From: a virus
Lineage: Duplodnaviria > Caudoviricetes
Length of the DNA stretch: 64,000 nt
Reading direction: 5' to 3' (one strand)
Virus record (IMG/VR): IMGVR_UViG_3300032138_000680
Span: 30,675 to 94,674 of that record
Part shown: positions 1 to 64,000 of the stretch, piece by piece
How positions within the stretch are numbered: position 1 is the stretch's first letter
Layout: every line of letters starts with the position of its first letter
Translations under genes and position numbers: made by a program
The notes under the pieces: generated by a model
What the model saw: only the letters and a program-made list of their open reading frames with translations
Databases searched by the model: none
Told to the model about the DNA's origin: nothing

Positions 1-935
1 TTTCCATAATCTTTAGAATAATCACAAAAATGTGAATTCAATGTCCAAAATCCAAATTTTTCAAGTAATTTTATTTTAGAAGGATGAGTCGCTAAAATAA
101 TTGGTACACCACTTATTAGTGCTCTAAAAGTTTTTTCAGTAAAAACTACATTTTCTCTATCCTCTAAACTAGCGGTTTCTGGAACAAATACTGTATGTCC
201 AGTTTGAAAATCCCAATACCATCCCATATTCACAGTATCCATCATTGTTCTATTACAAGTAATAAAATCTTTTGATTTATTTTTAGGTTGAATTTTGCTA
301 TTTGGAAATTTTTTATTAATTTTATTTATTAACTCCTCTCTCCATTTTCGTTTATTACCATCACCATCACTACCACTAAATCCTTTAAAGTATGAAAAAC
401 AAAATGATTTATCTCCTTTATATTCTATATTAAAATCTGTAAAAGATGGGTTATGATAAAATCCAAAATAATAAAAATAACGAGTAAATTGTAATAAAGG
501 TTGTTGTAATATTTTATACTTACCAGCCTTTAAAGATTTAAGTTTAGTTGATAAAACAATCGACTTTATCCTATCTAAATCAAAATTAGATTTTAACATA
601 TCAATATTAACTATCTCACCAAAATTTAAATAAATATGAACATCTACTTTATCTGGTACTCCTATCGTATCTAATCCTAAACGTGGTAATATTAATTTTA
701 TCTTATCATATTTTTCATCAGAACAAATATTGGCCACATTAGATTCTATATTACCATCTGTAAAAGTAATAATATCCCAATCTGGTAATCCCCTCTTTTT
801 AAACTTTATTATCCTTCCTTCTTGGCCGGGTCTATCTTCGCCTATCAGTTCAAATGGATAAAATAAAGAAAACAATATTGACATATCCAACTTTATTAAC
901 TCGTTATCAAAGGATGGTATAATAATAGCATTCAT
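1..935 (-). CDS. Partial (runs off window) glycosyltransferase-like protein with TEKT motif; absent from ORF track
   Basis: Manual translation from ATG at 935 (TAATG overlap with upstream stop): MNAIIIPSFDNE...VFVPET...VVFTEKTFRALISGVPIILATHPSKIKLLEKFGFWTL, open to window edge; ET..TEKT..P..L..GF motif resembles GT10-like phage proteins. Confidence 0.7.
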   Translation of the reverse strand, partial: MNAIIIPSFDNELIKLDMSILFSLFYPFELIGEDRPGQEGRIIKFKKRGLPDWDIITFTDGNIESNVANICSDEKYDKIKLILPRLGLDTIGVPDKVDVHIYLNFGEIVNIDMLKSNFDLDRIKSIVLSTKLKSLKAGKYKILQQPLLQFTRYFYYFGFYHNPSFTDFNIEYKGDKSFCFSYFKGFSGSDGDGNKRKWREELINKINKKFPNSKIQPKNKSKDFITCNRTMMDTVNMGWYWDFQTGHTVFVPETASLEDRENVVFTEKTFRALISGVPIILATHPSKIKLLEKFGFWTLNSHFCDYSKDYG

Positions 936-1687
936 TAGAACAAATCTCCCCATTCAGGTTTATATATATTCACATTATTACTATTTCCACTCTCATCTCT
1001 AAATTTATAAGGTGTTCTCGTTTTAAAATCTACATATGTAATTACTTTTTTTTCTTTCCAAAAGGCTTTGTTATGACTTTCTGGTTCTCTAAAATATTCT
1101 ATAAAATCACTATCACTGAAAGGTTTACGAAATATTCCAACAAAATCAATATCACCGTGATACCATCCCGCGTCCTGATCACTTACACCATCTAATCCAT
1201 TACAACATCCTATCCATAACCAAGCAGTACTATAATCTACGAGTTTTCCCTCGTACCTTATTTCTTCAACATATGGTCTATCCCAACCGGGTAAACCAAG
1301 CATAATAGTTATTTGTTTTCTATCATGACTGTGGTGAAAAACTACATCATAAGTTTTTCTTTCTGCTTCCTTAGACCACAAATAAACCTCTGATGGTATT
1401 TTATCGACTGCAATATATGTCATTTCAGGACCAACAGTACCATCTTCTTTTTCTACCCAAACTATACCTTTTATAAATCCATATCCCCTTTCATGAGAAA
1501 CTTGAATTCCAGCATGTTGACCATTCTTTATAACAACACCAGAGTCATAACTTTCAGTAATTTTAACCCAATCTGGATTAAATCTACACGCTATAGTTAT
1601 ATCTTTCTCCATCATATTCCAAATAGGAGACTTACTTAAATTAAATTTGTGTTTTGATGGTACAAATAATGGATCTGCTATTTTCAT
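935..1687 (-). CDS. Stand-alone LamG/concanavalin-A-like domain protein
   Basis: WLWIGCCN...WYHGDIDFVGIF...FRDESGNSNN resembles the LamG inserts of the neighbouring GT7 genes. Confidence 0.65.
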   Translation of the reverse strand: MKIADPLFVPSKHKFNLSKSPIWNMMEKDITIACRFNPDWVKITESYDSGVVIKNGQHAGIQVSHERGYGFIKGIVWVEKEDGTVGPEMTYIAVDKIPSEVYLWSKEAERKTYDVVFHHSHDRKQITIMLGLPGWDRPYVEEIRYEGKLVDYSTAWLWIGCCNGLDGVSDQDAGWYHGDIDFVGIFRKPFSDSDFIEYFREPESHNKAFWKEKKVITYVDFKTRTPYKFRDESGNSNNVNIYKPEWGDLF

Positions 1688-3132
1688 AATTTAATCTCCA
1701 AACATTTTCTATAAAAACTTTCATATTCTGGAAAAACTTCTACAAAATTTGTTCCTCGCCTTTTATCGTGTTCTTGAAAAAACCTACCAAAATCACTTCT
1801 GTTTATATTAAATGATTCCTTATCCCTATCAACAGAAATCATCCAGTCATAAATTCTTTTTATTTTTTGAACTTCAATATCAGAATACCCGATGTACATA
1901 CTTTCAAATATCGGCAAAGCAAGAAAATCCAATTGTTGAGCCTGTTTAAAAATCTCATCAGACCATATTTTAGGTAAAACTTGAACAGTTTGATGCTGTG
2001 GATATCTTAAATAACTTGTATCTAAAAAAGTTGCAGAATTCCAATATCTATCTGAAGAACCATATTGTTCTTTTAATTTATAGATACCATCAATTAATTT
2101 ACCATAATTAGGAACTGATAAGGCATTGTAAGTACTCATATAAGTTAAATTCACCCTCTTCAATACTTCTAATACCCTATGACAATTATCCCAAAAATAA
2201 TTAAAGTCTAATCCATGTCTAATATATTCTGCCTGTTTCCCCCAAGTATCCACAGATGTAAAAATAATAATTTCCTTAACTTTATCCTCTTGTTCAAGTA
2301 CTTTCATTTTTTCTAAAAACTTATCTATTATTTCTTTGGGTACACCTAAGTTTGAATTTATAGCTAAACTTAAATTTTTATTTGGATTTGGATGTTCTAT
2401 AATATAATCTAATACTTTAAAGGTATCTTTTGTTAATAATGGTTCTCCACCTGTTATTCTAAATGTATGTAAATCTTCATACAAATCTGGCCACCATTTC
2501 CAAAATGCTTCTACATATGGATTGTATTCTCTATGTGGAATTGGCATTTTATCTTCATTTGTTAAACCAGCAAGATTATTAAATCCTCCACCACCATCAG
2601 TTGTTGTTGGATAACCACCATGTTTATCTATTTCTTCCATCCAGGTAGATGAAAAAGCAGGCCCACAATAACTACATTTAAAATTACAGGCATTTGAAAA
2701 CGCAACCTCTACATATCTTGGATTAAAATCATCTCTCCAACTGGAATTTTTTATCTCATCATAATGTGGTAATGACCAAGATTCACCTGATTTAAATGTT
2801 CTATCCGAATATCTATCGGAATTGTCCTCTACGTTCCAACAATATGTACATTCATCTGGTCGTTTGTTATCTACCAACATTTCTTTTCTTCTCATTTTCT
2901 TATATCGAGTATTATGTAATGCAGAAGGATTTCTTTTTATTTCAGTTAAAGAAACTTTATGTGTTTTTGGATGATGGCAAGAATGGGTATGTCCATTCTG
3001 TAAATGAACTGTGACTTGTGTCCATTTTGCTAAACACATTCCACACCCAATCTCATCTAATTTACTCTTAGTACTTACAAGGTATGGCGATTCTTTTTCA
3101 ATGTATTTTCTTGCTTTTTGTGGATCGGCCAT
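1684..3132 (-). CDS. Radical SAM protein with N-terminal twitch-like Cys cluster
   Basis: CNFKCSYC (CxxxCxxC), TGGEPLL, N-terminal CLAKW..HSCHHP..ECTYCW. Confidence 0.9.
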   Translation of the reverse strand: MADPQKARKYIEKESPYLVSTKSKLDEIGCGMCLAKWTQVTVHLQNGHTHSCHHPKTHKVSLTEIKRNPSALHNTRYKKMRRKEMLVDNKRPDECTYCWNVEDNSDRYSDRTFKSGESWSLPHYDEIKNSSWRDDFNPRYVEVAFSNACNFKCSYCGPAFSSTWMEEIDKHGGYPTTTDGGGGFNNLAGLTNEDKMPIPHREYNPYVEAFWKWWPDLYEDLHTFRITGGEPLLTKDTFKVLDYIIEHPNPNKNLSLAINSNLGVPKEIIDKFLEKMKVLEQEDKVKEIIIFTSVDTWGKQAEYIRHGLDFNYFWDNCHRVLEVLKRVNLTYMSTYNALSVPNYGKLIDGIYKLKEQYGSSDRYWNSATFLDTSYLRYPQHQTVQVLPKIWSDEIFKQAQQLDFLALPIFESMYIGYSDIEVQKIKRIYDWMISVDRDKESFNINRSDFGRFFQEHDKRRGTNFVEVFPEYESFYRKCLEIKL

Positions 3133-3330
3133 TTATTTTTCTTCTTCTACTGGAGGTGTATCATCTACATATTTTTTATAAAATTCTGCAAGATAATATT
3201 GTACTCTATTACTCCATTCATCTTTATCTACTTCTTCAAACCAAATAGTTAAAGAATCAAGTATTGTAACTATTTTTTCAAGAGCTACTACTTTTCGTTC
3301 TTCTAATATTCTTTGATCTTTTTCGCTCAC
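3133..3330 (-). CDS. Small hypothetical helical protein
   Basis: 65-aa ORF fills gap in operon, AGGAG RBS upstream. Confidence 0.7.
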   Translation of the reverse strand: MSEKDQRILEERKVVALEKIVTILDSLTIWFEEVDKDEWSNRVQYYLAEFYKKYVDDTPPVEEEK

Positions 3331-3345
3331 TTTAAAACTCCTTTT

Positions 3346-4845
3346 TTAAAATTCAACATGACTTGGGATATCTTGTCCACAACGAAAATCTATTATTTCG
3401 TGATCCGTTCCAAATAGTTTTTCTCGTTTCACTACACTATAATTTAAATTTGTAAGTCCATCATCATCTGTATTTATTATACCACCTTGAACATCTTCTA
3501 CAAATCGTTTTTCGTTTACACTTGTATCCTTCTGGTGAACAAACTTACCACCTACGATATCATTTCGTGGATGTAATAGAGAAGTAAATTTACCAGGTCG
3601 ACTTCTATACGGTAAAATAGTATTTGGTATTTTATCAACAGATTCTATTCCTACTGAACATCCATTTAATACTCCATGATTTCCATTTCCACTCAAATCA
3701 TAAACTATATTCTTTTTTACTTTAGAAAAGTCATAATAAAGTGAAGAACCAGTGGGGATTGGATAATCAGTTTTATAGTAGTTCTTCACTTCATCTTTAC
3801 TTAATACCTTATCTAAAAGATAAACCTGTGCAACATCACCGGCAAAGAAATTAGATTCTTCTTTGTTAGGATCACCAACACCAATATAAAATGGATTTCC
3901 ACCATATCTCTTTAATGGCGGCTGAAACTTTAATGGCGATTCTGAACCGTGTCCGAATCTTGAATCTGATTCCCTACCATTTAAATAAAATCTCATTTCA
4001 TTCTTATCAACATTTATTGTAACCATCAAATGTGTCCAAACATCAGGATGTCTTTTTATCCACATATAAGAATGATTGTTCTTTCGGTTAAACAATCCAA
4101 ATGAATATGCATCTGAATTATCCCAGCCTAATCCCATTTGGAAACTTGGTCGTCCAAAAATATATTGATGAATAAATTTTCTATTTTCAACATCACCAAT
4201 TAAATATTTTGGAATATCAAATCTATCTTCTGCCCGAACCAATAACGCCATTGTAAAATTACCACTTGTAATTTCTCGTATAGAATCATTTGGACTTATT
4301 TTTACATAATCACTTAAACCATTAAATCTTAAAAAACTTCGTGGTTTATTTGATTCGTGAATCATAGATGTTTCATCTGCTAATCCCTTTTTCTTAGTTC
4401 TGTAAAATAAATCATCATCTTCCATTCCCCAATTAAAATAACCATTAGAATAACCATTTATTTTTTCGTAGTGTTCTTTAGTAAATAGAATAGCCCCACC
4501 AAAATATTCTTGATATTTCAATCCATATTCGAATTGTTGTACCATAACTGCTAAATGTTCTACTTTATCTGGATAAGAATAATCACAAGTAACATCTTCA
4601 GGAACCATATCTATATCGTGAAAACAGAAATAGTCATAACCCTCTTTTTGTGCAATATCAAATGCTACATTTTTAGCTGTTCCTCTATTGAATCCACTTA
4701 CACTATCTGGATAAACTTGATTGGCAACAAATATCTTATATTCTATATCCTTATCCTTAAAAAATTTATCCATATGTGGAACAAACTTTTTAAGATGTTC
4801 TTCCCTTTTATAATGTGGAACACATATTGCTAATTTTTTATTCAT
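3346..4845 (-). CDS. GT7 (beta-1,4-galactosyltransferase-like) glycosyltransferase with inserted LamG domain
   Basis: FNRG..NV, FHDID, YFGGA, NGYSN.YFNWGMEDDDL; LamG FNG..WTHL..YLNG..FAGDV..DLSGNGNHG; GT7 tail DGLTNLNY. Confidence 0.88.
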   Translation of the reverse strand: MNKKLAICVPHYKREEHLKKFVPHMDKFFKDKDIEYKIFVANQVYPDSVSGFNRGTAKNVAFDIAQKEGYDYFCFHDIDMVPEDVTCDYSYPDKVEHLAVMVQQFEYGLKYQEYFGGAILFTKEHYEKINGYSNGYFNWGMEDDDLFYRTKKKGLADETSMIHESNKPRSFLRFNGLSDYVKISPNDSIREITSGNFTMALLVRAEDRFDIPKYLIGDVENRKFIHQYIFGRPSFQMGLGWDNSDAYSFGLFNRKNNHSYMWIKRHPDVWTHLMVTINVDKNEMRFYLNGRESDSRFGHGSESPLKFQPPLKRYGGNPFYIGVGDPNKEESNFFAGDVAQVYLLDKVLSKDEVKNYYKTDYPIPTGSSLYYDFSKVKKNIVYDLSGNGNHGVLNGCSVGIESVDKIPNTILPYRSRPGKFTSLLHPRNDIVGGKFVHQKDTSVNEKRFVEDVQGGIINTDDDGLTNLNYSVVKREKLFGTDHEIIDFRCGQDIPSHVEF

Positions 4846-6320
4846 GTTACTGATATAAACTCGTGTTTATTTAAAAATTGTTCTTGATGTAAAATCTCAT
4901 ATTTAAGAGAACTTAAACCATCTTCTTTAATGTCTGTTAATCCTTGTCTAACCTTATTAAAAAACCGTAATTGGTTTTCTCGTGTTTCCCAATGAGTAAA
5001 CTTAGTCTGTCCCCACCCATTTTCTTCATGTTCTAAACAAGTGTATTTTCCATCTCGTCTGTTTGGTATTGTTGCGATACTACCAATTCTCAACTCTTTT
5101 TCTTTTTGAATTGCCCTGTATATTTTTGCATGATTATCATTTCCACTTTTATCAATAACCATGTTATCTACAATATTATCAAAATTCCAATAACCAACTA
5201 CATTTTTTGCCGATTTATAAATTTCTTGTCCAGACTTCCACCCGTCAAATTGTTTACTGGCCGTCACATTTCGGGGATACCCATTATTATATAAATATAA
5301 TGCCTCTTCGGGATCTAAACAATTAGACCAAAGAGTTACCTGTGCCACAGTTCCTTTAAAATAACCCTCATCACCGCTTCTCGCATTTGGATTTGCACAT
5401 CCAATGTAATATGGAACATTGGTTGACTCTCTAATCTTCCCTAAAAAATCTGTTGGTGATTCGTTTGTTTCTACTCCATTTACAAACATCCTCAGTCGTT
5501 TTAAAATGTGGTCTACTGTATAAACAATATGAACCCATTCATCAGTTCGTCTGTCTGAAACTACCATAGATTGTTCATTGTCTGTATTCCAAATACCACC
5601 TTTATATTGCATCCCACTTGTATAGGCAATCCCTACATGATGTCCTGGTCGAGTAAAGACATGAAACTCATCGTATTCTTTATTTTCGTCAAGAACTATA
5701 TCATCAGATGGTTCTACCCAAGCCTCAACTGAAAATGATGAATTTACCACTCTATTTAATAAAAGTGTATTCTTTATTTCAAGATAATCTCTACCATTAA
5801 ATTCCATAGTACTTATGTATCGTGGTACTTTATCTTTCGATGAACCAGTCCATTGTTCTTGTAATGGAACTCCTCGTTTTTTACAACGATAAAGTAAATC
5901 ATCATCCTCAAATCCCCATCCCCAATACTTGTTAGAATATCCATTTATCCACTCAAAATGTTCTTTGTTGAATAATGTAACTCCACTAAAGTATTCAGGA
6001 TAGACTAAACGATAATTGAATTTACTTAATCTTGCTGCAAGATGTGTTGGTTTATCTACCCAAGAATAATCACACGTTTTATCTTCAGGTAACATATCCA
6101 CATCGTGGAAACAAAAATAATCAAATCCTTGTTGTGATGATACATCGTATCCTACATTTATTAACCATCCACGATTAAAGGGCCTATCGTTCCCTTGTTC
6201 CACTACAAAGATTTTGAAATCTATCTCTTTATCAGATAGAAATTTCTCCATATGTGGAACAAATTTAGCGAGATGTTCTTCTCTATCCCGATACGGAACT
6301 ATTATCGCCAATTTAGTCAT
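4842..6320 (-). CDS. GT7 glycosyltransferase with inserted LamG domain
   Basis: IIVPYRDR, FNRGWLINVG, FHDVDMLP, NGYSNKYWGWGFEDDDL; LamG FSVEAWV..FVNG..YWNFD..DKSGNDNHA; tail DGLSSLKY. Confidence 0.9.
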   Translation of the reverse strand: MTKLAIIVPYRDREEHLAKFVPHMEKFLSDKEIDFKIFVVEQGNDRPFNRGWLINVGYDVSSQQGFDYFCFHDVDMLPEDKTCDYSWVDKPTHLAARLSKFNYRLVYPEYFSGVTLFNKEHFEWINGYSNKYWGWGFEDDDLLYRCKKRGVPLQEQWTGSSKDKVPRYISTMEFNGRDYLEIKNTLLLNRVVNSSFSVEAWVEPSDDIVLDENKEYDEFHVFTRPGHHVGIAYTSGMQYKGGIWNTDNEQSMVVSDRRTDEWVHIVYTVDHILKRLRMFVNGVETNESPTDFLGKIRESTNVPYYIGCANPNARSGDEGYFKGTVAQVTLWSNCLDPEEALYLYNNGYPRNVTASKQFDGWKSGQEIYKSAKNVVGYWNFDNIVDNMVIDKSGNDNHAKIYRAIQKEKELRIGSIATIPNRRDGKYTCLEHEENGWGQTKFTHWETRENQLRFFNKVRQGLTDIKEDGLSSLKYEILHQEQFLNKHEFISVT

Positions 6321-6712
6321 TATTTACCGAATAATTTACCGACCACCGACTTCTTTTCTTTAGGTTCTTCGCCCAAAGTCTTTGCAATTTCACTTGCAAT
6401 GTCTGCTGCAGATGCTTGTGGTTGTGCAACTGGTGGGGCTGATACTCCTTCTGGATTACTCTCTACATAGTTCTTAACTATATTATAGATTTCCCATAGT
6501 TTCCAATCAATTGCCTCAACCTTTTCTTCTATGTTAGTCAATGACTTAACTGCTATTGCAGTAAGTTCACTACCTTCATTAGAATCAAGGGCGTCTTTTG
6601 CGTCTGCCTTTTCCTCTTTTTCTGGGTTGTTCCAAGGTTGATCCTCTGCTTTAGTTCCAGTTTCTTTAGTTTCAACTGGTTTTGTTTCAGTTTCTTTTTT
6701 AGTTGCCATCAC
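6320..6712 (-). CDS. Hypothetical low-complexity protein with central helix (IDWKLWE)
   Basis: 130-aa ORF in operon, GGAG RBS. Confidence 0.7.
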   Translation of the reverse strand: MMATKKETETKPVETKETGTKAEDQPWNNPEKEEKADAKDALDSNEGSELTAIAVKSLTNIEEKVEAIDWKLWEIYNIVKNYVESNPEGVSAPPVAQPQASAADIASEIAKTLGEEPKEKKSVVGKLFGK

Positions 6713-6720
6713 TTTTCTCC

Positions 6721-8211
6721 TTATATTAAAACTTCTATTATTTCATGTTTTTCTTGATAGTCCTGTCTATTAACTATCCTAAATCTTGTTGATGTTAGTC
6801 CATCTATATCTACATCCCGCATATTTGCTCCAACCTTTTTATTAAAAGTCTTACGATTTGTCATTATTTCGGGGCCATCCCCATTCCTGTCGTGTTTAGT
6901 TCTTGTTAAATTTTCGAGATTTAAATAATCATCGTGAGATGATAAATAACCATAAGCACCATTTCTTCTATAAGGTAAATATCTTTCTGTATTACTTTTT
7001 AAAGATTTATTTGCAAATTTGACATTGTAAAACTTTGCATGGTTTCCATTTCCACTCATATCAAAAGTGATATCATCATAACCGCTCTTAAAATTCCAAA
7101 CTCCTACTGGTAATTTAGAAGTTACATATTCACCTTTATTGTTAACTATTCCTTTATTAAAAATTAATTCCATTTCATAATCGTTTAACGTATCTGACCA
7201 CAACCCTACTTCTGCTATTTGTCCTTTATAAAAATTTCTCCAATGTGTTGTAGTTGGATTACCAACTCCAATATAATATGGCTTATTCAAATACTCAACA
7301 AGTTGTCCTTCATAACTCTTTTTACCTGCTTCTTTACCATTCACATAAAGAGTTAATGTTTGTTCTTTATCATCTACAACCATACCAATGTGTGACCATA
7401 CAGTTGTACGTTGAAATGGAACTTTTATTAATACTGGTTCTCTTTCATTACTTCCCTCTTTTCTAATCCAAATTACACCCTTTAAAAACCTACCGTGTAT
7501 ATATGAAAGTCCTGTGTGATAACCAGGTCGCATAAAAATACTATATTCACATCTATTACTATCTACATCTGCACCATAAGGTGGTTCTCCATTGGGACAA
7601 AACCAAGTAGATATTGAAAAACTTTTATTGGTTGCGTTTTTAATCTTTGTATTTTCAGCTGGTATTTCTATGTAAGAATTCATTCCATTAAAATTTCCAT
7701 AAGTTTTTGATACGTTTTTTCCCAGTTCTATTCTAACTGACAATCCTCTAACAACACATCTAAATAATAAATCATAATCTTCATATCCACTGCCCCAATA
7801 TTCATTTGAATATCCATTTATTTGTTCATAATGTTCTTTTGAAAATAAAACTGCCCCACCAAAATATTCATCATATGGTAAACTATAATCATCAAAATTT
7901 TGAACTTTTTCTTGATCACCAAACTCTATCTTGTTTCTCATACCAACTAATGAAATCGGTTTTTCTTCATAAGAATAATCACATTCATAAGAAATAGGTA
8001 TTAAATCTGAATCGTGGAAGCAAAAATAATCAAACTTATCCTTATGTAACATATATCCAATATTAAACAACTTACCTTTATTTAATGGTCTATTTGATTT
8101 TTGTTTCATAAAAACTAATTTATAATCACCATCTACTGTAGCATCAAAATGATTTACAAAATTTTCTATATGTTCTTCATTATATGGAAGTATAATCGCT
8201 AATCTTTTCAT
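6721..8211 (-). CDS. GT7 glycosyltransferase with inserted LamG domain (variant motifs)
   Basis: LNKGKLFNIG, FHDSDLIP, NGYSNEYWGSGYEDYDL; LamG insert; tail DGLTSTRF. Confidence 0.87.
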   Translation of the reverse strand: MKRLAIILPYNEEHIENFVNHFDATVDGDYKLVFMKQKSNRPLNKGKLFNIGYMLHKDKFDYFCFHDSDLIPISYECDYSYEEKPISLVGMRNKIEFGDQEKVQNFDDYSLPYDEYFGGAVLFSKEHYEQINGYSNEYWGSGYEDYDLLFRCVVRGLSVRIELGKNVSKTYGNFNGMNSYIEIPAENTKIKNATNKSFSISTWFCPNGEPPYGADVDSNRCEYSIFMRPGYHTGLSYIHGRFLKGVIWIRKEGSNEREPVLIKVPFQRTTVWSHIGMVVDDKEQTLTLYVNGKEAGKKSYEGQLVEYLNKPYYIGVGNPTTTHWRNFYKGQIAEVGLWSDTLNDYEMELIFNKGIVNNKGEYVTSKLPVGVWNFKSGYDDITFDMSGNGNHAKFYNVKFANKSLKSNTERYLPYRRNGAYGYLSSHDDYLNLENLTRTKHDRNGDGPEIMTNRKTFNKKVGANMRDVDIDGLTSTRFRIVNRQDYQEKHEIIEVLI

Positions 8212-9068
8212 ACTCTATACTCTAATGCTTGTGTTCTTACTGTATCCCAATGTGGATAATCCTCATAATTTTTACTACCCTTTTCTATCATAAACCTTTC
8301 ATCTTCTATATCTATTCTACCATAATTATCAATGATATAATCAAACATATCTCTATACTCTTTGTGAAAAGTATAGTCCTTTTTAATACGAGAAACTTCT
8401 CGTAATCTACCCATTACAGATATGTCCCATTTAAAATGATGAACTTGAATAAAACACTTATCAACAGGATATCGTAATGAATGATTCCATCTATTTCCAT
8501 AAGTATCTTCACCATCTATCATTGCATAATGTTGTCCATTAGTAATTTGAATATCACCTTTAACCACAACTGTCTTATTTGGACAAGCATTTGAAACTGG
8601 TAATCTAAATGAACCTGCCAATGGAAACTCTTTCCAAACATCACTATCATCATTTATCTTTGGAAATCTACCACCTTCACCAATTCTATCTAAAAATGCT
8701 CCTGTAATAAATTTATAACTATTCTCCTCACAATCTTCTATGAGTTCGTTAATTGGTTTTGGATAAACATGAAATTCATCATCGTCTGATACAATCCACC
8801 AATCATCTGGTTTTAATAATTTTGTTTCGTTGTATAATTCTGTAACTCTTTCCCAATTAAATGGTTCTTCAAAAGTTTTTCTATGAATATCAATATTTAA
8901 ATCACGAGTGATTTCTTTAACTTCTGATAAAACCTTATCTTTGTCTGAAGATAAATATACCACTACAAATATATCATCTACCATATCTTTATAATGATTC
9001 AACATATGTCTTAACATTGTGGTATTATGACCGCAAACTGTAACTAAATTAATATTCATGGAGATCAA
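8208..9068 (-). CDS. GT-A fold (GT2-like) glycosyltransferase
   Basis: MLNHY, WWIVSDDDEF DxD motif, GQH, VHHFKW; likely true start at ATG 9059. Confidence 0.72.
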   Translation of the reverse strand: MISMNINLVTVCGHNTTMLRHMLNHYKDMVDDIFVVVYLSSDKDKVLSEVKEITRDLNIDIHRKTFEEPFNWERVTELYNETKLLKPDDWWIVSDDDEFHVYPKPINELIEDCEENSYKFITGAFLDRIGEGGRFPKINDDSDVWKEFPLAGSFRLPVSNACPNKTVVVKGDIQITNGQHYAMIDGEDTYGNRWNHSLRYPVDKCFIQVHHFKWDISVMGRLREVSRIKKDYTFHKEYRDMFDYIIDNYGRIDIEDERFMIEKGSKNYEDYPHWDTVRTQALEYRV

Positions 9069-10540
9069 TCAGTATCCTCGTGATAGACGGGGGCATTTCT
9101 TAAATGGTGTGTTAAATTCTCAGGTGTAATTAACTTTTTACATTTATGATAAAAATCTTCCATTTCAGGAAAAGTTTTTAAGAAGTTTTTTCCTCTACGT
9201 TTATCATACTCATCAATAAACAAAACAAAATCTATTCGTTGCTTTTCCAACCAATGTTCATTCTGTGTAAACATATCTGTCATTCTTCTAACTTTTTCCT
9301 GCTCAAAATCAAAAAAACCTACTTCGTAATATCCATCAACGTGCTCATATTTATGCATTCCTAAATCTTCCATAAAACGAGATAATTCATTTATTTTTTC
9401 TAACCAATCTGCTGTTAAAATTCTAAAATCTAAAAATTCTGGATGTCTTATGTATGATGTATCCAAAATAATTGAATAATCTCTATATCTTTTAGTACTA
9501 CCATATATTTTTTTCAATCTGTAAACCTTCTGAATTACTTTATGGTATGAAGAAATACTTAAAGCATTAAATGCCGCCATAATAGTAACTTCAGGTCTCT
9601 CACATTTTGTAAGAAATTCATCTACTCTATTCCACAACACTCCTGAATCCAACCCATCTCTAATATACTCTGCTTGTTTACCATCTGCCTCTATACTTGT
9701 AAATAATACAAAGTTCCATACTAAATCATTATCAGTAATATATTTAACCTTATCTAAAAATTCTTCCCATAGTCCATCAGGAACAGATAAATTAGAATTT
9801 ACACACAATTCTATTTTTGGATTGACTGTTGGATTATCTATAATATAATCTAAAACTTTAAAGGTGTCTTTATGTAAAAGTGGTTCACCGCCGGTTATTC
9901 TAAATGTATGGAGTCTTGGAAATAAATCTGGCCACCATTTCCAAAATGCATCTCTGTATGGGTTTGGTTTAGTATGTGGTATAGGAACAATTCCATCTCG
10001 TTCCATCCATTCTATATTATTATAATATCCACTCGTTGGATAAGCACCAAGCGTTGATATCTCGTGTTGCCAATTAGAACTACTTTTCACATCACAATAA
10101 GCACAGGCCATATTACATTGATTACTAAACGAGATTTCTACATATGGCGGAAATACATCTTCATTTCCTGTCAAGTTTTTTATATTTTCAAAATGTGGAA
10201 GTGCCCATGCTTCACCACTTTTTAGTACTCTATCACTAAACGATTCTTCATTTGAATCCTCTACATTCCAACAATAATCACATTCTTTTGGACGACCACC
10301 ATGTAACATTGTTTTTCTTTGAAGTTTTTTAAACTTTGTATTATGGAGTGCAGATGGATTTTCTTTAATTTCCTCTAATGGAATTTTATGTGGAATAGGA
10401 TGGTGACAAGAATGAGTTTGACCAGTCTGTAAAAGAATACTAACTTGATTCCACTTTGCTAAACAAAAACCTTTACCGACTTTATTTAAGCCTTCTCTTA
10501 CCATTTCAAAATTTTTTAATCCACTAACACCCTTTGCCAT
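9065..10540 (-). CDS. Radical SAM protein with N-terminal twitch-like cluster; paralog of 1684..3132
   Basis: CNMACAYC, TGGEPLL, FCLAKW..HSCHHP..ECDYCW. Confidence 0.9.
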   Translation of the reverse strand: MAKGVSGLKNFEMVREGLNKVGKGFCLAKWNQVSILLQTGQTHSCHHPIPHKIPLEEIKENPSALHNTKFKKLQRKTMLHGGRPKECDYCWNVEDSNEESFSDRVLKSGEAWALPHFENIKNLTGNEDVFPPYVEISFSNQCNMACAYCDVKSSSNWQHEISTLGAYPTSGYYNNIEWMERDGIVPIPHTKPNPYRDAFWKWWPDLFPRLHTFRITGGEPLLHKDTFKVLDYIIDNPTVNPKIELCVNSNLSVPDGLWEEFLDKVKYITDNDLVWNFVLFTSIEADGKQAEYIRDGLDSGVLWNRVDEFLTKCERPEVTIMAAFNALSISSYHKVIQKVYRLKKIYGSTKRYRDYSIILDTSYIRHPEFLDFRILTADWLEKINELSRFMEDLGMHKYEHVDGYYEVGFFDFEQEKVRRMTDMFTQNEHWLEKQRIDFVLFIDEYDKRRGKNFLKTFPEMEDFYHKCKKLITPENLTHHLRNAPVYHEDTD

Positions 10541-10541
10541 A

Positions 10542-11243
10542 CTAAATCCTTCTCAAAATAGTAAGTCCAGAAGAAGATAACTTTTCAGATTTCTCCTTGT
10601 GGTCAAACAAATTAAATGTTTCCCATTCATCACTAACTTCTTTTACAACTTCACTTGGGCCTGTACATGCATCATGTGGTTCACCTTTATATGTATTGAA
10701 ACTTTCCCAATATTTCTCATCTGTATCATGTATTGATATAATTCCATTTTCATTCATTATAGTAGAGTATAAATCAAAATCAAGTTTACAACCTTCATAA
10801 GTATGATCTGCATCTATGTGTAAATAATCTATTTTAATATCTCGTTTAACAAAAAAATTATAAAATGCTTCTTCGGTAGTAGAATTTATAAATCGTGGAT
10901 TAAATTGTGTTCTCAAAAAACTATCATCATCAGACCAATCTACTTCACCATTTACACTATTGGTTGCATCAACGACATAAACCTCACCATATTTACCTTC
11001 ACCATACATTTGAGTTTCGTTTAACTCATAAACACAATCAACCATCAATCTTGGCACATATCCACCACCACTACCAAGACAAACATTAACTCTTGCCTTT
11101 AAAAAATATGGAATGGCATAGTAAAATATTCCAGCGCCAATATACTCATCGTTTGCACCATGAGTCCATCTATATGATACTGAACCTGAATCTTGATTTC
11201 TTGTTATTGAATCGTATATCCAACCACGATTTAGTATTGACAT
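10542..11243 (-). CDS. Class I SAM-dependent methyltransferase (Methyltransf_24-like)
   Basis: LGSGGG, IDYLHIDADHTYEG..DF, GIISIHD. Confidence 0.85.
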   Translation of the reverse strand: MSILNRGWIYDSITRNQDSGSVSYRWTHGANDEYIGAGIFYYAIPYFLKARVNVCLGSGGGYVPRLMVDCVYELNETQMYGEGKYGEVYVVDATNSVNGEVDWSDDDSFLRTQFNPRFINSTTEEAFYNFFVKRDIKIDYLHIDADHTYEGCKLDFDLYSTIMNENGIISIHDTDEKYWESFNTYKGEPHDACTGPSEVVKEVSDEWETFNLFDHKEKSEKLSSSGLTILRRI

Positions 11244-11301
11244 ATAAAACCTATAATTATCCTTAAATAAATAGTTAAAAAAACTTTCAAATCATATTTT
11301 A

Positions 11302-12795
11302 TTATGATCCTGGATCCGATGATGTTCCTTTATTATGAACTAATACGCCTCCTGCAAAATAAATATCTAATGGTTCTACATCAAAGTTAATAACTTCAAC
11401 GTCTTCTTCTACATATTCAATAGATGATATCGGTATTAAATTTCCCTCAAAATCTAATAATTTATTTCCAACTGAAAGTTGTTTTGGTGTATACCATCTC
11501 CATCTTTCACCATTATAAACCCAAAAATCATGTTCTGCTGTAACTTTTATCATTCCATTATTTATATTCCAATAACCAACCATATAATCATAAAAAATAT
11601 GTTCAACTTTAGCATTTGATACTTCTAAATTGGACATGATATCAGTTGAAGTAAAAGTTTTCCATTCATTATATCCTAAATCTTCATCAGGTAGGTCTGG
11701 TATAACTACTGATAAAACTTCATCACCGACATTTATATCTTCAATATCCTTTTCAGTTCCATCTGACATTTGTATCATAGTTCCTGGTAAGAAACAGGCT
11801 ATTGCTTGACCTGCATAAGTATCTTGTATCTCAACAGTTTTACTTATAGCAGTATTATATCTTGTTGCGTGGTCATTAAAACCTGCGTCATCACCAGTTG
11901 AATCATTATACTTTCCTGATATTGATACACTTGTATCAGTCATATCTGCACCTTCCCATCTTTGGAAAGTTACGGTATCCAATGATGGATATACACTTGT
12001 TGTTCCAGCATTAGGAGCTGTAAATTTTATTTTTAATGTTTGGTTCACATTTGCAGAACCACTTGTAAAAAAATCTTCTCTAAATCCTCTCCAACTACTA
12101 CCCGCATTAGCCATACCAGTCCATCTAACGCCTGATGTTTGAGATTTTGAACCACTAATATAAGCGTTTATGTTACTCGTTCCAGGATTTGATGTATATA
12201 CAGATGCTGAAAGTTGATAAACAGAATTTCCCTTAACTGTAAATGATTGTTCAACATATGCACCGTCTGTTTTAAATTTTACAGCATTACCAGATTGACC
12301 ACTTGTGTTCTTTTCTATCGTACCACTTTCTGTCCAATCATCAAGTGCCGTTGTACCAGTCCAATTGGCAAATCCTCCGTCTGTAACTAAAGTACTTTCC
12401 ATCGAATCTGGTGTAGATGCATCTGCTATTGCACTTCCAGTCAGAAGTGCAGTAACCCCTTGGTATTTAGTTGCTGGTATGTTAAATAATGATGAATTAC
12501 TTGTAGTCCAACTGAAATTTGCTACATTTGATGCTATACGTGATGTAAATAATGAATTTTCATCAGTAAAAGTTACTTCATAAGTTTCATTAGTTTGTTC
12601 ATCCACATATGTATATCCAGTTAAAGTATTATCAACTGCACCTATATAAAAATTACTCAAATTAGTTGCGGCTGTCCCACTATCACGTGCACAGTCATTC
12701 AAACTCGTTGCAGATGTATAATCATTATTATCTACAGGAGTTGCTCTTCCTAATTTTCCTAATGATAGTGCTGTTCCATTTGGTGGTGTTGCCAA
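11302..12795 (-). CDS. Virion/adhesin-like protein: N-terminal anchor, carbohydrate-binding-like domain, C-terminal Hint domain
   Basis: TTG start with GGAG RBS; DGGF..W..W CBM-like region; Hint CFLPGTMI..IEDINVGD..TAEH..FDVE..YFAGGVLVHN-K. Confidence 0.85.
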   Translation of the reverse strand: MATPPNGTALSLGKLGRATPVDNNDYTSATSLNDCARDSGTAATNLSNFYIGAVDNTLTGYTYVDEQTNETYEVTFTDENSLFTSRIASNVANFSWTTSNSSLFNIPATKYQGVTALLTGSAIADASTPDSMESTLVTDGGFANWTGTTALDDWTESGTIEKNTSGQSGNAVKFKTDGAYVEQSFTVKGNSVYQLSASVYTSNPGTSNINAYISGSKSQTSGVRWTGMANAGSSWRGFREDFFTSGSANVNQTLKIKFTAPNAGTTSVYPSLDTVTFQRWEGADMTDTSVSISGKYNDSTGDDAGFNDHATRYNTAISKTVEIQDTYAGQAIACFLPGTMIQMSDGTEKDIEDINVGDEVLSVVIPDLPDEDLGYNEWKTFTSTDIMSNLEVSNAKVEHIFYDYMVGYWNINNGMIKVTAEHDFWVYNGERWRWYTPKQLSVGNKLLDFEGNLIPISSIEYVEEDVEVINFDVEPLDIYFAGGVLVHNKGTSSDPGS

Positions 12796-12810
12796 AAAAG
12801 TTCTCCAAAA

Positions 12811-12849
12811 AAATACGCGTGAAAAAAACGACTTGTCTTAAATACGCGT
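12811..12849. promoter_or_regulatory. Direct repeat AAATACGCGT x2 (palindromic ACGCGT cores); possible operator or terminator/attenuator
   Basis: Copies at 12811-12820 and 12840-12849 in intergenic DNA; T-run follows on minus strand just before the RBS. Confidence 0.4.
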
Positions 12850-12865
12850 CCCGTTGTAATTTACT

Positions 12866-13219
12866 CTATTCTTCTTCCGAATCAACTTCTACTGCAAGTT
12901 CAACTGAACCTGGTGCCCACTCGGCAATTTTAGAATGTAATTTCTCAAAACCATTATTCGATGCACCACTGGATTTAATCCATTCCGGCAAGTCTATTTC
13001 TGATATTGATTCTGCTGCCATATAGTCATCTATAGCTTTTTCTTTTGCTTGATTTTCTGCATTATCATGGTCACAATATCCAAATAAACCCCCTAAGGCT
13101 CCTATAGCATCACCACAAAATGTGATATTCAAACAATCATCACCACAGTGTGGATCTCCTGCAGGTAGGGTTTCTTCTACTATTACTTCTTCTACTACTA
13201 ATTGATCTTCATCGGCCAT
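12866..13219 (-). CDS. Acidic Cys/His-containing hypothetical protein
   Basis: 117 aa, AGGAG RBS, HCGDDC..C..CDH. Confidence 0.75.
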   Translation of the reverse strand: MADEDQLVVEEVIVEETLPAGDPHCGDDCLNITFCGDAIGALGGLFGYCDHDNAENQAKEKAIDDYMAAESISEIDLPEWIKSSGASNNGFEKLHSKIAEWAPGSVELAVEVDSEEE

Positions 13220-13262
13220 TTTATTTCTCCTGATTAAAATTATAATCTACCATCTATAAATA

Positions 13263-14288
13263 TCAATTATTATAAATTTCCAGATATCTATTCACCCATT
13301 CTTCCTTATTATCATATTGTCTACAATAATCCCTCAGTCCATCCAAATAATCTTGTCTTTCTCTCTCTGATAATTCTGATATATTATCTATTTGTTCATC
13401 AAATTGTTGTTTATTTAAAGCTCTGAATGGATATTCGTAGTTTGACAGCCAATCTTGTTGTAATATAGGTAATTTTCCATAATCTAATGATTGGAATATA
13501 GAGTAACCGAATGGTTCATTTAAAAAACACGAATGTGATATTCCCCAGTCCTCTCTATTAAAGAATCTATGTAAATTATTATAATTAAATTGATATACTT
13601 TTGTTTTTTCGAACTTTAAATTAAGATTTTTCTTCCACCACTTAAAGTCATTTACATCCGTAAATGCCATTGAATCTATTCCATCTAAAAAATGTGGTGA
13701 TTTACGAGTTTCACAACGAGAAGCGAATCCCACTCTATTACTCATACACACTTTTTTATTTTGTGTAAACTCGTAATAATTTGGTATATCTATTATATCA
13801 AATTTATTATGTAATGGCATTTTATCCGTACCAATCCAAACTACCTTCTTTGCCCATTGAGTCACTTTCTTTTCCCACTCAGGAACTGCAGAAAAATGTA
13901 AATAATTTTTTAATCCTAAATCAAACCCAGCCTTTAACGATAAATCTAATGATACATGAATACATAAAGATTCTATTTTATCTTTATTATACTCTATTAC
14001 TTTATGTGGTGTATAATATCCGTGTAAGATATGAATCTTTCTTGCATTTTTTATTGTTTCTTCAAATCCACGAGGATCATATCCTTGCCAAACAATATCT
14101 ATTGGACTATCATATTTAATTTTAATATTTTCAGGTCTACGGCGATGAATCAATAATTTAGATGGATGATTCAGTTTAGGGGCTACTTCTCGTAACCAAT
14201 TATTAACCCAAACATCACTTCCACCATATACCATAGAACCACCACCCGTTGAATAATAAACATCATACATTCCTTTAGTCCCTTTCAT
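13263..14288 (-). CDS. GT-B (GT4-like) glycosyltransferase
   Basis: N-terminal GG loop, R..RK, EPFGYSIFQSLDYGKLPI. Confidence 0.8.
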   Translation of the reverse strand: MKGTKGMYDVYYSTGGGSMVYGGSDVWVNNWLREVAPKLNHPSKLLIHRRRPENIKIKYDSPIDIVWQGYDPRGFEETIKNARKIHILHGYYTPHKVIEYNKDKIESLCIHVSLDLSLKAGFDLGLKNYLHFSAVPEWEKKVTQWAKKVVWIGTDKMPLHNKFDIIDIPNYYEFTQNKKVCMSNRVGFASRCETRKSPHFLDGIDSMAFTDVNDFKWWKKNLNLKFEKTKVYQFNYNNLHRFFNREDWGISHSCFLNEPFGYSIFQSLDYGKLPILQQDWLSNYEYPFRALNKQQFDEQIDNISELSERERQDYLDGLRDYCRQYDNKEEWVNRYLEIYNN

Positions 14289-15223
14289 GATAATTCTTTT
14301 ACTTTATCTATTATATACTCTAATTCTAAAAATGAAAGGGTTTCGTTCATTGGTAAGCTTACGGTTCTCTTTTGTATTTTTTCAGATTTTGGACAATCAA
14401 AATGTATATTTTCATATCCACAATTATTATTTGTATAAATTGGATTAGAATGAAGAGCTGAATAATGTATACCACATAATATTCCAACATTTTTCATATT
14501 TCTAATAAACTTTTCATTATTTACAACCTCTATTCTATATAAATGTTGACTGGTATTATTATACCCAAATTCTTCATTATAAGTATTTACTAATTTTTTA
14601 AGTACTCTCATCTTTTTATTAAAGAATTTAAAATTATTTAAAAGTATTTTAGCTTGAATAGAATTCATATACATTTTATAACCAGGAAAAGATATATCTC
14701 TGCCCCAACTGTCATCAGAATATGTAGTTCCATTCAAAACAGCTTCCTTAAACCATTTATACTTTTCATAATCATCTGTTACAATCATTCCACCATCAGA
14801 ACCACCCAATGGTTTAGTTGGATAAAAACTAAATATCATTAAATCTTGTGGGTTACATTCTTTTTTAAATTGGTTCTTCTTTAATTTCTGTGCAGAATCT
14901 ATAATTTTATAATCACTAAATTCATGTAAAACATAAGAATTCCCTACCCAATTAACATCATCTATGAATTCTATATCATTACCACTTGTCAATATTGCAT
15001 TCGCCACGACAGGTGGTATTATACTTGGAAGATTAACTGTAACATCCTTATTAAGTAATGACAAATATATGGCGTTCGTAGCACTATTAACAGAACATGC
15101 ATATTTAGCCCCAACGTATTCGGCAATATTTTTCTCAAACTCAATGACAACTTCATCATGTAACAAATGAGAAAATTCAGATGTATCTATTATATGAGTA
15201 TTTATATTAAATAATTGTATCAT
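14285..15223 (-). CDS. DegT/DnrJ/EryC1/StrS PLP-dependent sugar aminotransferase
   Basis: VNSATNA, IDSAQ, FSFYPTKPLGGSDGGM, GYKMYM, GIHY, SLP. Confidence 0.9.
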   Translation of the reverse strand: MIQLFNINTHIIDTSEFSHLLHDEVVIEFEKNIAEYVGAKYACSVNSATNAIYLSLLNKDVTVNLPSIIPPVVANAILTSGNDIEFIDDVNWVGNSYVLHEFSDYKIIDSAQKLKKNQFKKECNPQDLMIFSFYPTKPLGGSDGGMIVTDDYEKYKWFKEAVLNGTTYSDDSWGRDISFPGYKMYMNSIQAKILLNNFKFFNKKMRVLKKLVNTYNEEFGYNNTSQHLYRIEVVNNEKFIRNMKNVGILCGIHYSALHSNPIYTNNNCGYENIHFDCPKSEKIQKRTVSLPMNETLSFLELEYIIDKVKELS

Positions 15224-15885
15224 TAAAATCTCAGATCATTATTAAACTCAGACTTGATTTGTTTTCCTTTATCACCTTTAGACCAATACATTACACCTAA
15301 AGTTTTTCTATCTAATCCTTCTGTTATTGTATTTACACCGTGCCAAGACTCCCAATCTGTTGTTGTCCCAGTTGAAGTTTTAAATGCCCATAAACTATTA
15401 AATTTGTATGGTATTCTGGCATGACTATCTTTTCCATCGTGTAAAATCAAATCAAAAGATTCATCATATTCTTCTGATAAACCAAGTATCACACTATACT
15501 CTCTCTTCCAATCTTTATGTATTCCGTGATGAGTTGCATCAATATGCATTCCTAAATAGCCACCTTCACCATTTTTGTTAGGTGTAATCATCATCCCACC
15601 ACCATAGTAAGATAAATCTGGAAATGCATTATCGGTTAAACCAAACACCTCATTAGGATTAAAATGAGTAACTATATAATCCATAACAATTAATGCTGGT
15701 GCTGAAATATTCTCGTGACCTACTTTATTACACCACTGAACTTGGTTTGAATCTTCCCCTCCATATTTTACCCAATCATTTATATCATCATAACTTTCAG
15801 CGGCTGCCCTTAATAAAGATGTATTAGGAAAAAAATTATCTATATAAATTGCTGGATATGGAACGTTTATTCTATTTACTTTCAT
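15223..15885 (-). CDS. 2OG-Fe(II) oxygenase
   Basis: YYGGGM, HID, SWHGV, RKTL facial-triad and 2OG-binding residues. Confidence 0.85.
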   Translation of the reverse strand: MKVNRINVPYPAIYIDNFFPNTSLLRAAAESYDDINDWVKYGGEDSNQVQWCNKVGHENISAPALIVMDYIVTHFNPNEVFGLTDNAFPDLSYYGGGMMITPNKNGEGGYLGMHIDATHHGIHKDWKREYSVILGLSEEYDESFDLILHDGKDSHARIPYKFNSLWAFKTSTGTTTDWESWHGVNTITEGLDRKTLGVMYWSKGDKGKQIKSEFNNDLRF

Positions 15886-16291
15886 TTTTTAATATCCTAA
15901 ATTTTTCATAATCTGATATATAATCAGATGGATCATACAATGTATTTGCAAATACCAATAAAATAGAATCTACTGTTAAATATGTTTGCTCATCCCAAAT
16001 CAAATTTGGTATATAAAGTCCCTCATTTGGTTTATCTAATATCCACTCTTTTTTATCTGTTCCATCATCACATAAAACCTTTACCTGTCCATTTAAACAT
16101 ATTAAAACTTGTTCAGTAGTATGATGGCCATGTTCTCCTCTGTCCTCTTGATCATGAACTCCATAAATATAAAAAACCCGTTCTATTTTAAATGGCACAT
16201 CTATTGCAGACTCAACTGAAACTAACGATCCCTCCGAATCTATATATGGAGCCAAATCAAATACTTTTACATCATTTATTGTCGTCACCAA
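15872..16291 (-). CDS. FdtA/QdtA (WxcM-like) cupin, NDP-sugar 3,4-ketoisomerase
   Basis: PFKIERVFYIY, RGEHGH, QVLICLNG, GLYIP..IW, LLVFA..YD..DYI. Confidence 0.88.
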   Translation of the reverse strand: MVTTINDVKVFDLAPYIDSEGSLVSVESAIDVPFKIERVFYIYGVHDQEDRGEHGHHTTEQVLICLNGQVKVLCDDGTDKKEWILDKPNEGLYIPNLIWDEQTYLTVDSILLVFANTLYDPSDYISDYEKFRILKNESK

Positions 16292-16320
16292 ATGGTCCCA
16301 ATACTTTTAAAGGATTTTTT

Positions 16321-17412
16321 CTAATTTTCATTTTCTATTCCATCATATTTTAAATCAACCAACATTTGATAATGTTCTTCTTTTGTTTTTATTAATAATC
16401 CACACCATTCCATTATTTCATTAAAATAATCAACATCCTTATTCATTTTATCAAAATCATATTTTCTATTATTACATTTTAAATCATTTCCTATTTCAGT
16501 AAATAATTTGTAATTATGCTGTTCCATTTTTTCGAATCTTTCACCCTCAATACTTCTATTTTTCAGTTTTTCTGATTTCTTTTTATCCACAATTAATACC
16601 TTAGAATTTGGAAACATTGATATAAAATATTTTATCCATATCATATTAAAAGGTTTTTTAAATCCCCATTTTAAATCTAATTTATTATCTCCCCAAAATA
16701 AAGGTAACAGATTTAAAAATTGTTTTTTAAATAATTCTAATTTCTCCGAATCTATTTTTCCATCCTTGCCAGACATTAACCATTTCTGGGCACTATCAGA
16801 ATCGAGTAAATTATATAAATCCATTAAATCATCATAAGATTTATCTCCAATAAGTTGTCTTACAAAATAATATTGTAACATTGATATAGATGTAGATTCA
16901 AAAGTTTTTCTATCCTCGAATCTACAAGTATCGTCCCCAATAAAAAGACCACAATATTGTAACATTTTTGCCGTATAGGAAGTTCCACCACCAGGAGATC
17001 CACAAATTAATACTGGAGAATCAGTTATACTTTTATAAATTGTTTCGCCATTAAATTTAAACTTATCTTCTGAAAATCTATTTTGTAATTCAGAAATATG
17101 TGGTGTCTTATAAGTTATTTTTTTTATTAATTTATCATTTTTTAATATGTAAATATCCACATCACTAAACTTATCTTCATCTTCTAATTCTGGTCTATCT
17201 AAGTTTGCACGGGTCCAACAATTTGATGATATAGAATCAGAAAAATGAAAATATCTTCTCAATTTATTAACAAATGATATTCTATAAAGTGCATCTTCTT
17301 GATTTAAAATCTGAACTTTAATATAAAGTCTTTCTGAATCTTCTTCCCAAGAATCTATTATTGTTAGACTCTCATATTCACCTAATTTATATTCTTTTTC
17401 TGAAATTATCAT
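16321..17412 (-). CDS. Sulfotransferase-like P-loop protein with N-terminal extension
   Basis: PVLICGSPGGGTS (5'-PSB-like), WGFKKP, FPNSK. Confidence 0.6.
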   Translation of the reverse strand: MIISEKEYKLGEYESLTIIDSWEEDSERLYIKVQILNQEDALYRISFVNKLRRYFHFSDSISSNCWTRANLDRPELEDEDKFSDVDIYILKNDKLIKKITYKTPHISELQNRFSEDKFKFNGETIYKSITDSPVLICGSPGGGTSYTAKMLQYCGLFIGDDTCRFEDRKTFESTSISMLQYYFVRQLIGDKSYDDLMDLYNLLDSDSAQKWLMSGKDGKIDSEKLELFKKQFLNLLPLFWGDNKLDLKWGFKKPFNMIWIKYFISMFPNSKVLIVDKKKSEKLKNRSIEGERFEKMEQHNYKLFTEIGNDLKCNNRKYDFDKMNKDVDYFNEIMEWCGLLIKTKEEHYQMLVDLKYDGIENEN

Positions 17413-18617
17413 ACTATTATTTGTCGTCCTTTCGCACCTTCTGCTGCAACTTCTTCATTTTCGGGAAAATCATAAAGTCCTTCTGTTCGCATATACTCAA
17501 CATCATCTAAAGTATATTTTCTTTCTAAAAACATATCCCAGGATCTACTATATTCATTGTACAATTCTACCTTAACTCTATACTCATTTCCACTCTCTAT
17601 TATGGGAAGTTTTTGATACCACGAACCACTTTCTATATTTAAATTTATCTCATTTAATAATATAACTCTATTATTTTTAATATAAGATATCTTAAAATTA
17701 TTATCTTTATTTCTAAAAACATCATTTTCATTTAAATAATCTCGACTTCTCTCTGGCCAATAGTTAATAAGAATCACTAATGGATTTAACTTAGCTGTTT
17801 TATCTTCAGGCAATAATACTCCTCCTAATAAATGATAATTTTTAATATCTGGATTTACATATTTAGAAGTTGATAACATCCTTCCGTGATTTTGATTTAT
17901 AACAGAATTAGGAAACATTTTTTGATATATATGTCTTACATCCTCCCCATTAACCACCTCTAATAAATATTGATCCTTAACGGGAAGTAAACAATTATAT
18001 ATGTGAGATTCTATACCATACTTGCCCCAATTAGTTTTATGAGAATCTATATAAGTCAAATAAAAATCTACTTCAGAAAAGAAAAAATTTCCATCTATGG
18101 CAACTATCTTATCTCCTGTATAAATATATGGTGCAAACCAGGCACGTTTATCATTTTTTAAAGTTTTCTCATAAACATCATAAAAACTATGTAAATCTTC
18201 TGGGTCAATTATCGTATCACTCTCAGTATAAAAAACATATTTTTTATTAAGTGCTTTAGCCAAAGAAAACCCATTTAATTGAAGAGTTAAAACTGCAGAA
18301 TGATGTGAATAATATCTTTCTGAATATTTAAATAATGCCTGTATTGGATAATAATTCCAATAAAAATCTTCATTCTTTATTTCAGGAGTAGATTCATTAT
18401 ATTTATCATACACATAATAACTAACCAAACTTTGAATTGTAGATGATACTGGATAATGAGATACTAAACATATATCAACATCCAATAAACTTAAACTACT
18501 TATACAATTAATAAGTAATTTATGTTCTTCTATACTCTTAGTCCATGTCCCTATTACTATAATACATTCTTCTTTAAATTTAATATTCACGTCCTTAATC
18601 CTGTTTTCTTTTCCCAA
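17409..18617 (-). CDS. Hypothetical protein, possible GT-A glycosyltransferase
   Basis: LVSHYP, YYVYD, YTESDT; possible true start GTG 18590 (GTGA overlap). Confidence 0.55.
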   Translation of the reverse strand: MGKENRIKDVNIKFKEECIIVIGTWTKSIEEHKLLINCISSLSLLDVDICLVSHYPVSSTIQSLVSYYVYDKYNESTPEIKNEDFYWNYYPIQALFKYSERYYSHHSAVLTLQLNGFSLAKALNKKYVFYTESDTIIDPEDLHSFYDVYEKTLKNDKRAWFAPYIYTGDKIVAIDGNFFFSEVDFYLTYIDSHKTNWGKYGIESHIYNCLLPVKDQYLLEVVNGEDVRHIYQKMFPNSVINQNHGRMLSTSKYVNPDIKNYHLLGGVLLPEDKTAKLNPLVILINYWPERSRDYLNENDVFRNKDNNFKISYIKNNRVILLNEINLNIESGSWYQKLPIIESGNEYRVKVELYNEYSRSWDMFLERKYTLDDVEYMRTEGLYDFPENEEVAAEGAKGRQIIV

Positions 18618-19537
18618 AATTCTATAAAATTATCAACACTTTTATCATCTTCCTTTTCCATTTCTTTTAAATGATCTGGTACAAGATCAATTGTATTATT
18701 TGCCCATTCTATGTCCCTAAATCCATAAGCACAACCATACTTTCTATGTGGATGTTTTAATCTATATTCTTCTGGAGTCATATTTTTCCACTCAATATGT
18801 TCATCCGCATTATACAAAATAGTTTTACATCCACACAAACCAGGTAAATAAGTCATTGCCGTATGTTTATCAAAGGTTATTAAATATTCGTATTCATTCA
18901 ACTTTTCTCGTAAATATGAAATTCCACCTCGTTCTATCCAATCTGATATATCTTCTGAATTAAATGGTTTTAATATAGATTCATAATCTTCTGGAGTATT
19001 CTTATGTAATATATGACAAAATCCCTTTCTCCTACCATTATTTGTTTTATAAAGATTTTCAAAATTATAATGTACAGCCTTTAAATGTTGAGTAGATCTA
19101 TCTGTTTTCCATGTACTAAAATTAAAATATGCATCATTTGGATTATCTCTCCATGTAGAATAATTGTTATCATCGGACAAAAACCATCTTGTAATATACT
19201 TTGTATTAAATGGTTGAGCTGGTTGTATCTCTGGATATACTGCTATCGTTTCCTTTTTTGGATATTGTAATATCTCAGGTAAATTCCAATCTGCTCCACC
19301 ATGTTCTGGATTATTAGCATCTACCTTAAAAGACTCCAATACTGATATATTTTTATGTGGAAACAGTGGTGGTGTAAAAATTACAACTCTTTGGCCTCGT
19401 TCTGCTAACTTATATGCAAGTTTATGTATAACCAAATCTCCCCCACGCCAAGATTCTTTTCCTTTTGAAAGGTCTAATGGTGGTGTAACGTGAACTTCTA
19501 CCAAAAAAGTAAGTCTATCTTCACTTTTTAATATCAT
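18587..19537 (-). CDS. WavQ-like (GT-B related) polysaccharide-locus protein
   Basis: GG..IHKLAYKL, VYPE, RKGFC, ITFDKHT..LCGC; paralog of 20812..21813. Confidence 0.6.
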   Translation of the reverse strand: MILKSEDRLTFLVEVHVTPPLDLSKGKESWRGGDLVIHKLAYKLAERGQRVVIFTPPLFPHKNISVLESFKVDANNPEHGGADWNLPEILQYPKKETIAVYPEIQPAQPFNTKYITRWFLSDDNNYSTWRDNPNDAYFNFSTWKTDRSTQHLKAVHYNFENLYKTNNGRRKGFCHILHKNTPEDYESILKPFNSEDISDWIERGGISYLREKLNEYEYLITFDKHTAMTYLPGLCGCKTILYNADEHIEWKNMTPEEYRLKHPHRKYGCAYGFRDIEWANNTIDLVPDHLKEMEKEDDKSVDNFIEFWEKKTGLRT

Positions 19538-19550
19538 AAATTATATCTCA

Positions 19551-20432
19551 TCAACTTTTATTTCCCTTTATTGCCAAGGCTGATACTTTACTATATTCTA
19601 CAACATAACCTTTATTAGATAAAAAATTTTTCAAATTTTTCTTTTCTATGTCGGGAATTGGAATAGTAGATGCCCACTCAAATATAATTAATTTTGGTAA
19701 TTTATATAGCTTATCATCCATAGACATTAATAATTTAGCATCAAGTCCTTCAACATCCAAATGTAACCAATCTATTTCACCATTCATTTCATCAACAATA
19801 AAATTATTTAAAGAAATTGATGGTGAAATTCTACTATGTATTTCTTCTATCTCTTGACCTCTAATAATATCTTCAACAACAGAATTAGTATATCCCTGAC
19901 CACCTTCAAAAAATTCAGTATCTTTACCATCAGCAGTGATTAATTTTTCATATAACTTTACATTTGAAAAATTATTATAATTTTTACATAACTCATTAAA
20001 TTGTTTATTGGAGGCTTCAATTAAAAAAGTGTTAGATATTTTTTCCCTTACAACTGGCACCCATTCTCCAAATGTACCATTATGAGTTCCTACTACCAAC
20101 CCTCTCGGTACACGTCCATTTTCAAATAAATTTTTACAATATAAATATAATGATTTATAAAGATATGAACCGTCAATAAATACATTCCATTTTCTATGTA
20201 ATAAAATATGACCCTTATCACTTTTTATTATAACATCATTCATTTCACTAATTGAAAATGATCCCCAAGTAAAATCATTTAACTCACAAGTAAATATTTC
20301 TTCACCTGTAACCGAAGAAACAATCAACATAGTTATTGGGCAATTAATAGTTTCTGAAATTTTTTTAACATCTACTTTAATTTCTTTATTTTGTCCTTTA
20401 AAATTTGGCTGGTTATATTCTATATTAATCAT
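19551..20432 (-). CDS. FkbM-family methyltransferase
   Basis: VGTHNG, LIEAS, ISLNNF, WLHLDVEGLD, IIFE. Confidence 0.78.
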   Translation of the reverse strand: MINIEYNQPNFKGQNKEIKVDVKKISETINCPITMLIVSSVTGEEIFTCELNDFTWGSFSISEMNDVIIKSDKGHILLHRKWNVFIDGSYLYKSLYLYCKNLFENGRVPRGLVVGTHNGTFGEWVPVVREKISNTFLIEASNKQFNELCKNYNNFSNVKLYEKLITADGKDTEFFEGGQGYTNSVVEDIIRGQEIEEIHSRISPSISLNNFIVDEMNGEIDWLHLDVEGLDAKLLMSMDDKLYKLPKLIIFEWASTIPIPDIEKKNLKNFLSNKGYVVEYSKVSALAIKGNKS

Positions 20433-20810
20433 TTACTTATAATCCTCATAAGATTTTTCTTCGATTAATTTAGATCCAGTATTAATATTAATTTCTTTTT
20501 TAATTGTAGACCTTAAATCGTTTGTATAATAAACTTGTCGTGCCAATTCAATAAATTCACCATTAAATTTTTTCTGTGATTCTAACTTTCTTAATCTATC
20601 TTCGATGTCCCACAACTTTAAATTCATCTTTTTTAATTTTTTAAAAAGTACATCTTTTATATTAATACCAATCTTATCAAGATTTGGTAGCAATAAATTT
20701 AATTCCTTTTCTATATTATTTATCTTTTTTTCATCTTTAATTTTTTCTAATTTTATAATAAGAATAGAAACTTTATCTACTAACTCTCCATCTGATATCT
20801 CAATTTTCAT
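20433..20810 (-). CDS. DUF6165-like helical protein
   Basis: IEISDGELVDKVSIL.IK..LWDIED..R..FIELARQVYYTND.R..IK.EIN. Confidence 0.75.
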   Translation of the reverse strand: MKIEISDGELVDKVSILIIKLEKIKDEKKINNIEKELNLLLPNLDKIGINIKDVLFKKLKKMNLKLWDIEDRLRKLESQKKFNGEFIELARQVYYTNDLRSTIKKEININTGSKLIEEKSYEDYK

Positions 20811-20811
20811 C

Positions 20812-21813
20812 TTAATGTCCTGTTTTTTCTTTCCAAAATCTAATAAAATTATCTACTGTTTTATCATCTTCTTTTTCCATTTCCTTCAAGTGGTCGGGAA
20901 CTAAATCAATAGTTCTATTTGCCCATTCTATATCTTCAATACCAAAAGCACAACCATATTTTCTATGTGGATGTTTTAATCTATATTCTTCTGGAGTCAG
21001 TTTTTTCCACTCGTCATCATCAACTGGCCAAGAATCATCATCGGTGTTTAAAATAATCGTTTTACACCCACAAAGGCCAGGTAAATAAGTCATAGCTGTA
21101 TGTTTATCAAAGGTTATTAAATATTCGTATTCATTTAATATTTCTCGTAAATAATCAATACCACCAGACCACTTCCAATCATATATGTTATCTGAATCAA
21201 ACGATTTTATTATAGAATCATAATTTTCAGGAGTATACTTGTGTGGAAAATGACAAAAACCTTTTCTTCTACCATTATTTGTTTTATATAACTCATCAAA
21301 AGAATAATGTATTGCCTTTAAAGGTATTGTTTCCTTCTTTGTTTTCCAAGTACTATAAGAAAAGAAAACATCTTCCGTTTTAGTATTCTTCCAATTAGAA
21401 TGATCATAGTCATCAGTTAACATCCAAATTGCATTATAATCTGTATTAAAATGATTATTTGGCTGATTATTACTATAAACTGATACAGTAGAATCAAGTG
21501 GAAACTGCATCATCTCTGGTAGAAACCAAGTCATTCCTTTACCATCCCCAGAATTCATATGTAACATTGATTTAAATGATATTATATTCTCATGATACCA
21601 CATAGGTTCACAAAACATAACAACTCTATGATTTCTTTCTGCCAGTTTATATGCTAACTTATGCATTGCAATATCACCACCACCATGTCTATACATTTTT
21701 GCAAAAGTTTCTTCCTTTAAAGTTTTCATCCAAGGTTCATATCTAAACTTTCTGGTAGGAACTCTATGTTGATCTATCAAAAAAGTAAGTCTATCTTCTT
21801 TATGTAATATCAT
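20812..21813 (-). CDS. WavQ-like protein; paralog of 18587..19537
   Basis: Shared MIL..EDRLTFL, HKLAYKLAER, TFDKHTAMTYLPGLCGCKTI, C-terminal FW.EKTG. Confidence 0.6.
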   Translation of the reverse strand: MILHKEDRLTFLIDQHRVPTRKFRYEPWMKTLKEETFAKMYRHGGGDIAMHKLAYKLAERNHRVVMFCEPMWYHENIISFKSMLHMNSGDGKGMTWFLPEMMQFPLDSTVSVYSNNQPNNHFNTDYNAIWMLTDDYDHSNWKNTKTEDVFFSYSTWKTKKETIPLKAIHYSFDELYKTNNGRRKGFCHFPHKYTPENYDSIIKSFDSDNIYDWKWSGGIDYLREILNEYEYLITFDKHTAMTYLPGLCGCKTIILNTDDDSWPVDDDEWKKLTPEEYRLKHPHRKYGCAFGIEDIEWANRTIDLVPDHLKEMEKEDDKTVDNFIRFWKEKTGH

Positions 21814-24133
21814 TTTGTATTATCCTATTAAGTCCACCAATAACTTGTTCATATGTTATTGGTTCAAAATCATACCAATCTTCCATAGTTTTACATTCTT
21901 TATATGGATTCCAATTCCAATTTCCAGTATCTAATCTAACTTCTATATCATTGAACGAACCAGACCAATCACTATCATCGGCATGCACCCTAACACAATT
22001 TGATTGAAATTCAGCAAATGATTTTGACCATGAAGAAACTAAAAGAACTGGAGTACCAACACTCCATGATATCCACGATAATCCAGAACTCACTCCAATA
22101 TGAAAATCTGCATAACTTAATAAATTTATTGCCTCTTCTATTGAACAAGAAGTCTTATCAATTACACCATTTGGAATAGTATTCCAACATTCCCCATTAC
22201 CAAATGTTTTATGCATATCAATACAAACAACTTTATAACCTTTCTCATTTAAATAATCAACTGTCTTTTGCCAGCCATCTTTACAGTTCCAATATTTAAT
22301 TTGTGTTGTGGCCTGTATTGCTATACAAACATATTTTTGATTATCTAATTCAGAAACTATATCACGAGAATACCCATATCCTAATTTAATTTTCGGTCTA
22401 ATTTCTTTATAGTCTAATCCAAGAATATCTGAAGCTGCTTGTTGTAATGGTACTGTTCTGACATCATTTGGATTTTGTGATCCTTCATAAAACCACCCAA
22501 TTTTATATGAAGAAATTCCACTCGAAATAGTAAATTTAGAACCAGGTTCTATAAATTCAATATCAGGATATTGTTCCTTAAATAACTTATTCCAAAATGT
22601 AGTACAAACAACTTCACAATTATGTTTCTTTCTAAATTCTTCAACATAGGGTATCCATGCCAATGTATCACCTAAAGCTTTACTATCAAACTGAATATAA
22701 ACTTTTTTATCTTTCAAATCTAATCTATACTCATAAACTACTTCACCACCAGCTGAAACTTTAACTATCCAATTTACATAATAGTTAATGAAACACTTTG
22801 TCCAATGACCAGATTCTATAGTATTTGAATATAAAAGTTTGTTGGTATCTCCGTCAATAAAATCAACTTTATAATCTACATCTCGGCCGTGAATAGTCAC
22901 CTTTACTCCATCACTAAAATCAACAAAAAAAGAATCTTCTCTTTCTCTAATATATTCTACTTTTTCAATTTCCTTTAAAATTTCATATCCCTTTTCTGCT
23001 GCATTTTCCCAATTAAAATTTCTTCTTATTACTTCAGATTCTATTAAAGAATTTATTCTATAATCTTTATAATTTTCATAAACGTCCCCCATAACTTTAG
23101 ATAAATCATTATAATCAGGTTCACAATAATTTCCATCATAATAACCTTCACCATCATTAAAAGTAACTCCTTCGCCCAAACTATAAGGTCTTTCTTCAAT
23201 CACCTTTACAGGATGACCTAATCCATTTGCAAATTCTAATTGACCGCCCCAATCTGAATAAATAGATGGAATCCCACATGCCATTGCTTCTATCAAAGGT
23301 AAATTCCAACCTTCACTTCTTGCACAAGATAAAAAGACATGACCAGTTTTCATATATTTAATATAATCTTCCCTTGAAACAAAACTCTTTATTTTAATTC
23401 TATCATCTTCAAAACCATAATGTTTTAATCTTTCATCTGTACTACCCATCCCATCTACTGAAAAAGGATTATCAATAGATGCAATTAAATCAACTGGTTC
23501 ATCCTTATCAAATGTTTTTAAAAATGTTTCAATAATTTCAGTTGTAGATTTTCTATAATCCCACCTACCAAACAACAGAAATTTAAATCTACCATCATTA
23601 TAGTCATCTAATAAATCCACCTTTTCAGGATAAAATATATCTTTATGAACTCCTTCTGGTACAACTTTAACTCTTTCAGATGGATATCCTTGTTCTATAA
23701 CACATTCTTTTTGCCAAGTAGAAGGCACCCACAACTGGTCAAAGGTTAATAAATTGTTAAATTGGTCAGCTGGAAACCTTGTACTTTCCCAAACCACATA
23801 TGCTATTTTATATCCATTATATTGATGATACATATAATAATGATTGGACTCAACCAAAACAATATTAACATCTGGAATAAAATTTTCATCATATGAATAT
23901 ATTGGAAAATCTTTTAATTCTTCATTTTCCCATAAACTTTGCTCTACCAACATATTTTTATGTTGTTCAGTCAGGTATGGTTCTTTATCATGATTCTGAC
24001 CATCCCAATTTTCACCAGTAGTAAAATTTCTTACCTTTATTGGAATTAATTTATCTAAATGAGTAAAAAAGTTTCTTGAATGACTATTATAACCAGTATT
24101 TCCTATTAAGCTTGTGTGTGCTTTTATTTTCAT
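21800..24133 (-). CDS. Fusion of GT4 glycosyltransferase and Aah/TibC-like (autotransporter O-heptosyltransferase) domain
   Basis: N-half FGRWDYRK, RSEGWNLPLIEAMACG; C-half SKALGDTLAWIPY..F..KHNC, ATTQIKYW, IGVSSGLSW.SW..GTP. Confidence 0.85.
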   Translation of the reverse strand: MKIKAHTSLIGNTGYNSHSRNFFTHLDKLIPIKVRNFTTGENWDGQNHDKEPYLTEQHKNMLVEQSLWENEELKDFPIYSYDENFIPDVNIVLVESNHYYMYHQYNGYKIAYVVWESTRFPADQFNNLLTFDQLWVPSTWQKECVIEQGYPSERVKVVPEGVHKDIFYPEKVDLLDDYNDGRFKFLLFGRWDYRKSTTEIIETFLKTFDKDEPVDLIASIDNPFSVDGMGSTDERLKHYGFEDDRIKIKSFVSREDYIKYMKTGHVFLSCARSEGWNLPLIEAMACGIPSIYSDWGGQLEFANGLGHPVKVIEERPYSLGEGVTFNDGEGYYDGNYCEPDYNDLSKVMGDVYENYKDYRINSLIESEVIRRNFNWENAAEKGYEILKEIEKVEYIREREDSFFVDFSDGVKVTIHGRDVDYKVDFIDGDTNKLLYSNTIESGHWTKCFINYYVNWIVKVSAGGEVVYEYRLDLKDKKVYIQFDSKALGDTLAWIPYVEEFRKKHNCEVVCTTFWNKLFKEQYPDIEFIEPGSKFTISSGISSYKIGWFYEGSQNPNDVRTVPLQQAASDILGLDYKEIRPKIKLGYGYSRDIVSELDNQKYVCIAIQATTQIKYWNCKDGWQKTVDYLNEKGYKVVCIDMHKTFGNGECWNTIPNGVIDKTSCSIEEAINLLSYADFHIGVSSGLSWISWSVGTPVLLVSSWSKSFAEFQSNCVRVHADDSDWSGSFNDIEVRLDTGNWNWNPYKECKTMEDWYDFEPITYEQVIGGLNRIIQNDIT

Positions 24134-24196
24134 TTATAACTTATATTTCTCCTTTAATAAATAGATATTGTTTTTTCTAAAAGTTAATAAAAATTG

Positions 24197-25045
24197 TTAC
24201 TTTCCATTCACAGAATAATAATTATCTGATACTGTATTAGGTCGTTGATCTATTATCGTATTTTTTACTGCAAAAACATTCATATTCTCAAATTGATAAT
24301 TTACCCACAAATCAATTGGCCCGTATGCTGGTAACTTTTCTAACAATTTTTTTGCACCTTCATAAGTTAAAACATATCCAGAAAGCCACCATAAACCCAT
24401 CTTCACAGACAATAAATCCTTAGAGTATTCTTCATATTGAAAATCTGGAAAATCTTCTTGTATTTTAAACCAACTATCAAACATTTCCCTGTCATTTGGA
24501 AGATAAGATAAATACAACATATCAAAATCATGTGGAAGTTGGTGAAAAGTTTCTGATATTTTTTTTAAAAAATCAAAATTAAAATATACATCATCCTCTA
24601 ATATTAATGTAGTCTGTATTTTATTATCAACAATATGTTTCCATACATTTATATGAGATAACGCAATTCCATGTTCTTCATCAGATGAGCGTATGGTATC
24701 ATCTATTAAATAATTATATTCATATATATGATTATCTTCTGAAGAATTGTGTACATTCTTACCATCTACCGCATCCATAAATTTAGTTTTTGCCCATAAT
24801 GTTTTTCTATTTAAACGTAAACGACTAAGCTCTCTTTTTATTTGTCTAAATCTATCATATCGATGTCGCATATGAATCACAATAACTGAATTTATTAAAT
24901 TTTCAAATCGTATCACAAATTTTCTTTCAAATAATCTGGAAAATTTTGTAAGAAAAAATCTACCCCACACTTTTAATATAAACCTAATGTCTTTCACATT
25001 GATGGTCCATTTGTGTGGAATATAATCAATAAAAAATGGATGCAT
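24197..25045 (-). CDS. GT25 glycosyltransferase
   Basis: R.DR, DAVDG, GIALSH..VW, LILEDD, GYVLT..GAKKLL, PID; start moved to ATG 25045 (GGGAG RBS). Confidence 0.85.
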   Translation of the reverse strand: MHPFFIDYIPHKWTINVKDIRFILKVWGRFFLTKFSRLFERKFVIRFENLINSVIVIHMRHRYDRFRQIKRELSRLRLNRKTLWAKTKFMDAVDGKNVHNSSEDNHIYEYNYLIDDTIRSSDEEHGIALSHINVWKHIVDNKIQTTLILEDDVYFNFDFLKKISETFHQLPHDFDMLYLSYLPNDREMFDSWFKIQEDFPDFQYEEYSKDLLSVKMGLWWLSGYVLTYEGAKKLLEKLPAYGPIDLWVNYQFENMNVFAVKNTIIDQRPNTVSDNYYSVNGK

Positions 25046-25046
25046 A

Positions 25047-25739
25047 TTATTCTCCCAACCAACTATCTTTAGTCCAATTACTGGCAATAGTATGATAACA
25101 AAAACCACCTTCAGTATGAACTAAGCTAAGATTCTCATCTAACAAATATAAATGTTTAAATTTTTCTGGATGTGCCAAATAATAATCCGTTAATGCCCAA
25201 ACACTCCAAGAATCAAGAGTAATAAGATTTGTTCTATTTTCAGATATGATCCAGTCCACAAAACTCAAACATAACTCATGTCCCTTTTCAATATAGAAAA
25301 AACAATCTTCAATTAAAAAATCATATTTTTTAATCCGTGGCCACATTCTTTTTCCCCTTCCTTCTAAATAATGATTTCTATATATTGTATGACTTGGAAA
25401 CATTAATTTTTTTCGAATAAAAACGTCAACTGGTCTCAAACAAACCAAATCTCTATCAATATTAAATCCACCATGTTCGTGAAAAACAAAATGTTTTGAA
25501 AAATCCATTAACTTACAATACTTGTGAAGCTCACCAGTATCTTCTTGGTTTATTGATTCCCAATATTTAAAATATTTTGGATACCCTCTCATCAATTGTT
25601 CTAAAGAATCAAAATCCCAATAAAAATACTCGAAATCTGGATGTTTTTCTATCCAATTAAATTGATTTTCATATAATTTTGGATAGGTTTTCTTTAAATG
25701 CTCCTCGCCCTGTAACCACATAAAATGTAACTTCTTCAT
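25047..25739 (-). CDS. GT32/Och1-like DxD glycosyltransferase
   Basis: LHFMW, HPDFEY..WD, HGGFNIDRD..CLRP, H...NW. Confidence 0.75.
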   Translation of the reverse strand: MKKLHFMWLQGEEHLKKTYPKLYENQFNWIEKHPDFEYFYWDFDSLEQLMRGYPKYFKYWESINQEDTGELHKYCKLMDFSKHFVFHEHGGFNIDRDLVCLRPVDVFIRKKLMFPSHTIYRNHYLEGRGKRMWPRIKKYDFLIEDCFFYIEKGHELCLSFVDWIISENRTNLITLDSWSVWALTDYYLAHPEKFKHLYLLDENLSLVHTEGGFCYHTIASNWTKDSWLGE

Positions 25740-27259
25740 TAAAACTCCAATACTGCTAAACCTCTACAATTAAAAAAATAATGGTCATGATAATAATCCA
25801 CTCCATCTAATAAAATTTTATATCCAGTAAAACTACCACTATCAATAGAAAAACTTCCATTTTCCATATCACAAGATATAAGATGAGAACTGCCCGTAAT
25901 ATCTGGTAAATAGGCAGACAAGGACGAAGTAAGTTCATATCCCTGATGAAATCTCCATCCATCTTCACTTTCTAATTTTGAAAATATATACTTATCAAAC
26001 GTTGTACCAACCTTTCCATTTAAAATTTGTTTATTAGAAAAAGTACTTGGAATTATATTCTTAACTGTTTGTATTGATTCAGAAAAAGACAAATCTGTTA
26101 TAACATCATTTTGTTCATAAAAAAGACTCGATGAACTCGGCTTATCTCTATCATCATAAATAATATCTGTAACATTTAATCTGTCATAATTTCCGAGTTG
26201 ATATGTCTTTATTTTATCTCCTGGTACTAAACTTTCAACGTTCTTATCTGTATCATCGCTTAAAATAATTTTTGTACCAGACATTAATCCACTGTGAATT
26301 GGTTCTTTAAAACTCTGTTCTAAAATATAAGAATAATTAATTATCTCGTCCCTAACTAATTTACTACCAACTTCATAAGTAACTGAAGAGCTAATAGGAA
26401 CAGAACTCTGTTTAGCAATCGGCTGATGCCGTTGGAAATTATTTTCATCCAAATAATTCGTAATATCATAAAAATGATCTGTTCCCCATATTGCGTGAGA
26501 TGTCATATTTACATTACAACTGTTATAAATATCAGATGGTACATATCTCTCAGCATAATAAGAACTTGGTGTATGCATACTACCAGTTATTTCATCTAAA
26601 TCAAAAAAATACATATCTAACGTATTATCAAGTATAGGATTCTTAATAACAACGTCAGGTACTCCAATAGCATTTGTAGTTAATTCATCAAATGATTTAA
26701 TTTTTGCTGGAAATAATGCCATACTACAAGATTGAAAAATATATTTAAATGTTTCTTTATTATGACAAATTGATTCTACTATATTCTTATTGCGATTCTT
26801 TACCCCAAAAGATAATAAATATTCTTTATCTGAAGTAGTTTCATAATAATTTTTCGTATTCCAAGTTCTATATTCAACTGACATACTTATATTATTATTG
26901 GATAGACTGGAAGATATTGAATAAATTATAGACTCATAATTGTTTGATTCATCCCATGTAAGTAATTTTACTGTATTATAACTTCCACTTATACCATTAG
27001 AAAATTTATTAAAGTCTAAATAAGGAGTTAGATCAGAACATACTCCTGGTGGACAATTTCCTTCTAAAAGATATAAACTTCCACTCTGTGGAATAAAATC
27101 AAATCTGACAAGGGCTCCAAAATTAGATGGAGAGTCTACCACTGTCCTAACTATATAATCATCAATCAATTCTCGGGCTGTTGATCCTGTCAAATAAGAA
27201 CATATTGATGTTGTTGTAGTTTCTAAACTTGATGTGTAATTAGAATATACAAACTCCAT
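25739..27259 (-). CDS. Circularly permuted ATP-grasp-like domain fused to degenerate Hint domain
   Basis: RFDF...LLEGN..PG and VVIKNP (GspS/CP-ATP-grasp-like); C-terminal GLMSGTKIILSDDTDKNVESLVPGDKI aligns with Hint block A of 11302..12795 but lacks Cys1 and terminal HN. Confidence 0.6.
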   Translation of the reverse strand: MEFVYSNYTSSLETTTTSICSYLTGSTARELIDDYIVRTVVDSPSNFGALVRFDFIPQSGSLYLLEGNCPPGVCSDLTPYLDFNKFSNGISGSYNTVKLLTWDESNNYESIIYSISSSLSNNNISMSVEYRTWNTKNYYETTSDKEYLLSFGVKNRNKNIVESICHNKETFKYIFQSCSMALFPAKIKSFDELTTNAIGVPDVVIKNPILDNTLDMYFFDLDEITGSMHTPSSYYAERYVPSDIYNSCNVNMTSHAIWGTDHFYDITNYLDENNFQRHQPIAKQSSVPISSSVTYEVGSKLVRDEIINYSYILEQSFKEPIHSGLMSGTKIILSDDTDKNVESLVPGDKIKTYQLGNYDRLNVTDIIYDDRDKPSSSSLFYEQNDVITDLSFSESIQTVKNIIPSTFSNKQILNGKVGTTFDKYIFSKLESEDGWRFHQGYELTSSLSAYLPDITGSSHLISCDMENGSFSIDSGSFTGYKILLDGVDYYHDHYFFNCRGLAVLEF

Positions 27260-27261
27260 TT

Positions 27262-28050
27262 TTAACCGCCTCCACCACCTTCGTCATCGTCATATTCATA
27301 CCACTCATTAAATGCATGTGGTTCATCAGTATCAGGCCCATCAGTTGAATTTGTATTAAAAGCGGGTACAGTATGTCCTGATCCACCAGCGAGGCCTCCA
27401 TCAATATTATCTAACATTGTATATGGGCCCGAATAACTGGTCGCGGAGGGAGCTTCTTCTACTTGCGCCCCATCCCAGTAAATTATTTCATCATCAGCTG
27501 ATGGTGGCCCTCCAAATCTTACTTGAAAATTTTCAGTATCTACATGATTTGCCTTTCTTGTTGCCTCAAATCTTTGCCAAGATGTAGTTACAGAAATATA
27601 ATCCACTCCATAGTTACCAGATAAAATTGTACCATCTGATTCTGCAAAAAATGTCCATAAGGTACAGGTACAGGCTTTACTTGCCTTTGCCCAAGTACTA
27701 AAAGTCCATGTTTCACCATTGTTTGCATCCCAGTTAAAACTCCCAGCGCTTGTATTATATGTATATGTATATGCATCATTACCACCTGAACCAGCGTCCA
27801 ATCTCATTTCTAATGGAGTACCTACTGAATCTTCTGGAAAAGTAACAGGAGAAGTCAAGGTAGTATTTTGAGATAATGTACATCTTGCACCATTTGTATT
27901 TCCTCCGGCAGTAAGCCAGGCCCATAAATTATAAGGATGTGAAAGTTGATTTACATCTCTTGGTACTAAATAGGCTGTGTCATAATCATCGAAGGCCCTT
28001 TCTTTAGTAATTCCTATTAAATGTACTGTTCCGCTACTTGGAACTGCCAT
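27262..28050 (-). CDS. Tail-fibre-associated protein with carbohydrate-binding (CBM4/9-like) insert
   Basis: MAVPSSG N-terminus, TWTFSTWAK..VTTSWQRF..WDGAQVE, PHAFNEWY; immediately downstream of fibre gene. Confidence 0.7.
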   Translation of the reverse strand: MAVPSSGTVHLIGITKERAFDDYDTAYLVPRDVNQLSHPYNLWAWLTAGGNTNGARCTLSQNTTLTSPVTFPEDSVGTPLEMRLDAGSGGNDAYTYTYNTSAGSFNWDANNGETWTFSTWAKASKACTCTLWTFFAESDGTILSGNYGVDYISVTTSWQRFEATRKANHVDTENFQVRFGGPPSADDEIIYWDGAQVEEAPSATSYSGPYTMLDNIDGGLAGGSGHTVPAFNTNSTDGPDTDEPHAFNEWYEYDDDEGGGGG

Positions 28051-31000
28051 TTTTTATCTCCTTAACTTCTTGTTTTAATTCTTCTATTTGTTCTTGTTGT
28101 TCTTTAACTGCTGAAATTAAAAATGGAATAATTTTTTCATATCGTAATCCCAACCATCCCTCACTCATTTCACCTACTAAACCAGGTACTATTTTTTGAA
28201 CATCTTGTGCTATTAAACCAAAATCATGAGTTATTTTTGTCCCCCACCCAGGTGCATCGGGTTTCCAATCAAATTCAACTGGTTCTAATTTATTAATTAT
28301 TTCAAGTCCACTACCCAACGGAAGAATATTATTTTTTAATCTTTCATCAGAACTTGCATATGCTATAACATTGGCATCAGATGCTATATCACCTTCAGCA
28401 TAGATATCATATGCAGTAGTTGGAACTACATCACCTACAGCAATTTCACCTTCTACTGTTAGAACACCTCCTGTATTTAATGCTGTTCTCTCAATTCTAA
28501 TATCTGATCCGTGGAAAATAGAAGTTGCCCCTCCAATCATCGTATTCATATATCTTGAAGAAACAGATTGTATTCCTCTTGAACTCAAAAATGTTTTATT
28601 TTTATATGCAGTGAAAGTATTAGTGGCATTATTCATGAGATTTATTTGAAGGGTTGAATTGGTCGCATTCCCTGAAGATGATGCTACAAATTTATAAAAT
28701 GTATATTTAACATAAGCATAACGACCTGGGAATATTCTCCTTAAATCAATTATATCCTCTACAGGAAATGGTTCATTTCCAGTACATAGACCGGGGTCTA
28801 TTGTATCATAAACTTCTGAACCTATTGGGACATACGTGTCTGTTCTATCATCCCAATAGTACGCTTGAAACTTAAAATAAAGTGTACCACCATTGACATT
28901 ACCTATAGTCTTATCGCCCACCAATTGTAATTGATGTTGAGTCAAATTACCTAAAAATGATGCATTATCGTGTCCCAAATCGTATCCGTGTGCAGTAGTG
29001 CTAGGTGCTGCGGATGTATTAGAGGATCGCATATATCCAACAATATTACCTGTCCATGTGGCACTATTATTAATAGGTGAAATGGTCCCCAAAGTTCCAG
29101 GTGTCGTAACCCCAAAACTAACAGAATCACTATCAAGGTTATCTGTATATTGACTACTTATATTAGAATCAGTTAAAAAACTACCACTATCGTGAAGTTT
29201 TAAAAATTCATATCCAGTTCCCGATGGAAAGTTAGTTGTTTCGATAAACCTTATTTCTGGTGCTCCAGCATTAACCTGAATACCAGGGGTGCCTCCAGCA
29301 TGAATTCGTGCACTGGCTCCTGACCCATAAAGTCTATCTCCTTGAACATTCCATCCACCTAATGTGATAGAACCACCTGATGTTATACCAATATAATCGT
29401 CATCGGTTCTATCTCCAATCCAACCAGAACCATCGGCAGCTAAGAAAAATCCTGTTCCACTTGATGCATTTGAAGCATTAGCACTTCTTAATGTACCTGT
29501 GTTACCACCATCATCTGTTCCTATAGTTAATATTTGACCAACAGTTGCTTCATTTGCTAATAATAAATCTGTTGCTACTGAATCAAATTGAGTTCCAAAC
29601 TCTTCCCATCCTGAAGGTGGTGATCCAAGGGTAGATCCGGCGGCACCACTTGCTCCAGTCAAAGTAGTTAATAGATAATAGGTACTACTTACCTTTATTG
29701 CATCCCTTCTAACACCGTCTATATAATAAAATGTTGTATTATCATAAGTGGAATCATCTGCGAATACCCCCCTATAAACTATACCAGGTCCAGAAGCTCC
29801 TGTTGCACCACTTGTTCCAGAAGTTCCTGCCGTACCACTTGTTCCACTCGTTCCCGCAGTTCCTGAAGTTCCACTTGTACCAGCAGTTCCACTTGTTCCA
29901 GAAGTCCCAGCAGTTCCTGAAGTTCCACTTGTTCCAGCAGTTCCACTTGTTCCTGCCGTTCCACTTGTTCCTGCCGTTCCACTTGTTCCACTTGTACCCG
30001 CTGTTCCACTTGTTCCAGAAGTCCCAGCAGTTCCACTTGTACCAGCAGTTCCACTTGTTCCTGCCGTTCCACTTGTTCCACTTGTTCCTGCCGTTCCACT
30101 TGTTCCACTTGTACCAGCAGTTCCACTCGTTCCCGCAGTTCCTGAAGTTCCACTTGTACCCGCTGTTCCACTTGTACCAGCAGTTCCACTCGTTCCCGCA
30201 GTTCCTGAAGTTCCACTTGTACCCGCTGTTCCACTTGTACCAGCAGTTCCACTTGTTCCTGCAGTTCCTGAAGTTCCACTTGTACCCGCTGTTCCTGAAG
30301 TTCCACTTGTTCCCGCTGTTCCACTTGTTCCACTTGTTCCCGCAGTTCCACTTGTACCCGCTGTTCCACTTGTACCAGCAGTTCCACTTGTTCCAGAAGT
30401 CCCAGCAGTTCCTGAAGTTCCACTTGTTCCAGCAGTTCCAGAAGTCCCAGCAGTTCCTGAAGTTCCACTTGTTCCAGCAGTTCCACTTGTTCCTGCCGTA
30501 CCACTTGTTCCCGCAGTACCACTCGTTCCACTTGTACCTGCTGTTCCTGAAGTTCCACTTGTACCTGCTGTTCCCGATGTTCCACTTGTACCACTTGTAC
30601 CTGCTGCTGCGTAAAGTTCCCAAGTAGAATTTCCTGATCCTGTATTTGGTGGGCCGTTATCTGGATCATCATCCTTATCATTCTCTGTTTTAACTCTCCA
30701 ACTCGAACCATATCTCGTAATTAAAAAGTTTTCTTCAAATGTAAATCCAACTGGTTTTTCATCCCAAGAACCAGTAGGTGTTAAATCAAGTTGTGGTGCT
30801 CCAGTTGAAGTTTGTCTAAGACCACCCACAATAATAACTCTTCCTTTAGTTCCATATGTAGGATCGAATGCTATATAACTGGAATTAGAACCAACTTTCC
30901 ATCTACCATCTCCTGCTAAGAAAGAACCACTTCCATAGATATTTGGAAGATTTGTTGTTCCTGCTCCATAATCATTATTAGTAATCATGCTACTACCAGA

Positions 31001-34000
31001 ACCACCTATTTGTAATATATCTTGAGTCAAATTAAATATAGATCCAGTTAATGCATTTAAATGTGGTGAACGTATTACTCCACCTTTAATTATAGAATCA
31101 GATGATCCTGAAATTATTTTTGTTGTAATAGTCCAACCACTTGCACCACCTATGTAACCTGTATTTGCGGTTACGGCTCCTGCCATTGTAACATTTCCTG
31201 ATGTATCAATAGTAAGATTATCAGTATTTAATTCTAATCCAGTCGCGTTAAATCTTAAATAGTTACCAGTTCCATCACTAAAATTAAATTTACCAGTTCC
31301 ATCCATATATGTACCAAGTGTAGTTGCTGTTGAACTTATTGGTCCACCATTAGCCCCCATTCTAATAGTTCCACCAGCTACAGAACTACTAATAACCATT
31401 GTTGGTGTTCCTAATCCAAATACTTCTGATTGAATATCAATGGTATTGGAGTACATTTTTATATAGTTACTTGCATCACCTCTAACTAAAAAGTCCCCAG
31501 TACCATCTACATAAAAACCTGTGTTAGTTCCAGTGACACCTGTATTTGGTGTAGCACCAAGTGATATCTTACCACTATTTACTCCACTATCCACTACCAT
31601 TGTTGATGTGGCTAAATCAAAGGTATCTGCTTTTATATCTAATTTATTCTGTGATTTTCTAATATAGTTAGTGGCGTTTGTATATGCAAGAAAATCACCA
31701 GTACCATCCATATAGACACCTTTAGCTGTACCACTACCAGTTGTATTTGGTGATGCTCCAAGTGATAGTTTACCACTATTGGTTGCAGAATCTATTACAA
31801 CTGTAGTTGCATCTAAATCAAAAGTATCTGACTTAATTGTAAAAGAACCAGCATCTACTCTAAAATAATTTGTAGCATTTCCATAAACATTTAATGCACC
31901 ACCGCCATCCATATAGATACCAACTGTATCTGCAGTTGGAGAACTTGGACCACCACTTCCACCTAATCTTATAACACCAGCACCACTATCTGCTGCACTA
32001 TCCATAATAATAGATGTAGCATCTAAATCAAAAGTAGTTGCTTTTATAGAAAAAGAACCACCATCTTGTCTAATATAATTGTCTGAATCAGATTGTAAAT
32101 TAAACTCGCCACTTCCACTTAAAAATATTCCATTACTACTCAAATTAGATAAAGATGAAGATGCCCCACCCAATGCTAATTGACCACCATCGTCTGTTGA
32201 TAAATCAAACTTATTTGTATCAATATTTAAATCATTAGTTCTAATTTCTAATCCACTATTAGTAAATTTAATATAATCTTTATTGGCCTCATTCTTACCT
32301 TTAATTAATACATCACCACTTCCACTTGCATAAATACCTTTATTAATCGTATTGGGATCAAGACTTGTTAATGAACCAACTGACATTATTCCACCATCCC
32401 CAGCATTTAATAGTATTTTACCATTTGCCAAAGACATTGAAGTTTGAGTAGAAGATATTTTTAAATCACCGCTACCTGCATTTAATTCAAATTTTTCAAG
32501 TTTAACTCGTAAATCATTTCCAAGATTACCACCACTTCCCGATAAATGAAGATAATTTGTACCATCACCCACTCTCCATTCCGCATCTGTATACCAATAA
32601 TTGTTATTATTTATACGAATCCCATCATGAGTTCCATAAATATTTCTACCTATCGAAATTTTAGCTCCTGTTTCTATTCCTCCCTGTAAAGTTGCTACGT
32701 GAAGTACACCATGAATAGATCCTGTCATTGCTTGTATAGTTCCTCGGAAGAAACCGTTATCAGTATAAAGACCAAATCCTGGTTCTTCATTTCCATACAA
32801 AAATGCACTACTTAATCCACTTAAATCACCCAATCGAGTTCTTAACTGAAAATCATAAACACCACTACCAGTTCTCTCAACAATATCCATATATGGTGTA
32901 GAAATATCATTTGGATTAGCATTCATTAAAATATAACCACTTGATATATCTTCACTCGGTGAATATACTCCAGTAGATACTATTACCTGACCTTCTTCAT
33001 AAGGCTGGGCAGTAGAAACTAATCCAGCTATAAATTCTTTATCTGTATCTATAACATGAACATTTACACCATTACTGTGTGCTGCGGCTGTAGTATCATG
33101 AAAATCTCTTACTACAATTAAACCACCACCAGTAGAATGAGATACAACTTTCATTCTTTCATCATCAATCTTTAATATAGATTGTGTCGTGTAACCAGTA
33201 CCAGTACTTAAAGTTATTGCAGTTACAGAATCATTAATACCACCACCAGCTAAAGTCCCAACAACTGATCCCGTAGTTGGTGATTCACCATAACCACGAC
33301 CAAGATATAATTCACCGGCAAGTCCATCAGGATCAATTGCAGAACCAGTAATATATGCATATGCCGAATCAGAAGAATATCTTTTAGAACCAGTAACATA
33401 CATATACTCAACAGTAAATCCTGTATCACTAACTCGTTTTGCCTTTAATATTTCACCAGCCCTAAATCCACTAACATTTGCACAACTCATTGTTACATCT
33501 GCTGCAGACATCGAAGGAATTCCAACTACTATACTACTACCACTTCTTAATGGCTGTAATGTAGTTGAGTTGGCTACCATCAATTGTCCACCAACAACAT
33601 TAACAGATTCTTTTTCAAAAACTGTAGTAGCTAATGTACCTCTGATTCTTGCATTTTCAAATTCTGCTGTACCATTTCCTAATGTATCAATTCTCCAACC
33701 CTTTAAGTTTGATGCAAATCCTGCAGACTCCATTCTTCCACTTGAATGTAATATTAAACCTTCTTCTCCCTCAGCAAATTGACCACCAAAACCGGAATCT
33801 GGAATAGTTCTAATTTGAGTTCCTGTAATTTCCCATCCACCAACTTTATTTCCTTGTTCTCCGAACATTGCAATAACACCAGGAAATCCATCATCACTAT
33901 AATTGGCAGTACCATCATATATTTTAAGACCATACTGATCACCAGCATCTTGACTTATCTCACCAAGTCTTACTATCTCAGCTGCACCACTTGCTGGTGA

Positions 34001-37000
34001 CTTAAATACTCTAACATTTTTATTTGTAGAACTAATATCAAGTGTATTAGTATCCAAATCAAATACTGGAGTTTTAATGGCGACACCACTACTATCAGCT
34101 CTAATATAATTGTTATCTCCAGTACCAACTGTAAAATCAATTTTAGCAACTGTATTGTCCGTTCCCATAATAAAACCGGCAGTAGTAGTTTGACCAAAAT
34201 CTGTTTTACCACCAAATGCGATATAATTATCATTATTCCCACCTTGAATTGTAACAACTTTATTTGAACCGCTTCCTACTCTGATATTAGAACTATTACC
34301 ATCAAGAATAATATTGCCCTCACCTAATGACATTGAAGCGTGTGTCGAAGATAATTCTATATTACTTGCATCTAATTCAAATTCTCGTGTTTCTATCTCT
34401 AAATCATCACCATCAAATTTTATATGACTTCTACTACCTACGGCTGTAAATAGTGGTGTCGAACCACCCGCAACTGCAAGTAATATTCCTGTTGCACCAT
34501 AAGCAACTGTTGTTTGACCAACACTAATATATGGACTATTACTATTACCCCTCATAATAATTTCTTGACCAGTTCCCAAAGACATGGAAGCATGTGTCGT
34601 AGATATTTCAACTGAAGGTGTATCTAATTCAAATAAAGTTGTCTTAATTGATACACCATTACTTGTATCGTATTTTATAAAGTTTTGAGAACCATCACCA
34701 GCGTAAAATCTTGGATTTCCGCTATTATAACCCATTTGTATACCTTCACTCGCGAAAGTATGAGTGTTTATGGATATTTCTGCATTATCTCCATTTGCAT
34801 TAAGTCTAATTCCAGCATCACCAGAACTTGCTATATTCGTTGAATTAATAGTCCATCCAGCAATTTTACCACCAGTAAATAATACTTGTGAACCTGTTAT
34901 ATCACCATCGGTAGTTAATGTAAAATTATCTGTTTTTATTGAAACACCAGTTCCAGCAACATATTTGAAATAATCATTTGCACCTTCACCAGCAAAGAAT
35001 GTTAATACATCACTACCATCATAACCTAATTGTATTCCAGATCCATTTCCTATAGTATGAGTACCTATTGTTATTTTTGGATTGGTTGAAGTAAATCTTA
35101 AAGTATTACCAGGAGATGCTATTCTTGTAGGAGTTAAATCCCATCCTGATATTGATTGAGTAGATTCACCAATATACATAACATTAGAATAATCACTATT
35201 TGAATTCTTTTGTATTACTTGTAAACCATAATCATTATTTGCATGTAGATCAGTAGTATCACTTAATCCACCAACTCTAACTATCTTTACCTCTCCATCT
35301 TCTACATCTTCATCCTTTCTATATACGGTTAAACCTTGTCCAATATTCTTATCATTATCATTGGTAGATGATAAATAAACTCTCGTATAATCTTGATATG
35401 CAACTGAACCACTTAGGGCTTTCGAAATATAGTCATCATTAATTGTCCAACCTGCAATTGTACCGCCAGTAAATAATACATCTGAACCTGTTATATTACC
35501 ACCTGCAGAAACTTTAAATCTACTTGATGATATAAATGATGCTGGATCTGATGTATCTGCGGAAGCAGATATTCTCCAATATGGTGAATATGCCAATGAG
35601 GCAGTTTCTATTTGTGCTCCACCTATCATACCTGCAGATGCAGTAATAGTACCGACAAATTTTGCACCACTTGCAAATAATATACCTTGATGATCTACTG
35701 AAAAATTAGGACCAAAATGAACATAATAACCAGCAGAATCGGTACTTCCACTTGGACTAAAATCTATATAATATTCATCTGCTAATGGTTCAAATCCAGT
35801 TGGATAAGATCCATCACTTCTTGGACCTTTATCTGACATATACAATGAAGAACCTTGGGCGTCAAGAGTAATATTAGAACCACTTAATAGAGAACGACCA
35901 TCATCACCTGTGTATAATTTCCAACCTGCCACTTCCATAGAACTATTTTTAGTATCTAAATGAAATCCAGAAGATGATATTTCTATATTTGCACCTGCCC
36001 CACTTATAAATTGTTGATTTGGATTACCAACAAAAAATGCATCCGCTCGAATATCAAGTTCACTTGGAACAGTTCTATATCTCATATAACTTGTAGAGCT
36101 ACCAAACAATTCTAATCCAACTCCGTTATATTCATCTGTTCTATCAGTTAAAACAGAACCACTCCACATCATAAATCCAGGTCCCCCAGTTCCTGCTGAT
36201 GCACTTGCAAATCCTGAATATCCTATTGAACGAATAAATCCAGAACCTACACCTGCCATTTCAATACCACTACCAATGGCATTTCCAATAAACATAGAAC
36301 CACTAAGTAAATTATCAGTACCAGCTATGTATTGATTTGCACCTTGAAATGAAGATGCACTTACATGGGCTATAGTTCCAGCCACATTATTATTTACATC
36401 ATAGAATTCTGCTAAAAATTCATAATCGTCAGGTCGTTCTTGTGAAAGTGGCGGAACTGGTGCAACAACTCTAATCCAATCAGGAGAAAATCCCGTGTCG
36501 GAAACTGGTCGTATAGAAATATCTGAAATATACCAACTACCTGCTGGTACTCCAAACTGTAAAAATCCGTTTCCATCTCTTAGTGGTTGAAATACTTCCT
36601 CGACTATTCCAAAATCCATTAAATTTCCACTCGAATCGTTTACTAAGTATCCTGGACTATTATCTCCTGGTGGAGCAAGTTGATATCCAAAGTTGGAATC
36701 AGTTTTTGCCAGGTAAGTTTGATAACTATCATTTCTTTCAAATGCTGAACCACTAAAAAATATTCCAAGTTCTGCGGTATTTTTAGTTGACCCTCCAGTT
36801 ACAATCTGAGGTCCATTTCTTCCAATTATTTTTGCTCTAAATGAATACTCAATATCTTTATAAAAATCTATCGGCCTTGAACCAGTAGTTTGAAATCTTA
36901 ATATAGAATTTTCTGAAGTATTAGAACCAGATATGTATACTGAATCAAGAATATGAGTAGAATTTTTAGTTGCTGTAGTATTACTACTTTTTTCCCAATA

Positions 37001-38245
37001 GTCATCTATAACGTTTTGATCAACAAAATATCCTAATCTCTGTGAACCAGCTGAACCAAATGTATCAAATAATAATTCTGGACTTTCTATTGGTGTATCA
37101 GCTATAAGTTCAAAATCACCAAAAGCATCTTTGTTTTTTGAATATAACTTTACTCTGTGTATATCCCCTGAAAAGGTTCTTAACTTAGATATTCTAACAT
37201 CTGCAAATGAACGATAATTAACTGTACTTACTGAATGAGTAGGTGCAGGTTGAAATGACATTGTATATGCAGTTTCCGCAAGTGGAACAATTACTTCCTG
37301 TCTTGGATCATCATCATCAAATCGTGTATCTTTTATAAAAAATTCTTTAGTGGGAATTAAAGTTGAATCATTTTTAACATCTTTAATGGTAGTTTCAAAT
37401 GTTTCAGGAAATTCATGGTATGATTCTGTCACAAATGTTGATTTTGGCTTTGGATTATTTACTGTAAAAGTTGCTCCAACGTGTTTCACTTCTGCATCAG
37501 AACCTTCCATATTTATAGTAAATCTTTCTACTTCTGGAGAAGCTTTTCTTACTACTCCGCCTCTGGTACTAACTCCTGCATTTTTACCACCACCACCATA
37601 TACTTTAGATTTATATCCTTTTTGTGTAACTGCAATTTCTTTATCGGGTGCTGGATCTTTATGTTCTGGTTGAGTACCTTCTGTTCCTGGTAACGGATCT
37701 CCTGATACTGTTCCTGTACTTTGAGTTATAGAAGCAGAAGGATAGGTAGTTTCAACAAAACCCTTTACAATTTCTCCAACCCACATTGATGGTTGTTTAT
37801 AAAAGAAAATTGGTTGTGTATTTACACCTGCTCCACTTATATATATTTTAGAATACCAACGAACATTATAAACATCCAACCATTCTGTAGGAACTTGTAC
37901 TTCATTCGGGTCTAATTCACCGAGACAATATAAAGTGGCATCTCCAAATGTATCTGGATCATCATATACTTCAATAGAAACTCTATGAGAAGTTCCTTCA
38001 AGATAATTTGGAACTGGTTCTGTATAAATTACTTTACCAGACGCATCATTAATTATTTCAAATTTTAACTCTACATTAGCCTTTAATAAATTAGAACCAC
38101 CTGCTAAAAAAGAACTGCGACCTTGAGTAATAACATCTGGAACTTCAACAATATTAAAATATTGTGAAATTGGCGCATCATCTTCAATAAAGACATCTAA
38201 ATCCTTTAATCCTTGATATCTGTTATAACGTCTTAATATTGACAT
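28034..38245 (-). CDS. Giant tail fibre protein with collagen-like GT(S/A) tract and C-terminal intramolecular chaperone (peptidase S74)
   Basis: 3403 aa Gly/Ser/Thr rich, IAGW/IGGW beta repeats, SSDERLKNNI...GLIAQDVQ..P..V...coiled coil. Confidence 0.88.
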   Translation of the reverse strand: MSILRRYNRYQGLKDLDVFIEDDAPISQYFNIVEVPDVITQGRSSFLAGGSNLLKANVELKFEIINDASGKVIYTEPVPNYLEGTSHRVSIEVYDDPDTFGDATLYCLGELDPNEVQVPTEWLDVYNVRWYSKIYISGAGVNTQPIFFYKQPSMWVGEIVKGFVETTYPSASITQSTGTVSGDPLPGTEGTQPEHKDPAPDKEIAVTQKGYKSKVYGGGGKNAGVSTRGGVVRKASPEVERFTINMEGSDAEVKHVGATFTVNNPKPKSTFVTESYHEFPETFETTIKDVKNDSTLIPTKEFFIKDTRFDDDDPRQEVIVPLAETAYTMSFQPAPTHSVSTVNYRSFADVRISKLRTFSGDIHRVKLYSKNKDAFGDFELIADTPIESPELLFDTFGSAGSQRLGYFVDQNVIDDYWEKSSNTTATKNSTHILDSVYISGSNTSENSILRFQTTGSRPIDFYKDIEYSFRAKIIGRNGPQIVTGGSTKNTAELGIFFSGSAFERNDSYQTYLAKTDSNFGYQLAPPGDNSPGYLVNDSSGNLMDFGIVEEVFQPLRDGNGFLQFGVPAGSWYISDISIRPVSDTGFSPDWIRVVAPVPPLSQERPDDYEFLAEFYDVNNNVAGTIAHVSASSFQGANQYIAGTDNLLSGSMFIGNAIGSGIEMAGVGSGFIRSIGYSGFASASAGTGGPGFMMWSGSVLTDRTDEYNGVGLELFGSSTSYMRYRTVPSELDIRADAFFVGNPNQQFISGAGANIEISSSGFHLDTKNSSMEVAGWKLYTGDDGRSLLSGSNITLDAQGSSLYMSDKGPRSDGSYPTGFEPLADEYYIDFSPSGSTDSAGYYVHFGPNFSVDHQGILFASGAKFVGTITASAGMIGGAQIETASLAYSPYWRISASADTSDPASFISSSRFKVSAGGNITGSDVLFTGGTIAGWTINDDYISKALSGSVAYQDYTRVYLSSTNDNDKNIGQGLTVYRKDEDVEDGEVKIVRVGGLSDTTDLHANNDYGLQVIQKNSNSDYSNVMYIGESTQSISGWDLTPTRIASPGNTLRFTSTNPKITIGTHTIGNGSGIQLGYDGSDVLTFFAGEGANDYFKYVAGTGVSIKTDNFTLTTDGDITGSQVLFTGGKIAGWTINSTNIASSGDAGIRLNANGDNAEISINTHTFASEGIQMGYNSGNPRFYAGDGSQNFIKYDTSNGVSIKTTLFELDTPSVEISTTHASMSLGTGQEIIMRGNSNSPYISVGQTTVAYGATGILLAVAGGSTPLFTAVGSRSHIKFDGDDLEIETREFELDASNIELSSTHASMSLGEGNIILDGNSSNIRVGSGSNKVVTIQGGNNDNYIAFGGKTDFGQTTTAGFIMGTDNTVAKIDFTVGTGDNNYIRADSSGVAIKTPVFDLDTNTLDISSTNKNVRVFKSPASGAAEIVRLGEISQDAGDQYGLKIYDGTANYSDDGFPGVIAMFGEQGNKVGGWEITGTQIRTIPDSGFGGQFAEGEEGLILHSSGRMESAGFASNLKGWRIDTLGNGTAEFENARIRGTLATTVFEKESVNVVGGQLMVANSTTLQPLRSGSSIVVGIPSMSAADVTMSCANVSGFRAGEILKAKRVSDTGFTVEYMYVTGSKRYSSDSAYAYITGSAIDPDGLAGELYLGRGYGESPTTGSVVGTLAGGGINDSVTAITLSTGTGYTTQSILKIDDERMKVVSHSTGGGLIVVRDFHDTTAAAHSNGVNVHVIDTDKEFIAGLVSTAQPYEEGQVIVSTGVYSPSEDISSGYILMNANPNDISTPYMDIVERTGSGVYDFQLRTRLGDLSGLSSAFLYGNEEPGFGLYTDNGFFRGTIQAMTGSIHGVLHVATLQGGIETGAKISIGRNIYGTHDGIRINNNNYWYTDAEWRVGDGTNYLHLSGSGGNLGNDLRVKLEKFELNAGSGDLKISSTQTSMSLANGKILLNAGDGGIMSVGSLTSLDPNTINKGIYASGSGDVLIKGKNEANKDYIKFTNSGLEIRTNDLNIDTNKFDLSTDDGGQLALGGASSSLSNLSSNGIFLSGSGEFNLQSDSDNYIRQDGGSFSIKATTFDLDATSIIMDSAADSGAGVIRLGGSGGPSSPTADTVGIYMDGGGALNVYGNATNYFRVDAGSFTIKSDTFDLDATTVVIDSATNSGKLSLGASPNTTGSGTAKGVYMDGTGDFLAYTNATNYIRKSQNKLDIKADTFDLATSTMVVDSGVNSGKISLGATPNTGVTGTNTGFYVDGTGDFLVRGDASNYIKMYSNTIDIQSEVFGLGTPTMVISSSVAGGTIRMGANGGPISSTATTLGTYMDGTGKFNFSDGTGNYLRFNATGLELNTDNLTIDTSGNVTMAGAVTANTGYIGGASGWTITTKIISGSSDSIIKGGVIRSPHLNALTGSIFNLTQDILQIGGSGSSMITNNDYGAGTTNLPNIYGSGSFLAGDGRWKVGSNSSYIAFDPTYGTKGRVIIVGGLRQTSTGAPQLDLTPTGSWDEKPVGFTFEENFLITRYGSSWRVKTENDKDDDPDNGPPNTGSGNSTWELYAAAGTSGTSGTSGTAGTSGTSGTAGTSGTSGTAGTSGTAGTSGTAGTSGTSGTAGTSGTAGTSGTSGTAGTSGTSGTAGTSGTAGTSGTAGTSGTSGTAGTSGTSGTAGTSGTSGTAGTSGTAGTSGTAGTSGTSGTAGTSGTAGTSGTAGTSGTSGTAGTSGTAGTSGTSGTAGTSGTSGTAGTSGTAGTSGTAGTSGTSGTAGTSGTSGTAGTSGTAGTSGTAGTSGTSGTAGTSGTSGTAGTSGTSGTAGTSGTSGTAGTSGTSGATGASGPGIVYRGVFADDSTYDNTTFYYIDGVRRDAIKVSSTYYLLTTLTGASGAAGSTLGSPPSGWEEFGTQFDSVATDLLLANEATVGQILTIGTDDGGNTGTLRSANASNASSGTGFFLAADGSGWIGDRTDDDYIGITSGGSITLGGWNVQGDRLYGSGASARIHAGGTPGIQVNAGAPEIRFIETTNFPSGTGYEFLKLHDSGSFLTDSNISSQYTDNLDSDSVSFGVTTPGTLGTISPINNSATWTGNIVGYMRSSNTSAAPSTTAHGYDLGHDNASFLGNLTQHQLQLVGDKTIGNVNGGTLYFKFQAYYWDDRTDTYVPIGSEVYDTIDPGLCTGNEPFPVEDIIDLRRIFPGRYAYVKYTFYKFVASSSGNATNSTLQINLMNNATNTFTAYKNKTFLSSRGIQSVSSRYMNTMIGGATSIFHGSDIRIERTALNTGGVLTVEGEIAVGDVVPTTAYDIYAEGDIASDANVIAYASSDERLKNNILPLGSGLEIINKLEPVEFDWKPDAPGWGTKITHDFGLIAQDVQKIVPGLVGEMSEGWLGLRYEKIIPFLISAVKEQQEQIEELKQEVKEIKNGSSK
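29810..30601 (-). repeat. 9-bp coding tandem repeat: 88 Gly-Thr-(Ser/Ala) triplets
   Basis: 792 nt of degenerate GGN ACN AGT/TCN/GCN units in frame in the fibre gene. Confidence 0.95.
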
Positions 38246-38273
38246 TGATTCTCCCGAATAGATTTATTCATTA

Positions 38274-38307
38274 ATAAATATCATATTCGAAAATTCTTAC
38301 TATTTAT
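38274..38307. promoter_or_regulatory. Back-to-back TATTTAT boxes (putative phage promoters) for fibre gene (-) and RHH gene (+)
   Basis: ATAAATA 38274-38280 and TATTTAT 38301-38307, each about 30 nt upstream of a start codon on its sense strand. Confidence 0.6.
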
Positions 38308-38336
38308 AGTATGTATAAAGTAAGGATAATATCGGT

Positions 38337-38507
38337 ATGAAGAAGAAATATTCGTTCACAATAGAAGATAGACTGATGGATTGGTTTAGGCTCTATGTTA
38401 GGGAAGAGAGCACAACTATGAGTGCTATACTTAATCAACATATTTTAAGTTTGAAAAGAGAACGGGAAGGACGTCCCGCTCCAAAGAATGTGTTATATTC
38501 TAATTAA
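38337..38507 (+). CDS. Ribbon-helix-helix (CopG/Arc-like) DNA-binding protein, 56 aa; absent from ORF track
   Basis: MKKKYSFTIEDRLMDWFRLYVREESTTMSAILNQHILSLKRE...; AAGGA RBS and TATTTAT box upstream. Confidence 0.75.
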   Translation: MKKKYSFTIEDRLMDWFRLYVREESTTMSAILNQHILSLKREREGRPAPKNVLYSN

Positions 38508-41500
38508 ATTTAGAAGGTAAAGTAATATTACTAAAACCACCAGTCTTGGTAATTTCAAGTAAAGAATCCACTGTATCTCTCATAGATTCAATATGAGATA
38601 CAATAAATGCGAATTGGAATTGAGATTTAAGATATTGAAATAACATATAAACAGAATTAAGGTTATCTGAATCCATATTACCAAATCCCTCATCAATAGC
38701 TAAGAAATTAGCACGTGGTAAATTACAGACATTGATTAAACCAACTCTCATTGCAAGAGAAGATATAAATCGTTCCATTCCACTACTCAATTCAAGAGGC
38801 CAGACATTATCTTCATCGTAAGCAAGATAAGTATTGATGTTCTTACCATCCATTTCTAATACGATACCAAAATCTACCATTTGTGCAAGAATATCATTTA
38901 CTTCTCCCTCAATAGTAGGAAGTGCTTTTTCTATAAGTTCATATGGTACACCATCTCGTTTAACGGCATCCATATAATATTCATACGCTTCATATTTAGT
39001 TTCTAAATCTTCTACTTTATTCATAGTTTCCATAATAGTTTTCTTCTTAGTTCTATTAATTTGTATTTCACCATGAATAACTTGTATCTTATTATCTATC
39101 GTTTCAACTTGGTAATCTAAATCATCTACAGAATTTTTAAGATTATCAATTTCTTCTTCTACTTGTTTATTATAAACAATATCATTTTTACTTTCGTGAT
39201 ATTTTTCTATTCTTTCTTCTGTAAGTGTAATCTGATGAAGGGTATTTTTCTTTCTTTCTTTTAATAAAACTTCTTCTGATTCTAATTTATTATGATTTAT
39301 ATCAATATTTTTTAATGCTTCCATTGACCTATCATAATCAACTTTATTGTCACGAGTACTTCCCATATCTTCAATTTGTAAATCAAGATAATCTAAATTA
39401 GAAACGTATTCACCTGCCATCTTTTTATCTTCATCTAACTTCTCATTAGTTGCAATTGCATCTAATGTAAATGGGTTACTCATACAAAATTCACAATCCT
39501 CATCCCATTCTAAAATACCAAGTTTTTCTATTTTATCTAATTTATTACGAACATCAATTTTAAGTTTATCTATTTCAATTCTTAATTCTTTTTTGTCATC
39601 TTCTAAAGTTATTAAATCAAGATATTTTTTATTAATATCTTTATCAACATAATCTTTAATTCGATGTTTTAATTCAACAATTTTAGATTTATTTTCTTCT
39701 TGAGTTGTACCTACTGAACCCAATCGTATATCCATAGATTCAAGTAAATCTTCATAATCTATTTTATCTTTACTTAATTTTTCAATATCAAGAATAGATT
39801 CATCTACTGGTCGTAACTTTTTAGTTAAATTAAGTACTTGATTTGTAAACTCTCTCTTTTTTGTTGTTAATGTTTTCTTTTGACTTCTTAAATCTTTCTG
39901 AACTAATTTATATTGAGTATCACTTTTTTCTATGTCCGCCAAGTCCACATCATAATCTGTTTTTCTGAAATCTTTTAAAATGGCGGATATATCAGATATT
40001 TCTTCGTGTGCTAATGTATAAAGTTGGTCAAAGATTCCCATTCCCATAAACTGAGCCAACAAGTCTTTTCTTTCTTTTTGTGTCTTGTCTATGAATACGG
40101 TGGAATTGTTTTGTAGTGATAATGCTGTTAAGACAAAATCATCATAAGAACCAATTACTCTACGAATATTTGCATTTGTAGTTCTTCGTTGGTCACCATT
40201 CAAGGAAACTCTGTCAGCACTATCATCAATCATCCAAAAATCTACATCTACCTTTACTTTGCCATTTTTTAATCTCTTACCTTTTCTCTCAATATAATAT
40301 TCAGTTTCGTTTATCTCAAAACCTACCTTACAATGAAAAGAACCCTTCTTATTATTCAGTATTCTTTCCGCCTTAAAAGTTCTAGCTGATGTATCAAATA
40401 AAGCGAATGAAAGAGAATCTAATAATGCTGACTTTCCACTTGCATTCGGTGCAAATAATCCAATTATTCCATTCAGTTGTGTGAAATCTACTACATTATC
40501 TTCACCATAAGAAAACATATTTGACCATTCAAACTTCTTTAATTTCCAAAATACATTCCGAGAGATTTCTTCTACTGGTAATTGATTATTTAATTCTTCA
40601 TTTACATCTTTTATCTTTAATAAAATCTCATCTTCTACAAGACTATGATTTCGTTTTAAATAATCTTCTATTAAATCATACTGATAATCTGGATTAGTCA
40701 TATCTCCAACGTCTACCAACTGACCATCACGGACTCTCTCTGTCAATCTGTCCGTTCTATTTACTACTATCTCCTTGATACCGTATGTTGTCTGTATTTT
40801 GGTCAAGGCTCTCTTTAGCTGTACTGAGTCGGTATTGGATACCCTTACTCTTAACCTGGCTTTTTGTGGCATATCATCCACATCTGGAACTACACCATTA
40901 TCAACATCTAATGTATAATACCCAAAATCATTATGAACTGGAATATATGTAGATTTTCTTTTTGGAACATCCCATAGTAAATATCCGTGATCTAACCCTT
41001 CACCATGATTTTGTTGAACTAATGAACCACAATAAGAAATGGTTTCTTTCTTATTTAAATGTTGTCGTTTGTGAATATCACCCAATAATCCTAAATCATA
41101 ACCTCTAAACTTAGAAATCTTTACTTTTGATGGTAATCGAAATCCTAAATCAGTTTTTGATTGGTCAACCGTACCATGATATAATACAATCTTCGTCTTA
41201 CCTTCTACATCTTTTGCTAATGGGTAATCCTTTTGATTATCCCAAACATCCCATACTACAAACTGTACATCTGCACACTTATACACACCTGTATTTTTCA
41301 AATAATGTAAATTAGGGTGATTAAGATTTTCTACAATTGGTGTTAAACAATCTAAACGACTTAAATTGTTTAAATTACAATCGTGATTTCCTGCAATAAT
41401 AATTGTAGGACATATATCAGATAAGTTTTTGAATAACCTCGACAATTGGTCAATCAACTCAGGTGACATTTCGGTTTTAGAATGAGCAATATCACCACCA

Positions 41501-41661
41501 ATATATGCTACGGCATTCTCTGGGTATTCTTTGACCTTTTCGTATAAACGATTGAATACTTCTTCGTATTCTCTATGTCGTTTAAGATTTCGGATTTGGA
41601 TATCCGATATGTGGTGAATGTGTTTAAGTTTACGAAATGGAACTTTTAAAACATTCGTCAT
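38500..41661 (-). CDS. Mre11/SbcD nuclease-Rad50/SbcC ATPase fusion (T4 gp47+gp46-like)
   Basis: HISDIQ, GGDIAH, AGNHD, GDIH; Walker A APNASGKS, coiled coil with CEFC hook, LSSGME, IDEGFG, IVSH. Confidence 0.92.
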   Translation of the reverse strand: MTNVLKVPFRKLKHIHHISDIQIRNLKRHREYEEVFNRLYEKVKEYPENAVAYIGGDIAHSKTEMSPELIDQLSRLFKNLSDICPTIIIAGNHDCNLNNLSRLDCLTPIVENLNHPNLHYLKNTGVYKCADVQFVVWDVWDNQKDYPLAKDVEGKTKIVLYHGTVDQSKTDLGFRLPSKVKISKFRGYDLGLLGDIHKRQHLNKKETISYCGSLVQQNHGEGLDHGYLLWDVPKRKSTYIPVHNDFGYYTLDVDNGVVPDVDDMPQKARLRVRVSNTDSVQLKRALTKIQTTYGIKEIVVNRTDRLTERVRDGQLVDVGDMTNPDYQYDLIEDYLKRNHSLVEDEILLKIKDVNEELNNQLPVEEISRNVFWKLKKFEWSNMFSYGEDNVVDFTQLNGIIGLFAPNASGKSALLDSLSFALFDTSARTFKAERILNNKKGSFHCKVGFEINETEYYIERKGKRLKNGKVKVDVDFWMIDDSADRVSLNGDQRRTTNANIRRVIGSYDDFVLTALSLQNNSTVFIDKTQKERKDLLAQFMGMGIFDQLYTLAHEEISDISAILKDFRKTDYDVDLADIEKSDTQYKLVQKDLRSQKKTLTTKKREFTNQVLNLTKKLRPVDESILDIEKLSKDKIDYEDLLESMDIRLGSVGTTQEENKSKIVELKHRIKDYVDKDINKKYLDLITLEDDKKELRIEIDKLKIDVRNKLDKIEKLGILEWDEDCEFCMSNPFTLDAIATNEKLDEDKKMAGEYVSNLDYLDLQIEDMGSTRDNKVDYDRSMEALKNIDINHNKLESEEVLLKERKKNTLHQITLTEERIEKYHESKNDIVYNKQVEEEIDNLKNSVDDLDYQVETIDNKIQVIHGEIQINRTKKKTIMETMNKVEDLETKYEAYEYYMDAVKRDGVPYELIEKALPTIEGEVNDILAQMVDFGIVLEMDGKNINTYLAYDEDNVWPLELSSGMERFISSLAMRVGLINVCNLPRANFLAIDEGFGNMDSDNLNSVYMLFQYLKSQFQFAFIVSHIESMRDTVDSLLEITKTGGFSNITLPSKFN

Positions 41662-42605
41662 ATATTAATACTCTTTTTTGGTTTACCTTTCAGCTTATAT
41701 CTCATTAAGTCTGAAAATTTCATTTTCTCTGTTTCTTTTAATAACGGAATAACATTTTCAAATCCCAAGTCTGATGGGTCTTTTTCCGGCAAATTAACAA
41801 AATATACATCAATATCATTCTTCATAAATTCTTCAACCATTTTTAGAGAATCTAATATAGCGTCTCTATCTAAAGATATATATATCTGTTTTACTTTTTT
41901 CTCAATAATTTTCCGTCTGAGATTTGATAGTATTGTTTTTCCAAATAAAGGGATGGCATTTCGTTTAATTGCAATTGCATCAAACGGGCCTTCACATAAA
42001 ACTATTGGTTCATCCCAATTTATAAATAACTCAAATCCAACAACATCTTTCGGTGTCGGTGAATTTCTATATTTCATTTTACTCTGAAATATATCTCTAC
42101 CTACAAAAAAATTTAACTGTCCATCTTCACTATACGATGGAATAATAACTCTATTTGTATAGAGTCCTTGGTCACAATAACCAATATTATATTTTAATAT
42201 ATCCTCGTATGTAATTCCTCGTCTTTGTAAATACATCATTGCATTTTTATAAACGGGTGATGGATGTTTGTATACCAAAGATAAAAACTCCTTTGGTAAT
42301 TCTACCTTTCCTTTTTTCCTTACTTCCTTACTTTCATATCCATACGAAATTTCATCTACTATGCCACGCAATTCTCTAAATTGTTCTTGTGTGGCATTTA
42401 ATTTTTTAAATAACTGAAATAAATTATGTCCGCCCGCATTAGAAACCCAACAATGCCATTTACCTGTAACTATATTAATTTGTAATTTTGGTTTGTGGTG
42501 TGAAACAAATGGACTCCAATACATATACTCATTCTGTTTCTTGAGTTTTTGTCCCTTTGAACCAACTGTTATATCTATAAGATATACTAATTTATTCGAA
42601 TCCAT
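41658..42605 (-). CDS. DnaG-type DNA primase (Toprim) with degenerate zinc finger
   Basis: YL..RGI, RVIIP, GR, KY.NSP, LCEGPFDA, LDRDA, KDP. Confidence 0.85.
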   Translation of the reverse strand: MDSNKLVYLIDITVGSKGQKLKKQNEYMYWSPFVSHHKPKLQINIVTGKWHCWVSNAGGHNLFQLFKKLNATQEQFRELRGIVDEISYGYESKEVRKKGKVELPKEFLSLVYKHPSPVYKNAMMYLQRRGITYEDILKYNIGYCDQGLYTNRVIIPSYSEDGQLNFFVGRDIFQSKMKYRNSPTPKDVVGFELFINWDEPIVLCEGPFDAIAIKRNAIPLFGKTILSNLRRKIIEKKVKQIYISLDRDAILDSLKMVEEFMKNDIDVYFVNLPEKDPSDLGFENVIPLLKETEKMKFSDLMRYKLKGKPKKSINI

Positions 42606-43762
42606 TATAAGCTACTCGGTTGTAATTTACCTGGTAACCAAACACCATCTTCTGATTTATTATAAACACTCAAAAGTTTATCTCTCCACTCAATTTCACT
42701 TGAAAATTTTGATAAATATTCTCTAAGTTTCTCTAAATAAATATCTCTTTCTTTTACTGAAAGTTCTTTTATTTTACCAACGTGGTTCTCAAATTGTTTA
42801 ACAGTATTTGCCCTAAATGGATAATCCATATCTTTACACCAATCTTTACTTATTATTGGTATTTTACCATAATCTACTGCTTGAAAAATACTATATCCAA
42901 ATGGTTCTTTTACATAAGCCCCATGAAAAATACCCCAATCTTTACTCTGATAAAAATCTTCTACTTTACCTCTTGAATACGGTTCTACTCTTACATTATC
43001 AAATTTTATTTTCTTTTTAGACACATTTTCCCAAACACCAATAGCATCTTCCTTAGTAAGAGCAATCGATTCTATATTTTCTAAATAATGAAAGTTTTTC
43101 CTTGCCTCTGATCTTGCAGCATATCCAACAACATTACTATCTATCGCCTTTAAATTATGTTCAAACTTATAAAAATTTGGAATATGTTGGCCAATATCTT
43201 TCCGTTCATCTACTCCTATCCATACTATTTCATTTGCAACTTCATTCAATCCTTCATGAAACGTAATTCTTTGATTTTGATCAAATATTTCTCTTGCCCT
43301 CCTATAATGAAATTTTCTTTTACTTACACCAGAAGTTTCCCTCTGTGAACTGTGACATACAATACTATCAATATTACCGTACTTTTCAATAACTTCCTTA
43401 GTTTTTCTTCCATATACTGCGGCGAGTGGACATGATAATAAATGAACTTTTCTTGCATTTTTTATTATCTTATCAGTATATTCAGTAGTGGGTAATGAAA
43501 AATAATTTTCTAATTGTAATCCTGGGTATCTCCATTCATACTTATGTTCTGTTCCTGGTCTATCTAAAACTAACACAAACGATTTTGCATATTGTATCCA
43601 ACCATAAGATGATTCAACCTCTATAATAAGAATAGGTTTAACTCTTAAATGTGGAACTACATATCTAATCCAGTTATCAACCCAGAACGACACTCCACCT
43701 ACTGAGAAATCTCCTACTTCTGATGTTACATATACATCATACTCCTGGTCAAAATTAACCAT
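42605..43762 (-). CDS. GT-B (GT4-like) glycosyltransferase; paralog of 13263..14288
   Basis: YDVY..GG..WVDNW, ARSEARK, EPFGYSIFQAVDYGKIPI. Confidence 0.8.
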   Translation of the reverse strand: MVNFDQEYDVYVTSEVGDFSVGGVSFWVDNWIRYVVPHLRVKPILIIEVESSYGWIQYAKSFVLVLDRPGTEHKYEWRYPGLQLENYFSLPTTEYTDKIIKNARKVHLLSCPLAAVYGRKTKEVIEKYGNIDSIVCHSSQRETSGVSKRKFHYRRAREIFDQNQRITFHEGLNEVANEIVWIGVDERKDIGQHIPNFYKFEHNLKAIDSNVVGYAARSEARKNFHYLENIESIALTKEDAIGVWENVSKKKIKFDNVRVEPYSRGKVEDFYQSKDWGIFHGAYVKEPFGYSIFQAVDYGKIPIISKDWCKDMDYPFRANTVKQFENHVGKIKELSVKERDIYLEKLREYLSKFSSEIEWRDKLLSVYNKSEDGVWLPGKLQPSSL

Positions 43763-44621
43763 ATGTTCTCAATTTCATCATTACAATATATTCATCTCCA
43801 AACTTTGTAAAATTAGAACTCTTTGGATAATTAGTAAATTCCACTGATTCCACTATATCATCAACTGCACAAGTTGTTAATTTTCTCTCATTGTATAGAT
43901 TCCAAAATGTATCTGAATCTGGATTATTTTTTTCTATCGGATTACTGAGATTTAACTCATCAATTAAATCTCCATGCTGTCTAATAAATGACCTTGAAAC
44001 TGAAAATACTTTTAATTTTGAAATTTCTTCCTCCAGAAATATATCTACTGCATAACTTATCGGTACATATTTATCAAGTAATTTTTTCACACTATTTTTA
44101 TTAATAACATATGCATGTGCTCCATACCTTGAAACTCCAAACTTGGGAATTACTAAATTTTCTGTAACTTTTTCTCCTGGTACTTCTTGGGTTTTCTTTC
44201 CCAAAAATACAACATCCCAATCATTTAATGAATTTATCTCATCAAGTAGTGTTTGAAATTCAATTCGTGGTTTTCCAAACTCTAGATCCATTTGATTTCT
44301 TACAACTTCTCTTGTAAGAAAAATATCATCTTCTAATATTAAACACGTATCAAGACCACTCTTTAAAAATCTTTTCCATACTTTAATATGAGATAAACTA
44401 CATCCTATAATATTACGAGTCAATACACCATTTGGATCATAATATTCTGTATTAAGTAATCCATCTTTGATTAATTTTCTTACCTTTAACTTTTGTCCGT
44501 CAATAGCATCCACAATTTCATAATCAATCCCCCGTAATGTTTTTTCCATTTTATCCCGTCTTTCTTGACGAGATTTTAAATTGATTACATAAGTCTTATC
44601 AAATCCTATATCAGTAGACAT
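43755..44621 (-). CDS. GT25 glycosyltransferase
   Basis: YVINL..R.ERR, DAIDG, GCSLSH..W, LILEDD, AHAYVI. Confidence 0.88.
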   Translation of the reverse strand: MSTDIGFDKTYVINLKSRQERRDKMEKTLRGIDYEIVDAIDGQKLKVRKLIKDGLLNTEYYDPNGVLTRNIIGCSLSHIKVWKRFLKSGLDTCLILEDDIFLTREVVRNQMDLEFGKPRIEFQTLLDEINSLNDWDVVFLGKKTQEVPGEKVTENLVIPKFGVSRYGAHAYVINKNSVKKLLDKYVPISYAVDIFLEEEISKLKVFSVSRSFIRQHGDLIDELNLSNPIEKNNPDSDTFWNLYNERKLTTCAVDDIVESVEFTNYPKSSNFTKFGDEYIVMMKLRTYG

Positions 44622-44624
44622 ATT

Positions 44625-44957
44625 CTATTTTATTAATTTTAAAAATTCTTCTAACTCTATAGTAACATAAGTTTTACTTCTATTTCTTTTGAATATCAAA
44701 ATAGGTGGATATTCACCACTATTTTCTTCGGCCTGTTCTAACGATGACCAAATATTAAGTTTTTCTTGATTTTTACATTCGAATGAGTAAGGTATCTTTC
44801 TTCTTGCAGCAGGTGAAAGTTTGATATCTTCACCAGTTTCTCCCATAATTGCTGTACGGATATCGTCTGGTTCTAATTCTTTGAATTCTTCGAGAAGTAA
44901 ATCTCGTATTTTATTTTGTAATCTTCGACCTTTGGCCTTAGCTGAGCGTGTTTTCAT
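44625..44957 (-). CDS. PD-(D/E)xK Holliday-junction resolvase-like nuclease
   Basis: SAKAKGRRLQ, GEDI, FECKNQE, IFKRNRSK. Confidence 0.75.
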   Translation of the reverse strand: MKTRSAKAKGRRLQNKIRDLLLEEFKELEPDDIRTAIMGETGEDIKLSPAARRKIPYSFECKNQEKLNIWSSLEQAEENSGEYPPILIFKRNRSKTYVTIELEEFLKLIK

Positions 44958-44990
44958 AACCTTTAATAAATATAACCCTGTTTTGTCAAA

Positions 44991-45383
44991 TTAACTAAAT
45001 TTTCGCTTCCATTTTCTACTATATTCTTTTCGTGCCCATTTTTCTGCTTTTTCTTCAAAAGCGTTGTCATCGTGGAAATCACGACCTTTATTTACGGCTA
45101 TATCACCTGCCTTTTGATATTCCTTTTCATACTTTCTTGCACCCATTGTTTTTCTATCATTTGCGTGATCTATTTCATGTAATACTGTAATTATAAATTC
45201 TTTAATTGAAGAATAACTTTTTTTGAGATTGATTATATCTTTAACCCAATCGTAATCTGCTTTGTTTCCACCTCTAACAGTACCAACTTTTACTTTGGAA
45301 CGGAGCCCGTAATCTTTTACTAATTGGCTTGCAATTTCATGATAATCAATTCTCTCTACTAATAAACTTTTTAATTTTATCAT
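44991..45383 (-). CDS. HExxH zinc metalloprotease-like protein, possible internal head protein
   Basis: VLHEIDH, FEEKAE; N-terminal MIKLKSLLVE leader. Confidence 0.65.
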   Translation of the reverse strand: MIKLKSLLVERIDYHEIASQLVKDYGLRSKVKVGTVRGGNKADYDWVKDIINLKKSYSSIKEFIITVLHEIDHANDRKTMGARKYEKEYQKAGDIAVNKGRDFHDDNAFEEKAEKWARKEYSRKWKRKFS

Positions 45384-45535
45384 TACCTTCTTCCATATAC
45401 AGGTAATTGTGGTCCTTTTGTTTTTTCCTTAGCCAACCACTTTTTGTGTTGAACTGCAGTTCTACCTTCAGTAGCCCACTTTTTATTTAATGCTGCTTTT
45501 TTACGTTTTCTATCTTTTGCTTTACTGTTTGGCAT
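45383..45535 (-). CDS. 50-aa highly basic protein; absent from ORF track
   Basis: MPNSKAKDRKRKKAALNKKWATEGRTAVQHKKWLAKEKTKGPQLPVYGRR; TAATG overlaps at both ends exactly fill the gap. Confidence 0.8.
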   Translation of the reverse strand: MPNSKAKDRKRKKAALNKKWATEGRTAVQHKKWLAKEKTKGPQLPVYGRR

Positions 45536-45978
45536 TAGAACACATCTCCAGACATCGCATCTTGAATTGCCTTTTTAAGATGTTTATTAGTTACATCTAC
45601 AACACCATCCATATCAGCTTTCCAAACTTCTTTCTTTTTTCCATTATGAAATAGTGCAATAGATGGATAATTTCGTATTCTGAGTTTCTTAGCAACTTTT
45701 TTAACTTCTGAATGGTCTACTTTATAAATAACACATCCTTCAAATCCTTTTACTCCATCAAATAATTTCTTATCAAGAGTTGCAAATTGATATGGTGCTG
45801 TAAAATGAATAAGAACAAATCCTTTTGCTATTTTCTTTTTAAAATTGTCATCGGTTAATGATTCTATTGGTGATTTAGGTTTATCTTGTGCGTTTACTAC
45901 GTTTCCACACAATACAATTGTTATTCCAATTACACATAACAATTTAAAACCCCATCTAATTAATTGTGATTTATTCAT
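45535..45978 (-). CDS. Exported thioredoxin-fold protein lacking CxxC
   Basis: Signal peptide; LTDDNF..VLIHFTAPY..YKVD..RIRNYPSIALF.NG. Confidence 0.75.
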   Translation of the reverse strand: MNKSQLIRWGFKLLCVIGITIVLCGNVVNAQDKPKSPIESLTDDNFKKKIAKGFVLIHFTAPYQFATLDKKLFDGVKGFEGCVIYKVDHSEVKKVAKKLRIRNYPSIALFHNGKKKEVWKADMDGVVDVTNKHLKKAIQDAMSGDVF

Positions 45979-45980
45979 AA

Positions 45981-46562
45981 CTATTTATCCCTCTTTCTTC
46001 GTTCAAGTGATTTTATATCGTTTTGTAATTCTTTGATAACATCTTGAAGTTCTTCTATCTTACCATACGCATCATCCATTTCATCTTGTAGACCTTCAAC
46101 ATTATCTTTATATTGTTCATATGAACGAGGCCAGTTATATCCCTCTGGTCTTGATGGATATTCTGCCTCATATAAACTTTTCAAACTTGGAAGTTCTTTT
46201 GCCTCTTGAATATCTGCCTGTAACATATACCACATTCCTACTAATGAAGCAATTCCTGTTGCAGCTGCAATTATTGTTTTAACATCTAATGCAAACTTTG
46301 TTTTCATTACTGCATCTTGACTTATATCTATTGGTTGTGCCACTACTTTTTCCTCTACAATTTCTTCTTTTTCTTCATGCCGAGTATTTAACATCGCATC
46401 TGTTAAATCCGCGACGGTAATTATACCCATTTCAATTAGTATGTCCCCTAACTTCCTATCATCTCCCTGTACTTGTTTTTGGATGGCCTTGGCTAGCTGT
46501 CTCTTTGTAATAACATCTGCCTCCATTAAGAGTTCGCCTAATCTCTGTCCATTCTCTGCCAC
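45981..46562 (-). CDS. MshEN-like N-terminal domain + single TM helix + coiled coil
   Basis: RLGELLMEADVITKRQLAKAIQKQ / KLGDILIEMGIITVADLTDAM; TM IIAAATGIASLVGMWYML; C-terminal heptads. Confidence 0.78.
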   Translation of the reverse strand: MAENGQRLGELLMEADVITKRQLAKAIQKQVQGDDRKLGDILIEMGIITVADLTDAMLNTRHEEKEEIVEEKVVAQPIDISQDAVMKTKFALDVKTIIAAATGIASLVGMWYMLQADIQEAKELPSLKSLYEAEYPSRPEGYNWPRSYEQYKDNVEGLQDEMDDAYGKIEELQDVIKELQNDIKSLERRKRDK

Positions 46563-46565
46563 TTT

Positions 46566-46892
46566 TTATCCCCATTTTCTCTTTTTTCTAAGATGTTTAT
46601 TCCATCTCTTTTTATTAAATCCTTTTTTCCAAGATTTACTACCTTTATGAAAAACAATTACCCTTGGACCAGAATGTATACCCCACCTATAACTCATAGT
46701 AAATCGTGGATCTGACCAATAATGTCCATGTCCATCTACATAAATATTAACTACTTTTGTAGAATCATTAATAACTATTTGTTTGTCTGGTTTTTTATGA
46801 TGTTCGTTGGAATGTCGTTTATATCCAAGTGTACTTCCAAGATTAAAACAAAGTATACCAACTAACATAATTTCAAATACTCCTGGCATCAA
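46566..46892 (-). CDS. Membrane-anchored/exported basic His-rich protein
   Basis: Hydrophobic N-terminus, basic C-terminal tail. Confidence 0.6.
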   Translation of the reverse strand: MMPGVFEIMLVGILCFNLGSTLGYKRHSNEHHKKPDKQIVINDSTKVVNIYVDGHGHYWSDPRFTMSYRWGIHSGPRVIVFHKGSKSWKKGFNKKRWNKHLRKKRKWG

Positions 46893-47509
46893 TGTCCCCC
46901 ATAATCAGAATACGGTGTATTTGCTGTATCCTTCTCTACTTTTAAATTTGTAAATTCTATTCTACCTTCCATATTAGCTTCTGCATATGGATTATAAAAT
47001 ATACCTTCACCTTCACCACTTATTGTCCAACTATCTCCACTTTGACTTATTGTTTCTATATGTGCTTCTCCTGAAACGGCTACATCTGAATCACCAATAA
47101 TTTCCATTCTTACCCATTTACTTGGTTCTCCATGCATACAAGCTCTTGGACATACTGGACATACACTTGGCCATTGATACTGTCCTTCATCGATTGGTAA
47201 TCCATTAGATGTATCACCTTCCCAATCTGTAAATATTACGGCGTAGTGTTCTTTATTTAAGTCTACTCTACTATCTTCCTTTTGAAAGTGAATAACTAAT
47301 ATTTTCTTAACAAATGTTTTTGTAGTATCAAATCCCACATATTCAATTTCTTCAGCAAACGTTGTAATTCGTTGATATTCTGCTTGTACATCTATTTCTT
47401 CACCATTTAACCATAACTTCATTGGATATTCTTCTTCCAATAAATCTTCACAGCTCCATGAACTCCAAGTAAACATTAAAGTTAATACCAAAAATAGTTT
47501 TTTAATCAT
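46889..47509 (-). CDS. Lipoprotein
   Basis: True start MIKKLFLVLTLMFTWSSWS-C-EDLLEEE at 47509; lipobox Cys followed by acidic tract; CPVCPRAC loop. Confidence 0.72.
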   Translation of the reverse strand: MIKKLFLVLTLMFTWSSWSCEDLLEEEYPMKLWLNGEEIDVQAEYQRITTFAEEIEYVGFDTTKTFVKKILVIHFQKEDSRVDLNKEHYAVIFTDWEGDTSNGLPIDEGQYQWPSVCPVCPRACMHGEPSKWVRMEIIGDSDVAVSGEAHIETISQSGDSWTISGEGEGIFYNPYAEANMEGRIEFTNLKVEKDTANTPYSDYGGH

Positions 47510-47510
47510 T

Positions 47511-47591
47511 TTACTTTCCTTTCCCACATTGACAATTTTCACAAGTGCAATTTTCACATTCACAATTTGGATTGTCACAGTTATTTTTCAT
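47511..47591 (-). CDS. 26-aa metallothionein-like Cys-rich peptide; absent from ORF track
   Basis: MKNNCDNPNCECENCTCENCQCGKGK (7 Cys, three CxC); AGGAG RBS 7 nt upstream; stop 1 nt before next ATG. Confidence 0.75.
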   Translation of the reverse strand: MKNNCDNPNCECENCTCENCQCGKGK

Positions 47592-47601
47592 TTTAGTTCT
47601 C

Positions 47602-48015
47602 CTATAATCTTAATCTTTTACGCCAACGGTCATATGTTGCTCCATCGGCCGTCATATATATTTTACTCGAAATCTTATACTGTTTCTTTCCATCACGAGT
47701 AACTTCCCATTCTGCGACTCCATATTTCACACTAAGATTGTGGTCATATGGTATCGTAATTTTTTTATGTTTACCACTTATAAAATCGGACTTAGAAATA
47801 CTTTTAAAGTGTGGAATACTTGTAGATTGTTTTCTTCCACTTTTCTCTGCCTGTTTCTTTAATTGTTGTACTTGTTTGTCAATCTTCTGTGCTTCTTGAG
47901 ATGCCTTCTCTACTTTCTTTAGAAATTTTTCCCATTTACTTTGACCAAAAGTTACATCGGGTAATCCCACCAATAATATTAAACTTAATAGTATGTATTT
48001 CATTTTATAATCCAA
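47602..48015 (-). CDS. Secreted basic protein
   Basis: Signal peptide MKYILLSLILLVG..TFG-Q, coiled coil. Confidence 0.65.
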   Translation of the reverse strand: MDYKMKYILLSLILLVGLPDVTFGQSKWEKFLKKVEKASQEAQKIDKQVQQLKKQAEKSGRKQSTSIPHFKSISKSDFISGKHKKITIPYDHNLSVKYGVAEWEVTRDGKKQYKISSKIYMTADGATYDRWRKRLRL

Positions 48016-49291
48016 GTCCTAAAAATTGATAATTCAAACCAACTTTAATATCATAGGCTGGTCTTTCCCAGTAATCTAAATATTTTCCTTCAACATAGAA
48101 TCCCAAATTTTCTTGTAATTTAAATCCTATAATTGCTCCAAGGTCATAATCCATCCAAATCTCTGTCCCTTTATCTAAAAATTCAAAGGTTTCAGGTTCT
48201 CTTCCTGCCTCATCATGTTCTTTCCACGCAACTGCGTTATGATAAGAATACTTATCTAACCCATAATGATACGGATATAAACTTCCCCATGCATGAATCC
48301 AAAAATTTTCAGTATATTGATACCAATCTAATCCAAGTGATACTGATATTTCTCTTTGACTTCCCAATCCTTTTAACTGTTTATCAAACCAATTTTCTAA
48401 TAATCCTGGAAAATGATATTGATAAAATTCTCTATCAGACATTGCCATTAGATTTCCATCTCTGTCAAACCATCTCCAATCTTGACCTACATATCCTACA
48501 TATTCACCAGTATTATTATCATAAATAGATATTCCACCATCACCAATTCCATCACCATCTATATCACCACTGTATCCTCGGTCATCTACTCCAAATTCAT
48601 CTTCTGCGAAATCCCACCAAGATGAAGTATACCAACTTGAATCAAGAACAGTTGGTGCGAATCCATATGCTGGATGTGTTCTTGCTCCCAGTCCAACTGA
48701 AATATTAAAACTACCACCTTCAGTTTCAAATTCTTTTCTTAATCTTAAATCACCTTGACCATATCTTAAATCTTCCATCTCCATATCTTGATATTTTAAT
48801 TTAAGAATAAACCAATCACCAAGATATCTCAAAAAATATTCTTGTGATTTAAATTGTTCATCCCACCTGCGATTTTCTGAATACTTTAAAAGATACTCAA
48901 ATCCTTTTACTCTGCCTATTGTAGCAGCTTCATTAGGATTTGCTTGACCATTTCCTTTATACCAATCTCCACCTACACCAGCGTTTTTCACACCTCGTTT
49001 TGCTTCATAATGAAATCTGGCAATTTTTCTTATTCCAAATGAAATATCAAAATCTGGTTCTAAATCTCTTTCTTCTTTATGTACAGTTAATTCACCACTT
49101 AACCAATTTTCCATTCCCGTTTCAGGATCAATCATTGAAAGTACATATCTATCATCTTCCCATTTTGGTGAAGATAGATTGAACCCGGCATAAACCGTTG
49201 AATACTTAAAAAAGTTTTGAAATGCTCCTTCTAATCCCTGTCCAACTAAAAAGGATGTTGATAACAACAATCCTACTAATACTTTTCTCAT
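48005..49291 (-). CDS. Outer-membrane beta-barrel-like protein
   Basis: Signal peptide; alternating aromatic strands; terminal YDIKVGLNYQF; DIDGDG Ca-binding-like loop. Confidence 0.65.
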   Translation of the reverse strand: MRKVLVGLLLSTSFLVGQGLEGAFQNFFKYSTVYAGFNLSSPKWEDDRYVLSMIDPETGMENWLSGELTVHKEERDLEPDFDISFGIRKIARFHYEAKRGVKNAGVGGDWYKGNGQANPNEAATIGRVKGFEYLLKYSENRRWDEQFKSQEYFLRYLGDWFILKLKYQDMEMEDLRYGQGDLRLRKEFETEGGSFNISVGLGARTHPAYGFAPTVLDSSWYTSSWWDFAEDEFGVDDRGYSGDIDGDGIGDGGISIYDNNTGEYVGYVGQDWRWFDRDGNLMAMSDREFYQYHFPGLLENWFDKQLKGLGSQREISVSLGLDWYQYTENFWIHAWGSLYPYHYGLDKYSYHNAVAWKEHDEAGREPETFEFLDKGTEIWMDYDLGAIIGFKLQENLGFYVEGKYLDYWERPAYDIKVGLNYQFLGLGL

Positions 49292-49329
49292 TTATATCTC
49301 CAATTAGCGTTGCTTTACAACTATAAATA

Positions 49330-49737
49330 TTAATGTTTTACAGTTTTCTCTTTTGAGACAGCATGCAATCCTTGTTTTTCTTTATCTGTGAGTTTATCAG
49401 TTGATTTTGGCAAATAACCATCTTTCGCCCTTCTTGATCCGGGCGGTAACCTTTTTTCTAAGGTCAGGTCTTTTAGCTTTTCGTTTGGTACAATCATTTT
49501 ACTTCCCCTGTCAGTCATATAAAATGTTGTTTTAGTTATACCGACTCTTACGACTCTAGCTTCACGCCCACTTATATAGATAACATCATCATTATTAAAA
49601 TCATTACCCATAAAGACTTGCATTCCTTGAATCATACTCATTATAGACTCTTTAAAAAAGAATCCTAATGCAAATGTAACAGCTATCCAACCATAATGAC
49701 CTATGAATTGTTCCATAAGCGTTTGTTGGCTGTCCAC
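49330..49737 (-). CDS. Truncated MscS mechanosensitive-channel-like protein
   Basis: TM then F..DD.IYI.G..ARV..VG..KT.......IVPN middle beta domain. Confidence 0.7.
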   Translation of the reverse strand: MDSQQTLMEQFIGHYGWIAVTFALGFFFKESIMSMIQGMQVFMGNDFNNDDVIYISGREARVVRVGITKTTFYMTDRGSKMIVPNEKLKDLTLEKRLPPGSRRAKDGYLPKSTDKLTDKEKQGLHAVSKEKTVKH

Positions 49738-49798
49738 GTTCTTTCTCCTATATTATATTGTTTCTATTATACTAATAAATATAATATATACGGCTAAT

Positions 49799-50872
49799 TT
49801 ACACGTCAAATCTTAAAACAAATGATATATCTAATTCTGGATCATTTTTAATTGGCTTTGATGTTCTACCTATAACCAACAACTCATTGTTATCATTATA
49901 CAAACCTACAGTAGTAACATAAGGTGCAAAAGTTGAATGAGTAACAAAATTTTCTACAAATTGAGTAGCTTGGTATGAACTATTAAATGAACCACTCCCC
50001 ACACCATCACCTGGATTATCTCCTGGTGGAAAATAATAATGTGGTTTTGCTCCTTCAACCACAGTAACACTTCCGCTTTGTTGATAAGTGGTACTTATAT
50101 TTCTTGATGTGTTAAATTGACCTGCTGATGCTATAACCGTATATTCATGTTGATAAATTGTATGAGTGGATCTATAATCTATTTCAAATCCATCTGTTCC
50201 AGTTCCAAGTGCTACGTCTTTATACGAACCCGTATCTGTAAAAACTAACACTCCTGTTTTGTAAAAAACATTTCCTATGGCACTTCCACTACCTTGTGCA
50301 GTCCATCCTAAAGGATTCCAACTGCCACTTTTAAAGGCTGCAAAACTTGAAGAATAATTATAATCATAAAGATTACCATCACCATCATCTCTAATATCAA
50401 AAGTTACATTAGTACTATTATCTGTTAGTCTAACTGATTTAGGTTTTATTTGTTCACCAATTAATTTCTGTGGTATTGAGATAATAGAACATGAATCATG
50501 TAAAAGTCTATATTGTTTATTTGGATTTGTTGGACCATAACTTAGAAATGGTTCTTTTCTTCCAGATGATTTTGGAAGTTTTGGATTTTTACTAAATCTT
50601 TCATAGTAAAGATTATTTATCGTATAATATACTGGTATAGAATAATATGTTCCAAGACTATATGTATCCGATTTTCCTAAACTTGCAGATAAAGAATTAT
50701 AAGATCCAAAACTTTGAGATGTCGCGGAACCACTTATAAAATTATAAATACTTCCACTTACTCCTCTCAAACCATATATTCCACTTCCACTATCTACATT
50801 AGTAAATTGAAATCTTTTATATGTCTTGAAAGGATCAATGGAAACGTCTTGTGGGTGGACATTTCTTAACAT
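49799..50872 (-). CDS. Baseplate/tail structural protein
   Basis: C-terminal PYVTTVGLYNDNNELL....KP.K; related to 50892..51920. Confidence 0.65.
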   Translation of the reverse strand: MLRNVHPQDVSIDPFKTYKRFQFTNVDSGSGIYGLRGVSGSIYNFISGSATSQSFGSYNSLSASLGKSDTYSLGTYYSIPVYYTINNLYYERFSKNPKLPKSSGRKEPFLSYGPTNPNKQYRLLHDSCSIISIPQKLIGEQIKPKSVRLTDNSTNVTFDIRDDGDGNLYDYNYSSSFAAFKSGSWNPLGWTAQGSGSAIGNVFYKTGVLVFTDTGSYKDVALGTGTDGFEIDYRSTHTIYQHEYTVIASAGQFNTSRNISTTYQQSGSVTVVEGAKPHYYFPPGDNPGDGVGSGSFNSSYQATQFVENFVTHSTFAPYVTTVGLYNDNNELLVIGRTSKPIKNDPELDISFVLRFDV

Positions 50873-50891
50873 AAAGTTTGCCCCCTATCAG

Positions 50892-51920
50892 TTAAAAGTC
50901 AAGTTTAACTTTTATAAGAGCTTCTCTCGAATAAGATTTAAGAACTGGTTGACTTAATTTAGCAACTGCCAATAATTCATTAGAATCATTAAAAAGACCA
51001 ACAGTTGTAATATATGTTTTTGGATCTTTAAAAAATGTATCCTGTGTAAATGTACCATCAGATGCTGTAAAAAATGTTGGATTATTACTGAAATTAAATT
51101 CCTTGTTTCCTGCCCTACAAAAATAATGAGTGGAAGAAAGTCTTTCTTCTCTACGGGCTTGAAATAAAGCTCCTTGATTTAGTGATTGATAAAATCTTTT
51201 ATTATTACCCCCAACTGTATTTGAACCTGAATCTGAAGTAATATCTGCTATTCTTCTATCTATTTGGTCACCATTCAACACAATTAATCCTACATCAGGA
51301 TAAAATAACCCAAGACCACCTAATGTTTCAGATGATGCTGCAGTTTTTGTAGAAGCGGTTCCACCTTGAATAGAACCAGTAACAACATTAAATACACGAC
51401 CACCGACTCCTGATTCTGGATTTGTGGTTGCTTTACTGTCATCAATTAATCTGATTTGGTTTGTCCCACCGTCTAATCGTAATTCCCAATTTCCTGGATC
51501 TACCTTTTCTCTCATTCTTGACCGTTTAAATGAAATAGCGTAAAAGTGATCTGATTTTTTATCACCGGCATATGTAAATCTATTGCTATTTGGTCCTAAT
51601 AATAAATTAACAAGTTGTGCGTGAATTGCTGCAGTGGATCTATTTCCTGTTGCTGCACCTACTGTACCTAAAGAACCACTACCATGTCTGTGTCCATAAG
51701 CAATAGAAAATTGAATTTCAGCTTCTGAATCTGTTTGTGGGTTTGTTTTATAAACATCATGAAAATATTGGCCCGTACTCGAACTTTGTGCAGATTGTGT
51801 ATAAAACGCTGTAAGACTACCAGCTCCACCACTCCAAATTCCAGAAGATATAGTAGACTTGATATTCTTTACTACATCATTGTCGGTGTCAAATAATTTA
51901 AATGCTCCTGATAATGCCAT
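50892..51920 (-). CDS. Baseplate/tail structural protein
   Basis: C-terminal YITTVGLFND.NELLAVAKLS.P..K (tail-collar-like). Confidence 0.65.
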   Translation of the reverse strand: MALSGAFKLFDTDNDVVKNIKSTISSGIWSGGAGSLTAFYTQSAQSSSTGQYFHDVYKTNPQTDSEAEIQFSIAYGHRHGSGSLGTVGAATGNRSTAAIHAQLVNLLLGPNSNRFTYAGDKKSDHFYAISFKRSRMREKVDPGNWELRLDGGTNQIRLIDDSKATTNPESGVGGRVFNVVTGSIQGGTASTKTAASSETLGGLGLFYPDVGLIVLNGDQIDRRIADITSDSGSNTVGGNNKRFYQSLNQGALFQARREERLSSTHYFCRAGNKEFNFSNNPTFFTASDGTFTQDTFFKDPKTYITTVGLFNDSNELLAVAKLSQPVLKSYSREALIKVKLDF

Positions 51921-51944
51921 TGTTATCTCCTTCTATAATTCTTA

Positions 51945-52613
51945 TTAACTTGCTCCACCACCGCCTGGACTTCCAAGATTAGTCTTGTTAACAGTTACAG
52001 CTACGGTAGTTGTTGCCCCTGTTTGATTACCTACAATTGTAATTTGAGTGGATTTTTGATTTGGATTTGTAAATACTTGTGGAAGTACTCTTGCTGTCAA
52101 TCCACTTACATTCTGACTTTGTGTCAATTCTTCATCACTTAAAGTAACAGGAACTAATGGTGCTGATGGACTTGGTGCTGCCTGTGCTGCTTGTAATGTT
52201 GCCACCGTAGTATCATGTATAATAAAAGTATATCCTTGTTCACTGTCTGTTGAATTCAAGGTTCCAGGTGCAAGTAATTCACCATTTCCACCACCCTGAC
52301 TGAAAGCTAAAGTGGATACTGCAACATCAAGAATAGGTAATCTTGAAGTTTCTTTTGGTAAAGTTACAAGTTTATATTTTAATGCCTGTGTTTCATCTGA
52401 AACTGGCTCTAATAGAGGCATATTTTCAATAACTGCCCCATAATAGTTAGTTCCATTAGGATGTGCTGTATCCCAAAGACGATAATCAACTTCATCATCT
52501 GCTAATGCGAACTTTGTTACTGCAAATTCGTTTCTACCACGTGCTAAGAGTTCTCTACCTCGCTTGGTAAGAACTGCATCTATCGTAATAGTTGTATTAT
52601 TAAGAAATCCCAT
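51945..52613 (-). CDS. Baseplate/tail structural protein
   Basis: DAVLTKRGRELLARG...TKFALADDEVDY tail-collar-like N-terminus. Confidence 0.62.
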   Translation of the reverse strand: MGFLNNTTITIDAVLTKRGRELLARGRNEFAVTKFALADDEVDYRLWDTAHPNGTNYYGAVIENMPLLEPVSDETQALKYKLVTLPKETSRLPILDVAVSTLAFSQGGGNGELLAPGTLNSTDSEQGYTFIIHDTTVATLQAAQAAPSPSAPLVPVTLSDEELTQSQNVSGLTARVLPQVFTNPNQKSTQITIVGNQTGATTTVAVTVNKTNLGSPGGGGAS

Positions 52614-52723
52614 TTTTGTCTCCTAAATAAAGGTATTTTTTGTTTTTAAACGGAGTTTAATATCTGATAGTGAATAAAACTTTCTCACTTATAAATATAT
52701 CAAACTTTAATTTTTATTACTTT

Positions 52724-55700
52724 TTACTTGACTCTAAGCTTAGATTCTCCAGGTTCTTGTGTTACAAGTGTAGTTGGTGAAGTTACCACTATTGTAACTG
52801 GATTTTCTAAGTCTAATGTACTATCTTTTGTTTGTAAACATCCACTATATGCCAATCTAAAATATGAATTGTCATATCCAACACTCTGCTTATCACTTCT
52901 ATGTAATGACCGAGAAGAATAATTTCTTCGTTCTGTATCCCAAACGTATCCGTGATCTAATGATGCATTTTTTGCAGATGTATAGAAAAATTTATATTCA
53001 TAATTGTGTTCTGAAAGTACAGATCCACTTATAACAGGATTCAATGTTTCAGAAAATACATATTCTGGCCCACCTACTTTTAAATCAAAATTACCATATT
53101 CCTCTTTTCCGCCTGTCCATCCACTCAATGATGACGAAAGTTTAGATAAAGAACCTTTCCACAACGAAGATGTAATATGACCTTCATAATAATCATATGA
53201 ACCAGATAAACTTTGGGGGGCGACTGACATCGAAGCTTCGTAATATGGATAAGATCCAGTTGGTACAGGCATATGCTGTGGTATAGATGCAGAAAGTGGG
53301 AGTGTCTCTGCTGATGCAGACTGTACATACATAGGAACAGTACCTCTAACCATCAAATCTTCAAAATTAGGTTGTTTTCCTACAACTTCCTTAGCTCTTT
53401 CAAAAATATTTGGTTCAATCAATAATCCAAGACTTGCATTTGAACGGGCTGGTACAAATTTTCTCAATTGTTCAAAGAGCGATGTATCATAATATTTTAT
53501 CAACCTAATATAATCCCAAAAATTATTTGGAGAATCATATTTTTGCCAATAAGTTGTTGCAACATCTTCTAATGTTCTATATCTATATTTGTATTTATCT
53601 CGTGGATCTCCAATATATTGATCAAAATCTAAATTTGCAACGGAATGGATAATATCTTCATTAATAACATCGGCAGGTGAAAAGTATATTCCTAACTTAT
53701 TAGAATCAAGTGAAGCTAAATCATATGCACTAAGTTCGGATCTCTTATCAACCGACAAACCACCAAATGATAATCTATTAGTTTCTAATCTAATTTTATT
53801 TGAAACACGTCTATTTGGGCCTACATTTGGAATTAACATTTGCTGTTCATCTACTATAGAACGAAAGTGTGGTCTATTACCACTCGTATATCCGGCAGCT
53901 GTTCCAGCTTGAGTATAAGATTGGTCTGCACTTGTATCACGAATAGAAGTCGAACTATCAAGATTACTATCGTCATCAAATGAATATCGTAATACTAAAT
54001 CTGTCCAAGAGGCTGATACGTGATTTCCATCAAATGACTTTGGTGCCCTTACATGATTATCAAATGAACCAGAATTTAATGCTGAATTCCAATATCGAAA
54101 TTCCATCATAGAACCACTAAATTGATTACCAAAATCATCACTTGATTTACCACCAATATATGCGGTTTCATCTCCTACAAACGAACTATTCCACGATGAA
54201 CTTGCCGCAGGAATGGTCATAGTTGTATATGAAGAAAGATAAATTTTACTCCTGCCCTCATCATACTTCTTAACGTATAATCTATAATCAATAGGTTGTG
54301 TTGCAGAATCTGATGCTAATGCTATTCCACTCGATGAAACACGAGTCAGCATTACAGAATAAAACTCACCATCATAGACAGGTAAAGAATCAGATGTAAG
54401 TTCTGCGGCACTTCCTGCAGAAGCATTTAATACAAACGAAACAGACCCATAATTATCTGCCGAACCATTATCTTTTAATCTTATAGCAAAACCATGAGTA
54501 GTTCCTGCTTGAAATAAAGTTTGATTAGAACCACTCGCGGCTCTAAATCTAAATTCTATTGTATCTGGTTTTCTACTACTATTGGTATCATTTACCCAAG
54601 TTGTCTGAATATATTGTCCAGCTTTAAATTCTACCGCTTTAGTAAATTTTCTATCTACATTATATGATGGTTGTTCATTAGGCTTTGGATCAGGACCCCC
54701 ATACTCTCTAACTCTTAAAATACTTGACGGAATACCATAACAATTTATTAGTCCCTTAAAAGAACGAATAGTTCCTCGTGTCTTGAGAAAGAATGGCATA
54801 TTGTTTATCATTCTTTTCCATATTTCTCTTGAAATATTTTTTTCGGATACTGAAGAATATTGAGTATAAGTATTTGAACTGGCCCCAGATCCCGTAGCTT
54901 CTTGTCCAAGAACATATCTTGGTAAATCTATTAAATCTTTACCATCATTAAAATAAAATCCAAGTGACCTACCCACCGCATAAATTAAATCCTTTGATAA
55001 ACCTTCTGTTAATTTTTGTCGTCTATCATAAATCTGTGGAATTTCGTTTATGTATGTCCAAATATTATCAAAATGTTCACCTGTCATGTTAATAAAAGTA
55101 TGGAATGGTAAATTTCTATCATCATTTATTATATGATCAGGTATATTTTGTAACAATCTATCCCTGTTCCTTCTATCATATAAAGACGCGGATGTTATTT
55201 GAGTATTATACCAACTCGTTGCCTTGGATGCAGTAGTTGGATAGAAAATATATGGATCCAATGGAGTACCTGAACCACCAGACTTTGGCCAGGTGTTTTC
55301 ATAAAATTCTCCAAGTGAACTTGTAATATAAGAAGAACTTTGAAAATACATATAACTTTCAAATGGTGTAAATTCATTTTTTAGTTTTCTTACCTTCATT
55401 GACAAACTTGATGTTTGTGCATAAGTTAAAGAACCAGATATACCAGATAAATTAGTACTTTGACTTGTATATAATTCTATCTTTTCTAACTTACGTTTAA
55501 AGTTTTTTAATCTATCTTCAATAGAACTAAAATGAATAAAATTATCCCATTGTCTATAATCTATACCAGTAAGTTCTATACTCTCCATAAAACTACCACT
55601 TATTATTTCATTTTCAATGGCCTCTTTTATATCAGATTTATTGGTAACTAAGTCATTATATGATTTAAATTTTGTATCTCGTTCAACATAATAACTATCA

Positions 55701-56704
55701 GCTGAAGTTTCACTATCCCATTTTGGATTTCTAAGAACTACCGCGTCTAAATCTTCCTCTACAAAATCTACTAATTCAACATTTTCTGTATAGGGTGGTA
55801 TCATTTCTCTTACTACATAAGTTAAATCTCCTTCTGTAATATTATCAGAAAGTGGTTCATACAATTTATAAACTATTGAGTGTGGATATTCATTATACTT
55901 ATCAGTATCTTTTTGGAAATTAACAATAAGATTTGATTGATCATCATCAAACTGTAAATAAGTGTATAAATCTTTTGGATTTTTATAATAAGTAATATTC
56001 CACTCATTATAGGCCTGTGAAAAATTAGCAAAATTACCAACTTCTTGACCTTGTGTTTCCCAAGTTGGTTCGGCAACTAATTCATTTTGATTTATAACAC
56101 TAACTATATTTCCAACATATGGTTTATAAATTGGTATTTGTCCATCACCAGTTGTTTCATATTGTGGTTCTGTATCTTCGAACTTAATCCAAGCCCCAGG
56201 TGGATCTTTGTATACCCAAAGATTTCCATCTTCATCAACTATTTGTTGTCCTACAAATTCAGGAGGTATTGGTAATCCATCTTCATTAAATCCATCTAAC
56301 CCAGTATTTGCAGAACGATTTAAACTTCTAGCCCCTTCTATATCGAATCCAAGATTTGCATAATTTTCAGCATCAGATAAACTATAATCCCATTCGGGAA
56401 TTCCACCAAGACCATCACCACCAGCACCACCAACGTCGCGTTTTTTCCGTAACATTATAACAGCACCAGCAACAGCGGCTAATGCTAAAGCTCCGAGTGC
56501 TAACGCTGGTAATAATCCTTTAAGTTTATCCCATAAACTTAATCCGTCTGGTACTGAGATTTTTGCTGATGGTTTTTGTGGTCCTCCACCACTTCCACCA
56601 CCTGCTCCACTTCCTGGATCTGCATCTACGCCCTCACCACATGCTCCCATTCGTGGAACTACAGTTTGGTCGTTACCGCCCCAATATATGATTCGGTTTT
56701 TCAT
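52724..56704 (-). CDS. Large baseplate wedge (gp7-like) protein with LamG-like domain
   Basis: LKTRGT..S...LINCYGI motif, FSGSMMEFRYW..LRYSFDD LamG; position downstream of gp6. Confidence 0.65.
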   Translation of the reverse strand: MKNRIIYWGGNDQTVVPRMGACGEGVDADPGSGAGGGSGGGPQKPSAKISVPDGLSLWDKLKGLLPALALGALALAAVAGAVIMLRKKRDVGGAGGDGLGGIPEWDYSLSDAENYANLGFDIEGARSLNRSANTGLDGFNEDGLPIPPEFVGQQIVDEDGNLWVYKDPPGAWIKFEDTEPQYETTGDGQIPIYKPYVGNIVSVINQNELVAEPTWETQGQEVGNFANFSQAYNEWNITYYKNPKDLYTYLQFDDDQSNLIVNFQKDTDKYNEYPHSIVYKLYEPLSDNITEGDLTYVVREMIPPYTENVELVDFVEEDLDAVVLRNPKWDSETSADSYYVERDTKFKSYNDLVTNKSDIKEAIENEIISGSFMESIELTGIDYRQWDNFIHFSSIEDRLKNFKRKLEKIELYTSQSTNLSGISGSLTYAQTSSLSMKVRKLKNEFTPFESYMYFQSSSYITSSLGEFYENTWPKSGGSGTPLDPYIFYPTTASKATSWYNTQITSASLYDRRNRDRLLQNIPDHIINDDRNLPFHTFINMTGEHFDNIWTYINEIPQIYDRRQKLTEGLSKDLIYAVGRSLGFYFNDGKDLIDLPRYVLGQEATGSGASSNTYTQYSSVSEKNISREIWKRMINNMPFFLKTRGTIRSFKGLINCYGIPSSILRVREYGGPDPKPNEQPSYNVDRKFTKAVEFKAGQYIQTTWVNDTNSSRKPDTIEFRFRAASGSNQTLFQAGTTHGFAIRLKDNGSADNYGSVSFVLNASAGSAAELTSDSLPVYDGEFYSVMLTRVSSSGIALASDSATQPIDYRLYVKKYDEGRSKIYLSSYTTMTIPAASSSWNSSFVGDETAYIGGKSSDDFGNQFSGSMMEFRYWNSALNSGSFDNHVRAPKSFDGNHVSASWTDLVLRYSFDDDSNLDSSTSIRDTSADQSYTQAGTAAGYTSGNRPHFRSIVDEQQMLIPNVGPNRRVSNKIRLETNRLSFGGLSVDKRSELSAYDLASLDSNKLGIYFSPADVINEDIIHSVANLDFDQYIGDPRDKYKYRYRTLEDVATTYWQKYDSPNNFWDYIRLIKYYDTSLFEQLRKFVPARSNASLGLLIEPNIFERAKEVVGKQPNFEDLMVRGTVPMYVQSASAETLPLSASIPQHMPVPTGSYPYYEASMSVAPQSLSGSYDYYEGHITSSLWKGSLSKLSSSLSGWTGGKEEYGNFDLKVGGPEYVFSETLNPVISGSVLSEHNYEYKFFYTSAKNASLDHGYVWDTERRNYSSRSLHRSDKQSVGYDNSYFRLAYSGCLQTKDSTLDLENPVTIVVTSPTTLVTQEPGESKLRVK

Positions 56705-58545
56705 TACATTACTACCCCAAATACTGCAGTTAAATTTCTATCCTGTGTCATTACCACAGTTCTTTCTCCAACAATATTTGTATGACCATCTAACCATTCC
56801 GCAAGTCCATAGTTATCTGATGGATCACTATCGTCCACTATTCCTATGTTAACCGCAGTACCTTCTACAATACTTTCATTATAACTTCTTCCAACATTAT
56901 TATCATCAATAGTAATATATCCATCTATTTCATGGTCTGGTTCACCATCTCCTTGTGTAAGAGTATATGGTAAACCTTGTGGCATATAAGTGGGGCCTTC
57001 AACTGTATCATATTTAAGAGTTATATTTAAAGTATAATAAGTAAGTTCAGGGCCTGAATCATCATCTCCTGAATCATCATCTCCTGAATCTTCTTCACCA
57101 TAAGTTCCTAACAAATATCCATCAGTTATGGGTTCATTTAATCCTATTGGATCTCCTGTTAGTTGGTCTCCACCTATATGTGGACCAACGGGGATATTAT
57201 TTATAAGACCAGTATACAATTCAACATCTGCGTCCTCTTCTAATCCTCTTATATCTCGTAATAAATCTATATTATATTGACTGGTAATCCACCTTCTGTG
57301 ACCTGATTGAATAAAAAATCTCGAAGTTAAAGTAGCTGTTTGACCAGATACTTTCTGTGGTGTTCCATTCTCTGTATTCCCATCCCATTTAATAATTTTA
57401 CCATCAAGTGGTGAACTTGGTGCGGGTGTCGCAGGGGATGCTGGATCATCAGTAGAATATGAAATACTTAAAGAATTATCTAATGTAACTGTATCTACAA
57501 AATTAGGACTATTAATCACTACTGAAACATTCATATTTCCAGTTATAGTATAGGTATGTGAGATTTCAGGTCCGCCAAACTCTTGATGACCACATCCAAA
57601 ATCCCAATAATAAGAAAGTTGTGATGGAGCTATATTTCCATTTTCTCTTTTTGCTGTAAATGTTACTGGAGTTTCCGTTGTTGCACTATTATCAGTATAA
57701 TTTGTTTCTATAGTTATAGATGGTATTGGATCTTCTAATGACCAATCTGAATTTTCTTCTGTATTGGTATTTTCCGTATACCCCACAACATATGCATTTT
57801 TAATACCCAAAGTACCACCTATAAACTTATTTTGAAGTCCTGCATCATCTTCTGCTCTCGTATCAAAAGAAAAATTACTATTATTCATTCCTTTAAAATT
57901 ACCTTTACCACTTACTTGAACTCCATTTGTTGTATTTCGTACTGGTGTATAAGTTCCATATTCATTTGATAAATCATCAAATTCTTCTTTATATCTATCT
58001 AAATTAATTGATTGTGGAGCCAATCGAACTTCCGTTCTATCTGCAGATACTTCATCAATAAAAAATTTATATTCTTTTACATCAAGTTCATTTGGTGGAC
58101 TTCCATCTACAGGTGGCTTTTCTCCTTGAAATACTTTACCATCATCTACATAAAAATTTCCCATTGGTATGCCAGTAAGTTGTGGATTTCCACTATGAAT
58201 AATTCCTGATTCATCGCCTACGGTTTTGGTCAAAACAACTTCATCTGCACCTGCCAATCTTCTATAAAAGAAATATTCAACTTTATAATTGCCACGTGTA
58301 AATCCAACCTTTCTTAAATCATTACCTGGATTTAATTTTATTCCACTATCATCATTTTGGAAATCTTCACTTATACCATATTTAATATATCTACCATTTA
58401 AATCATATACATAAAATTTTACGAAATCTTCGATGTGATTGCCAAAGGTAGGGAAAAGAGGACCATTTTCTCCTAAAGTTTTAGTTCCTTCTTTTTTTAG
58501 AAGTTTAAAATCTTTATCACTTAATTTAGTTAGTTCTTGTGGCAT
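56704..58545 (-). CDS. Structural protein with PKD domain and C-terminal bacterial-repeat (InlB-B-like) domain
   Basis: YYWDFGCG..SHTY..G..VSV; YTLNI..GT.V..W..TVVMTQDRNLTAVF. Confidence 0.62.
   Translation of the reverse strand: MPQELTKLSDKDFKLLKKEGTKTLGENGPLFPTFGNHIEDFVKFYVYDLNGRYIKYGISEDFQNDDSGIKLNPGNDLRKVGFTRGNYKVEYFFYRRLAGADEVVLTKTVGDESGIIHSGNPQLTGIPMGNFYVDDGKVFQGEKPPVDGSPPNELDVKEYKFFIDEVSADRTEVRLAPQSINLDRYKEEFDDLSNEYGTYTPVRNTTNGVQVSGKGNFKGMNNSNFSFDTRAEDDAGLQNKFIGGTLGIKNAYVVGYTENTNTEENSDWSLEDPIPSITIETNYTDNSATTETPVTFTAKRENGNIAPSQLSYYWDFGCGHQEFGGPEISHTYTITGNMNVSVVINSPNFVDTVTLDNSLSISYSTDDPASPATPAPSSPLDGKIIKWDGNTENGTPQKVSGQTATLTSRFFIQSGHRRWITSQYNIDLLRDIRGLEEDADVELYTGLINNIPVGPHIGGDQLTGDPIGLNEPITDGYLLGTYGEEDSGDDDSGDDDSGPELTYYTLNITLKYDTVEGPTYMPQGLPYTLTQGDGEPDHEIDGYITIDDNNVGRSYNESIVEGTAVNIGIVDDSDPSDNYGLAEWLDGHTNIVGERTVVMTQDRNLTAVFGVVM
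57053..57090. repeat. 15-bp tandem repeat (2.5 copies) encoding DSGDD linker
   Basis: cctgaatcatcatct x2 plus cctgaatc. Confidence 0.85.
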
Positions 58546-58546
58546 T

Positions 58547-58879
58547 TTATGTAAGTTCCCTTATTTCTCTATCTAAAACTTGATTCCATAAATCACCTTT
58601 GTGGTATGATGGAGATTCTTTAGTAACTGAAATATATTGGTCTGGTCTATCATAATTTAAACCAGTATCAGGATCTTCAAATGCTAAAAATGTACCTTCC
58701 TTATTTCTCATTGATACAACCCCCTGGATACCTATCACTTCATCATTATCATTAACAATTTGATTTACACTTTTAAATGTCTCAGCCTGTTCAAGTTTTT
58801 TCTGATAGTCTACCCTGTCTTGTTCATGTAATCTTTGCCAAAACTCATTTTTCTTCAATTCTTCTATTGTATATGGCAT
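58547..58879 (-). CDS. Hypothetical structural-region protein
   Basis: 110-aa ORF filling operon gap. Confidence 0.65.
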   Translation of the reverse strand: MPYTIEELKKNEFWQRLHEQDRVDYQKKLEQAETFKSVNQIVNDNDEVIGIQGVVSMRNKEGTFLAFEDPDTGLNYDRPDQYISVTKESPSYHKGDLWNQVLDREIRELT

Positions 58880-58882
58880 TTT

Positions 58883-64000: not shown

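What the first reader, a model, noticed from the sequence alone, without database searches (positions are those of the whole stretch)
1..38245. Candidate phage-encoded virion protein glycosylation/modification system next to its putative substrate
Seen: about 27 kb directly downstream of the giant tail fibre encodes a dozen or more glycosyltransferase-like genes (GT7 x3, GT4-like, GT25, GT32, GT2-like, WavQ-like x2, TEKT-type, GT4/Aah fusion) plus amino-sugar enzymes, two methyltransferases, a sulfotransferase-like protein, a 2OG oxygenase and two radical SAMs. Established: several of these families act on proteins (Aah/TibC heptosylate Ser; B4GALT7 of GT7 extends Xyl-O-Ser; COLGALT of GT25 galactosylates collagen). 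Inference: the phage builds complex tailored O-glycans on its own Ser/Thr-rich fibre and baseplate proteins, comparable to giant-virus fibril glycosylation, rather than modifying DNA.
Basis: partly seen in the sequence, partly recalled or inferred. Interest (0 to 1): 0.88.

Follow-up and report, generated by a model that had tools for sequence, protein, structure and literature searches.

The report
Giant phage sugar island beside fibre
An uncultured jumbo phage carries at least 58 kb of sugar-making and sugar-attaching genes directly behind its 3,403-residue tail fibre, including a close relative of the bacterial enzyme that sugar-coats adhesin proteins, so it probably glycosylates its own fibre, although no sugar has been observed.

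Summary
The window is the right 64 kb of a 94.7-kb IMG/VR phage contig. The sugar island fills window 1-28050 and continues 30.6 kb further left to the contig end, about 62 genes, all co-directional with the fibre.

Verified in the window:
- three GT7+LamG enzymes, GT2-like, GT25 and GT32;
- a GT4-fold enzyme, shown by fold;
- a GT4+TibC-like fusion;
- FdtA, DegT, a 2OG oxygenase, two methyltransferases and two twitch radical SAMs.

Not verified: "WavQ-like x2" and "TEKT-type".

Evidence for protein glycosylation:
- The TibC-like domain matches TibC at E 5e-58 and keeps the catalytic Asp, but lacks the iron-finger cysteines.
- No island protein has more than one hydrophobic segment.
- In 13 of 13 related contigs with context, the GT7 module directly follows the orthologous fibre.
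- Among phage contigs chosen only for a TibC-like gene, 18 of 49 clusters carry a proline-free Gly-Ser/Thr tract nearby, against 0 of 31 control loci.

Only this phage's fibre has the roughly 90-triplet Gly-Thr-Ser/Ala tract. The (S/T)-G-S motif is real but does not track the enzymes. The GT25/2OG collagen analogy fails.

The scan has reported the TibC-like/fibre pairing on other DNA (147 notes). Virion glycosylation remains an inference (about 0.5).

The parts
28034..38245 (-). Tail fibre or spike, 3403 aa, the putative substrate. The N-terminal about 650 aa are shared with relatives' fibres. The C-terminus is a Peptidase_S74 intramolecular chaperone.
29793..30601 (-). Proline-free collagen-like tract of about 90 Gly-Thr-Ser/Ala triplets (fibre residues about 2549-2817). 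The DNA repeats match only about 70% while the peptide is near perfect.
27262..28050 (-). 262-aa protein with a GTA head-spike-fibre domain; probably structural.
   Evidence: NF048003 E 2.9e-9; phrog_22177
25739..27259 (-). 506-aa protein of unknown function, 21% Ser+Thr, rich in the (S/T)-(G/A/S)-S motif (12 observed against 2.8 expected).
25047..25739 (-). GT32-type glycosyltransferase (DXD sugar-binding region).
   Evidence: PF04488 E 2.1e-6
24197..25108 (-). GT25 glycosyltransferase.
   Evidence: PF01755 E 2.5e-22
21800..24133 (-). 777-aa fusion. The N-terminal half is GT4. The C-terminal half (residues about 395-777) is TibC-like. The catalytic Asp (about residue 489), Thr, Lys and Trp are kept. 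The four iron-finger Cys are replaced by W, S, N and D.
20812..21813 (-). 333-aa protein, paralogue of 18587-19537 (58% identity). The nearest clusters are mostly viral (87-92% of members). There is only a weak GT-B lead.
20433..20810 (-). DUF6165 protein; recurs next to TibC-like genes elsewhere.
19551..20432 (-). FkbM-type methyltransferase; a frequent partner or fusion of phage TibC-like genes.
18587..19537 (-). 316-aa paralogue of 20812-21813; function unverified.
17409..18617 (-). 402-aa protein of unknown function. Its N-terminal about 170 aa recur beside TibC-like genes in 11 of 80 loci.
16321..17412 (-). 363-aa sulfotransferase-like protein; weak support.
15872..16291 (-). FdtA-type 3,4-ketoisomerase, on the route to 3-amino-3,6-dideoxyhexose.
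   Evidence: PF05523 E 2.7e-44
15223..15885 (-). 2OG-Fe(II) oxygenase.
   Evidence: PF13640 E 3.8e-6
14285..15223 (-). Short DegT/PseC-like sugar aminotransferase, 312 aa.
13263..14288 (-). GT-B/GT4-fold glycosyltransferase, 341 aa. In most relatives with context it lies 0-4 kb downstream of the fibre as the first enzyme of the core module, and in several it directly abuts the fibre.
11302..12795 (-). 497-aa Ser/Thr-rich protein with a C-terminal Hint domain. The Hint part matches a PHROG annotated as virion structural protein.
10542..11243 (-). Methyltransf_24 methyltransferase; core module.
9065..10540 (-). Twitch-domain radical SAM (NF033640); core module.
8208..9068 (-). GT2_4-like glycosyltransferase (borderline score); core module.
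6721..8211 (-). GT7 + LamG enzyme, copy 3.
6320..6712 (-). 130-aa acidic helical protein conserved inside the module.
4842..6320 (-). GT7 + LamG enzyme, copy 2. Its GT7 part matches B4GALT1 at 8.5e-36.
3346..4845 (-). GT7 + LamG enzyme, copy 1.
3133..3330 (-). 65-aa helical protein. The family is present in 1-3 tandem copies inside the module in relatives.
1684..3132 (-). Twitch-domain radical SAM, paralogue of 9065-10540 (47% identity).
935..1687 (-). 250-aa free LamG-like protein (BLAST match to the LamG part of 6721-8211).
1..953 (-). 3' part of a 378-aa gene of unknown function. The island continues 30.6 kb beyond the window's left edge.
42605..44621 (-). Second GT4-like gene (32% identical to 13263-14288) and a GT25-like gene, next to the primase; outside the island.

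Best explanation
The island is a virus-encoded, cytoplasmic protein-glycosylation system whose main target is the phage's own fibre and perhaps neighbouring virion proteins.

Inferred sequence of events:
1. Late in infection, soluble phage enzymes convert host nucleotide-sugars into rare sugars: 3-amino-3,6-dideoxyhexose through FdtA and DegT, further deoxy- and amino-sugars, and a CMP-activated acid sugar.
2. Tailoring enzymes add C-methyl, O-methyl, carbamoyl and possibly sulfate groups.
3. The TibC-like domain of the 777-aa fusion starts O-glycans on serines, most plausibly in the roughly 90-triplet Gly-Thr-Ser/Ala tract.
4. The fused GT4 domain and the GT25, GT32, GT4-like and GT2-like enzymes extend the chains.
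5. The three GT7+LamG enzymes also extend chains. Their lectin-like LamG domains would hold them on the fibre or on the growing glycan.

Two layers appear to be combined. One is a lineage-wide core module (GT4-like, Hint protein, methyltransferase, GT2-like, GT7-LamG, radical SAMs) that always follows the fibre gene. The other is a more mobile TibC cassette (TibC-like gene, FkbM, DUF6165, 402-aa family) that tends to travel with Gly-Ser/Thr tracts.

Shown here: gene content, homologies, lack of membrane proteins, synteny and co-occurrence. Inferred: the acceptor, the order of steps, the sugars and the biological benefit.
For: - TibC homology: E 5e-58 over TibC residues 22-386, about 40% identity, including the beta-barrel that the TibC structure paper (PMC4358343) describes as an N-terminal domain separate from the GT-B catalytic core it compares with WaaC. 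Asp110, Thr226, Lys230 and Trp305 are conserved. No LPS heptosyltransferase structure matched at E below 0.01.
- None of the about 62 island ORFs has more than one hydrophobic segment, so there is no Wzx, Wzy, WaaL, initiating phosphoglycosyltransferase or ABC exporter.
- The fibre and the island form one co-directional, tightly packed array, with no excess of terminator-like sites.
- In all 13 related IMG/VR records with context, the GT7 module starts 0-4 kb after the orthologous fibre, although the fibres share only about 22-51% identity with this one.
- Even the distant huge phage LR756508 keeps the GT4-like gene, a Hint protein and a GT32 at its fibre locus.
- The cultured Microcystis phage Mel-JY01 has a 1226-aa GT4+TibC-like fusion about 5 kb from its fibre across the record ends.
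- At least 581 IMG/VR contigs encode TibC-like relatives. In 80 loci chosen only for that gene, 24 loci (18 of 49 clusters at 80% identity) have a (G-[STA]-[STA]) tract of 6 or more triplets within 10 kb, against 0 of 31 GT7-LamG loci (Fisher p 5e-5). 15 have an S74-type or otherwise fibre-like protein within four genes.
- The nearest clusters of the two families looked up in the protein atlas are mostly or wholly viral, which argues against recent capture of host LPS genes.
Against: - No glycan has been observed and the acceptor is inferred from neighbourhood only.
- The TibC-like domain lacks all four iron-finger cysteines, which TibC needs for its dodecamer and activity, and has Ala at the position of TibC Arg286.
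- Close relatives G003 and G006 have a shorter TibC-like gene but no Gly-Ser/Thr tract in the DNA held.
- The core module occurs with fibres that lack such tracts, so its acceptor site is unknown.
- The (S/T)GS motif does not track either enzyme set.
- GT25, GT32, GT9 and GT4 are also classic LPS-core families whose members work without membrane helices on lipid A-core.
- The control set for the co-occurrence test is one related lineage, not random phage DNA.
Confidence: 0.5

Rival explanations
1. Host envelope remodelling. The soluble glycosyltransferases extend the host's lipid A-core, or another lipid-linked glycan, at the inner face of the membrane. The host's own flippase exports it. The changed cell surface would block superinfection or stop progeny sticking to debris. 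This is the customary reading of large sugar-gene clusters in marine phages.
For: - GT25, GT32, GT9 and GT4 are LPS-core families.
- Cyanophage clusters of up to 13 glycosyltransferases plus epimerases, KdsA/B and RmlC are interpreted this way (PMC12801897).
- Core-type assembly needs no Wzx or Wzy, so the absence of membrane proteins does not exclude it.
Against: - The GT9 domain is TibC-type, not WaaC/WaaF-type.
- The constant position directly behind the fibre gene, and inside a stretch holding probable structural proteins, is not explained.
- No lipid-carrier initiating enzyme is present.
- Several families are mainly or only viral.
Confidence: 0.22
2. DNA hypermodification. Some or all of the transferases put sugars on modified bases of phage DNA to evade restriction.
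For: - Phage glycosyltransferases that decorate DNA are well known (references cited in PMC12619734; PMC13326640).
- The GT-B models also align with T4 alpha- and beta-glucosyltransferases.
- A GT4-like/GT25-like pair sits beside the primase.
Against: - No thymidylate-synthase-family hydroxymethylase is found in this contig or in a 216-kb module-bearing record rated complete.
- Pathways for many different rare sugars, lectin-fused GT7 enzymes and a TibC homologue are unlike known DNA systems.
- All GT-B folds resemble each other, so the T4 matches carry little weight.
- Only 31% of the genome is held.
Confidence: 0.06
3. Another soluble acceptor. The module makes a glycosylated small product or modifies the small conserved helical proteins encoded inside it, in a RiPP-like or natural-product-like pathway using the many radical SAM enzymes. 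Its linkage to the fibre would be incidental or regulatory.
For: - One to three tandem 65-88-aa ORFs with a conserved W..R.EWYL.EFY motif lie between the GT7 genes.
- Relatives carry up to five or six radical SAM paralogues.
- A B12 radical SAM C-methyltransferase, a carbamoyltransferase, aminotransferases and 2OG oxygenases are typical of aminoglycoside-type pathways.
Against: - The small proteins are charged and helical, with no Cys/Ser/Thr-rich core.
- No peptidase, exporter or immunity gene was seen.
- This reading does not explain the TibC homologue or the tract co-occurrence.
Confidence: 0.1

Closest known systems
TibC / AAH bacterial autotransporter heptosyltransferases (BAHT; PDB 4RAP, 4RB4; PMC4358343)
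   Same: Clear homology over almost the whole enzyme, including the N-terminal beta-barrel. The catalytic Asp and the Thr, Lys and Trp of the donor pocket are conserved. BAHTs are cytoplasmic enzymes that O-glycosylate many serines of a long repetitive surface fibre encoded nearby.
   Different: All four iron-finger cysteines are missing and TibC Arg286 is Ala. The domain is fused to a GT4 domain. There is no autotransporter: the neighbour is a phage fibre with a collagen-like tract rather than a beta-helix. The donor sugar is unknown.
Mycobacteriophage virion glycosylation (Freeman et al. 2023, Cell Host Microbe 31:1216; known here only through citations in PMC12619734 and PMC12801897)
   Same: Phage-encoded glycosyltransferases acting on the phage's own virion proteins.
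   Different: As cited, those glycans sit on the C-termini of capsid and tail-tube subunits. One such phage (Maravista) is reported to carry two putative glycosyltransferases (PMC11256854). Here there are at least 14 transferase genes, whole rare-sugar pathways, a fibre as likely target and a Gram-negative-type host. Nothing has been tested.
Fibril glycosylation of Megavirinae giant viruses (PMC10117803, PMC8456856, PMC9614988)
   Same: Virus-encoded clusters that make rare bacterial-type amino and deoxy sugars, with transferases to decorate surface fibrils independently of the host.
   Different: Those are eukaryotic viruses with experimentally determined glycans. The enzymes are different, with no TibC-like or GT7-LamG enzymes reported there.
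BclA collagen-like exosporium glycoprotein of Bacillus anthracis (PMC6222408, PMC10050317)
   Same: A trimeric collagen-like filament with a threonine in each repeat (from my own knowledge). It carries O-glycans built from deoxy, amino and methylated sugars made by a dedicated locus.
   Different: BclA repeats contain proline, by my recollection. It is a bacterial spore protein, and its transferases are unrelated to TibC as far as I know.
'Cell wall synthesis and modification' gene clusters of large cyanomyoviruses (S-SCSM2R, S-SCSM1, P-SSM2; PMC12801897)
   Same: Many glycosyltransferases (13 in S-SCSM2R, called possibly the highest number in a marine phage) together with epimerases, RmlC and cytidylyltransferases in one marine phage.
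   Different: Those are read as host-surface or DNA modification, and no link to a fibre gene is described. The present island has at least 14 verified or fold-supported transferase genes on one-third of a genome, and it is fixed behind the fibre.

Membership tests
BAHT (TibC/AAH) protein O-heptosyltransferases | Full-length sequence homology, including the N-terminal beta-barrel domain | tested here: met
   phmmer E 5e-58 / 1.4e-58; query 400-771 aligns to TibC 22-386. JGI names 'autotransporter strand-loop-strand O-heptosyltransferase' on many homologues.
BAHT (TibC/AAH) protein O-heptosyltransferases | Catalytic base Asp110 and donor-pocket Thr226, Lys230, Trp305 | tested here: met
   All four are aligned and conserved. 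Asp, Lys and Trp are invariant in 121 sequences.
BAHT (TibC/AAH) protein O-heptosyltransferases | Four-cysteine iron finger (Cys339, 342, 358, 370), needed for the dodecamer and for activity | tested here: not met
   W, S, N and D stand at these positions. The 32 nearest homologues also lack them, while 86 of 120 listed homologues and 67 of 78 viral loci keep CCCC.
BAHT (TibC/AAH) protein O-heptosyltransferases | Heptose-binding Arg286 and an ADP-heptose donor | tested here: not met
   Ala aligns with Arg286, although that column is Val in 83 of 121 sequences. The donor is not testable here.
BAHT (TibC/AAH) protein O-heptosyltransferases | Cognate autotransporter substrate encoded nearby | tested here: not met
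   No autotransporter is present. The neighbour is a phage fibre.
Virus-encoded autonomous virion glycosylation (giant viruses, chloroviruses, mycobacteriophages) | Viral genes for nucleotide-sugar synthesis and glycosyltransferases, clustered | tested here: met
Virus-encoded autonomous virion glycosylation (giant viruses, chloroviruses, mycobacteriophages) | Glycan demonstrated on a virion protein | not testable with these tools
   Needs mass spectrometry or glycan staining of virions.
O-antigen / capsule gene cluster (Wzx/Wzy- or ABC-dependent) | Initiating phosphoglycosyltransferase, flippase, polymerase or ABC exporter (polytopic membrane proteins) | tested here: not met
   No ORF of the island has more than one hydrophobic 19-residue segment. 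No such Pfam family was found.
LPS-core (LOS-type) extension enzymes | GT9, GT25, GT4 and GT32 enzymes acting on lipid A-core without a dedicated export gene | tested here: inconclusive
   The families are present, but the GT9 domain is TibC-type. The acceptor cannot be read from sequence.
Phage DNA glycosylation (T4-type) | Pyrimidine hydroxymethylase of the thymidylate-synthase family supplying the acceptor base | tested here: inconclusive
   PF00303 is absent from this contig (31% of the genome) and from the complete module-bearing record G021. It is present in G012.
Collagen hydroxylysine glycosylation (2OG lysyl hydroxylase + GT25 galactosyltransferase) | Lys (or Pro) in the Gly-X-Y repeats to be hydroxylated | tested here: not met
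   Residues 2601-2800 of the fibre contain no Pro, Lys, Asp or Glu.
GT7 (beta-1,4-galactosyltransferase family) | GT7 N- and C-region domains above the Pfam cut-offs, and homology to solved B4GALT enzymes | tested here: met
   PF13733 and PF02709 hits. B4GALT1 8.5e-36, B4GALT7 1.2e-33 over query residues 3-154. Whether the part after LamG completes the fold was not shown.

The most novel reading that the evidence does not exclude
This is the largest autonomous glycosylation system yet seen in a bacteriophage: at least 58 kb and at least 14 transferase genes. It would build complex, methylated, carbamoylated and perhaps sulfated O-glycans on a proline-free Gly-Thr-Ser/Ala collagen-like fibre. 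It would use a cysteine-less TibC-type initiating enzyme and lectin-fused eukaryote-type GT7 enzymes, giving the phage a glycan-coated fibre comparable to giant-virus fibrils. TibC-like fibre glycosylation would then be a widespread, undescribed trait of environmental phages.
Probability: 0.4. Interest if true: 0.85.

Novelty: new variant of a known kind. Interest (0 to 1): 0.7.

Why it matters
Large sugar-gene clusters in marine phages have been known for about twenty years, by my recollection, and are usually attributed to host-surface or DNA modification without any test.

- If these genes coat the phage's own fibre, phage adsorption, host range, particle stability and recognition by grazers or defences would depend on a glycan layer that sequence-based host-range prediction ignores.
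- It would extend giant-virus-style autonomous glycosylation to tailed phages of Gram-negative-type hosts.
- It would reveal a large, mostly viral branch of TibC-type protein glycosyltransferases (at least 581 IMG/VR contigs).
- It would reveal a new GT7+lectin enzyme class, abundant in ocean metagenomes and absent from all 50,697 deposited phage genomes.
- The question becomes testable, because the cultured Microcystis phage Mel-JY01 carries the GT4+TibC-like fusion next to its fibre.

Tried and rejected
- Megablast of 45 kb of the window against GenBank phages found no match.
- A portal-family search of the contig found nothing, and the control rang nowhere, so it is uninformative.
- Sigma-70 promoter and terminator scans were at or below chance. 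They give no operon boundaries, and the promoter model may not suit the host.
- A profile of the 341-aa family against PDB sequences, and Pfam, NCBIfam and PHROGs searches, found nothing. Only the fold identified it.
- (S/T)-G-S as a glycosylation sequon:
  - The motif is real: SGS 41 observed against 7.2 expected (z 12), with permuted tripeptides at expectation.
  - It is also enriched in Mel-JY01, which lacks the GT7 and GT4-like families.
  - It is enriched in fibres of records without a TibC-like gene.
  - It is absent from LR756508, which has the GT4-like gene.
  - It was therefore rejected as evidence for a substrate. A structural role is at least as likely.
- The GTS tract as the target of the core module was rejected: all 12 relatives' fibres lack a Gly-Ser/Thr-type tract (two have only short 8-9-triplet Gly-X-Y stretches).
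- GT25 plus 2OG oxygenase as a collagen hydroxylysine system was rejected: the tract has no Lys or Pro.
- A large ORF next to TibC-like genes as a sign of fibres: 32 of 80 loci, close to what the local density of large ORFs would give, so not used.
- The C-terminal 153 aa of a GT7-LamG enzyme against PDB sequences showed no B4GALT match. The claim that LamG is inserted inside the fold was not verified.
- A RiPP reading of the small ORFs was considered and left as a minor rival.

Full report
**Where the window lies.** The 64-kb window is bases 30675-94674 of a 94,674-base IMG/VR virus contig that CheckV rates 31% complete, which suggests a genome of roughly 300 kb.
- G+C is about 30% and there are no tRNAs. 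Every long ORF is on the minus strand.
- There is no nucleotide-level match in 50,697 GenBank phage records.
- By the gp6-like baseplate wedge protein, the nearest deposited relatives are Microcystis phage Mel-JY01 (44%), the 484-kb uncultured phage LR756508 (40%) and Flavobacterium phages (39%).
- Right of the fibre lie an SbcC-like nuclease, a primase and baseplate genes.

**The observation.** The coordinates are in the parts list.
- Eight genes with nine glycosyltransferase domains are verified between 1 and 28050: three GT7+LamG fusions, GT2_4 (borderline), GT25, GT32, the GT4+TibC-like fusion, and the 341-aa gene.
- The 341-aa gene has no family hit. It folds with pLDDT 91 into a GT-B/GT4 structure (Foldseek E 2.7e-10).
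- Also confirmed: FdtA, a short DegT, a 2OG oxygenase, Methyltransf_24, FkbM and two radical SAMs. Both radical SAMs belong to the twitch-domain subfamily NF033640.
- The sulfotransferase call is weak.
- The 'WavQ-like' pair and the 'TEKT-type' enzyme could not be verified. The 58%-identical pair 18587-19537 and 20812-21813 has nearest clusters that are mostly viral (87-92% of members), with only a weak GT-B lead.

**The island is twice as large as reported.** The 30.6 kb of contig left of the window carries, on the same strand:
- four SDR epimerase/dehydratases, an RmlC-like epimerase and an RfbH-like DegT;
- a KedN5-type B12 radical SAM C-methyltransferase and a PseF-like cytidylyltransferase;
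- split TPP-enzyme subunits, a ThiG-like protein and class I/II aminotransferases;
- a second 2OG oxygenase, a second Methyltransf_24/CmcI-like methyltransferase and a radical SAM/SPASM protein;
- a carbamoyltransferase, cut by the contig end;
- four paralogues of a family with a fucosyltransferase-like motif. They give a moderate model (pLDDT 71) in which the top 27 structural matches, and 29 of the top 30, are GT-B glycosyltransferases (Z 8.4-11.8).

With the GT4-like/GT25-like pair at 42605-44621, the contig holds at least 14 verified or fold-supported transferase genes. A recent paper 'possibly the highest number in a marine phage genome' (PMC12801897).

**The fibre.** The 3403-aa protein has a C-terminal Peptidase_S74 chaperone domain, typical of fibres and spikes, and an N-terminal region shared with relatives' fibres.
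- Residues about 2549-2817 are roughly 90 Gly-Thr-Ser/Ala triplets with no Pro, Lys, Asp or Glu.
- The DNA repeats match only about 70%, so the peptide is conserved against synonymous drift. It is not an assembly artefact.

**Evidence bearing on the acceptor.**
1. The C-terminal half of the 777-aa protein is a close homologue of TibC (E 5e-58, about 40% identity, TibC residues 22-386). TibC heptosylates serines of the TibA and AIDA-I adhesins in the cytoplasm.
   - The beta-barrel domain, the catalytic Asp110 and Thr226, Lys230 and Trp305 are kept.
   - No LPS heptosyltransferase structure matched.
   - The four iron-finger cysteines are replaced by W, S, N and D, and Arg286 is Ala.
   - The 32 nearest of 1,257 homologues form a cysteine-less group. 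86 of the 120 listed keep the finger.
2. A hydropathy scan finds no island protein with more than one hydrophobic segment. There is therefore no flippase, polymerase, ligase, initiating transferase or exporter.
3. Synteny.
   - A search with one GT7+LamG protein found 31 IMG/VR loci.
   - The recurring order is fibre, GT4-like, Hint protein, methyltransferase, GT2-like, GT7-LamG, one to three small helical ORFs, two more GT7-LamG genes, then one to six radical SAMs.
   - In all 13 records where the upstream DNA is available, the orthologous fibre (1,232-4,342 aa, sharing only about 22-51% identity with this one) ends 0-4 kb before the module.
   - In this phage about 14 kb of extra genes (14285-28050) is inserted between the two.
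   - LR756508 keeps a Hint protein, the GT4-like gene (37%) and a GT32 at its fibre locus.
   - In Mel-JY01, the 1226-aa protein annotated 'methyltransferase FkbM' is in fact GT4 + TibC_1st + GT9. It is 43% identical to the domain here and lies about 5 kb from the fibre across the record ends.
4. Co-occurrence.
   - At least 581 IMG/VR contigs encode TibC-like relatives.
   - In the 80 loci kept, which were selected only for that gene, 24 loci (18 of 49 clusters at 80% identity) have a (G-[STA]-[STA]) tract of six or more triplets within 10 kb. None of the 31 GT7-LamG loci does (Fisher p 5e-5).
   - The association holds for enzymes with the iron finger (18 of 67) and without it (4 of 11).
   - Fifteen loci have an S74-type or otherwise fibre-like protein within four genes.
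   - Frequent partners are the 402-aa family, FkbM and DUF6165. These same genes surround the TibC-like gene here.

**What did not hold.**
- The long tract is unique to this phage among the 12 module-bearing fibres examined. It is missing from the held DNA of G003 and G006, which have a shorter TibC-like gene.
- The (S/T)-G-S tripeptide is strikingly over-represented in the fibre and five other probable virion proteins: SGS 41 against 7.2 expected, TGS 20 against 5.7, with permuted tripeptides at expectation and often hydrophobic neighbours. It is enriched in all 12 relatives' fibres.
- The motif is just as enriched in Mel-JY01, which lacks the GT7 and GT4-like families. It is not enriched in LR756508, and it does not follow the TibC-like gene. 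It may be structural.
- The collagen hydroxylysine analogy fails for lack of Lys and Pro.
- The GT7 domain is no closer to B4GALT7 than to B4GALT1.

**Interpretation.** The best-supported reading (about 0.5) is cytoplasmic O-glycosylation of the phage's own fibre, in two layers:
- a lineage-wide core module, fixed behind the fibre gene, whose acceptor site is unknown;
- a more mobile TibC cassette whose likely acceptor is the Gly-Thr-Ser/Ala tract.

The rivals are host LPS-core remodelling (about 0.22), another soluble acceptor or small product (about 0.1) and DNA glycosylation (about 0.06).
- LPS-core remodelling is not excluded by the lack of membrane proteins, because core enzymes are soluble.
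- For DNA glycosylation, no thymidylate-synthase-family gene is present in this contig or in a complete module-bearing record.

**Known parallels.** These are TibC/AAH (PMC4358343), mycobacteriophage virion glycosylation (Freeman 2023, seen only through citations), giant-virus fibril glycosylation (PMC10117803, PMC8456856) and the BclA collagen-like glycoprotein (PMC6222408).
- No paper in the library links an autotransporter-type heptosyltransferase to phage fibres.
- The GT7+LamG family has 2,328 homologue clusters at E 1e-5 or better; of the 120 best listed, mostly metagenomic, none carries an informative name. It has no match in deposited phage genomes.

**Earlier notes of this scan.** 147 notes in at least 134 genomes report the TibC-like/fibre pairing on other DNA. 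That lead prompted the tract test, which I ran on my own loci.

Noticed in passing
window 3133-3330 and 6320-6712; relatives e.g. L014:9506-9987, L019:4195-4669: Two families of small, charged, helical proteins are conserved inside the GT7-LamG module. One is 65-88 aa with the motif W..R.EWYL.EFY and a C-terminal G-N/S-x-x-R-P, in 1-3 tandem copies. The other is 103-130 aa with EAIDWKLWE. Their function is unknown. They could be adaptors, regulators or substrates of the neighbouring radical SAM enzymes.
   Followed up: partly
window 28034-38245, 25739-27259, 49799-50872, 50892-51920, 52724-56704, 58883-60001: The tripeptide (S/T)-G-S, usually flanked by hydrophobic residues, is 4-6 times more frequent than composition predicts in six probable virion proteins. 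It is near absent from enzymes and from other Ser/Thr-rich structural proteins. It is shared with relatives' fibres and with Mel-JY01, but not with LR756508.
   Followed up: yes
window 11302-12795; relatives carry two such genes flanking the GT4-like gene (e.g. L028:3081-4163 and 5319-6380): Ser/Thr-rich proteins end in a Hint (hedgehog/intein-type) domain. The Hint part matches a PHROG annotated as virion structural protein. A C-terminal self-cleaving domain on a fibre-locus protein may act like the S74 chaperone, or may attach the N-terminal part to something.
   Followed up: partly
window 1684-3132 and 9065-10540; L012, L028, L030: The module's radical SAM enzymes belong to the uncharacterised twitch-domain subfamily NF033640. 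They multiply to five or six paralogues in some relatives, and some are fused to longer proteins (683-828 aa).
   Followed up: partly
window 42605-44621: A second GT4-like gene and a GT25-like gene sit between the primase and small genes, away from the island. This pair is the best candidate for a different acceptor such as DNA.
   Followed up: no
L047 (PP395634.1) 4750-8430: The Mel-JY01 protein deposited as 'methyltransferase FkbM' (1226 aa) contains GT4 and TibC-like glycosyltransferase domains. A 'cytidylyltransferase like protein' follows 3 kb later, so a cultured phage carries part of this system.
   Followed up: partly
L034 (LR756508.1) 8801-13026: The SbcC-like gene of LR756508 appears split into 243-aa and 861-aa parts by a 305-aa ORF with no match to this phage. 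This suggests an inserted mobile element or intron.
   Followed up: no
window 27262-28050: The 262-aa protein with a gene-transfer-agent head-spike-fibre domain ends in an acidic stretch followed by five glycines.
   Followed up: no
contig 21937-22106 (about 8.6 kb left of the window): This 169-base gap before the RmlC-like gene is the largest intergenic gap inside the island proper. I did not examine it.
   Followed up: no

What the first reader, a model, noticed from the sequence alone, without database searches (positions are those of the whole stretch)
935..8211. Three tandem eukaryote-type GT7 enzymes, each split by an internal LamG domain, plus a free LamG
In all three paralogs the LamG domain sits between the catalytic W-G-x-E-D-x-D motif and the GT7 C-terminal segment (G.Y..L.H...DGL..L.Y), so it is inserted inside the fold, not appended. 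A stand-alone LamG gene lies downstream. Catalytic motifs differ (WGFEDDD, WGMEDDD, GSGYEDYD), implying different specificities or one non-catalytic subunit. Inference: LamG recognises acceptor glycans or assembles a multi-enzyme chain-extension complex.
Basis: partly seen in the sequence, partly recalled or inferred. Interest (0 to 1): 0.75.

Follow-up and report, generated by a model that had tools for sequence, protein, structure and literature searches.

The report
Phage GT7 glycosyltransferases split by LamG
A large uncultured marine phage carries three neighbouring sugar-transferring enzymes of the animal beta-1,4-galactosyltransferase family, each with a lectin-like LamG domain inserted inside the catalytic fold. 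The trio is conserved in hundreds of related phages, next to a giant serine/threonine-rich tail-fibre gene that it probably glycosylates.

Summary
Three minus-strand genes, A (6721-8211), B (4842-6320) and C (3346-4845), each score above Pfam cut-offs for Glyco_transf_7N, Glyco_transf_7C and Laminin_G_3. An AlphaFold model of B (pLDDT 89.8) superposes on bovine B4GalT1 across residues 1-492 (215 aligned, Z 28.5). Residues 167-413 form a LamG/pentraxin-like sandwich (Z 22-23). Compact bacterial GT7 proteins of 220-300 aa have core and tail contiguous, so the LamG is a true insertion. Gene 935-1687 is a free homologue of the insert.

New here:
- The window is a fragment of a T4-like jumbo phage.
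- At least 452 IMG/VR contigs encode relatives; no GenBank phage and no PHROG does.
- 68 of 78 fetched loci keep the triplet, and positions A, B and C form three pure clades.
- B and C keep every catalytic residue in 62 of 62 loci.
- A is degenerate and is the copy missing from two-copy loci.
- The conserved order is: fibre, GT-B enzyme, methyltransferase, GT2, A, small protein, B, C, twitch radical SAM, free LamG.
- The fibre carries 91 G-T-(S/A) triplets, and the 58-kb sugar island shows no multi-pass membrane protein.

Fibre O-glycosylation is the best reading but is inferred, not shown. "Eukaryote-type" needs qualifying. First readers of this scan noted the same architecture in other genomes.

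The parts
6721..8211 (-). GT7-LamG paralogue A (496 aa; motif GSGYEDYD). It is the accessory, catalytically relaxed copy.
   Evidence: Pfam 7N+7C+Laminin_G_3. Clade A is pure in 62 loci. Catalytic positions are degenerate across the clade. It is the copy missing in two-copy loci.
6320..6712 (-). Small acidic protein (130 aa, GTG start) between A and B.
   Evidence: ORF. Homologues in 10 loci at the same position. No family hit.
4842..6320 (-). GT7-LamG paralogue B (492 aa; WGFEDDD). It is catalytically intact.
   Evidence: Pfam. phmmer E 1e-35 to B4GalT1. AF2 model pLDDT 89.8. Z 28.5 to B4GalT1. Catalytic residues kept in 62/62 loci.
5841..6320 (-). B residues 1-160: GT7 core with the UDP-binding PYRDRE segment, DVD (D73/D75), Tyr110 (Y289-equivalent) and WGWGFEDDD (catalytic Asp139).
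5082..5822 (-). B residues 167-413: the inserted LamG/pentraxin-like beta-sandwich.
   Evidence: Laminin_G_3 at 61.7 bits. VIA Z 22-23 to 4dqa and PAPP-A, Z 17-20 to pentraxins, over model 167-413.
4845..5081 (-). B residues 414-492: the GT7 tail returning to the catalytic fold (GKYTCLEH with His431, then EDGLSSLKY).
   Evidence: VIA alignment spans model 1-492 against B4GalT1 179-397. The tail HMM hits the contiguous C-termini of bacterial GT7. His kept in 62/62 loci in B and C.
3346..4845 (-). GT7-LamG paralogue C (499 aa; WGMEDDD). It is the most conserved copy, and its start overlaps the B stop by 4 nt.
3136..3330 (-). Small conserved helical protein (64 aa, GTG start behind an AAGGAG site). 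In most related loci its homologue sits between A and B.
   Evidence: Sequence read. Homologues in 53-55 loci.
1684..3132 (-). Twitch-domain radical SAM enzyme (rSAM2), conserved directly after C.
   Evidence: NF033640 at 341 bits. Present in 74 loci.
935..1687 (-). Free-standing LamG protein (250 aa), homologous to the insert.
   Evidence: hhalign 95.7%, E 9e-9. The insert HMM hits free ORFs in the same position in about 30 loci.
8208..9068 (-). GT2-like glycosyltransferase; its stop overlaps the start of A.
   Evidence: Glyco_tranf_2_4 at 27.3 bits, just under the cut-off. Present in 74 loci.
9065..10540 (-). Twitch-domain radical SAM enzyme (rSAM1). At this position only in the closest relatives.
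   Evidence: NF033640 at 300 bits. Gene order.
10542..11243 (-). Methyltransf_24 methyltransferase of the conserved module.
   Evidence: Present in 71 loci.
13263..14288 (-). GT-B fold (GT4-like) glycosyltransferase. In most relatives it is the first gene after the fibre gene.
   Evidence: No Pfam, PHROG or NCBIfam hit. AF2 pLDDT 92.3. Z 20-24 to GT-B enzymes. Present in 63 loci.
28034..38245 (-). Giant tail fibre (3403 aa) with 91 G-T-(S/A) collagen-like triplets (residues 2549-2821, about 29783-30601) and a C-terminal Peptidase_S74 chaperone. It is the proposed acceptor.
   Evidence: Pfam Collagen and Peptidase_S74. Triplet count. Fibre homologues lie upstream of the module in 44 loci.

Best explanation
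Shown:
- A, B and C are soluble members of the GT7 (beta-1,4-galactosyltransferase-like, inverting GT-A) family.
- In each, a LamG/pentraxin-like beta-sandwich of about 250 aa is inserted between two elements. One is the helix that follows the catalytic WGxEDDD motif. The other is the strand that carries the metal-binding His at the hinge of the flexible lid loop.
- The insertion sits at the same point in all three. The three gene positions form orthologous clades across the phage lineage.
- B and C keep all donor, metal and catalytic-base residues.
- A is an accessory copy with a relaxed active site. It is lost in some phages.

Inferred:
- One insertion event preceded two duplications.
- The enzymes work in the infected cell's cytoplasm, together with the GT-B enzyme, the GT2 enzyme, the methyltransferase and the twitch radical SAM of the same conserved module.
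- They build a defined O-glycan on the Ser/Thr-rich giant tail fibre encoded just upstream, or on another virion protein.
- Each LamG insert, placed beside the acceptor-side loop, serves as a paralogue-specific acceptor-recognition module.
- The conserved Tyr at the Y289 position suggests a hexose donor rather than an N-acetylhexosamine donor.
For: Architecture:
- Pfam domains; phmmer to B4GalT1; AF2 model.
- VIA Z 28.5 over model 1-492, and LamG Z 22-23.
- Uninserted bacterial homologues in which the tail HMM hits directly after the core.

Conservation:
- 452 IMG/VR contigs encode relatives.
- The triplet is present in 68 of 78 loci.
- Positions A, B and C form pure clades in 62 loci.
- B and C are invariant at the equivalents of D252, D254, Y289, W314, E317, D318, D319 and H347; A is degenerate.
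- Two-copy loci keep B and C.
- LamG identity between paralogues is only 21-25%, against 39-45% for the core.

Target:
- The conserved order is fibre, GT-B, methyltransferase, GT2, A, small protein, B, C, rSAM, LamG.
- The fibre carries 91 G-T-(S/A) triplets.
- Neighbouring fibres have a median maximum Ser+Thr of 0.38 per 100 aa, against 0.16 for background.
- A hydropathy scan of about 60 genes in the 58-kb island found no multi-pass membrane protein, only two marginal single segments.
- Precedents: collagen-like BclA fibres are densely O-glycosylated (PMC10050317); mycobacteriophage virions are glycosylated (cited in PMC12619734).
Against: - No direct evidence that the fibre, or any protein, is glycosylated.
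- Gene neighbourhood is circumstantial, and tail fibres are often Ser/Thr-rich anyway.
- Long GXY runs were seen in only two of the sampled fibres (window and L081). Many fibre ORFs are cut by the locus ends.
- Soluble glycosyltransferases can also act on lipid-linked host intermediates.
- The hydropathy scan is crude.
- About 69% of the phage genome is missing.
- Donor and acceptor are unknown.
Confidence: 0.5

Rival explanations
1. The module remodels a host envelope glycan during infection (LPS, capsule, S-layer or general O-glycosylation), for example to block superinfection. It would act on the cytoplasmic face on lipid-linked or protein acceptors made by the host.
For: The island contains LPS-type families: GT25 twice, GT9/GT1 and NDP-sugar tailoring genes. 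Soluble glycosyltransferases commonly act on undecaprenyl-linked intermediates (general knowledge). The host is unknown.
Against: The roughly 60 island genes contain no flippase, polymerase, ligase or initiating polyprenol-phosphate transferase, and no multi-pass membrane protein. The module is tightly and persistently linked to the fibre gene across 44 loci.
Confidence: 0.2
2. The LamG inserts, the free LamG and the small helical protein mainly hold A, B and C together as a multi-enzyme complex. A would be a non-catalytic scaffold or activator, as GtfB is for GtfA. They would not bind the acceptor. This reading can coexist with the best explanation.
For: A is catalytically degenerate yet retained in most phages. 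The genes overlap or abut, which suggests coupled translation. Pentraxin-like folds, the structural neighbours of the insert, often oligomerise (general knowledge).
Against: A is dispensable in several lineages. There is no positive evidence of binding.
Confidence: 0.12
3. The enzymes make a soluble glycoconjugate or a glycosylated ribosomal peptide. The twitch radical SAM enzymes and a small conserved protein would supply the aglycone.
For: Twitch rSAM enzymes flank the trio. Small conserved ORFs lie inside it.
Against: The small protein is predicted helical and acidic and has no Cys-rich core. There is no protease or exporter, and the fibre linkage would be left unexplained.
Confidence: 0.08
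4. The glycosyltransferases hypermodify phage DNA with glycans to evade restriction.
For: Phage glycosyltransferases often glycosylate DNA (PMC12619734 and references in it). The neighbouring GT-B enzyme resembles T4 AGT and BGT among many other GT-B enzymes (Z 17-20).
Against: No hydroxymethylase or other base-modification gene was seen in the window. LamG domains are not known as DNA binders. GT7 enzymes act on sugar acceptors. The resemblance to AGT is generic to the GT-B fold.
Confidence: 0.05

Closest known systems
Animal beta-1,4-galactosyltransferases B4GalT1 and B4GalT7 (CAZy GT7; PDB 1tvy, 1o0r, 4irq)
   Same: Same GT-A fold (Z 26-28.5, 206-215 residues aligned, 33-34% identity). B and C share the DxD motif, Tyr at the Y289 position, WGxEDDD with the catalytic Asp, His on the lid-loop hinge and the DGL..L.Y end.
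   Different: No signal-anchor or stem, and the first ~50 residues of the animal catalytic domain are missing (the model starts at bovine residue 179). A 250-aa LamG is inserted before the His strand. The lid-loop segment is about 10 residues longer. The proteins are cytoplasmic phage proteins, and their activity is untested.
Compact bacterial and giant-virus GT7-like proteins (for example loci L092-L094, L101 Simkania, L111 Vibrio; BFVD entries from Mimivirus LCMiAC01, Megaviridae and Aureococcus anophagefferens virus)
   Same: The closest sequence relatives of the core, at 46-55% identity. Core and tail motifs are the same. The giant-virus entries match the core at 30-36% identity.
   Different: Core and tail are contiguous, 220-300 aa in all, with no LamG. 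They are single genes, not triplets. As far as I know none is characterised.
Lactose synthase (B4GalT1 plus alpha-lactalbumin)
   Same: A separate protein module docks next to the lid loop of a GT7 enzyme and resets acceptor specificity (established knowledge; PDB 1nf5 and 4l41 are among the best structural matches). The LamG insert emerges at the hinge of that same loop.
   Different: Here the extra module is covalently inserted and has an unrelated fold. Any specifier role is inference only.
Polypeptide GalNAc-transferases (GT27 catalytic domain plus ricin-type lectin domain)
   Same: A GT-A enzyme is fused to a lectin-like domain that steers it to densely glycosylated Ser/Thr-rich substrates (established knowledge).
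   Different: There the lectin domain is appended at the C-terminus rather than inserted. The glycosyltransferase family, lectin fold and mechanism (retaining) all differ.
BclA collagen-like exosporium fibre glycosylation in Bacillus anthracis; virion glycosylation in mycobacteriophages, chloroviruses and mimiviruses
   Same: A collagen-like or Ser/Thr-rich fibre is decorated in the cytoplasm with oligosaccharides that contain rare tailored sugars, made by a dedicated operon (PMC10050317; PMC12619734 citing Freeman 2023).
   Different: The glycosyltransferase families differ. No GT7-LamG enzyme is known in those systems. Glycosylation of this phage's fibre is not shown.
GtfA/GtfB of streptococcal serine-rich repeat adhesins
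   Same: An active glycosyltransferase is paired with a catalytically dead paralogue that handles the Ser-rich fibre substrate (established knowledge). Paralogue A shows comparable decay of catalytic residues.
   Different: That pair has the GT-B fold, and its complex is shown experimentally. Here no interaction is shown.

Membership tests
CAZy GT7 / Pfam Glyco_transf_7N + Glyco_transf_7C | Significant match to both family profiles | tested here: met
   A, B and C are all above the gathering cut-offs: 7N at 37-88 bits against 27, 7C at 59-76 bits against 23. phmmer gives E 1e-35 to B4GalT1.
CAZy GT7 / Pfam Glyco_transf_7N + Glyco_transf_7C | GT-A fold superposable on B4GalT1, including the C-terminal strands | tested here: met
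   The AF2 model of B against 1tvy_A gives Z 28.5, rmsd 2.1 A and 215 aligned residues, model 1-492 to chain 179-397. This is a predicted structure, not an experimental one.
CAZy GT7 / Pfam Glyco_transf_7N + Glyco_transf_7C | DxD metal/donor motif and lid-loop His (D252, D254 and H347 of bovine B4GalT1) | tested here: met
   B and C keep them in 62/62 loci. A keeps the two Asp in 59 and 56 of 62 and the His in 34/62. Window A has D-S-D, and a His aligned at that position.
CAZy GT7 / Pfam Glyco_transf_7N + Glyco_transf_7C | WGxEDDD with Glu317 and the catalytic base Asp318 | tested here: met
   B and C keep them in 62/62 loci. In clade A, Glu is kept in 25/62 and Asp in 43/62. Window A reads E-D-Y-D. 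The feature is met for B and C and only partly for the A clade.
CAZy GT7 / Pfam Glyco_transf_7N + Glyco_transf_7C | Inverting transfer of a UDP-hexose to the 4-OH of an acceptor sugar | not testable with these tools
   This needs enzyme assays. Only the donor-pocket Tyr (Y289-equivalent, 62/62 in B and C) hints at a hexose donor.
Animal-type Golgi B4GalT | Type II membrane anchor and stem; secretory-pathway enzyme | tested here: not met
   The proteins start at the position of bovine residue 179 and have no hydrophobic segment. They share the GT7 fold but are not animal-type Golgi enzymes.
LamG / concanavalin A-like (Pfam Laminin_G_3) | Profile match and beta-sandwich fold | tested here: met
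   48.6-63.6 bits against a cut-off of 27.6. Z 22-23 to 4dqa and the PAPP-A LamG, and Z 17-20 to pentraxins, over model 167-413.
LamG / concanavalin A-like (Pfam Laminin_G_3) | Ligand binding (carbohydrate or protein), often through a Ca2+ site | not tested
Free LamG (935-1687) as homologue of the insert | Profile-profile similarity over the whole domain | tested here: met
   hhalign gives 95.7%, E 9e-9 and 197 aligned columns, including the trailing D.SGN.N strand. There is no Pfam hit on its own, and its structure was not predicted.

The most novel reading that the evidence does not exclude
A phage-restricted glycosylation machine. Two to three GT7 enzymes each carry a built-in LamG acceptor specifier at the lid-loop hinge, a covalent counterpart of alpha-lactalbumin. 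Together with a GT-B initiator, a methyltransferase and a twitch radical SAM, they lay a mucin-like coat of rare sugars on giant collagen-like tail fibres of abundant marine jumbo phages. This would make fibre glycans, not only fibre protein, a determinant of host recognition or of protection in the sea.
Probability: 0.3. Interest if true: 0.85.

Novelty: new variant of a known kind. Interest (0 to 1): 0.68.

Why it matters
GT7 is one of the best-studied glycosyltransferase families, yet I know of no member with a domain inserted inside the catalytic fold, and full-text searches found none.

The family is large. There are 2328 cluster representatives at E <= 0.001, most of the best ones with all three domains. 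At least 28 Atlas clusters are labelled 100% viral, and 452 IMG/VR contigs encode relatives. It is absent from cultured phages and from PHROGs.

The rigidly conserved trio next to a giant Ser/Thr-rich fibre gives a directly testable model for virion glycosylation in environmental jumbo phages.

It also offers a natural experiment on how an added lectin-like module steers a GT-A enzyme, because uninserted bacterial homologues are available as controls.

The enzymes could also be useful glyco-engineering tools: they are soluble, free of disulfides and cytoplasmic relatives of B4GalT.

Tried and rejected
- Complex prediction on B + C with orthologue alignments: no verdict (score 0.00). This counts neither for nor against binding.
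Gene context came from IMG/VR loci instead.
- tblastn and megablast against 50,697 GenBank phages: no match for B or for the first 20 kb of the window.
- PHROGs: no family for B, C, the free LamG, the small proteins or the GT-B enzyme.
- NCBIfam: only chance-level hits for A, B and C.
- Core-only tree of phage, bacterial and one animal GT7: too little signal. Six or seven of the 27 bacterial sequences fall on the phage side, and the single eukaryote attaches to the long A branch. I therefore make no claim about a donor lineage or about phage monophyly. A single origin rests on the shared insertion point.
- 'Collagen glycosylation through hydroxylysine' was considered because of the GT25 and 2OG-oxygenase genes. 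It is dropped as a general explanation. The repeat is G-T-(S/A) with no Lys or Pro, and long GXY runs were seen in only two of the sampled fibres.
- The Atlas label 'CAP10 domain' for 13263-14288 was not specifically borne out. The model is a generic GT-B/GT4-like fold.
- The moraphage paper (PMC12619734) reports four glycosyltransferase orthogroups in the core genome of Bacteroidota-infecting jumbo phages of up to 307 kb. That fits this contig (about 305 kb by the CheckV estimate), but I could not verify that it is the same lineage.
- BFVD holds no viral model with the full architecture. Hits cover either the LamG or the GT7 part, with TMq at most 0.40.


Full report
**What is there**

The first 12 kb of the window is a tight run of minus-strand genes, in DNA of about 30% G+C with strongly negative GC skew. 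Three ORFs each score above Pfam gathering cut-offs for Glyco_transf_7N, Glyco_transf_7C and Laminin_G_3:
- A, 6721-8211, 496 aa
- B, 4842-6320, 492 aa
- C, 3346-4845, 499 aa

The 7C match stops at about profile position 62 of 78. The LamG match follows, and about 80 residues remain after it. The three proteins are 35-40% identical and colinear.

**Is the LamG really inside the fold?**

Yes. Four results agree.
- phmmer aligns B residues 3-154 to human and bovine B4GalT1 at E about 1e-35. It also aligns residues 451-481, weakly, to the segment that ends in DGLNSLTY.
- An AlphaFold2 model of B, built on 36 homologues, has mean pLDDT 89.8 and pTM 0.85.
- VIA-align superposes that model on bovine B4GalT1 residues 179-397 with 215 residues at 2.1 A and Z 28.5, spanning model residues 1-492. 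Foldseek's local alignment of the N-terminal part alone covers 154 columns, so about 60 further aligned residues come from the C-terminal tail.
- Residues 167-413 align separately to LamG/pentraxin-type sandwiches: BACOVA_03559, the PAPP-A LamG domain and PTX3/SAP/CRP, at Z 17-23.

By motif, GKYTCLEH in B corresponds to GKCRMIRH of B4GalT1, which ends in the metal-binding His347. EDGLSSLKY corresponds to SDGLNSLTY. This correspondence rests on my knowledge of the B4GalT1 sequence together.

The insert therefore leaves the catalytic domain after the helix that follows the catalytic Glu-Asp pair. It returns just before the strand at the hinge of the flexible lid loop.

An independent natural control came from a scan of one genome per prokaryotic species. 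Bacterial genomes encode compact GT7 proteins of 220-300 aa. They include Verrucomicrobiota, Simkania and Waddliaceae, Planctomycetota, Acidobacteriota, Elusimicrobia, beta-proteobacteria and an isolate of Vibrio nomapromontoriensis. In them, an HMM of the phage core and an HMM of the phage tail hit back to back. In L093, for example, the core covers 7-155 and the tail 156-221. The GRYISLSH and EDGLNSLEF segments follow the core helix within about ten residues.

**The free LamG**

Gene 935-1687 (250 aa) has no Pfam, PHROG or NCBIfam hit. Against the family alignment, however, hhalign gives 95.7% probability and E 9e-9 over 197 columns. The match corresponds to insert residues 188-403 and includes the trailing D.SGN.N strand. 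An HMM of the insert finds similar free ORFs in the same position, after the radical SAM gene, in about 30 related loci.

**Whose genes are these?**

The window is the right-hand 64 kb of a 94.7-kb IMG/VR viral contig that CheckV rates 31% complete. It encodes T4-like baseplate wedge, SbcC-like and primase proteins. The nearest cultured relatives by the baseplate protein are Microcystis phage Mel-JY01 and Flavobacterium phage immuto, at 39-44% identity.

The GT7-LamG architecture has the following distribution:
- It is absent from 50,697 GenBank phage records and from PHROGs.
- It is common in metagenomes: 2328 cluster representatives at E <= 0.001, the best ones nearly all carrying the three domains and labelled 'hypothetical protein'.
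- At least 28 ESM Atlas clusters carry it, all labelled viral (Uroviricota).
- 452 IMG/VR contigs encode relatives.
- In prokaryotic genome bins the full architecture occurs on only about ten MAG contigs. Several are labelled Flavobacteriales, and one is 248 kb long. These are most simply phage contigs caught in bins.

A 2025 paper on 'moraphages' describes jumbo phages of Bacteroidota of up to 307 kb. It lists four glycosyltransferase orthogroups in their core genome, without domain detail (PMC12619734). That may be the same lineage, but I could not verify it.

**A conserved, ordered trio**

- Of 78 related loci fetched with 10-kb flanks, 68 hold three GT7-LamG genes in tandem.
- In a maximum-likelihood tree of 186 proteins from 62 complete triplets, the first, second and third genes form three perfectly pure clades, with support 0.99, 0.69 and 1.0. 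Together with the shared insertion point, this indicates one insertion followed by two duplications before the lineage diversified.
- B and C keep, in 62 of 62 loci, the equivalents of B4GalT1 D252, D254, Y289, W314, E317, D318, D319, D320 and H347.
- B and C differ from each other at fixed pocket positions. The G316-equivalent is Phe in B and Met in C. The G313-equivalent is Gly in B and mostly Asp in C.
- Clade A is relaxed. Glu317-equivalent is kept in 25 of 62 loci. The catalytic Asp318-equivalent is kept in 43 of 62 and is Trp or Tyr in the rest. Asp319-equivalent is mostly Leu or Ile. Arg228-equivalent is mostly Tyr. The His is kept in about half.
- In this window, A still has D-S-D, E-D and an aligned His, so it may be active here.
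- Loci with only two copies have lost A and kept B and C.
- Conservation falls from core to tail to LamG, and from C to B to A. The LamG inserts of different paralogues are only 21-25% identical. That is what one expects if each insert has its own ligand.

**Neighbourhood**

The same order recurs across the loci: giant fibre gene; a 341-aa protein; Methyltransf_24; a GT2-like gene; A; a small helical protein; B; C; a twitch radical SAM; the free LamG. A second twitch radical SAM sits between the methyltransferase and the GT2-like gene only in close relatives.
- The 341-aa protein (13263-14288) has no family hit. It folds with pLDDT 92.3 into a GT-B glycosyltransferase, with Z 20-24 to sucrose-phosphate synthase, BshA, PimA, PglA and others. 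T4 AGT and pneumococcal GtfA are among the lower matches.
- The radical SAM genes match NF033640, the twitch-domain radical SAM family, at 300 and 341 bits.
- The small protein (3136-3330, GTG start behind AAGGAG) has homologues in more than 50 loci, usually between A and B.

The fibre of this window (28034-38245, 3403 aa) has Pfam Collagen repeats and a C-terminal Peptidase_S74 chaperone. The 'collagen' is 91 consecutive G-T-(S/A) triplets, with Thr in 88 of the 91 X positions. Fibres next to the module in other phages are also rich in Ser/Thr. Their median maximum is 0.38 per 100 residues, against 0.16 for other ORFs of 300 aa or more. L081 has 147 GTS/GSS triplets.

A hydropathy scan covered the roughly 60 genes between the contig start and the fibre, a 58-kb block of sugar-nucleotide, tailoring and transferase genes. 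It found no multi-pass membrane protein and only two marginal single segments.

**How it most likely works**

Shown:
- B and C are structurally intact GT7 enzymes.
- The LamG is an internal insertion at the lid-loop hinge.
- The trio and its neighbours form a conserved phage module beside a Ser/Thr-rich fibre gene.

Inferred:
- The module acts in the cytoplasm on a soluble acceptor, most likely the fibre.
- It would build an O-glycan of a few residues. The GT-B and GT2 enzymes, then the GT7 enzymes, would add sugars. The methyltransferase and radical SAM would tailor them.
- Each LamG would read the growing glycan or the fibre backbone for its own catalytic domain.
- The conserved Tyr at the Y289 position suggests hexose rather than HexNAc donors, by analogy with the published B4GalT1 Y289L work (my knowledge).
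- A may be a specificity or scaffold subunit where its active site has decayed.

Dense O-glycosylation of collagen-like BclA fibres with a rare tailored sugar is a close precedent (PMC10050317). Virion glycosylation in mycobacteriophages is another (cited in PMC12619734).

I put this reading at about 0.5. The rivals are host envelope remodelling (0.2), a mainly scaffolding role for LamG (0.12, compatible with the main reading), a soluble or peptide glycoconjugate (0.08) and DNA glycosylation (0.05).

**Comparison with what is known**

The proteins meet every sequence and fold criterion of GT7 that I could test. They are not animal-type Golgi enzymes, because they lack the anchor and stem.

The label 'eukaryote-type' overstates the case. 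Uninserted bacterial homologues are closer to the phage core (46-55% identity) than animal B4GalT1/7 (37-41%). Giant viruses also carry uninserted GT7 genes. A core-only tree could not resolve the origin.

Lectin-assisted glycosyltransferases are known, such as the ppGalNAc-transferases. A protein specifier acting at the GT7 lid loop is also known, namely alpha-lactalbumin. A lectin-like domain inserted within a GT7 catalytic domain, fixed as an ordered trio in a virus lineage, was not found in the literature searched.

**Limits**
- Structures are predictions.
- The geometry of LamG relative to the active site could not be measured.
- Donor, acceptor and any complex are untested. The one complex prediction gave no verdict and is reported only under things tried.
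- First readers of this scan noted the same architecture in at least three other genomes. Those notes are unchecked and were not used as evidence.

Noticed in passing
window 29783-30601 (fibre residues 2549-2821): There are 91 consecutive G-T-(S/A) triplets, with Thr in 88 of the 91 X positions and no Pro or Lys. This is a collagen-like tract resembling the O-glycosylated repeats of BclA. The repeat also produces spurious long ORFs in other frames (29731-30627 on the plus strand, 29772-30623 and 29779-30711 on the minus strand).
   Followed up: partly
window 3136-3330 (-) and 6320-6712 (-): Two small acidic helical proteins lie inside the trio. The 64-aa one (GTG start, AAGGAG site) has homologues in more than 50 related loci, usually between A and B, with a conserved LE.RKVKALEKI...W.EEI.K.EWS.R..YYL core. 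Neither belongs to a known family.
   Followed up: partly
window 13263-14288 (-): A 341-aa protein with no Pfam, PHROG or NCBIfam hit folds confidently as a compact GT-B (GT4-like) glycosyltransferase. In most related phages it is the first gene after the fibre gene.
   Followed up: yes
contig G000 1-68919 (window up to 38245): About 58 kb of same-strand sugar-nucleotide, tailoring and glycosyltransferase genes (about 60 ORFs) lie between the contig start and the fibre. A simple hydropathy scan finds no multi-pass membrane protein among them, which is unusually large for a phage glycan island.
   Followed up: partly
window 24197-25108 (-) and 43755-44621 (-): Two GT25-family glycosyltransferase genes (Pfam Glyco_transf_25, 'LPS biosynthesis protein'). 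One is beside the fibre gene; the other lies among replication genes.
   Followed up: no
window 1684-3132 (-) and 9065-10540 (-): Both radical SAM genes match NCBIfam NF033640 (twitch domain-containing radical SAM protein) at 341 and 300 bits. Some related loci carry runs of four to six such genes (L037, L066, L076).
   Followed up: partly
loci L092-L111 (bacterial genomes): Compact 220-300-aa GT7 proteins with intact WGxEDDD, metal-binding His and DGL motifs occur in Verrucomicrobiota, Chlamydiota (Simkania, Waddliaceae), Planctomycetota, Acidobacteriota, Elusimicrobia, beta-proteobacteria and Vibrio nomapromontoriensis. Some are fused to longer N- or C-terminal regions (L095 at 882 aa; L100 and L102 at about 575 aa).
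   Followed up: partly
loci L088, L090, L091, L089 (MAG contigs): Contigs binned as Flavobacteriales/Flavobacteriaceae (one of 248 kb) and Spirochaetaceae (196 kb) carry tandem GT7-LamG genes. They are probably jumbo-phage contigs inside MAGs. The Flavobacteriales labels may hint at the host.
   Followed up: no
window 11302-12795 (-): A 497-aa protein ends in a PT-HINT/Hint domain. Homologues flank the GT-B gene in about 13 related loci.
   Followed up: no

What the first reader, a model, noticed from the sequence alone, without database searches (positions are those of the whole stretch)
45383..49737. Host-envelope cassette spanning inner membrane, periplasm and outer membrane
Consecutive genes: mini-MscS, OM barrel-like protein, secreted protein, metallothionein-like peptide, lipoprotein, membrane-anchored basic protein, MshEN-TM-coiled coil, exported Cys-less thioredoxin, basic peptide. 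Nearly all have export signals, unlike the rest of the window, and TATTTAT boxes precede the first two. Inference: a trans-envelope apparatus for lysis control, superinfection exclusion or nutrient/metal uptake.
Basis: partly seen in the sequence, partly recalled or inferred. Interest (0 to 1): 0.72.

Follow-up and report, generated by a model that had tools for sequence, protein, structure and literature searches.

The report
Phage envelope gene trio, probably lytic
An uncultured marine jumbo phage of Bacteroidota-type hosts carries a real cluster of exported and membrane proteins whose core (an outer-membrane barrel, an inner-membrane coiled-coil protein and a cysteine-free thioredoxin) recurs in over 100 ocean phage contigs, in 54 of 92 just upstream of an endolysin-type gene, and may be an undescribed way of breaking the host outer membrane.

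Summary
Hydrophobic export or membrane signals are enriched in the cassette (6 of 9 genes against 5 of 44 elsewhere, p=0.0013).

The cassette is not one unit. Its core is three genes: an outer-membrane beta-barrel (48005-49291), a TM plus coiled-coil protein (45981-46562) and an exported thioredoxin fold without CxxC (45535-45978). All three co-occur in every one of about 105 viral loci with room for them, across several lineages with 28-34% barrel identity, in two gene orders.

In 54 of 92 loci outside this phage's clade, an endolysin-type gene of one of four family assignments lies within 2 kb downstream of the trio, often followed by a holin-like gene. My best reading (about 0.45) is an outer-membrane-disruption module that does the job of spanins without being related to them.

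This jumbo clade adds an MshEN c-di-GMP-binding domain, a mini-MscS, a lipoprotein and small peptides. Here the endolysin is unlinked.

The TATTTAT box is a genome-wide promoter-like motif, not cassette-specific. No function was tested, and complex prediction gave no answer. No GenBank phage record carries the trio. This scan had already flagged the same trio on other DNA.

The parts
49330..49737 (-). Mini-MscS-like protein (135 aa): one hydrophobic helix equivalent to MscS TM3, the beta domain and a basic tail. It has its own TATTTAT box. It is an accessory gene, present in most but not all relatives in the jumbo clade.
   Evidence: Pfam PF00924 2.7e-7 over residues 31-88. NCBIfam MscS 5.6e-4, far below the cut-off. 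PDB MscS chains align over TM3 plus the beta domain at E 0.08-0.14. 271 homologs of 129-144 aa in marine metagenomes. Absent in L002, L003, L010, L011, L014 and L016.
48005..49291 (-). Outer-membrane beta-barrel protein (428 aa, no Cys) with an SPI signal peptide ending ...LVG|QG. Core member 1 of the trio.
   Evidence: AF2 on a 37-sequence alignment: pLDDT 72.6, pTM 0.67. Foldseek top hits are all OM barrels. VIA-wide: Tsx Z 14.8, EstA/NalP barrels, KdgM, NanC, LpxR, OMPLA. Distant homologs end in ...NY(L/T/Q)(I/F)F. No Pfam or PHROG family. 317+ close and 187 representative homologs; ESM Atlas labels the nearest clusters 100% Viruses, and the sources are ocean metagenomes and viromes.
47602..48015 (-). 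Exported Lys-rich protein (about 133 aa from MKYILL..., cleavage TFG|QS). Accessory; present in only 4 relatives, and at another position in one of them.
   Evidence: The PHROG Rz-like spanin hit (E 0.028) is not significant.
47511..47591 (-). Cys-rich micro-ORF (26 aa, 7 Cys, C-x-C-x-x-C repeats, no signal peptide) with an AGGAG ribosome site. Conserved in the jumbo clade with a variable number of repeats.
   Evidence: Found in L001, L003-L010, L013, L018 and L020, always within the cassette.
46889..47509 (-). Lipoprotein (206 aa from MIKK..., Cys+1 followed by acidic residues). All-beta fold with no clear PDB match. The CPVCPRACMHG loop is a clade-specific insertion. A recurrent accessory of the trio.
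   Evidence: Lipoboxes ALGC, FFGC and FLGC in relatives. In a lineage with about 30% identity it sits exactly between the barrel and coiled-coil genes. AF2 pLDDT 75.2. Foldseek best hit E 0.013.
46566..46892 (-). N-terminal TM helix plus a basic domain (108 aa, pI 10.4). Accessory; found only in L001 and L020.
45981..46562 (-). Bitopic inner-membrane protein: cytoplasmic MshEN c-di-GMP-binding domain (residues 7-57), TM (about 96-114), conserved LQADIxEAKELP motif and a periplasmic coiled coil. Core member 2 of the trio. The MshEN domain occurs only in the jumbo clade.
   Evidence: NCBIfam NF053729 2.5e-14, 52.8 bits against a cut-off of 38. PDB PilB 4.6e-8, MshE 1.2e-3. In other lineages the family is 91-126 aa without MshEN (alignment A5). 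No Cys in 36 of 37 members.
45535..45978 (-). Exported thioredoxin-fold protein without CxxC (147 aa, cleavage VNA|QD). Invariant cis-Pro and a C-terminal aromatic residue. Core member 3 of the trio; always directly follows the coiled-coil gene.
   Evidence: Pfam Thioredoxin 5.2e-10. The PDB alignment shows the WCGHC segment deleted. 0 of 45 family members have CxxC and 45 of 45 end in F, Y or W. The gap from the coiled-coil gene to this gene is 15 nt or less, or an overlap, in 105 of 105 loci.
45383..45535 (-). Basic 50-aa peptide (pI 11.2, no TM). Its start overlaps the thioredoxin gene's end by 1 nt and its end overlaps the zincin gene's start. Conserved in 8 relatives in the jumbo clade.
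44991..45383 (-). ArdC-type zincin metallopeptidase (HEIDH, 130 aa). Last gene of the same gap-free run; probably not part of the envelope function.
   Evidence: Pfam MPTase-PolyVal 3.8e-5. Homologs carry PF18818 and one is named antirestriction protein ArdC. No intergenic gap over 23 nt between 49291 and 44991; the next TATTTAT box is at 44966.
49323..49329 (-). TATTTAT box upstream of the barrel gene. A second copy at 49775-49781 lies upstream of the mini-MscS gene.
   Evidence: The same motif TATTTAT(T/A)A lies in 9 of 16 intergenic gaps across the window.

Best explanation
The cassette is built around a phage-specific envelope trio, made by a phage of a Bacteroidota host.
- An outer-membrane beta-barrel of the 12-stranded type.
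- A small inner-membrane protein whose C-terminal coiled coil lies in the periplasm.
- A soluble periplasmic thioredoxin-fold protein that has lost its redox cysteines.

I propose that the three form a link between the inner and outer membranes. After the endolysin has removed the cell wall, this link would destabilise or fuse the outer membrane. That is the role spanins play in other phages, here with an unrelated set of parts.

Shown: the folds and topologies, the strict co-occurrence and tight coupling of the three genes, their position just upstream of an endolysin-type gene in 54 of 92 loci from other phage lineages, and host-type signals.

Inferred: physical contact between the three proteins, timing, and the lytic role itself.

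In this jumbo-phage clade the inner-membrane protein has gained a cytoplasmic MshEN domain. This suggests, by inference only, that host c-di-GMP modulates the module. The clade has also collected variable accessory envelope genes: mini-MscS, lipoprotein, Cys-rich peptide, a secreted protein and basic proteins.
For: 1. Co-occurrence. Among 113 loci with a barrel ORF, every locus with room carries all three genes. Orders are barrel-cc-trx (68 loci) and cc-trx-barrel (12), with variants. Lineages share only 28-34% barrel identity, and contigs range from 25 to 216 kb.
2. Coupling. The thioredoxin gene follows the coiled-coil gene with a gap of 15 nt or less, or an overlap, in 105 of 105 loci.
3. 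Lysis context. Outside the jumbo clade, 54 of 92 loci have an endolysin-type gene within 2 kb downstream. The recognised peptidoglycan hydrolases (32 loci) lie within 700 nt in 31 of them. Four family assignments fill this place: Peptidase_M15_3, PG_binding_1+Amidase_2, DUF5675/Tlde1-like, and PHROG endolysin phrog_33083. 34 loci also have a holin-like gene. Replacement of the enzyme by members of different families at a fixed place argues for a shared functional cassette.
4. Topology. The trio covers both membranes and the periplasm: signal peptide plus OM-barrel fold, an N-in TM with a periplasmic coiled coil, and an exported thioredoxin fold.
5. Phage-specific. There is no hit in 50,697 GenBank phage records. 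Only 6 MAG contigs hit among 185,579 species genomes.
6. A known gap. Spanins were not found in 91 of 677 phages, including Bacteroides and Croceibacter phages (PMC6139136).
7. Host type. Gln follows the predicted SPI cleavage site in the barrel, the secreted protein and the thioredoxin, and in 40 of 45 family members (Q-rule, PMC5837995). K-(D/E)2 follows the lipoprotein Cys in relatives (PMC5080379). T9SS sorting domains occur in neighbouring genes.
8. The TATTTAT box is shared with structural genes, which suggests late expression (inference).
Against: - No experiment and no cultured phage carries the trio, so the function rests on gene neighbourhood.
- In this window's own clade the trio is not next to lysis genes. 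It lies between tail-type genes and an ArdC-type zincin, RusA and primase. The only recognised endolysin in a complete 216-kb relative (GH108) lies about 52 kb away.
- 38 of 92 loci in other lineages show no recognised lysis gene nearby. The 92 loci are not independent lineages.
- The periplasmic part of the core coiled-coil protein is only about 55-80 residues.
- There are no periplasmic cysteines, whereas about 96% of two-component spanins have them (PMC6139136).
- PHROG spanin hits are insignificant (E 0.03-0.04).
- Ribonucleotide reductase genes neighbour the trio in 8 of 18 representative loci, and the best fold match is the nucleoside channel Tsx. Both would suit a different role.
Confidence: 0.45

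Rival explanations
1. Envelope remodelling for superinfection exclusion or receptor masking. The barrel, inserted in the host outer membrane, would block or replace a receptor or alter the surface, in the way lambda Lom/Cor or T5 Llp do. The thioredoxin-fold protein would act as its periplasmic chaperone, and the inner-membrane protein as an anchor or signal relay.
For: All products go to the envelope. The cassette in the jumbo clade is a hot-spot of variable exported genes, including a lipoprotein with a surface-export-like signal, as expected of conflict genes. In this window the trio is not linked to lysis genes.
Against: Exclusion genes are usually single, fast-evolving and patchy. This trio is strictly co-inherited and well conserved; the coiled-coil core shows 75% mean column identity within one lineage. 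It is fixed upstream of endolysins in other lineages. There is no match to any PADLOC defence family.
Confidence: 0.17
2. An uptake channel as an auxiliary metabolic function. The barrel would be a Tsx-like nucleoside or small-solute channel that feeds phage DNA synthesis, with the other two proteins helping its assembly.
For: The best structural match is the nucleoside channel Tsx (Z 14.8, rmsd 3.7 over 197 residues). Ribonucleotide reductase genes flank the trio in 8 of 18 representative loci, in two arrangements. Conserved Arg, Lys and Glu residues could line a pore.
Against: The Tsx match is within about 1 Z unit of unrelated 12-stranded barrels (EstA, KdgM, NanC) at 9% identity, so it shows only the barrel class. 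A channel would not need an obligate inner-membrane coiled-coil partner. The RNR adjacency is confined to one lineage, in which the endolysin is also adjacent.
Confidence: 0.1
3. A lysis-timing or signalling device rather than the disruptor itself. The inner-membrane protein would relay a cytoplasmic signal (c-di-GMP through MshEN in this clade) to the periplasm to delay or trigger lysis, comparable in logic to T4 RI/RIII lysis inhibition. The mini-MscS would act as a holin-like or depolarising pore.
For: The MshEN domain passes the curated NCBIfam cut-off. Its placement on the cytoplasmic side of a bitopic protein fits a relay. The mini-MscS keeps the pore helix and beta domain but lacks the tension-sensing helices. 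The lysis-cassette context also fits.
Against: MshEN and the mini-MscS occur only in the jumbo clade, so they cannot explain the universal trio. The short N-terminus of the core protein (about 15 residues) leaves little to sense with. No holin family is matched in the window.
Confidence: 0.13
4. No joint function beyond the trio. The nine genes would be a chance accumulation of unrelated small morons at a module boundary, kept together only because the related genomes are collinear.
For: Among 21 relatives the whole region from the tail genes to the primase is collinear, and the accessory genes vary in presence and order. Complex prediction gave no support. See Tried and rejected.
Against: For the three core genes this is excluded by their co-occurrence in distant, non-collinear lineages and by the two gene orders. 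The lipoprotein also recurs inside the trio in a second lineage. The enrichment of export signals is significant.
Confidence: 0.1

Closest known systems
Two-component spanins (lambda Rz/Rz1, T4 PseT.3/PseT.2; Kongari et al. 2018, PMC6139136)
   Same: An inner-membrane protein with an N-terminal TM and a periplasmic coiled coil is paired with an outer-membrane component. Its size is close to T4 PseT.3 (117 aa). In many lineages the genes sit beside the endolysin and holin genes. Together the products would span the envelope.
   Different: The outer-membrane partner is a 350-430-aa beta-barrel with an SPI signal, not a small lipoprotein. There is an obligatory third, thioredoxin-fold component. 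There are no periplasmic cysteines, no significant sequence similarity (PHROG E 0.03-0.04), and no embedded or overlapped gene architecture.
Disruptin (phiKT gp28 cationic peptide; bioRxiv 10.1101/515445)
   Same: An alternative route to outer-membrane disruption, outside the spanins, in a phage that lacks spanins. The window also encodes a 50-aa basic peptide right after the trio.
   Different: The trio consists of folded, exported proteins. The 50-aa peptide is very hydrophilic (about 28% hydrophobic residues), has no obvious amphipathic design, and is confined to the jumbo clade.
12-stranded outer-membrane barrels (Tsx, KdgM/NanC, autotransporter translocators, OMPLA, LpxR)
   Same: Predicted fold class and size of the barrel core (VIA Z 12-15). 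Signal peptide and a C-terminal aromatic residue in distant homologs.
   Different: Sequence identity is 7-13%. There is a large insertion (about residues 208-310) with helices. No conserved catalytic His/Ser/Asp set was seen in the alignment. No Pfam family is matched.
MshEN c-di-GMP receptor domain (V. cholerae MshE, PilB, NfrB; Wang et al. 2016, PMC5013675)
   Same: Two tandem 24-residue motifs. Passes NCBIfam NF053729. Aligns with PilB and MshE N-domains.
   Different: It is fused to a TM helix and a periplasmic coiled coil in a phage protein, not to an ATPase or a glycosyltransferase. The first motif has Asp where G/A/S is expected.
MscS mechanosensitive channel
   Same: Pore-lining TM3 and the beta domain are retained (Pfam PF00924).
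   Different: It lacks TM1-TM2 and the C-terminal alpha-beta cage, and is 135 aa against about 286 aa.

Membership tests
Two-component spanin | i-spanin: N-terminal TM (N-in) with a periplasmic coiled-coil domain | tested here: met
   The core family has about 15 cytoplasmic residues, a TM segment and a 55-80-aa helical region with coiled-coil-type matches.
Two-component spanin | o-spanin: a small outer-membrane lipoprotein (lipobox) encoded within, overlapping or next to the i-spanin gene | tested here: not met
   The invariant OM partner is a beta-barrel with an SPI-type signal. A lipoprotein is present in only 20 of about 113 loci, and its mature form is 165-205 aa.
Two-component spanin | Sequence membership in a known spanin family | tested here: not met
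   The only PHROG Rz-like spanin hits are E 0.028 (secreted protein) and 0.04 (coiled coil).
Two-component spanin | Location in the lysis cassette with endolysin and holin | tested here: inconclusive
   Met in 54 of 92 loci from other lineages. Not met in this window or its clade; the GH108 endolysin lies 52 kb away in a complete relative.
Two-component spanin | Periplasmic cysteines for intermolecular disulfides (about 96% of two-component spanins) | tested here: not met
   No Cys in 36 of 37 coiled-coil proteins; 19 of 37 barrels have none.
Outer-membrane beta-barrel protein | Cleavable signal peptide, closed antiparallel barrel, C-terminal aromatic beta-signal | tested here: met
   Signal MRKVLVGLLLSTSFLVG|Q. 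AF2 model with OM barrels as every top match. Distant homologs end in F or Y. In the window's clade NYQF is followed by 3-5 extra residues.
Tsx nucleoside channel | Sequence homology or nucleoside-binding residues | tested here: inconclusive
   Fold likeness only (Z 14.8, 9% identity), tied with other 12-stranded barrels. No Pfam hit.
Thioredoxin | Thioredoxin fold with a cis-Pro loop | tested here: met
   Pfam PF00085 5.2e-10. Invariant P105.
Thioredoxin | CxxC redox active site | tested here: not met
   0 of 45 family members have CxxC. The WCGHC segment is deleted in the alignment to TXNDC5.
MshEN c-di-GMP-binding domain | Two tandem 24-residue RLGxx(L/V/I)(L/V/I)xxG(L/V/I)(L/V/I)xxxxLxxxLxxQ motifs | tested here: met
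   NCBIfam NF053729 52.8 bits, cut-off 38. Motif II fits the relaxed pattern of PMC5013675. Motif I has D at the G/A/S position.
MshEN c-di-GMP-binding domain | Binding of c-di-GMP | not testable with these tools
   Needs ITC, DRaCALA or a similar assay on residues 1-70.
MscS channel | TM3 pore helix plus beta domain | tested here: met
   PF00924 2.7e-7 over residues 31-88. PDB MscS chains align over residues 18-92.
MscS channel | TM1-TM2 tension sensor and C-terminal alpha-beta cage | tested here: not met
   135 aa with a single hydrophobic segment. The tail after residue 95 is basic and has no match.
Metallothionein-like peptide | Short Cys-rich CxC/CxxC peptide that binds metal | tested here: inconclusive
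   The composition and motifs are present and conserved. Metal binding cannot be tested here, and no family matched.

The most novel reading that the evidence does not exclude
The barrel, coiled-coil and thioredoxin trio would be a third, structurally unprecedented class of phage outer-membrane-disruption machinery, after spanins and disruptins. It would be widespread in marine phages of Bacteroidota. In this jumbo-phage clade the host second messenger c-di-GMP would gate it, through an MshEN domain fused to its inner-membrane subunit.
Probability: 0.25. Interest if true: 0.85.

Novelty: categorically new. Interest (0 to 1): 0.68.

Why it matters
How phages of Bacteroidota breach the outer membrane is unknown. 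These hosts are among the most abundant bacteria in the surface ocean and the gut, and spanin surveys list several of their phages as lacking spanins.

A conserved, phage-only three-protein set that sits beside endolysins in many lineages is a concrete candidate for that missing step. It can be tested directly by expression, pull-down and lysis assays.

A beta-barrel and a redox-dead thioredoxin have not been described in any lysis system. If the reading holds, it would also show a phage making use of the host's barrel-assembly pathway.

The MshEN fusion in this clade would be a rare case of a phage protein built to read host c-di-GMP.

Even if the lytic reading is wrong, the trio is an abundant ocean viral gene family with no assigned function. 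I found 317 or more close barrel homologs and 221 loci in one lineage alone.

Tried and rejected
- Complex prediction (barrel 20-428, coiled-coil 92-193, thioredoxin 31-147, own alignments) scored 0.01 against a mark of 0.32. The tool's verdict was "no answer", so this counts neither for nor against binding.
- blastn of the cassette and tblastn of two barrels and a coiled-coil protein against 50,697 GenBank phage records found nothing.
- Alignments A1 and A5 were too diverse for pattern scans. A narrower alignment (A6) found only 6 MAG contigs. Three are in one Woesearchaeota MAG and one in a Nitrosopelagicus MAG, which are probably mis-binned phage DNA. Two are in Bacteroidota MAGs.
- I considered the ArdC-type zincin (44991-45383) as a hidden endolysin because it occupies the place where endolysins sit in other lineages. 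I rejected this: its homologs carry PF18818 and one is named ArdC.
- Ten peptidoglycan-hydrolase families (Amidase_2, M15_3, M15_4, phage lysozyme, SLT, DUF5675, M23, VanY, NlpC/P60, GH25) were not found in this contig or in a complete relative. The DUF5675 search had no positive control. Only GH108 was found, far from the trio.
- The lipoprotein model gave no clear PDB match by Foldseek (best: LpqH, E 0.013). A VIA-wide search for it never finished.
- PADLOC gave no meaningful hit.
- RNA-library contigs from two studies cover parts of the cassette at 100% identity. They are assembled contigs, so DNA carry-over cannot be excluded, and they show neither strand, starts nor timing.
- A sigma-70 promoter scan was at the chance level (47 found, 45.8 expected).
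- The L024 gene upstream of the trio looked SLT-like by eye, but neither Pfam nor PHROG gave it a lysis assignment.

Full report
CONTEXT

The window is bases 30675-94674 of a 94.7-kb IMG/VR viral contig that CheckV rates 31% complete. G+C is about 31% and every gene lies on the minus strand. The window holds baseplate genes (gp25, wedge), a 3403-aa fibre-like protein, a very large glycosyltransferase and sugar-modification cluster, an SMC/Rad50-like protein and a primase. A relative of 216 kb is rated 100% complete, so this is a jumbo-type tailed phage. The stretch occurs almost letter for letter in marine metagenomes from at least nine studies.

THE OBSERVATION

- **Mini-MscS, 49330-49737.** Matches the Pfam MscS beta-domain (2.7e-7). 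It aligns with solved MscS chains over TM3 plus the beta domain only.
- **Barrel, 48005-49291 (428 aa).** Has no Pfam or PHROG family. An AlphaFold2 model built on 37 homologs (pLDDT 72.6) matches only outer-membrane barrels. The best matches are the 12-stranded ones: Tsx at Z 14.8, then EstA, NalP, KdgM, NanC, LpxR and OMPLA.
- **"Metallothionein-like peptide", 47511-47591.** A separate 26-aa ORF with 7 Cys and its own AGGAG site. A version with a variable number of CxNC repeats is present in 13 relatives.
- **Lipoprotein.** Really starts at 47509. Its relatives carry canonical lipoboxes.
- **MshEN protein, 45981-46562.** Residues 7-57 pass the curated NCBIfam model for the MshE-type c-di-GMP-binding domain (52.8 bits, cut-off 38). 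They align with PilB and MshE N-domains.
- **Thioredoxin, 45535-45978.** Matches Pfam Thioredoxin (5e-10), but the WCGHC segment is deleted.

A crude hydropathy test finds an N-terminal h-region or TM segment in 6 of 9 cassette genes against 5 of 44 others (p=0.0013).

The TATTTAT observation needs correcting. The heptamer is not enriched in the window (52 found, 59 expected). It does lie in 9 of the 16 intergenic gaps, including those ahead of structural genes, the giant fibre gene and the RusA-like gene. It is therefore a promoter-like motif of the whole phage. It splits the cassette into the mini-MscS gene alone and a gap-free run from the barrel to the ArdC-type zincin at 44991.

WHAT IS CONSERVED

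In 21 related IMG/VR loci the whole region from the tail genes to the primase is collinear, so synteny among them proves little. Within that frame the following genes come and go or move:
- the mini-MscS
- the secreted protein
- the lipoprotein
- the basic TM protein
- the basic peptide

The decisive result came from distant barrel homologs (28-34% identity), found with a full-library HMMER search and traced into IMG/VR.
- 113 loci have a barrel ORF, and every one with room also encodes homologs of the thioredoxin and of the TM plus coiled-coil half of the MshEN protein.
- The order is barrel-cc-trx in 68 loci and cc-trx-barrel in 12.
- The thioredoxin gene follows the coiled-coil gene with 15 nt or less between them in 105 of 105 cases.

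Each of the three families has distinctive conserved features.
- The coiled-coil family is 91-126 aa outside this clade. It is strongly conserved (LKTIG..MWF.LQADI.EAKELP...EYDLKDELIR) and has no cysteines.
- The thioredoxin family never has CxxC, keeps the cis-proline, and always ends in F, Y or W.
- The MshEN domain and the mini-MscS occur only in the jumbo clade.

The lipoprotein recurs in a second lineage, exactly between the barrel and coiled-coil genes, so it is a repeated accessory. The trio is absent from 50,697 GenBank phage records. Among 185,579 species genomes it appears in only six MAG contigs.

WHAT IT SITS NEXT TO

I scanned the genes within 3 kb of the trio in 18 representative loci outside the jumbo clade and then annotated all 92 such loci.
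- 32 loci have a recognised peptidoglycan hydrolase within 2 kb downstream, 31 of them within 700 nt. The families are:
  - Peptidase_M15_3
  - PG_binding_1 plus Amidase_2
  - DUF5675/Tlde1-like
- 22 more loci have a protein of PHROG endolysin family 33083 in the same place.
- 34 loci have a holin-like gene next.

Four family assignments taking turns at one position after an invariant trio is the classic sign of a lysis cassette.

The association is not universal. 38 loci show nothing recognisable nearby. In one lineage ribonucleotide reductase genes are also neighbours. The loci are not independent.

In this window's clade the trio is followed by the basic peptide, an ArdC-type zincin, a RusA-like resolvase and the primase. 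Ten peptidoglycan-hydrolase families are missing from the contig and from the complete relative. The relative's GH108 endolysin lies about 52 kb from the trio, with no membrane proteins beside it. Lysis genes in this clade are therefore scattered, as they are in T4.

HOST

Several signals point to Bacteroidota.
- **Q-rule.** The barrel, the secreted protein and the thioredoxin have Gln right after the predicted SPI cleavage site (G|Q, G|Q, A|Q). So do 40 of 45 thioredoxin homologs and 30 of 37 barrels. This is the Bacteroidetes Q-rule (PMC5837995).
- **Lipoprotein export signal.** The lipoprotein Cys is followed by acidic residues. In relatives it is followed by K-(D/E)2, the lipoprotein export signal of that phylum (PMC5080379).
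- **T9SS.** Sorting domains occur among the neighbouring genes in other lineages.
- **MAG hits.** Two of the six are Bacteroidota.

All of this is indirect.

MECHANISM

The parts cover the inner membrane, the periplasm and the outer membrane. The coiled-coil and thioredoxin genes lie close enough for translational coupling, and the set sits upstream of endolysins in many lineages. The most economical reading is a trans-envelope complex that acts after cell-wall breakdown to open the outer membrane. That is the job of spanins, which have not been found in several Bacteroidota phages (PMC6139136).

It is not a spanin by membership:
- the outer-membrane partner is a barrel, not a lipoprotein;
- there is a third component;
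- there are no periplasmic cysteines;
- no spanin family is matched.

What the barrel does is open. It could serve as an anchor, form a pore or interfere with barrel assembly. The thioredoxin's invariant C-terminal aromatic residue is unexplained.

In this clade the MshEN fusion suggests that host c-di-GMP modulates the module. The mini-MscS keeps a pore helix without the tension sensor, so it could be a holin-like or depolarising pore. Both ideas are inference.

I put the lytic reading at about 0.45. The rivals are exclusion or remodelling (0.17), a signalling or timing device (0.13), a Tsx-like uptake channel (0.10), and no joint function beyond the trio (0.10).

LIMITS

- No function was tested.
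- The complex prediction returned no answer.
- RNA-library contigs cover parts of the cassette but cannot show transcription, strand or timing.

EARLIER NOTES OF THIS SCAN

After I had found the trio independently, a look-up showed that earlier reports of this scan describe the same trio on other DNA and reach a similar reading. Two first-reader notes describe near-identical cassettes in relatives. I re-derived co-occurrence and endolysin adjacency here from my own loci. Those notes are not independent evidence.

Noticed in passing
window 1-28050: Very large cluster of glycan genes: GT7 (three copies, with Laminin_G_3), GT25, GT1/GT4, GT9, GT2, FdtA, a DegT aminotransferase, two radical SAM enzymes, methyltransferases and a 2OG oxygenase. 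It lies downstream of a 3403-aa fibre-like gene. Other notes of this scan cover it.
   Followed up: no
window, 9 of 16 intergenic gaps (e.g. 11267, 13256, 24157, 38274, 44966, 49323, 49775, 52691, 63028; minus strand): A TATTTAT(T/A)A motif is concentrated in the short intergenic gaps, 9-80 nt upstream of start codons, while it is not enriched in the window as a whole. It is probably this phage's own promoter element; its class (late or otherwise) is unknown.
   Followed up: partly
alignment A4 (thioredoxin family), last residue; window 45535-45540: All 45 Cys-less thioredoxin homologs end in an aromatic residue (F 33, Y 11, W 1). This resembles the C-terminal signature of outer-membrane proteins. 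It is unexplained.
   Followed up: partly
window 47511-47591 and L001, L003-L010, L013, L018, L020: Conserved Cys-rich micro-ORF (19-31 aa) whose number of C(E/K)NC repeats varies between relatives. It has no signal peptide, so it is presumably cytoplasmic. Its link to the envelope genes is unclear.
   Followed up: partly
L024:3856-6093 compared with window 42605-44621: A 745-aa fusion of GT4, GT25 and a 2OG-oxygenase lies near the trio in a distant lineage. It corresponds to two separate genes (GT25-like, 288 aa, and a 385-aa protein) about 1 kb downstream of the cassette here.
   Followed up: no
L024:9709-10101, L028:10386-10658, L033:9344-9562, window 45383-45535: Very basic small proteins repeatedly follow the trio in different lineages (PHROGs 14910 and 17747, function unknown). 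They are not detectably related to each other.
   Followed up: no
L046:9582-10754 and homologs (cluster c0) in 32 loci: A conserved 365-442-aa protein with no Pfam or PHROG match always follows the endolysin and holin genes downstream of the trio in one large lineage.
   Followed up: no
L122-L124 (PBPJ01 contigs): Three different trio-bearing contigs are binned in one 'Candidatus Woesearchaeota' MAG from the Red Sea, and another in a Nitrosopelagicus MAG. These are most likely phage contigs that were mis-binned.
   Followed up: no
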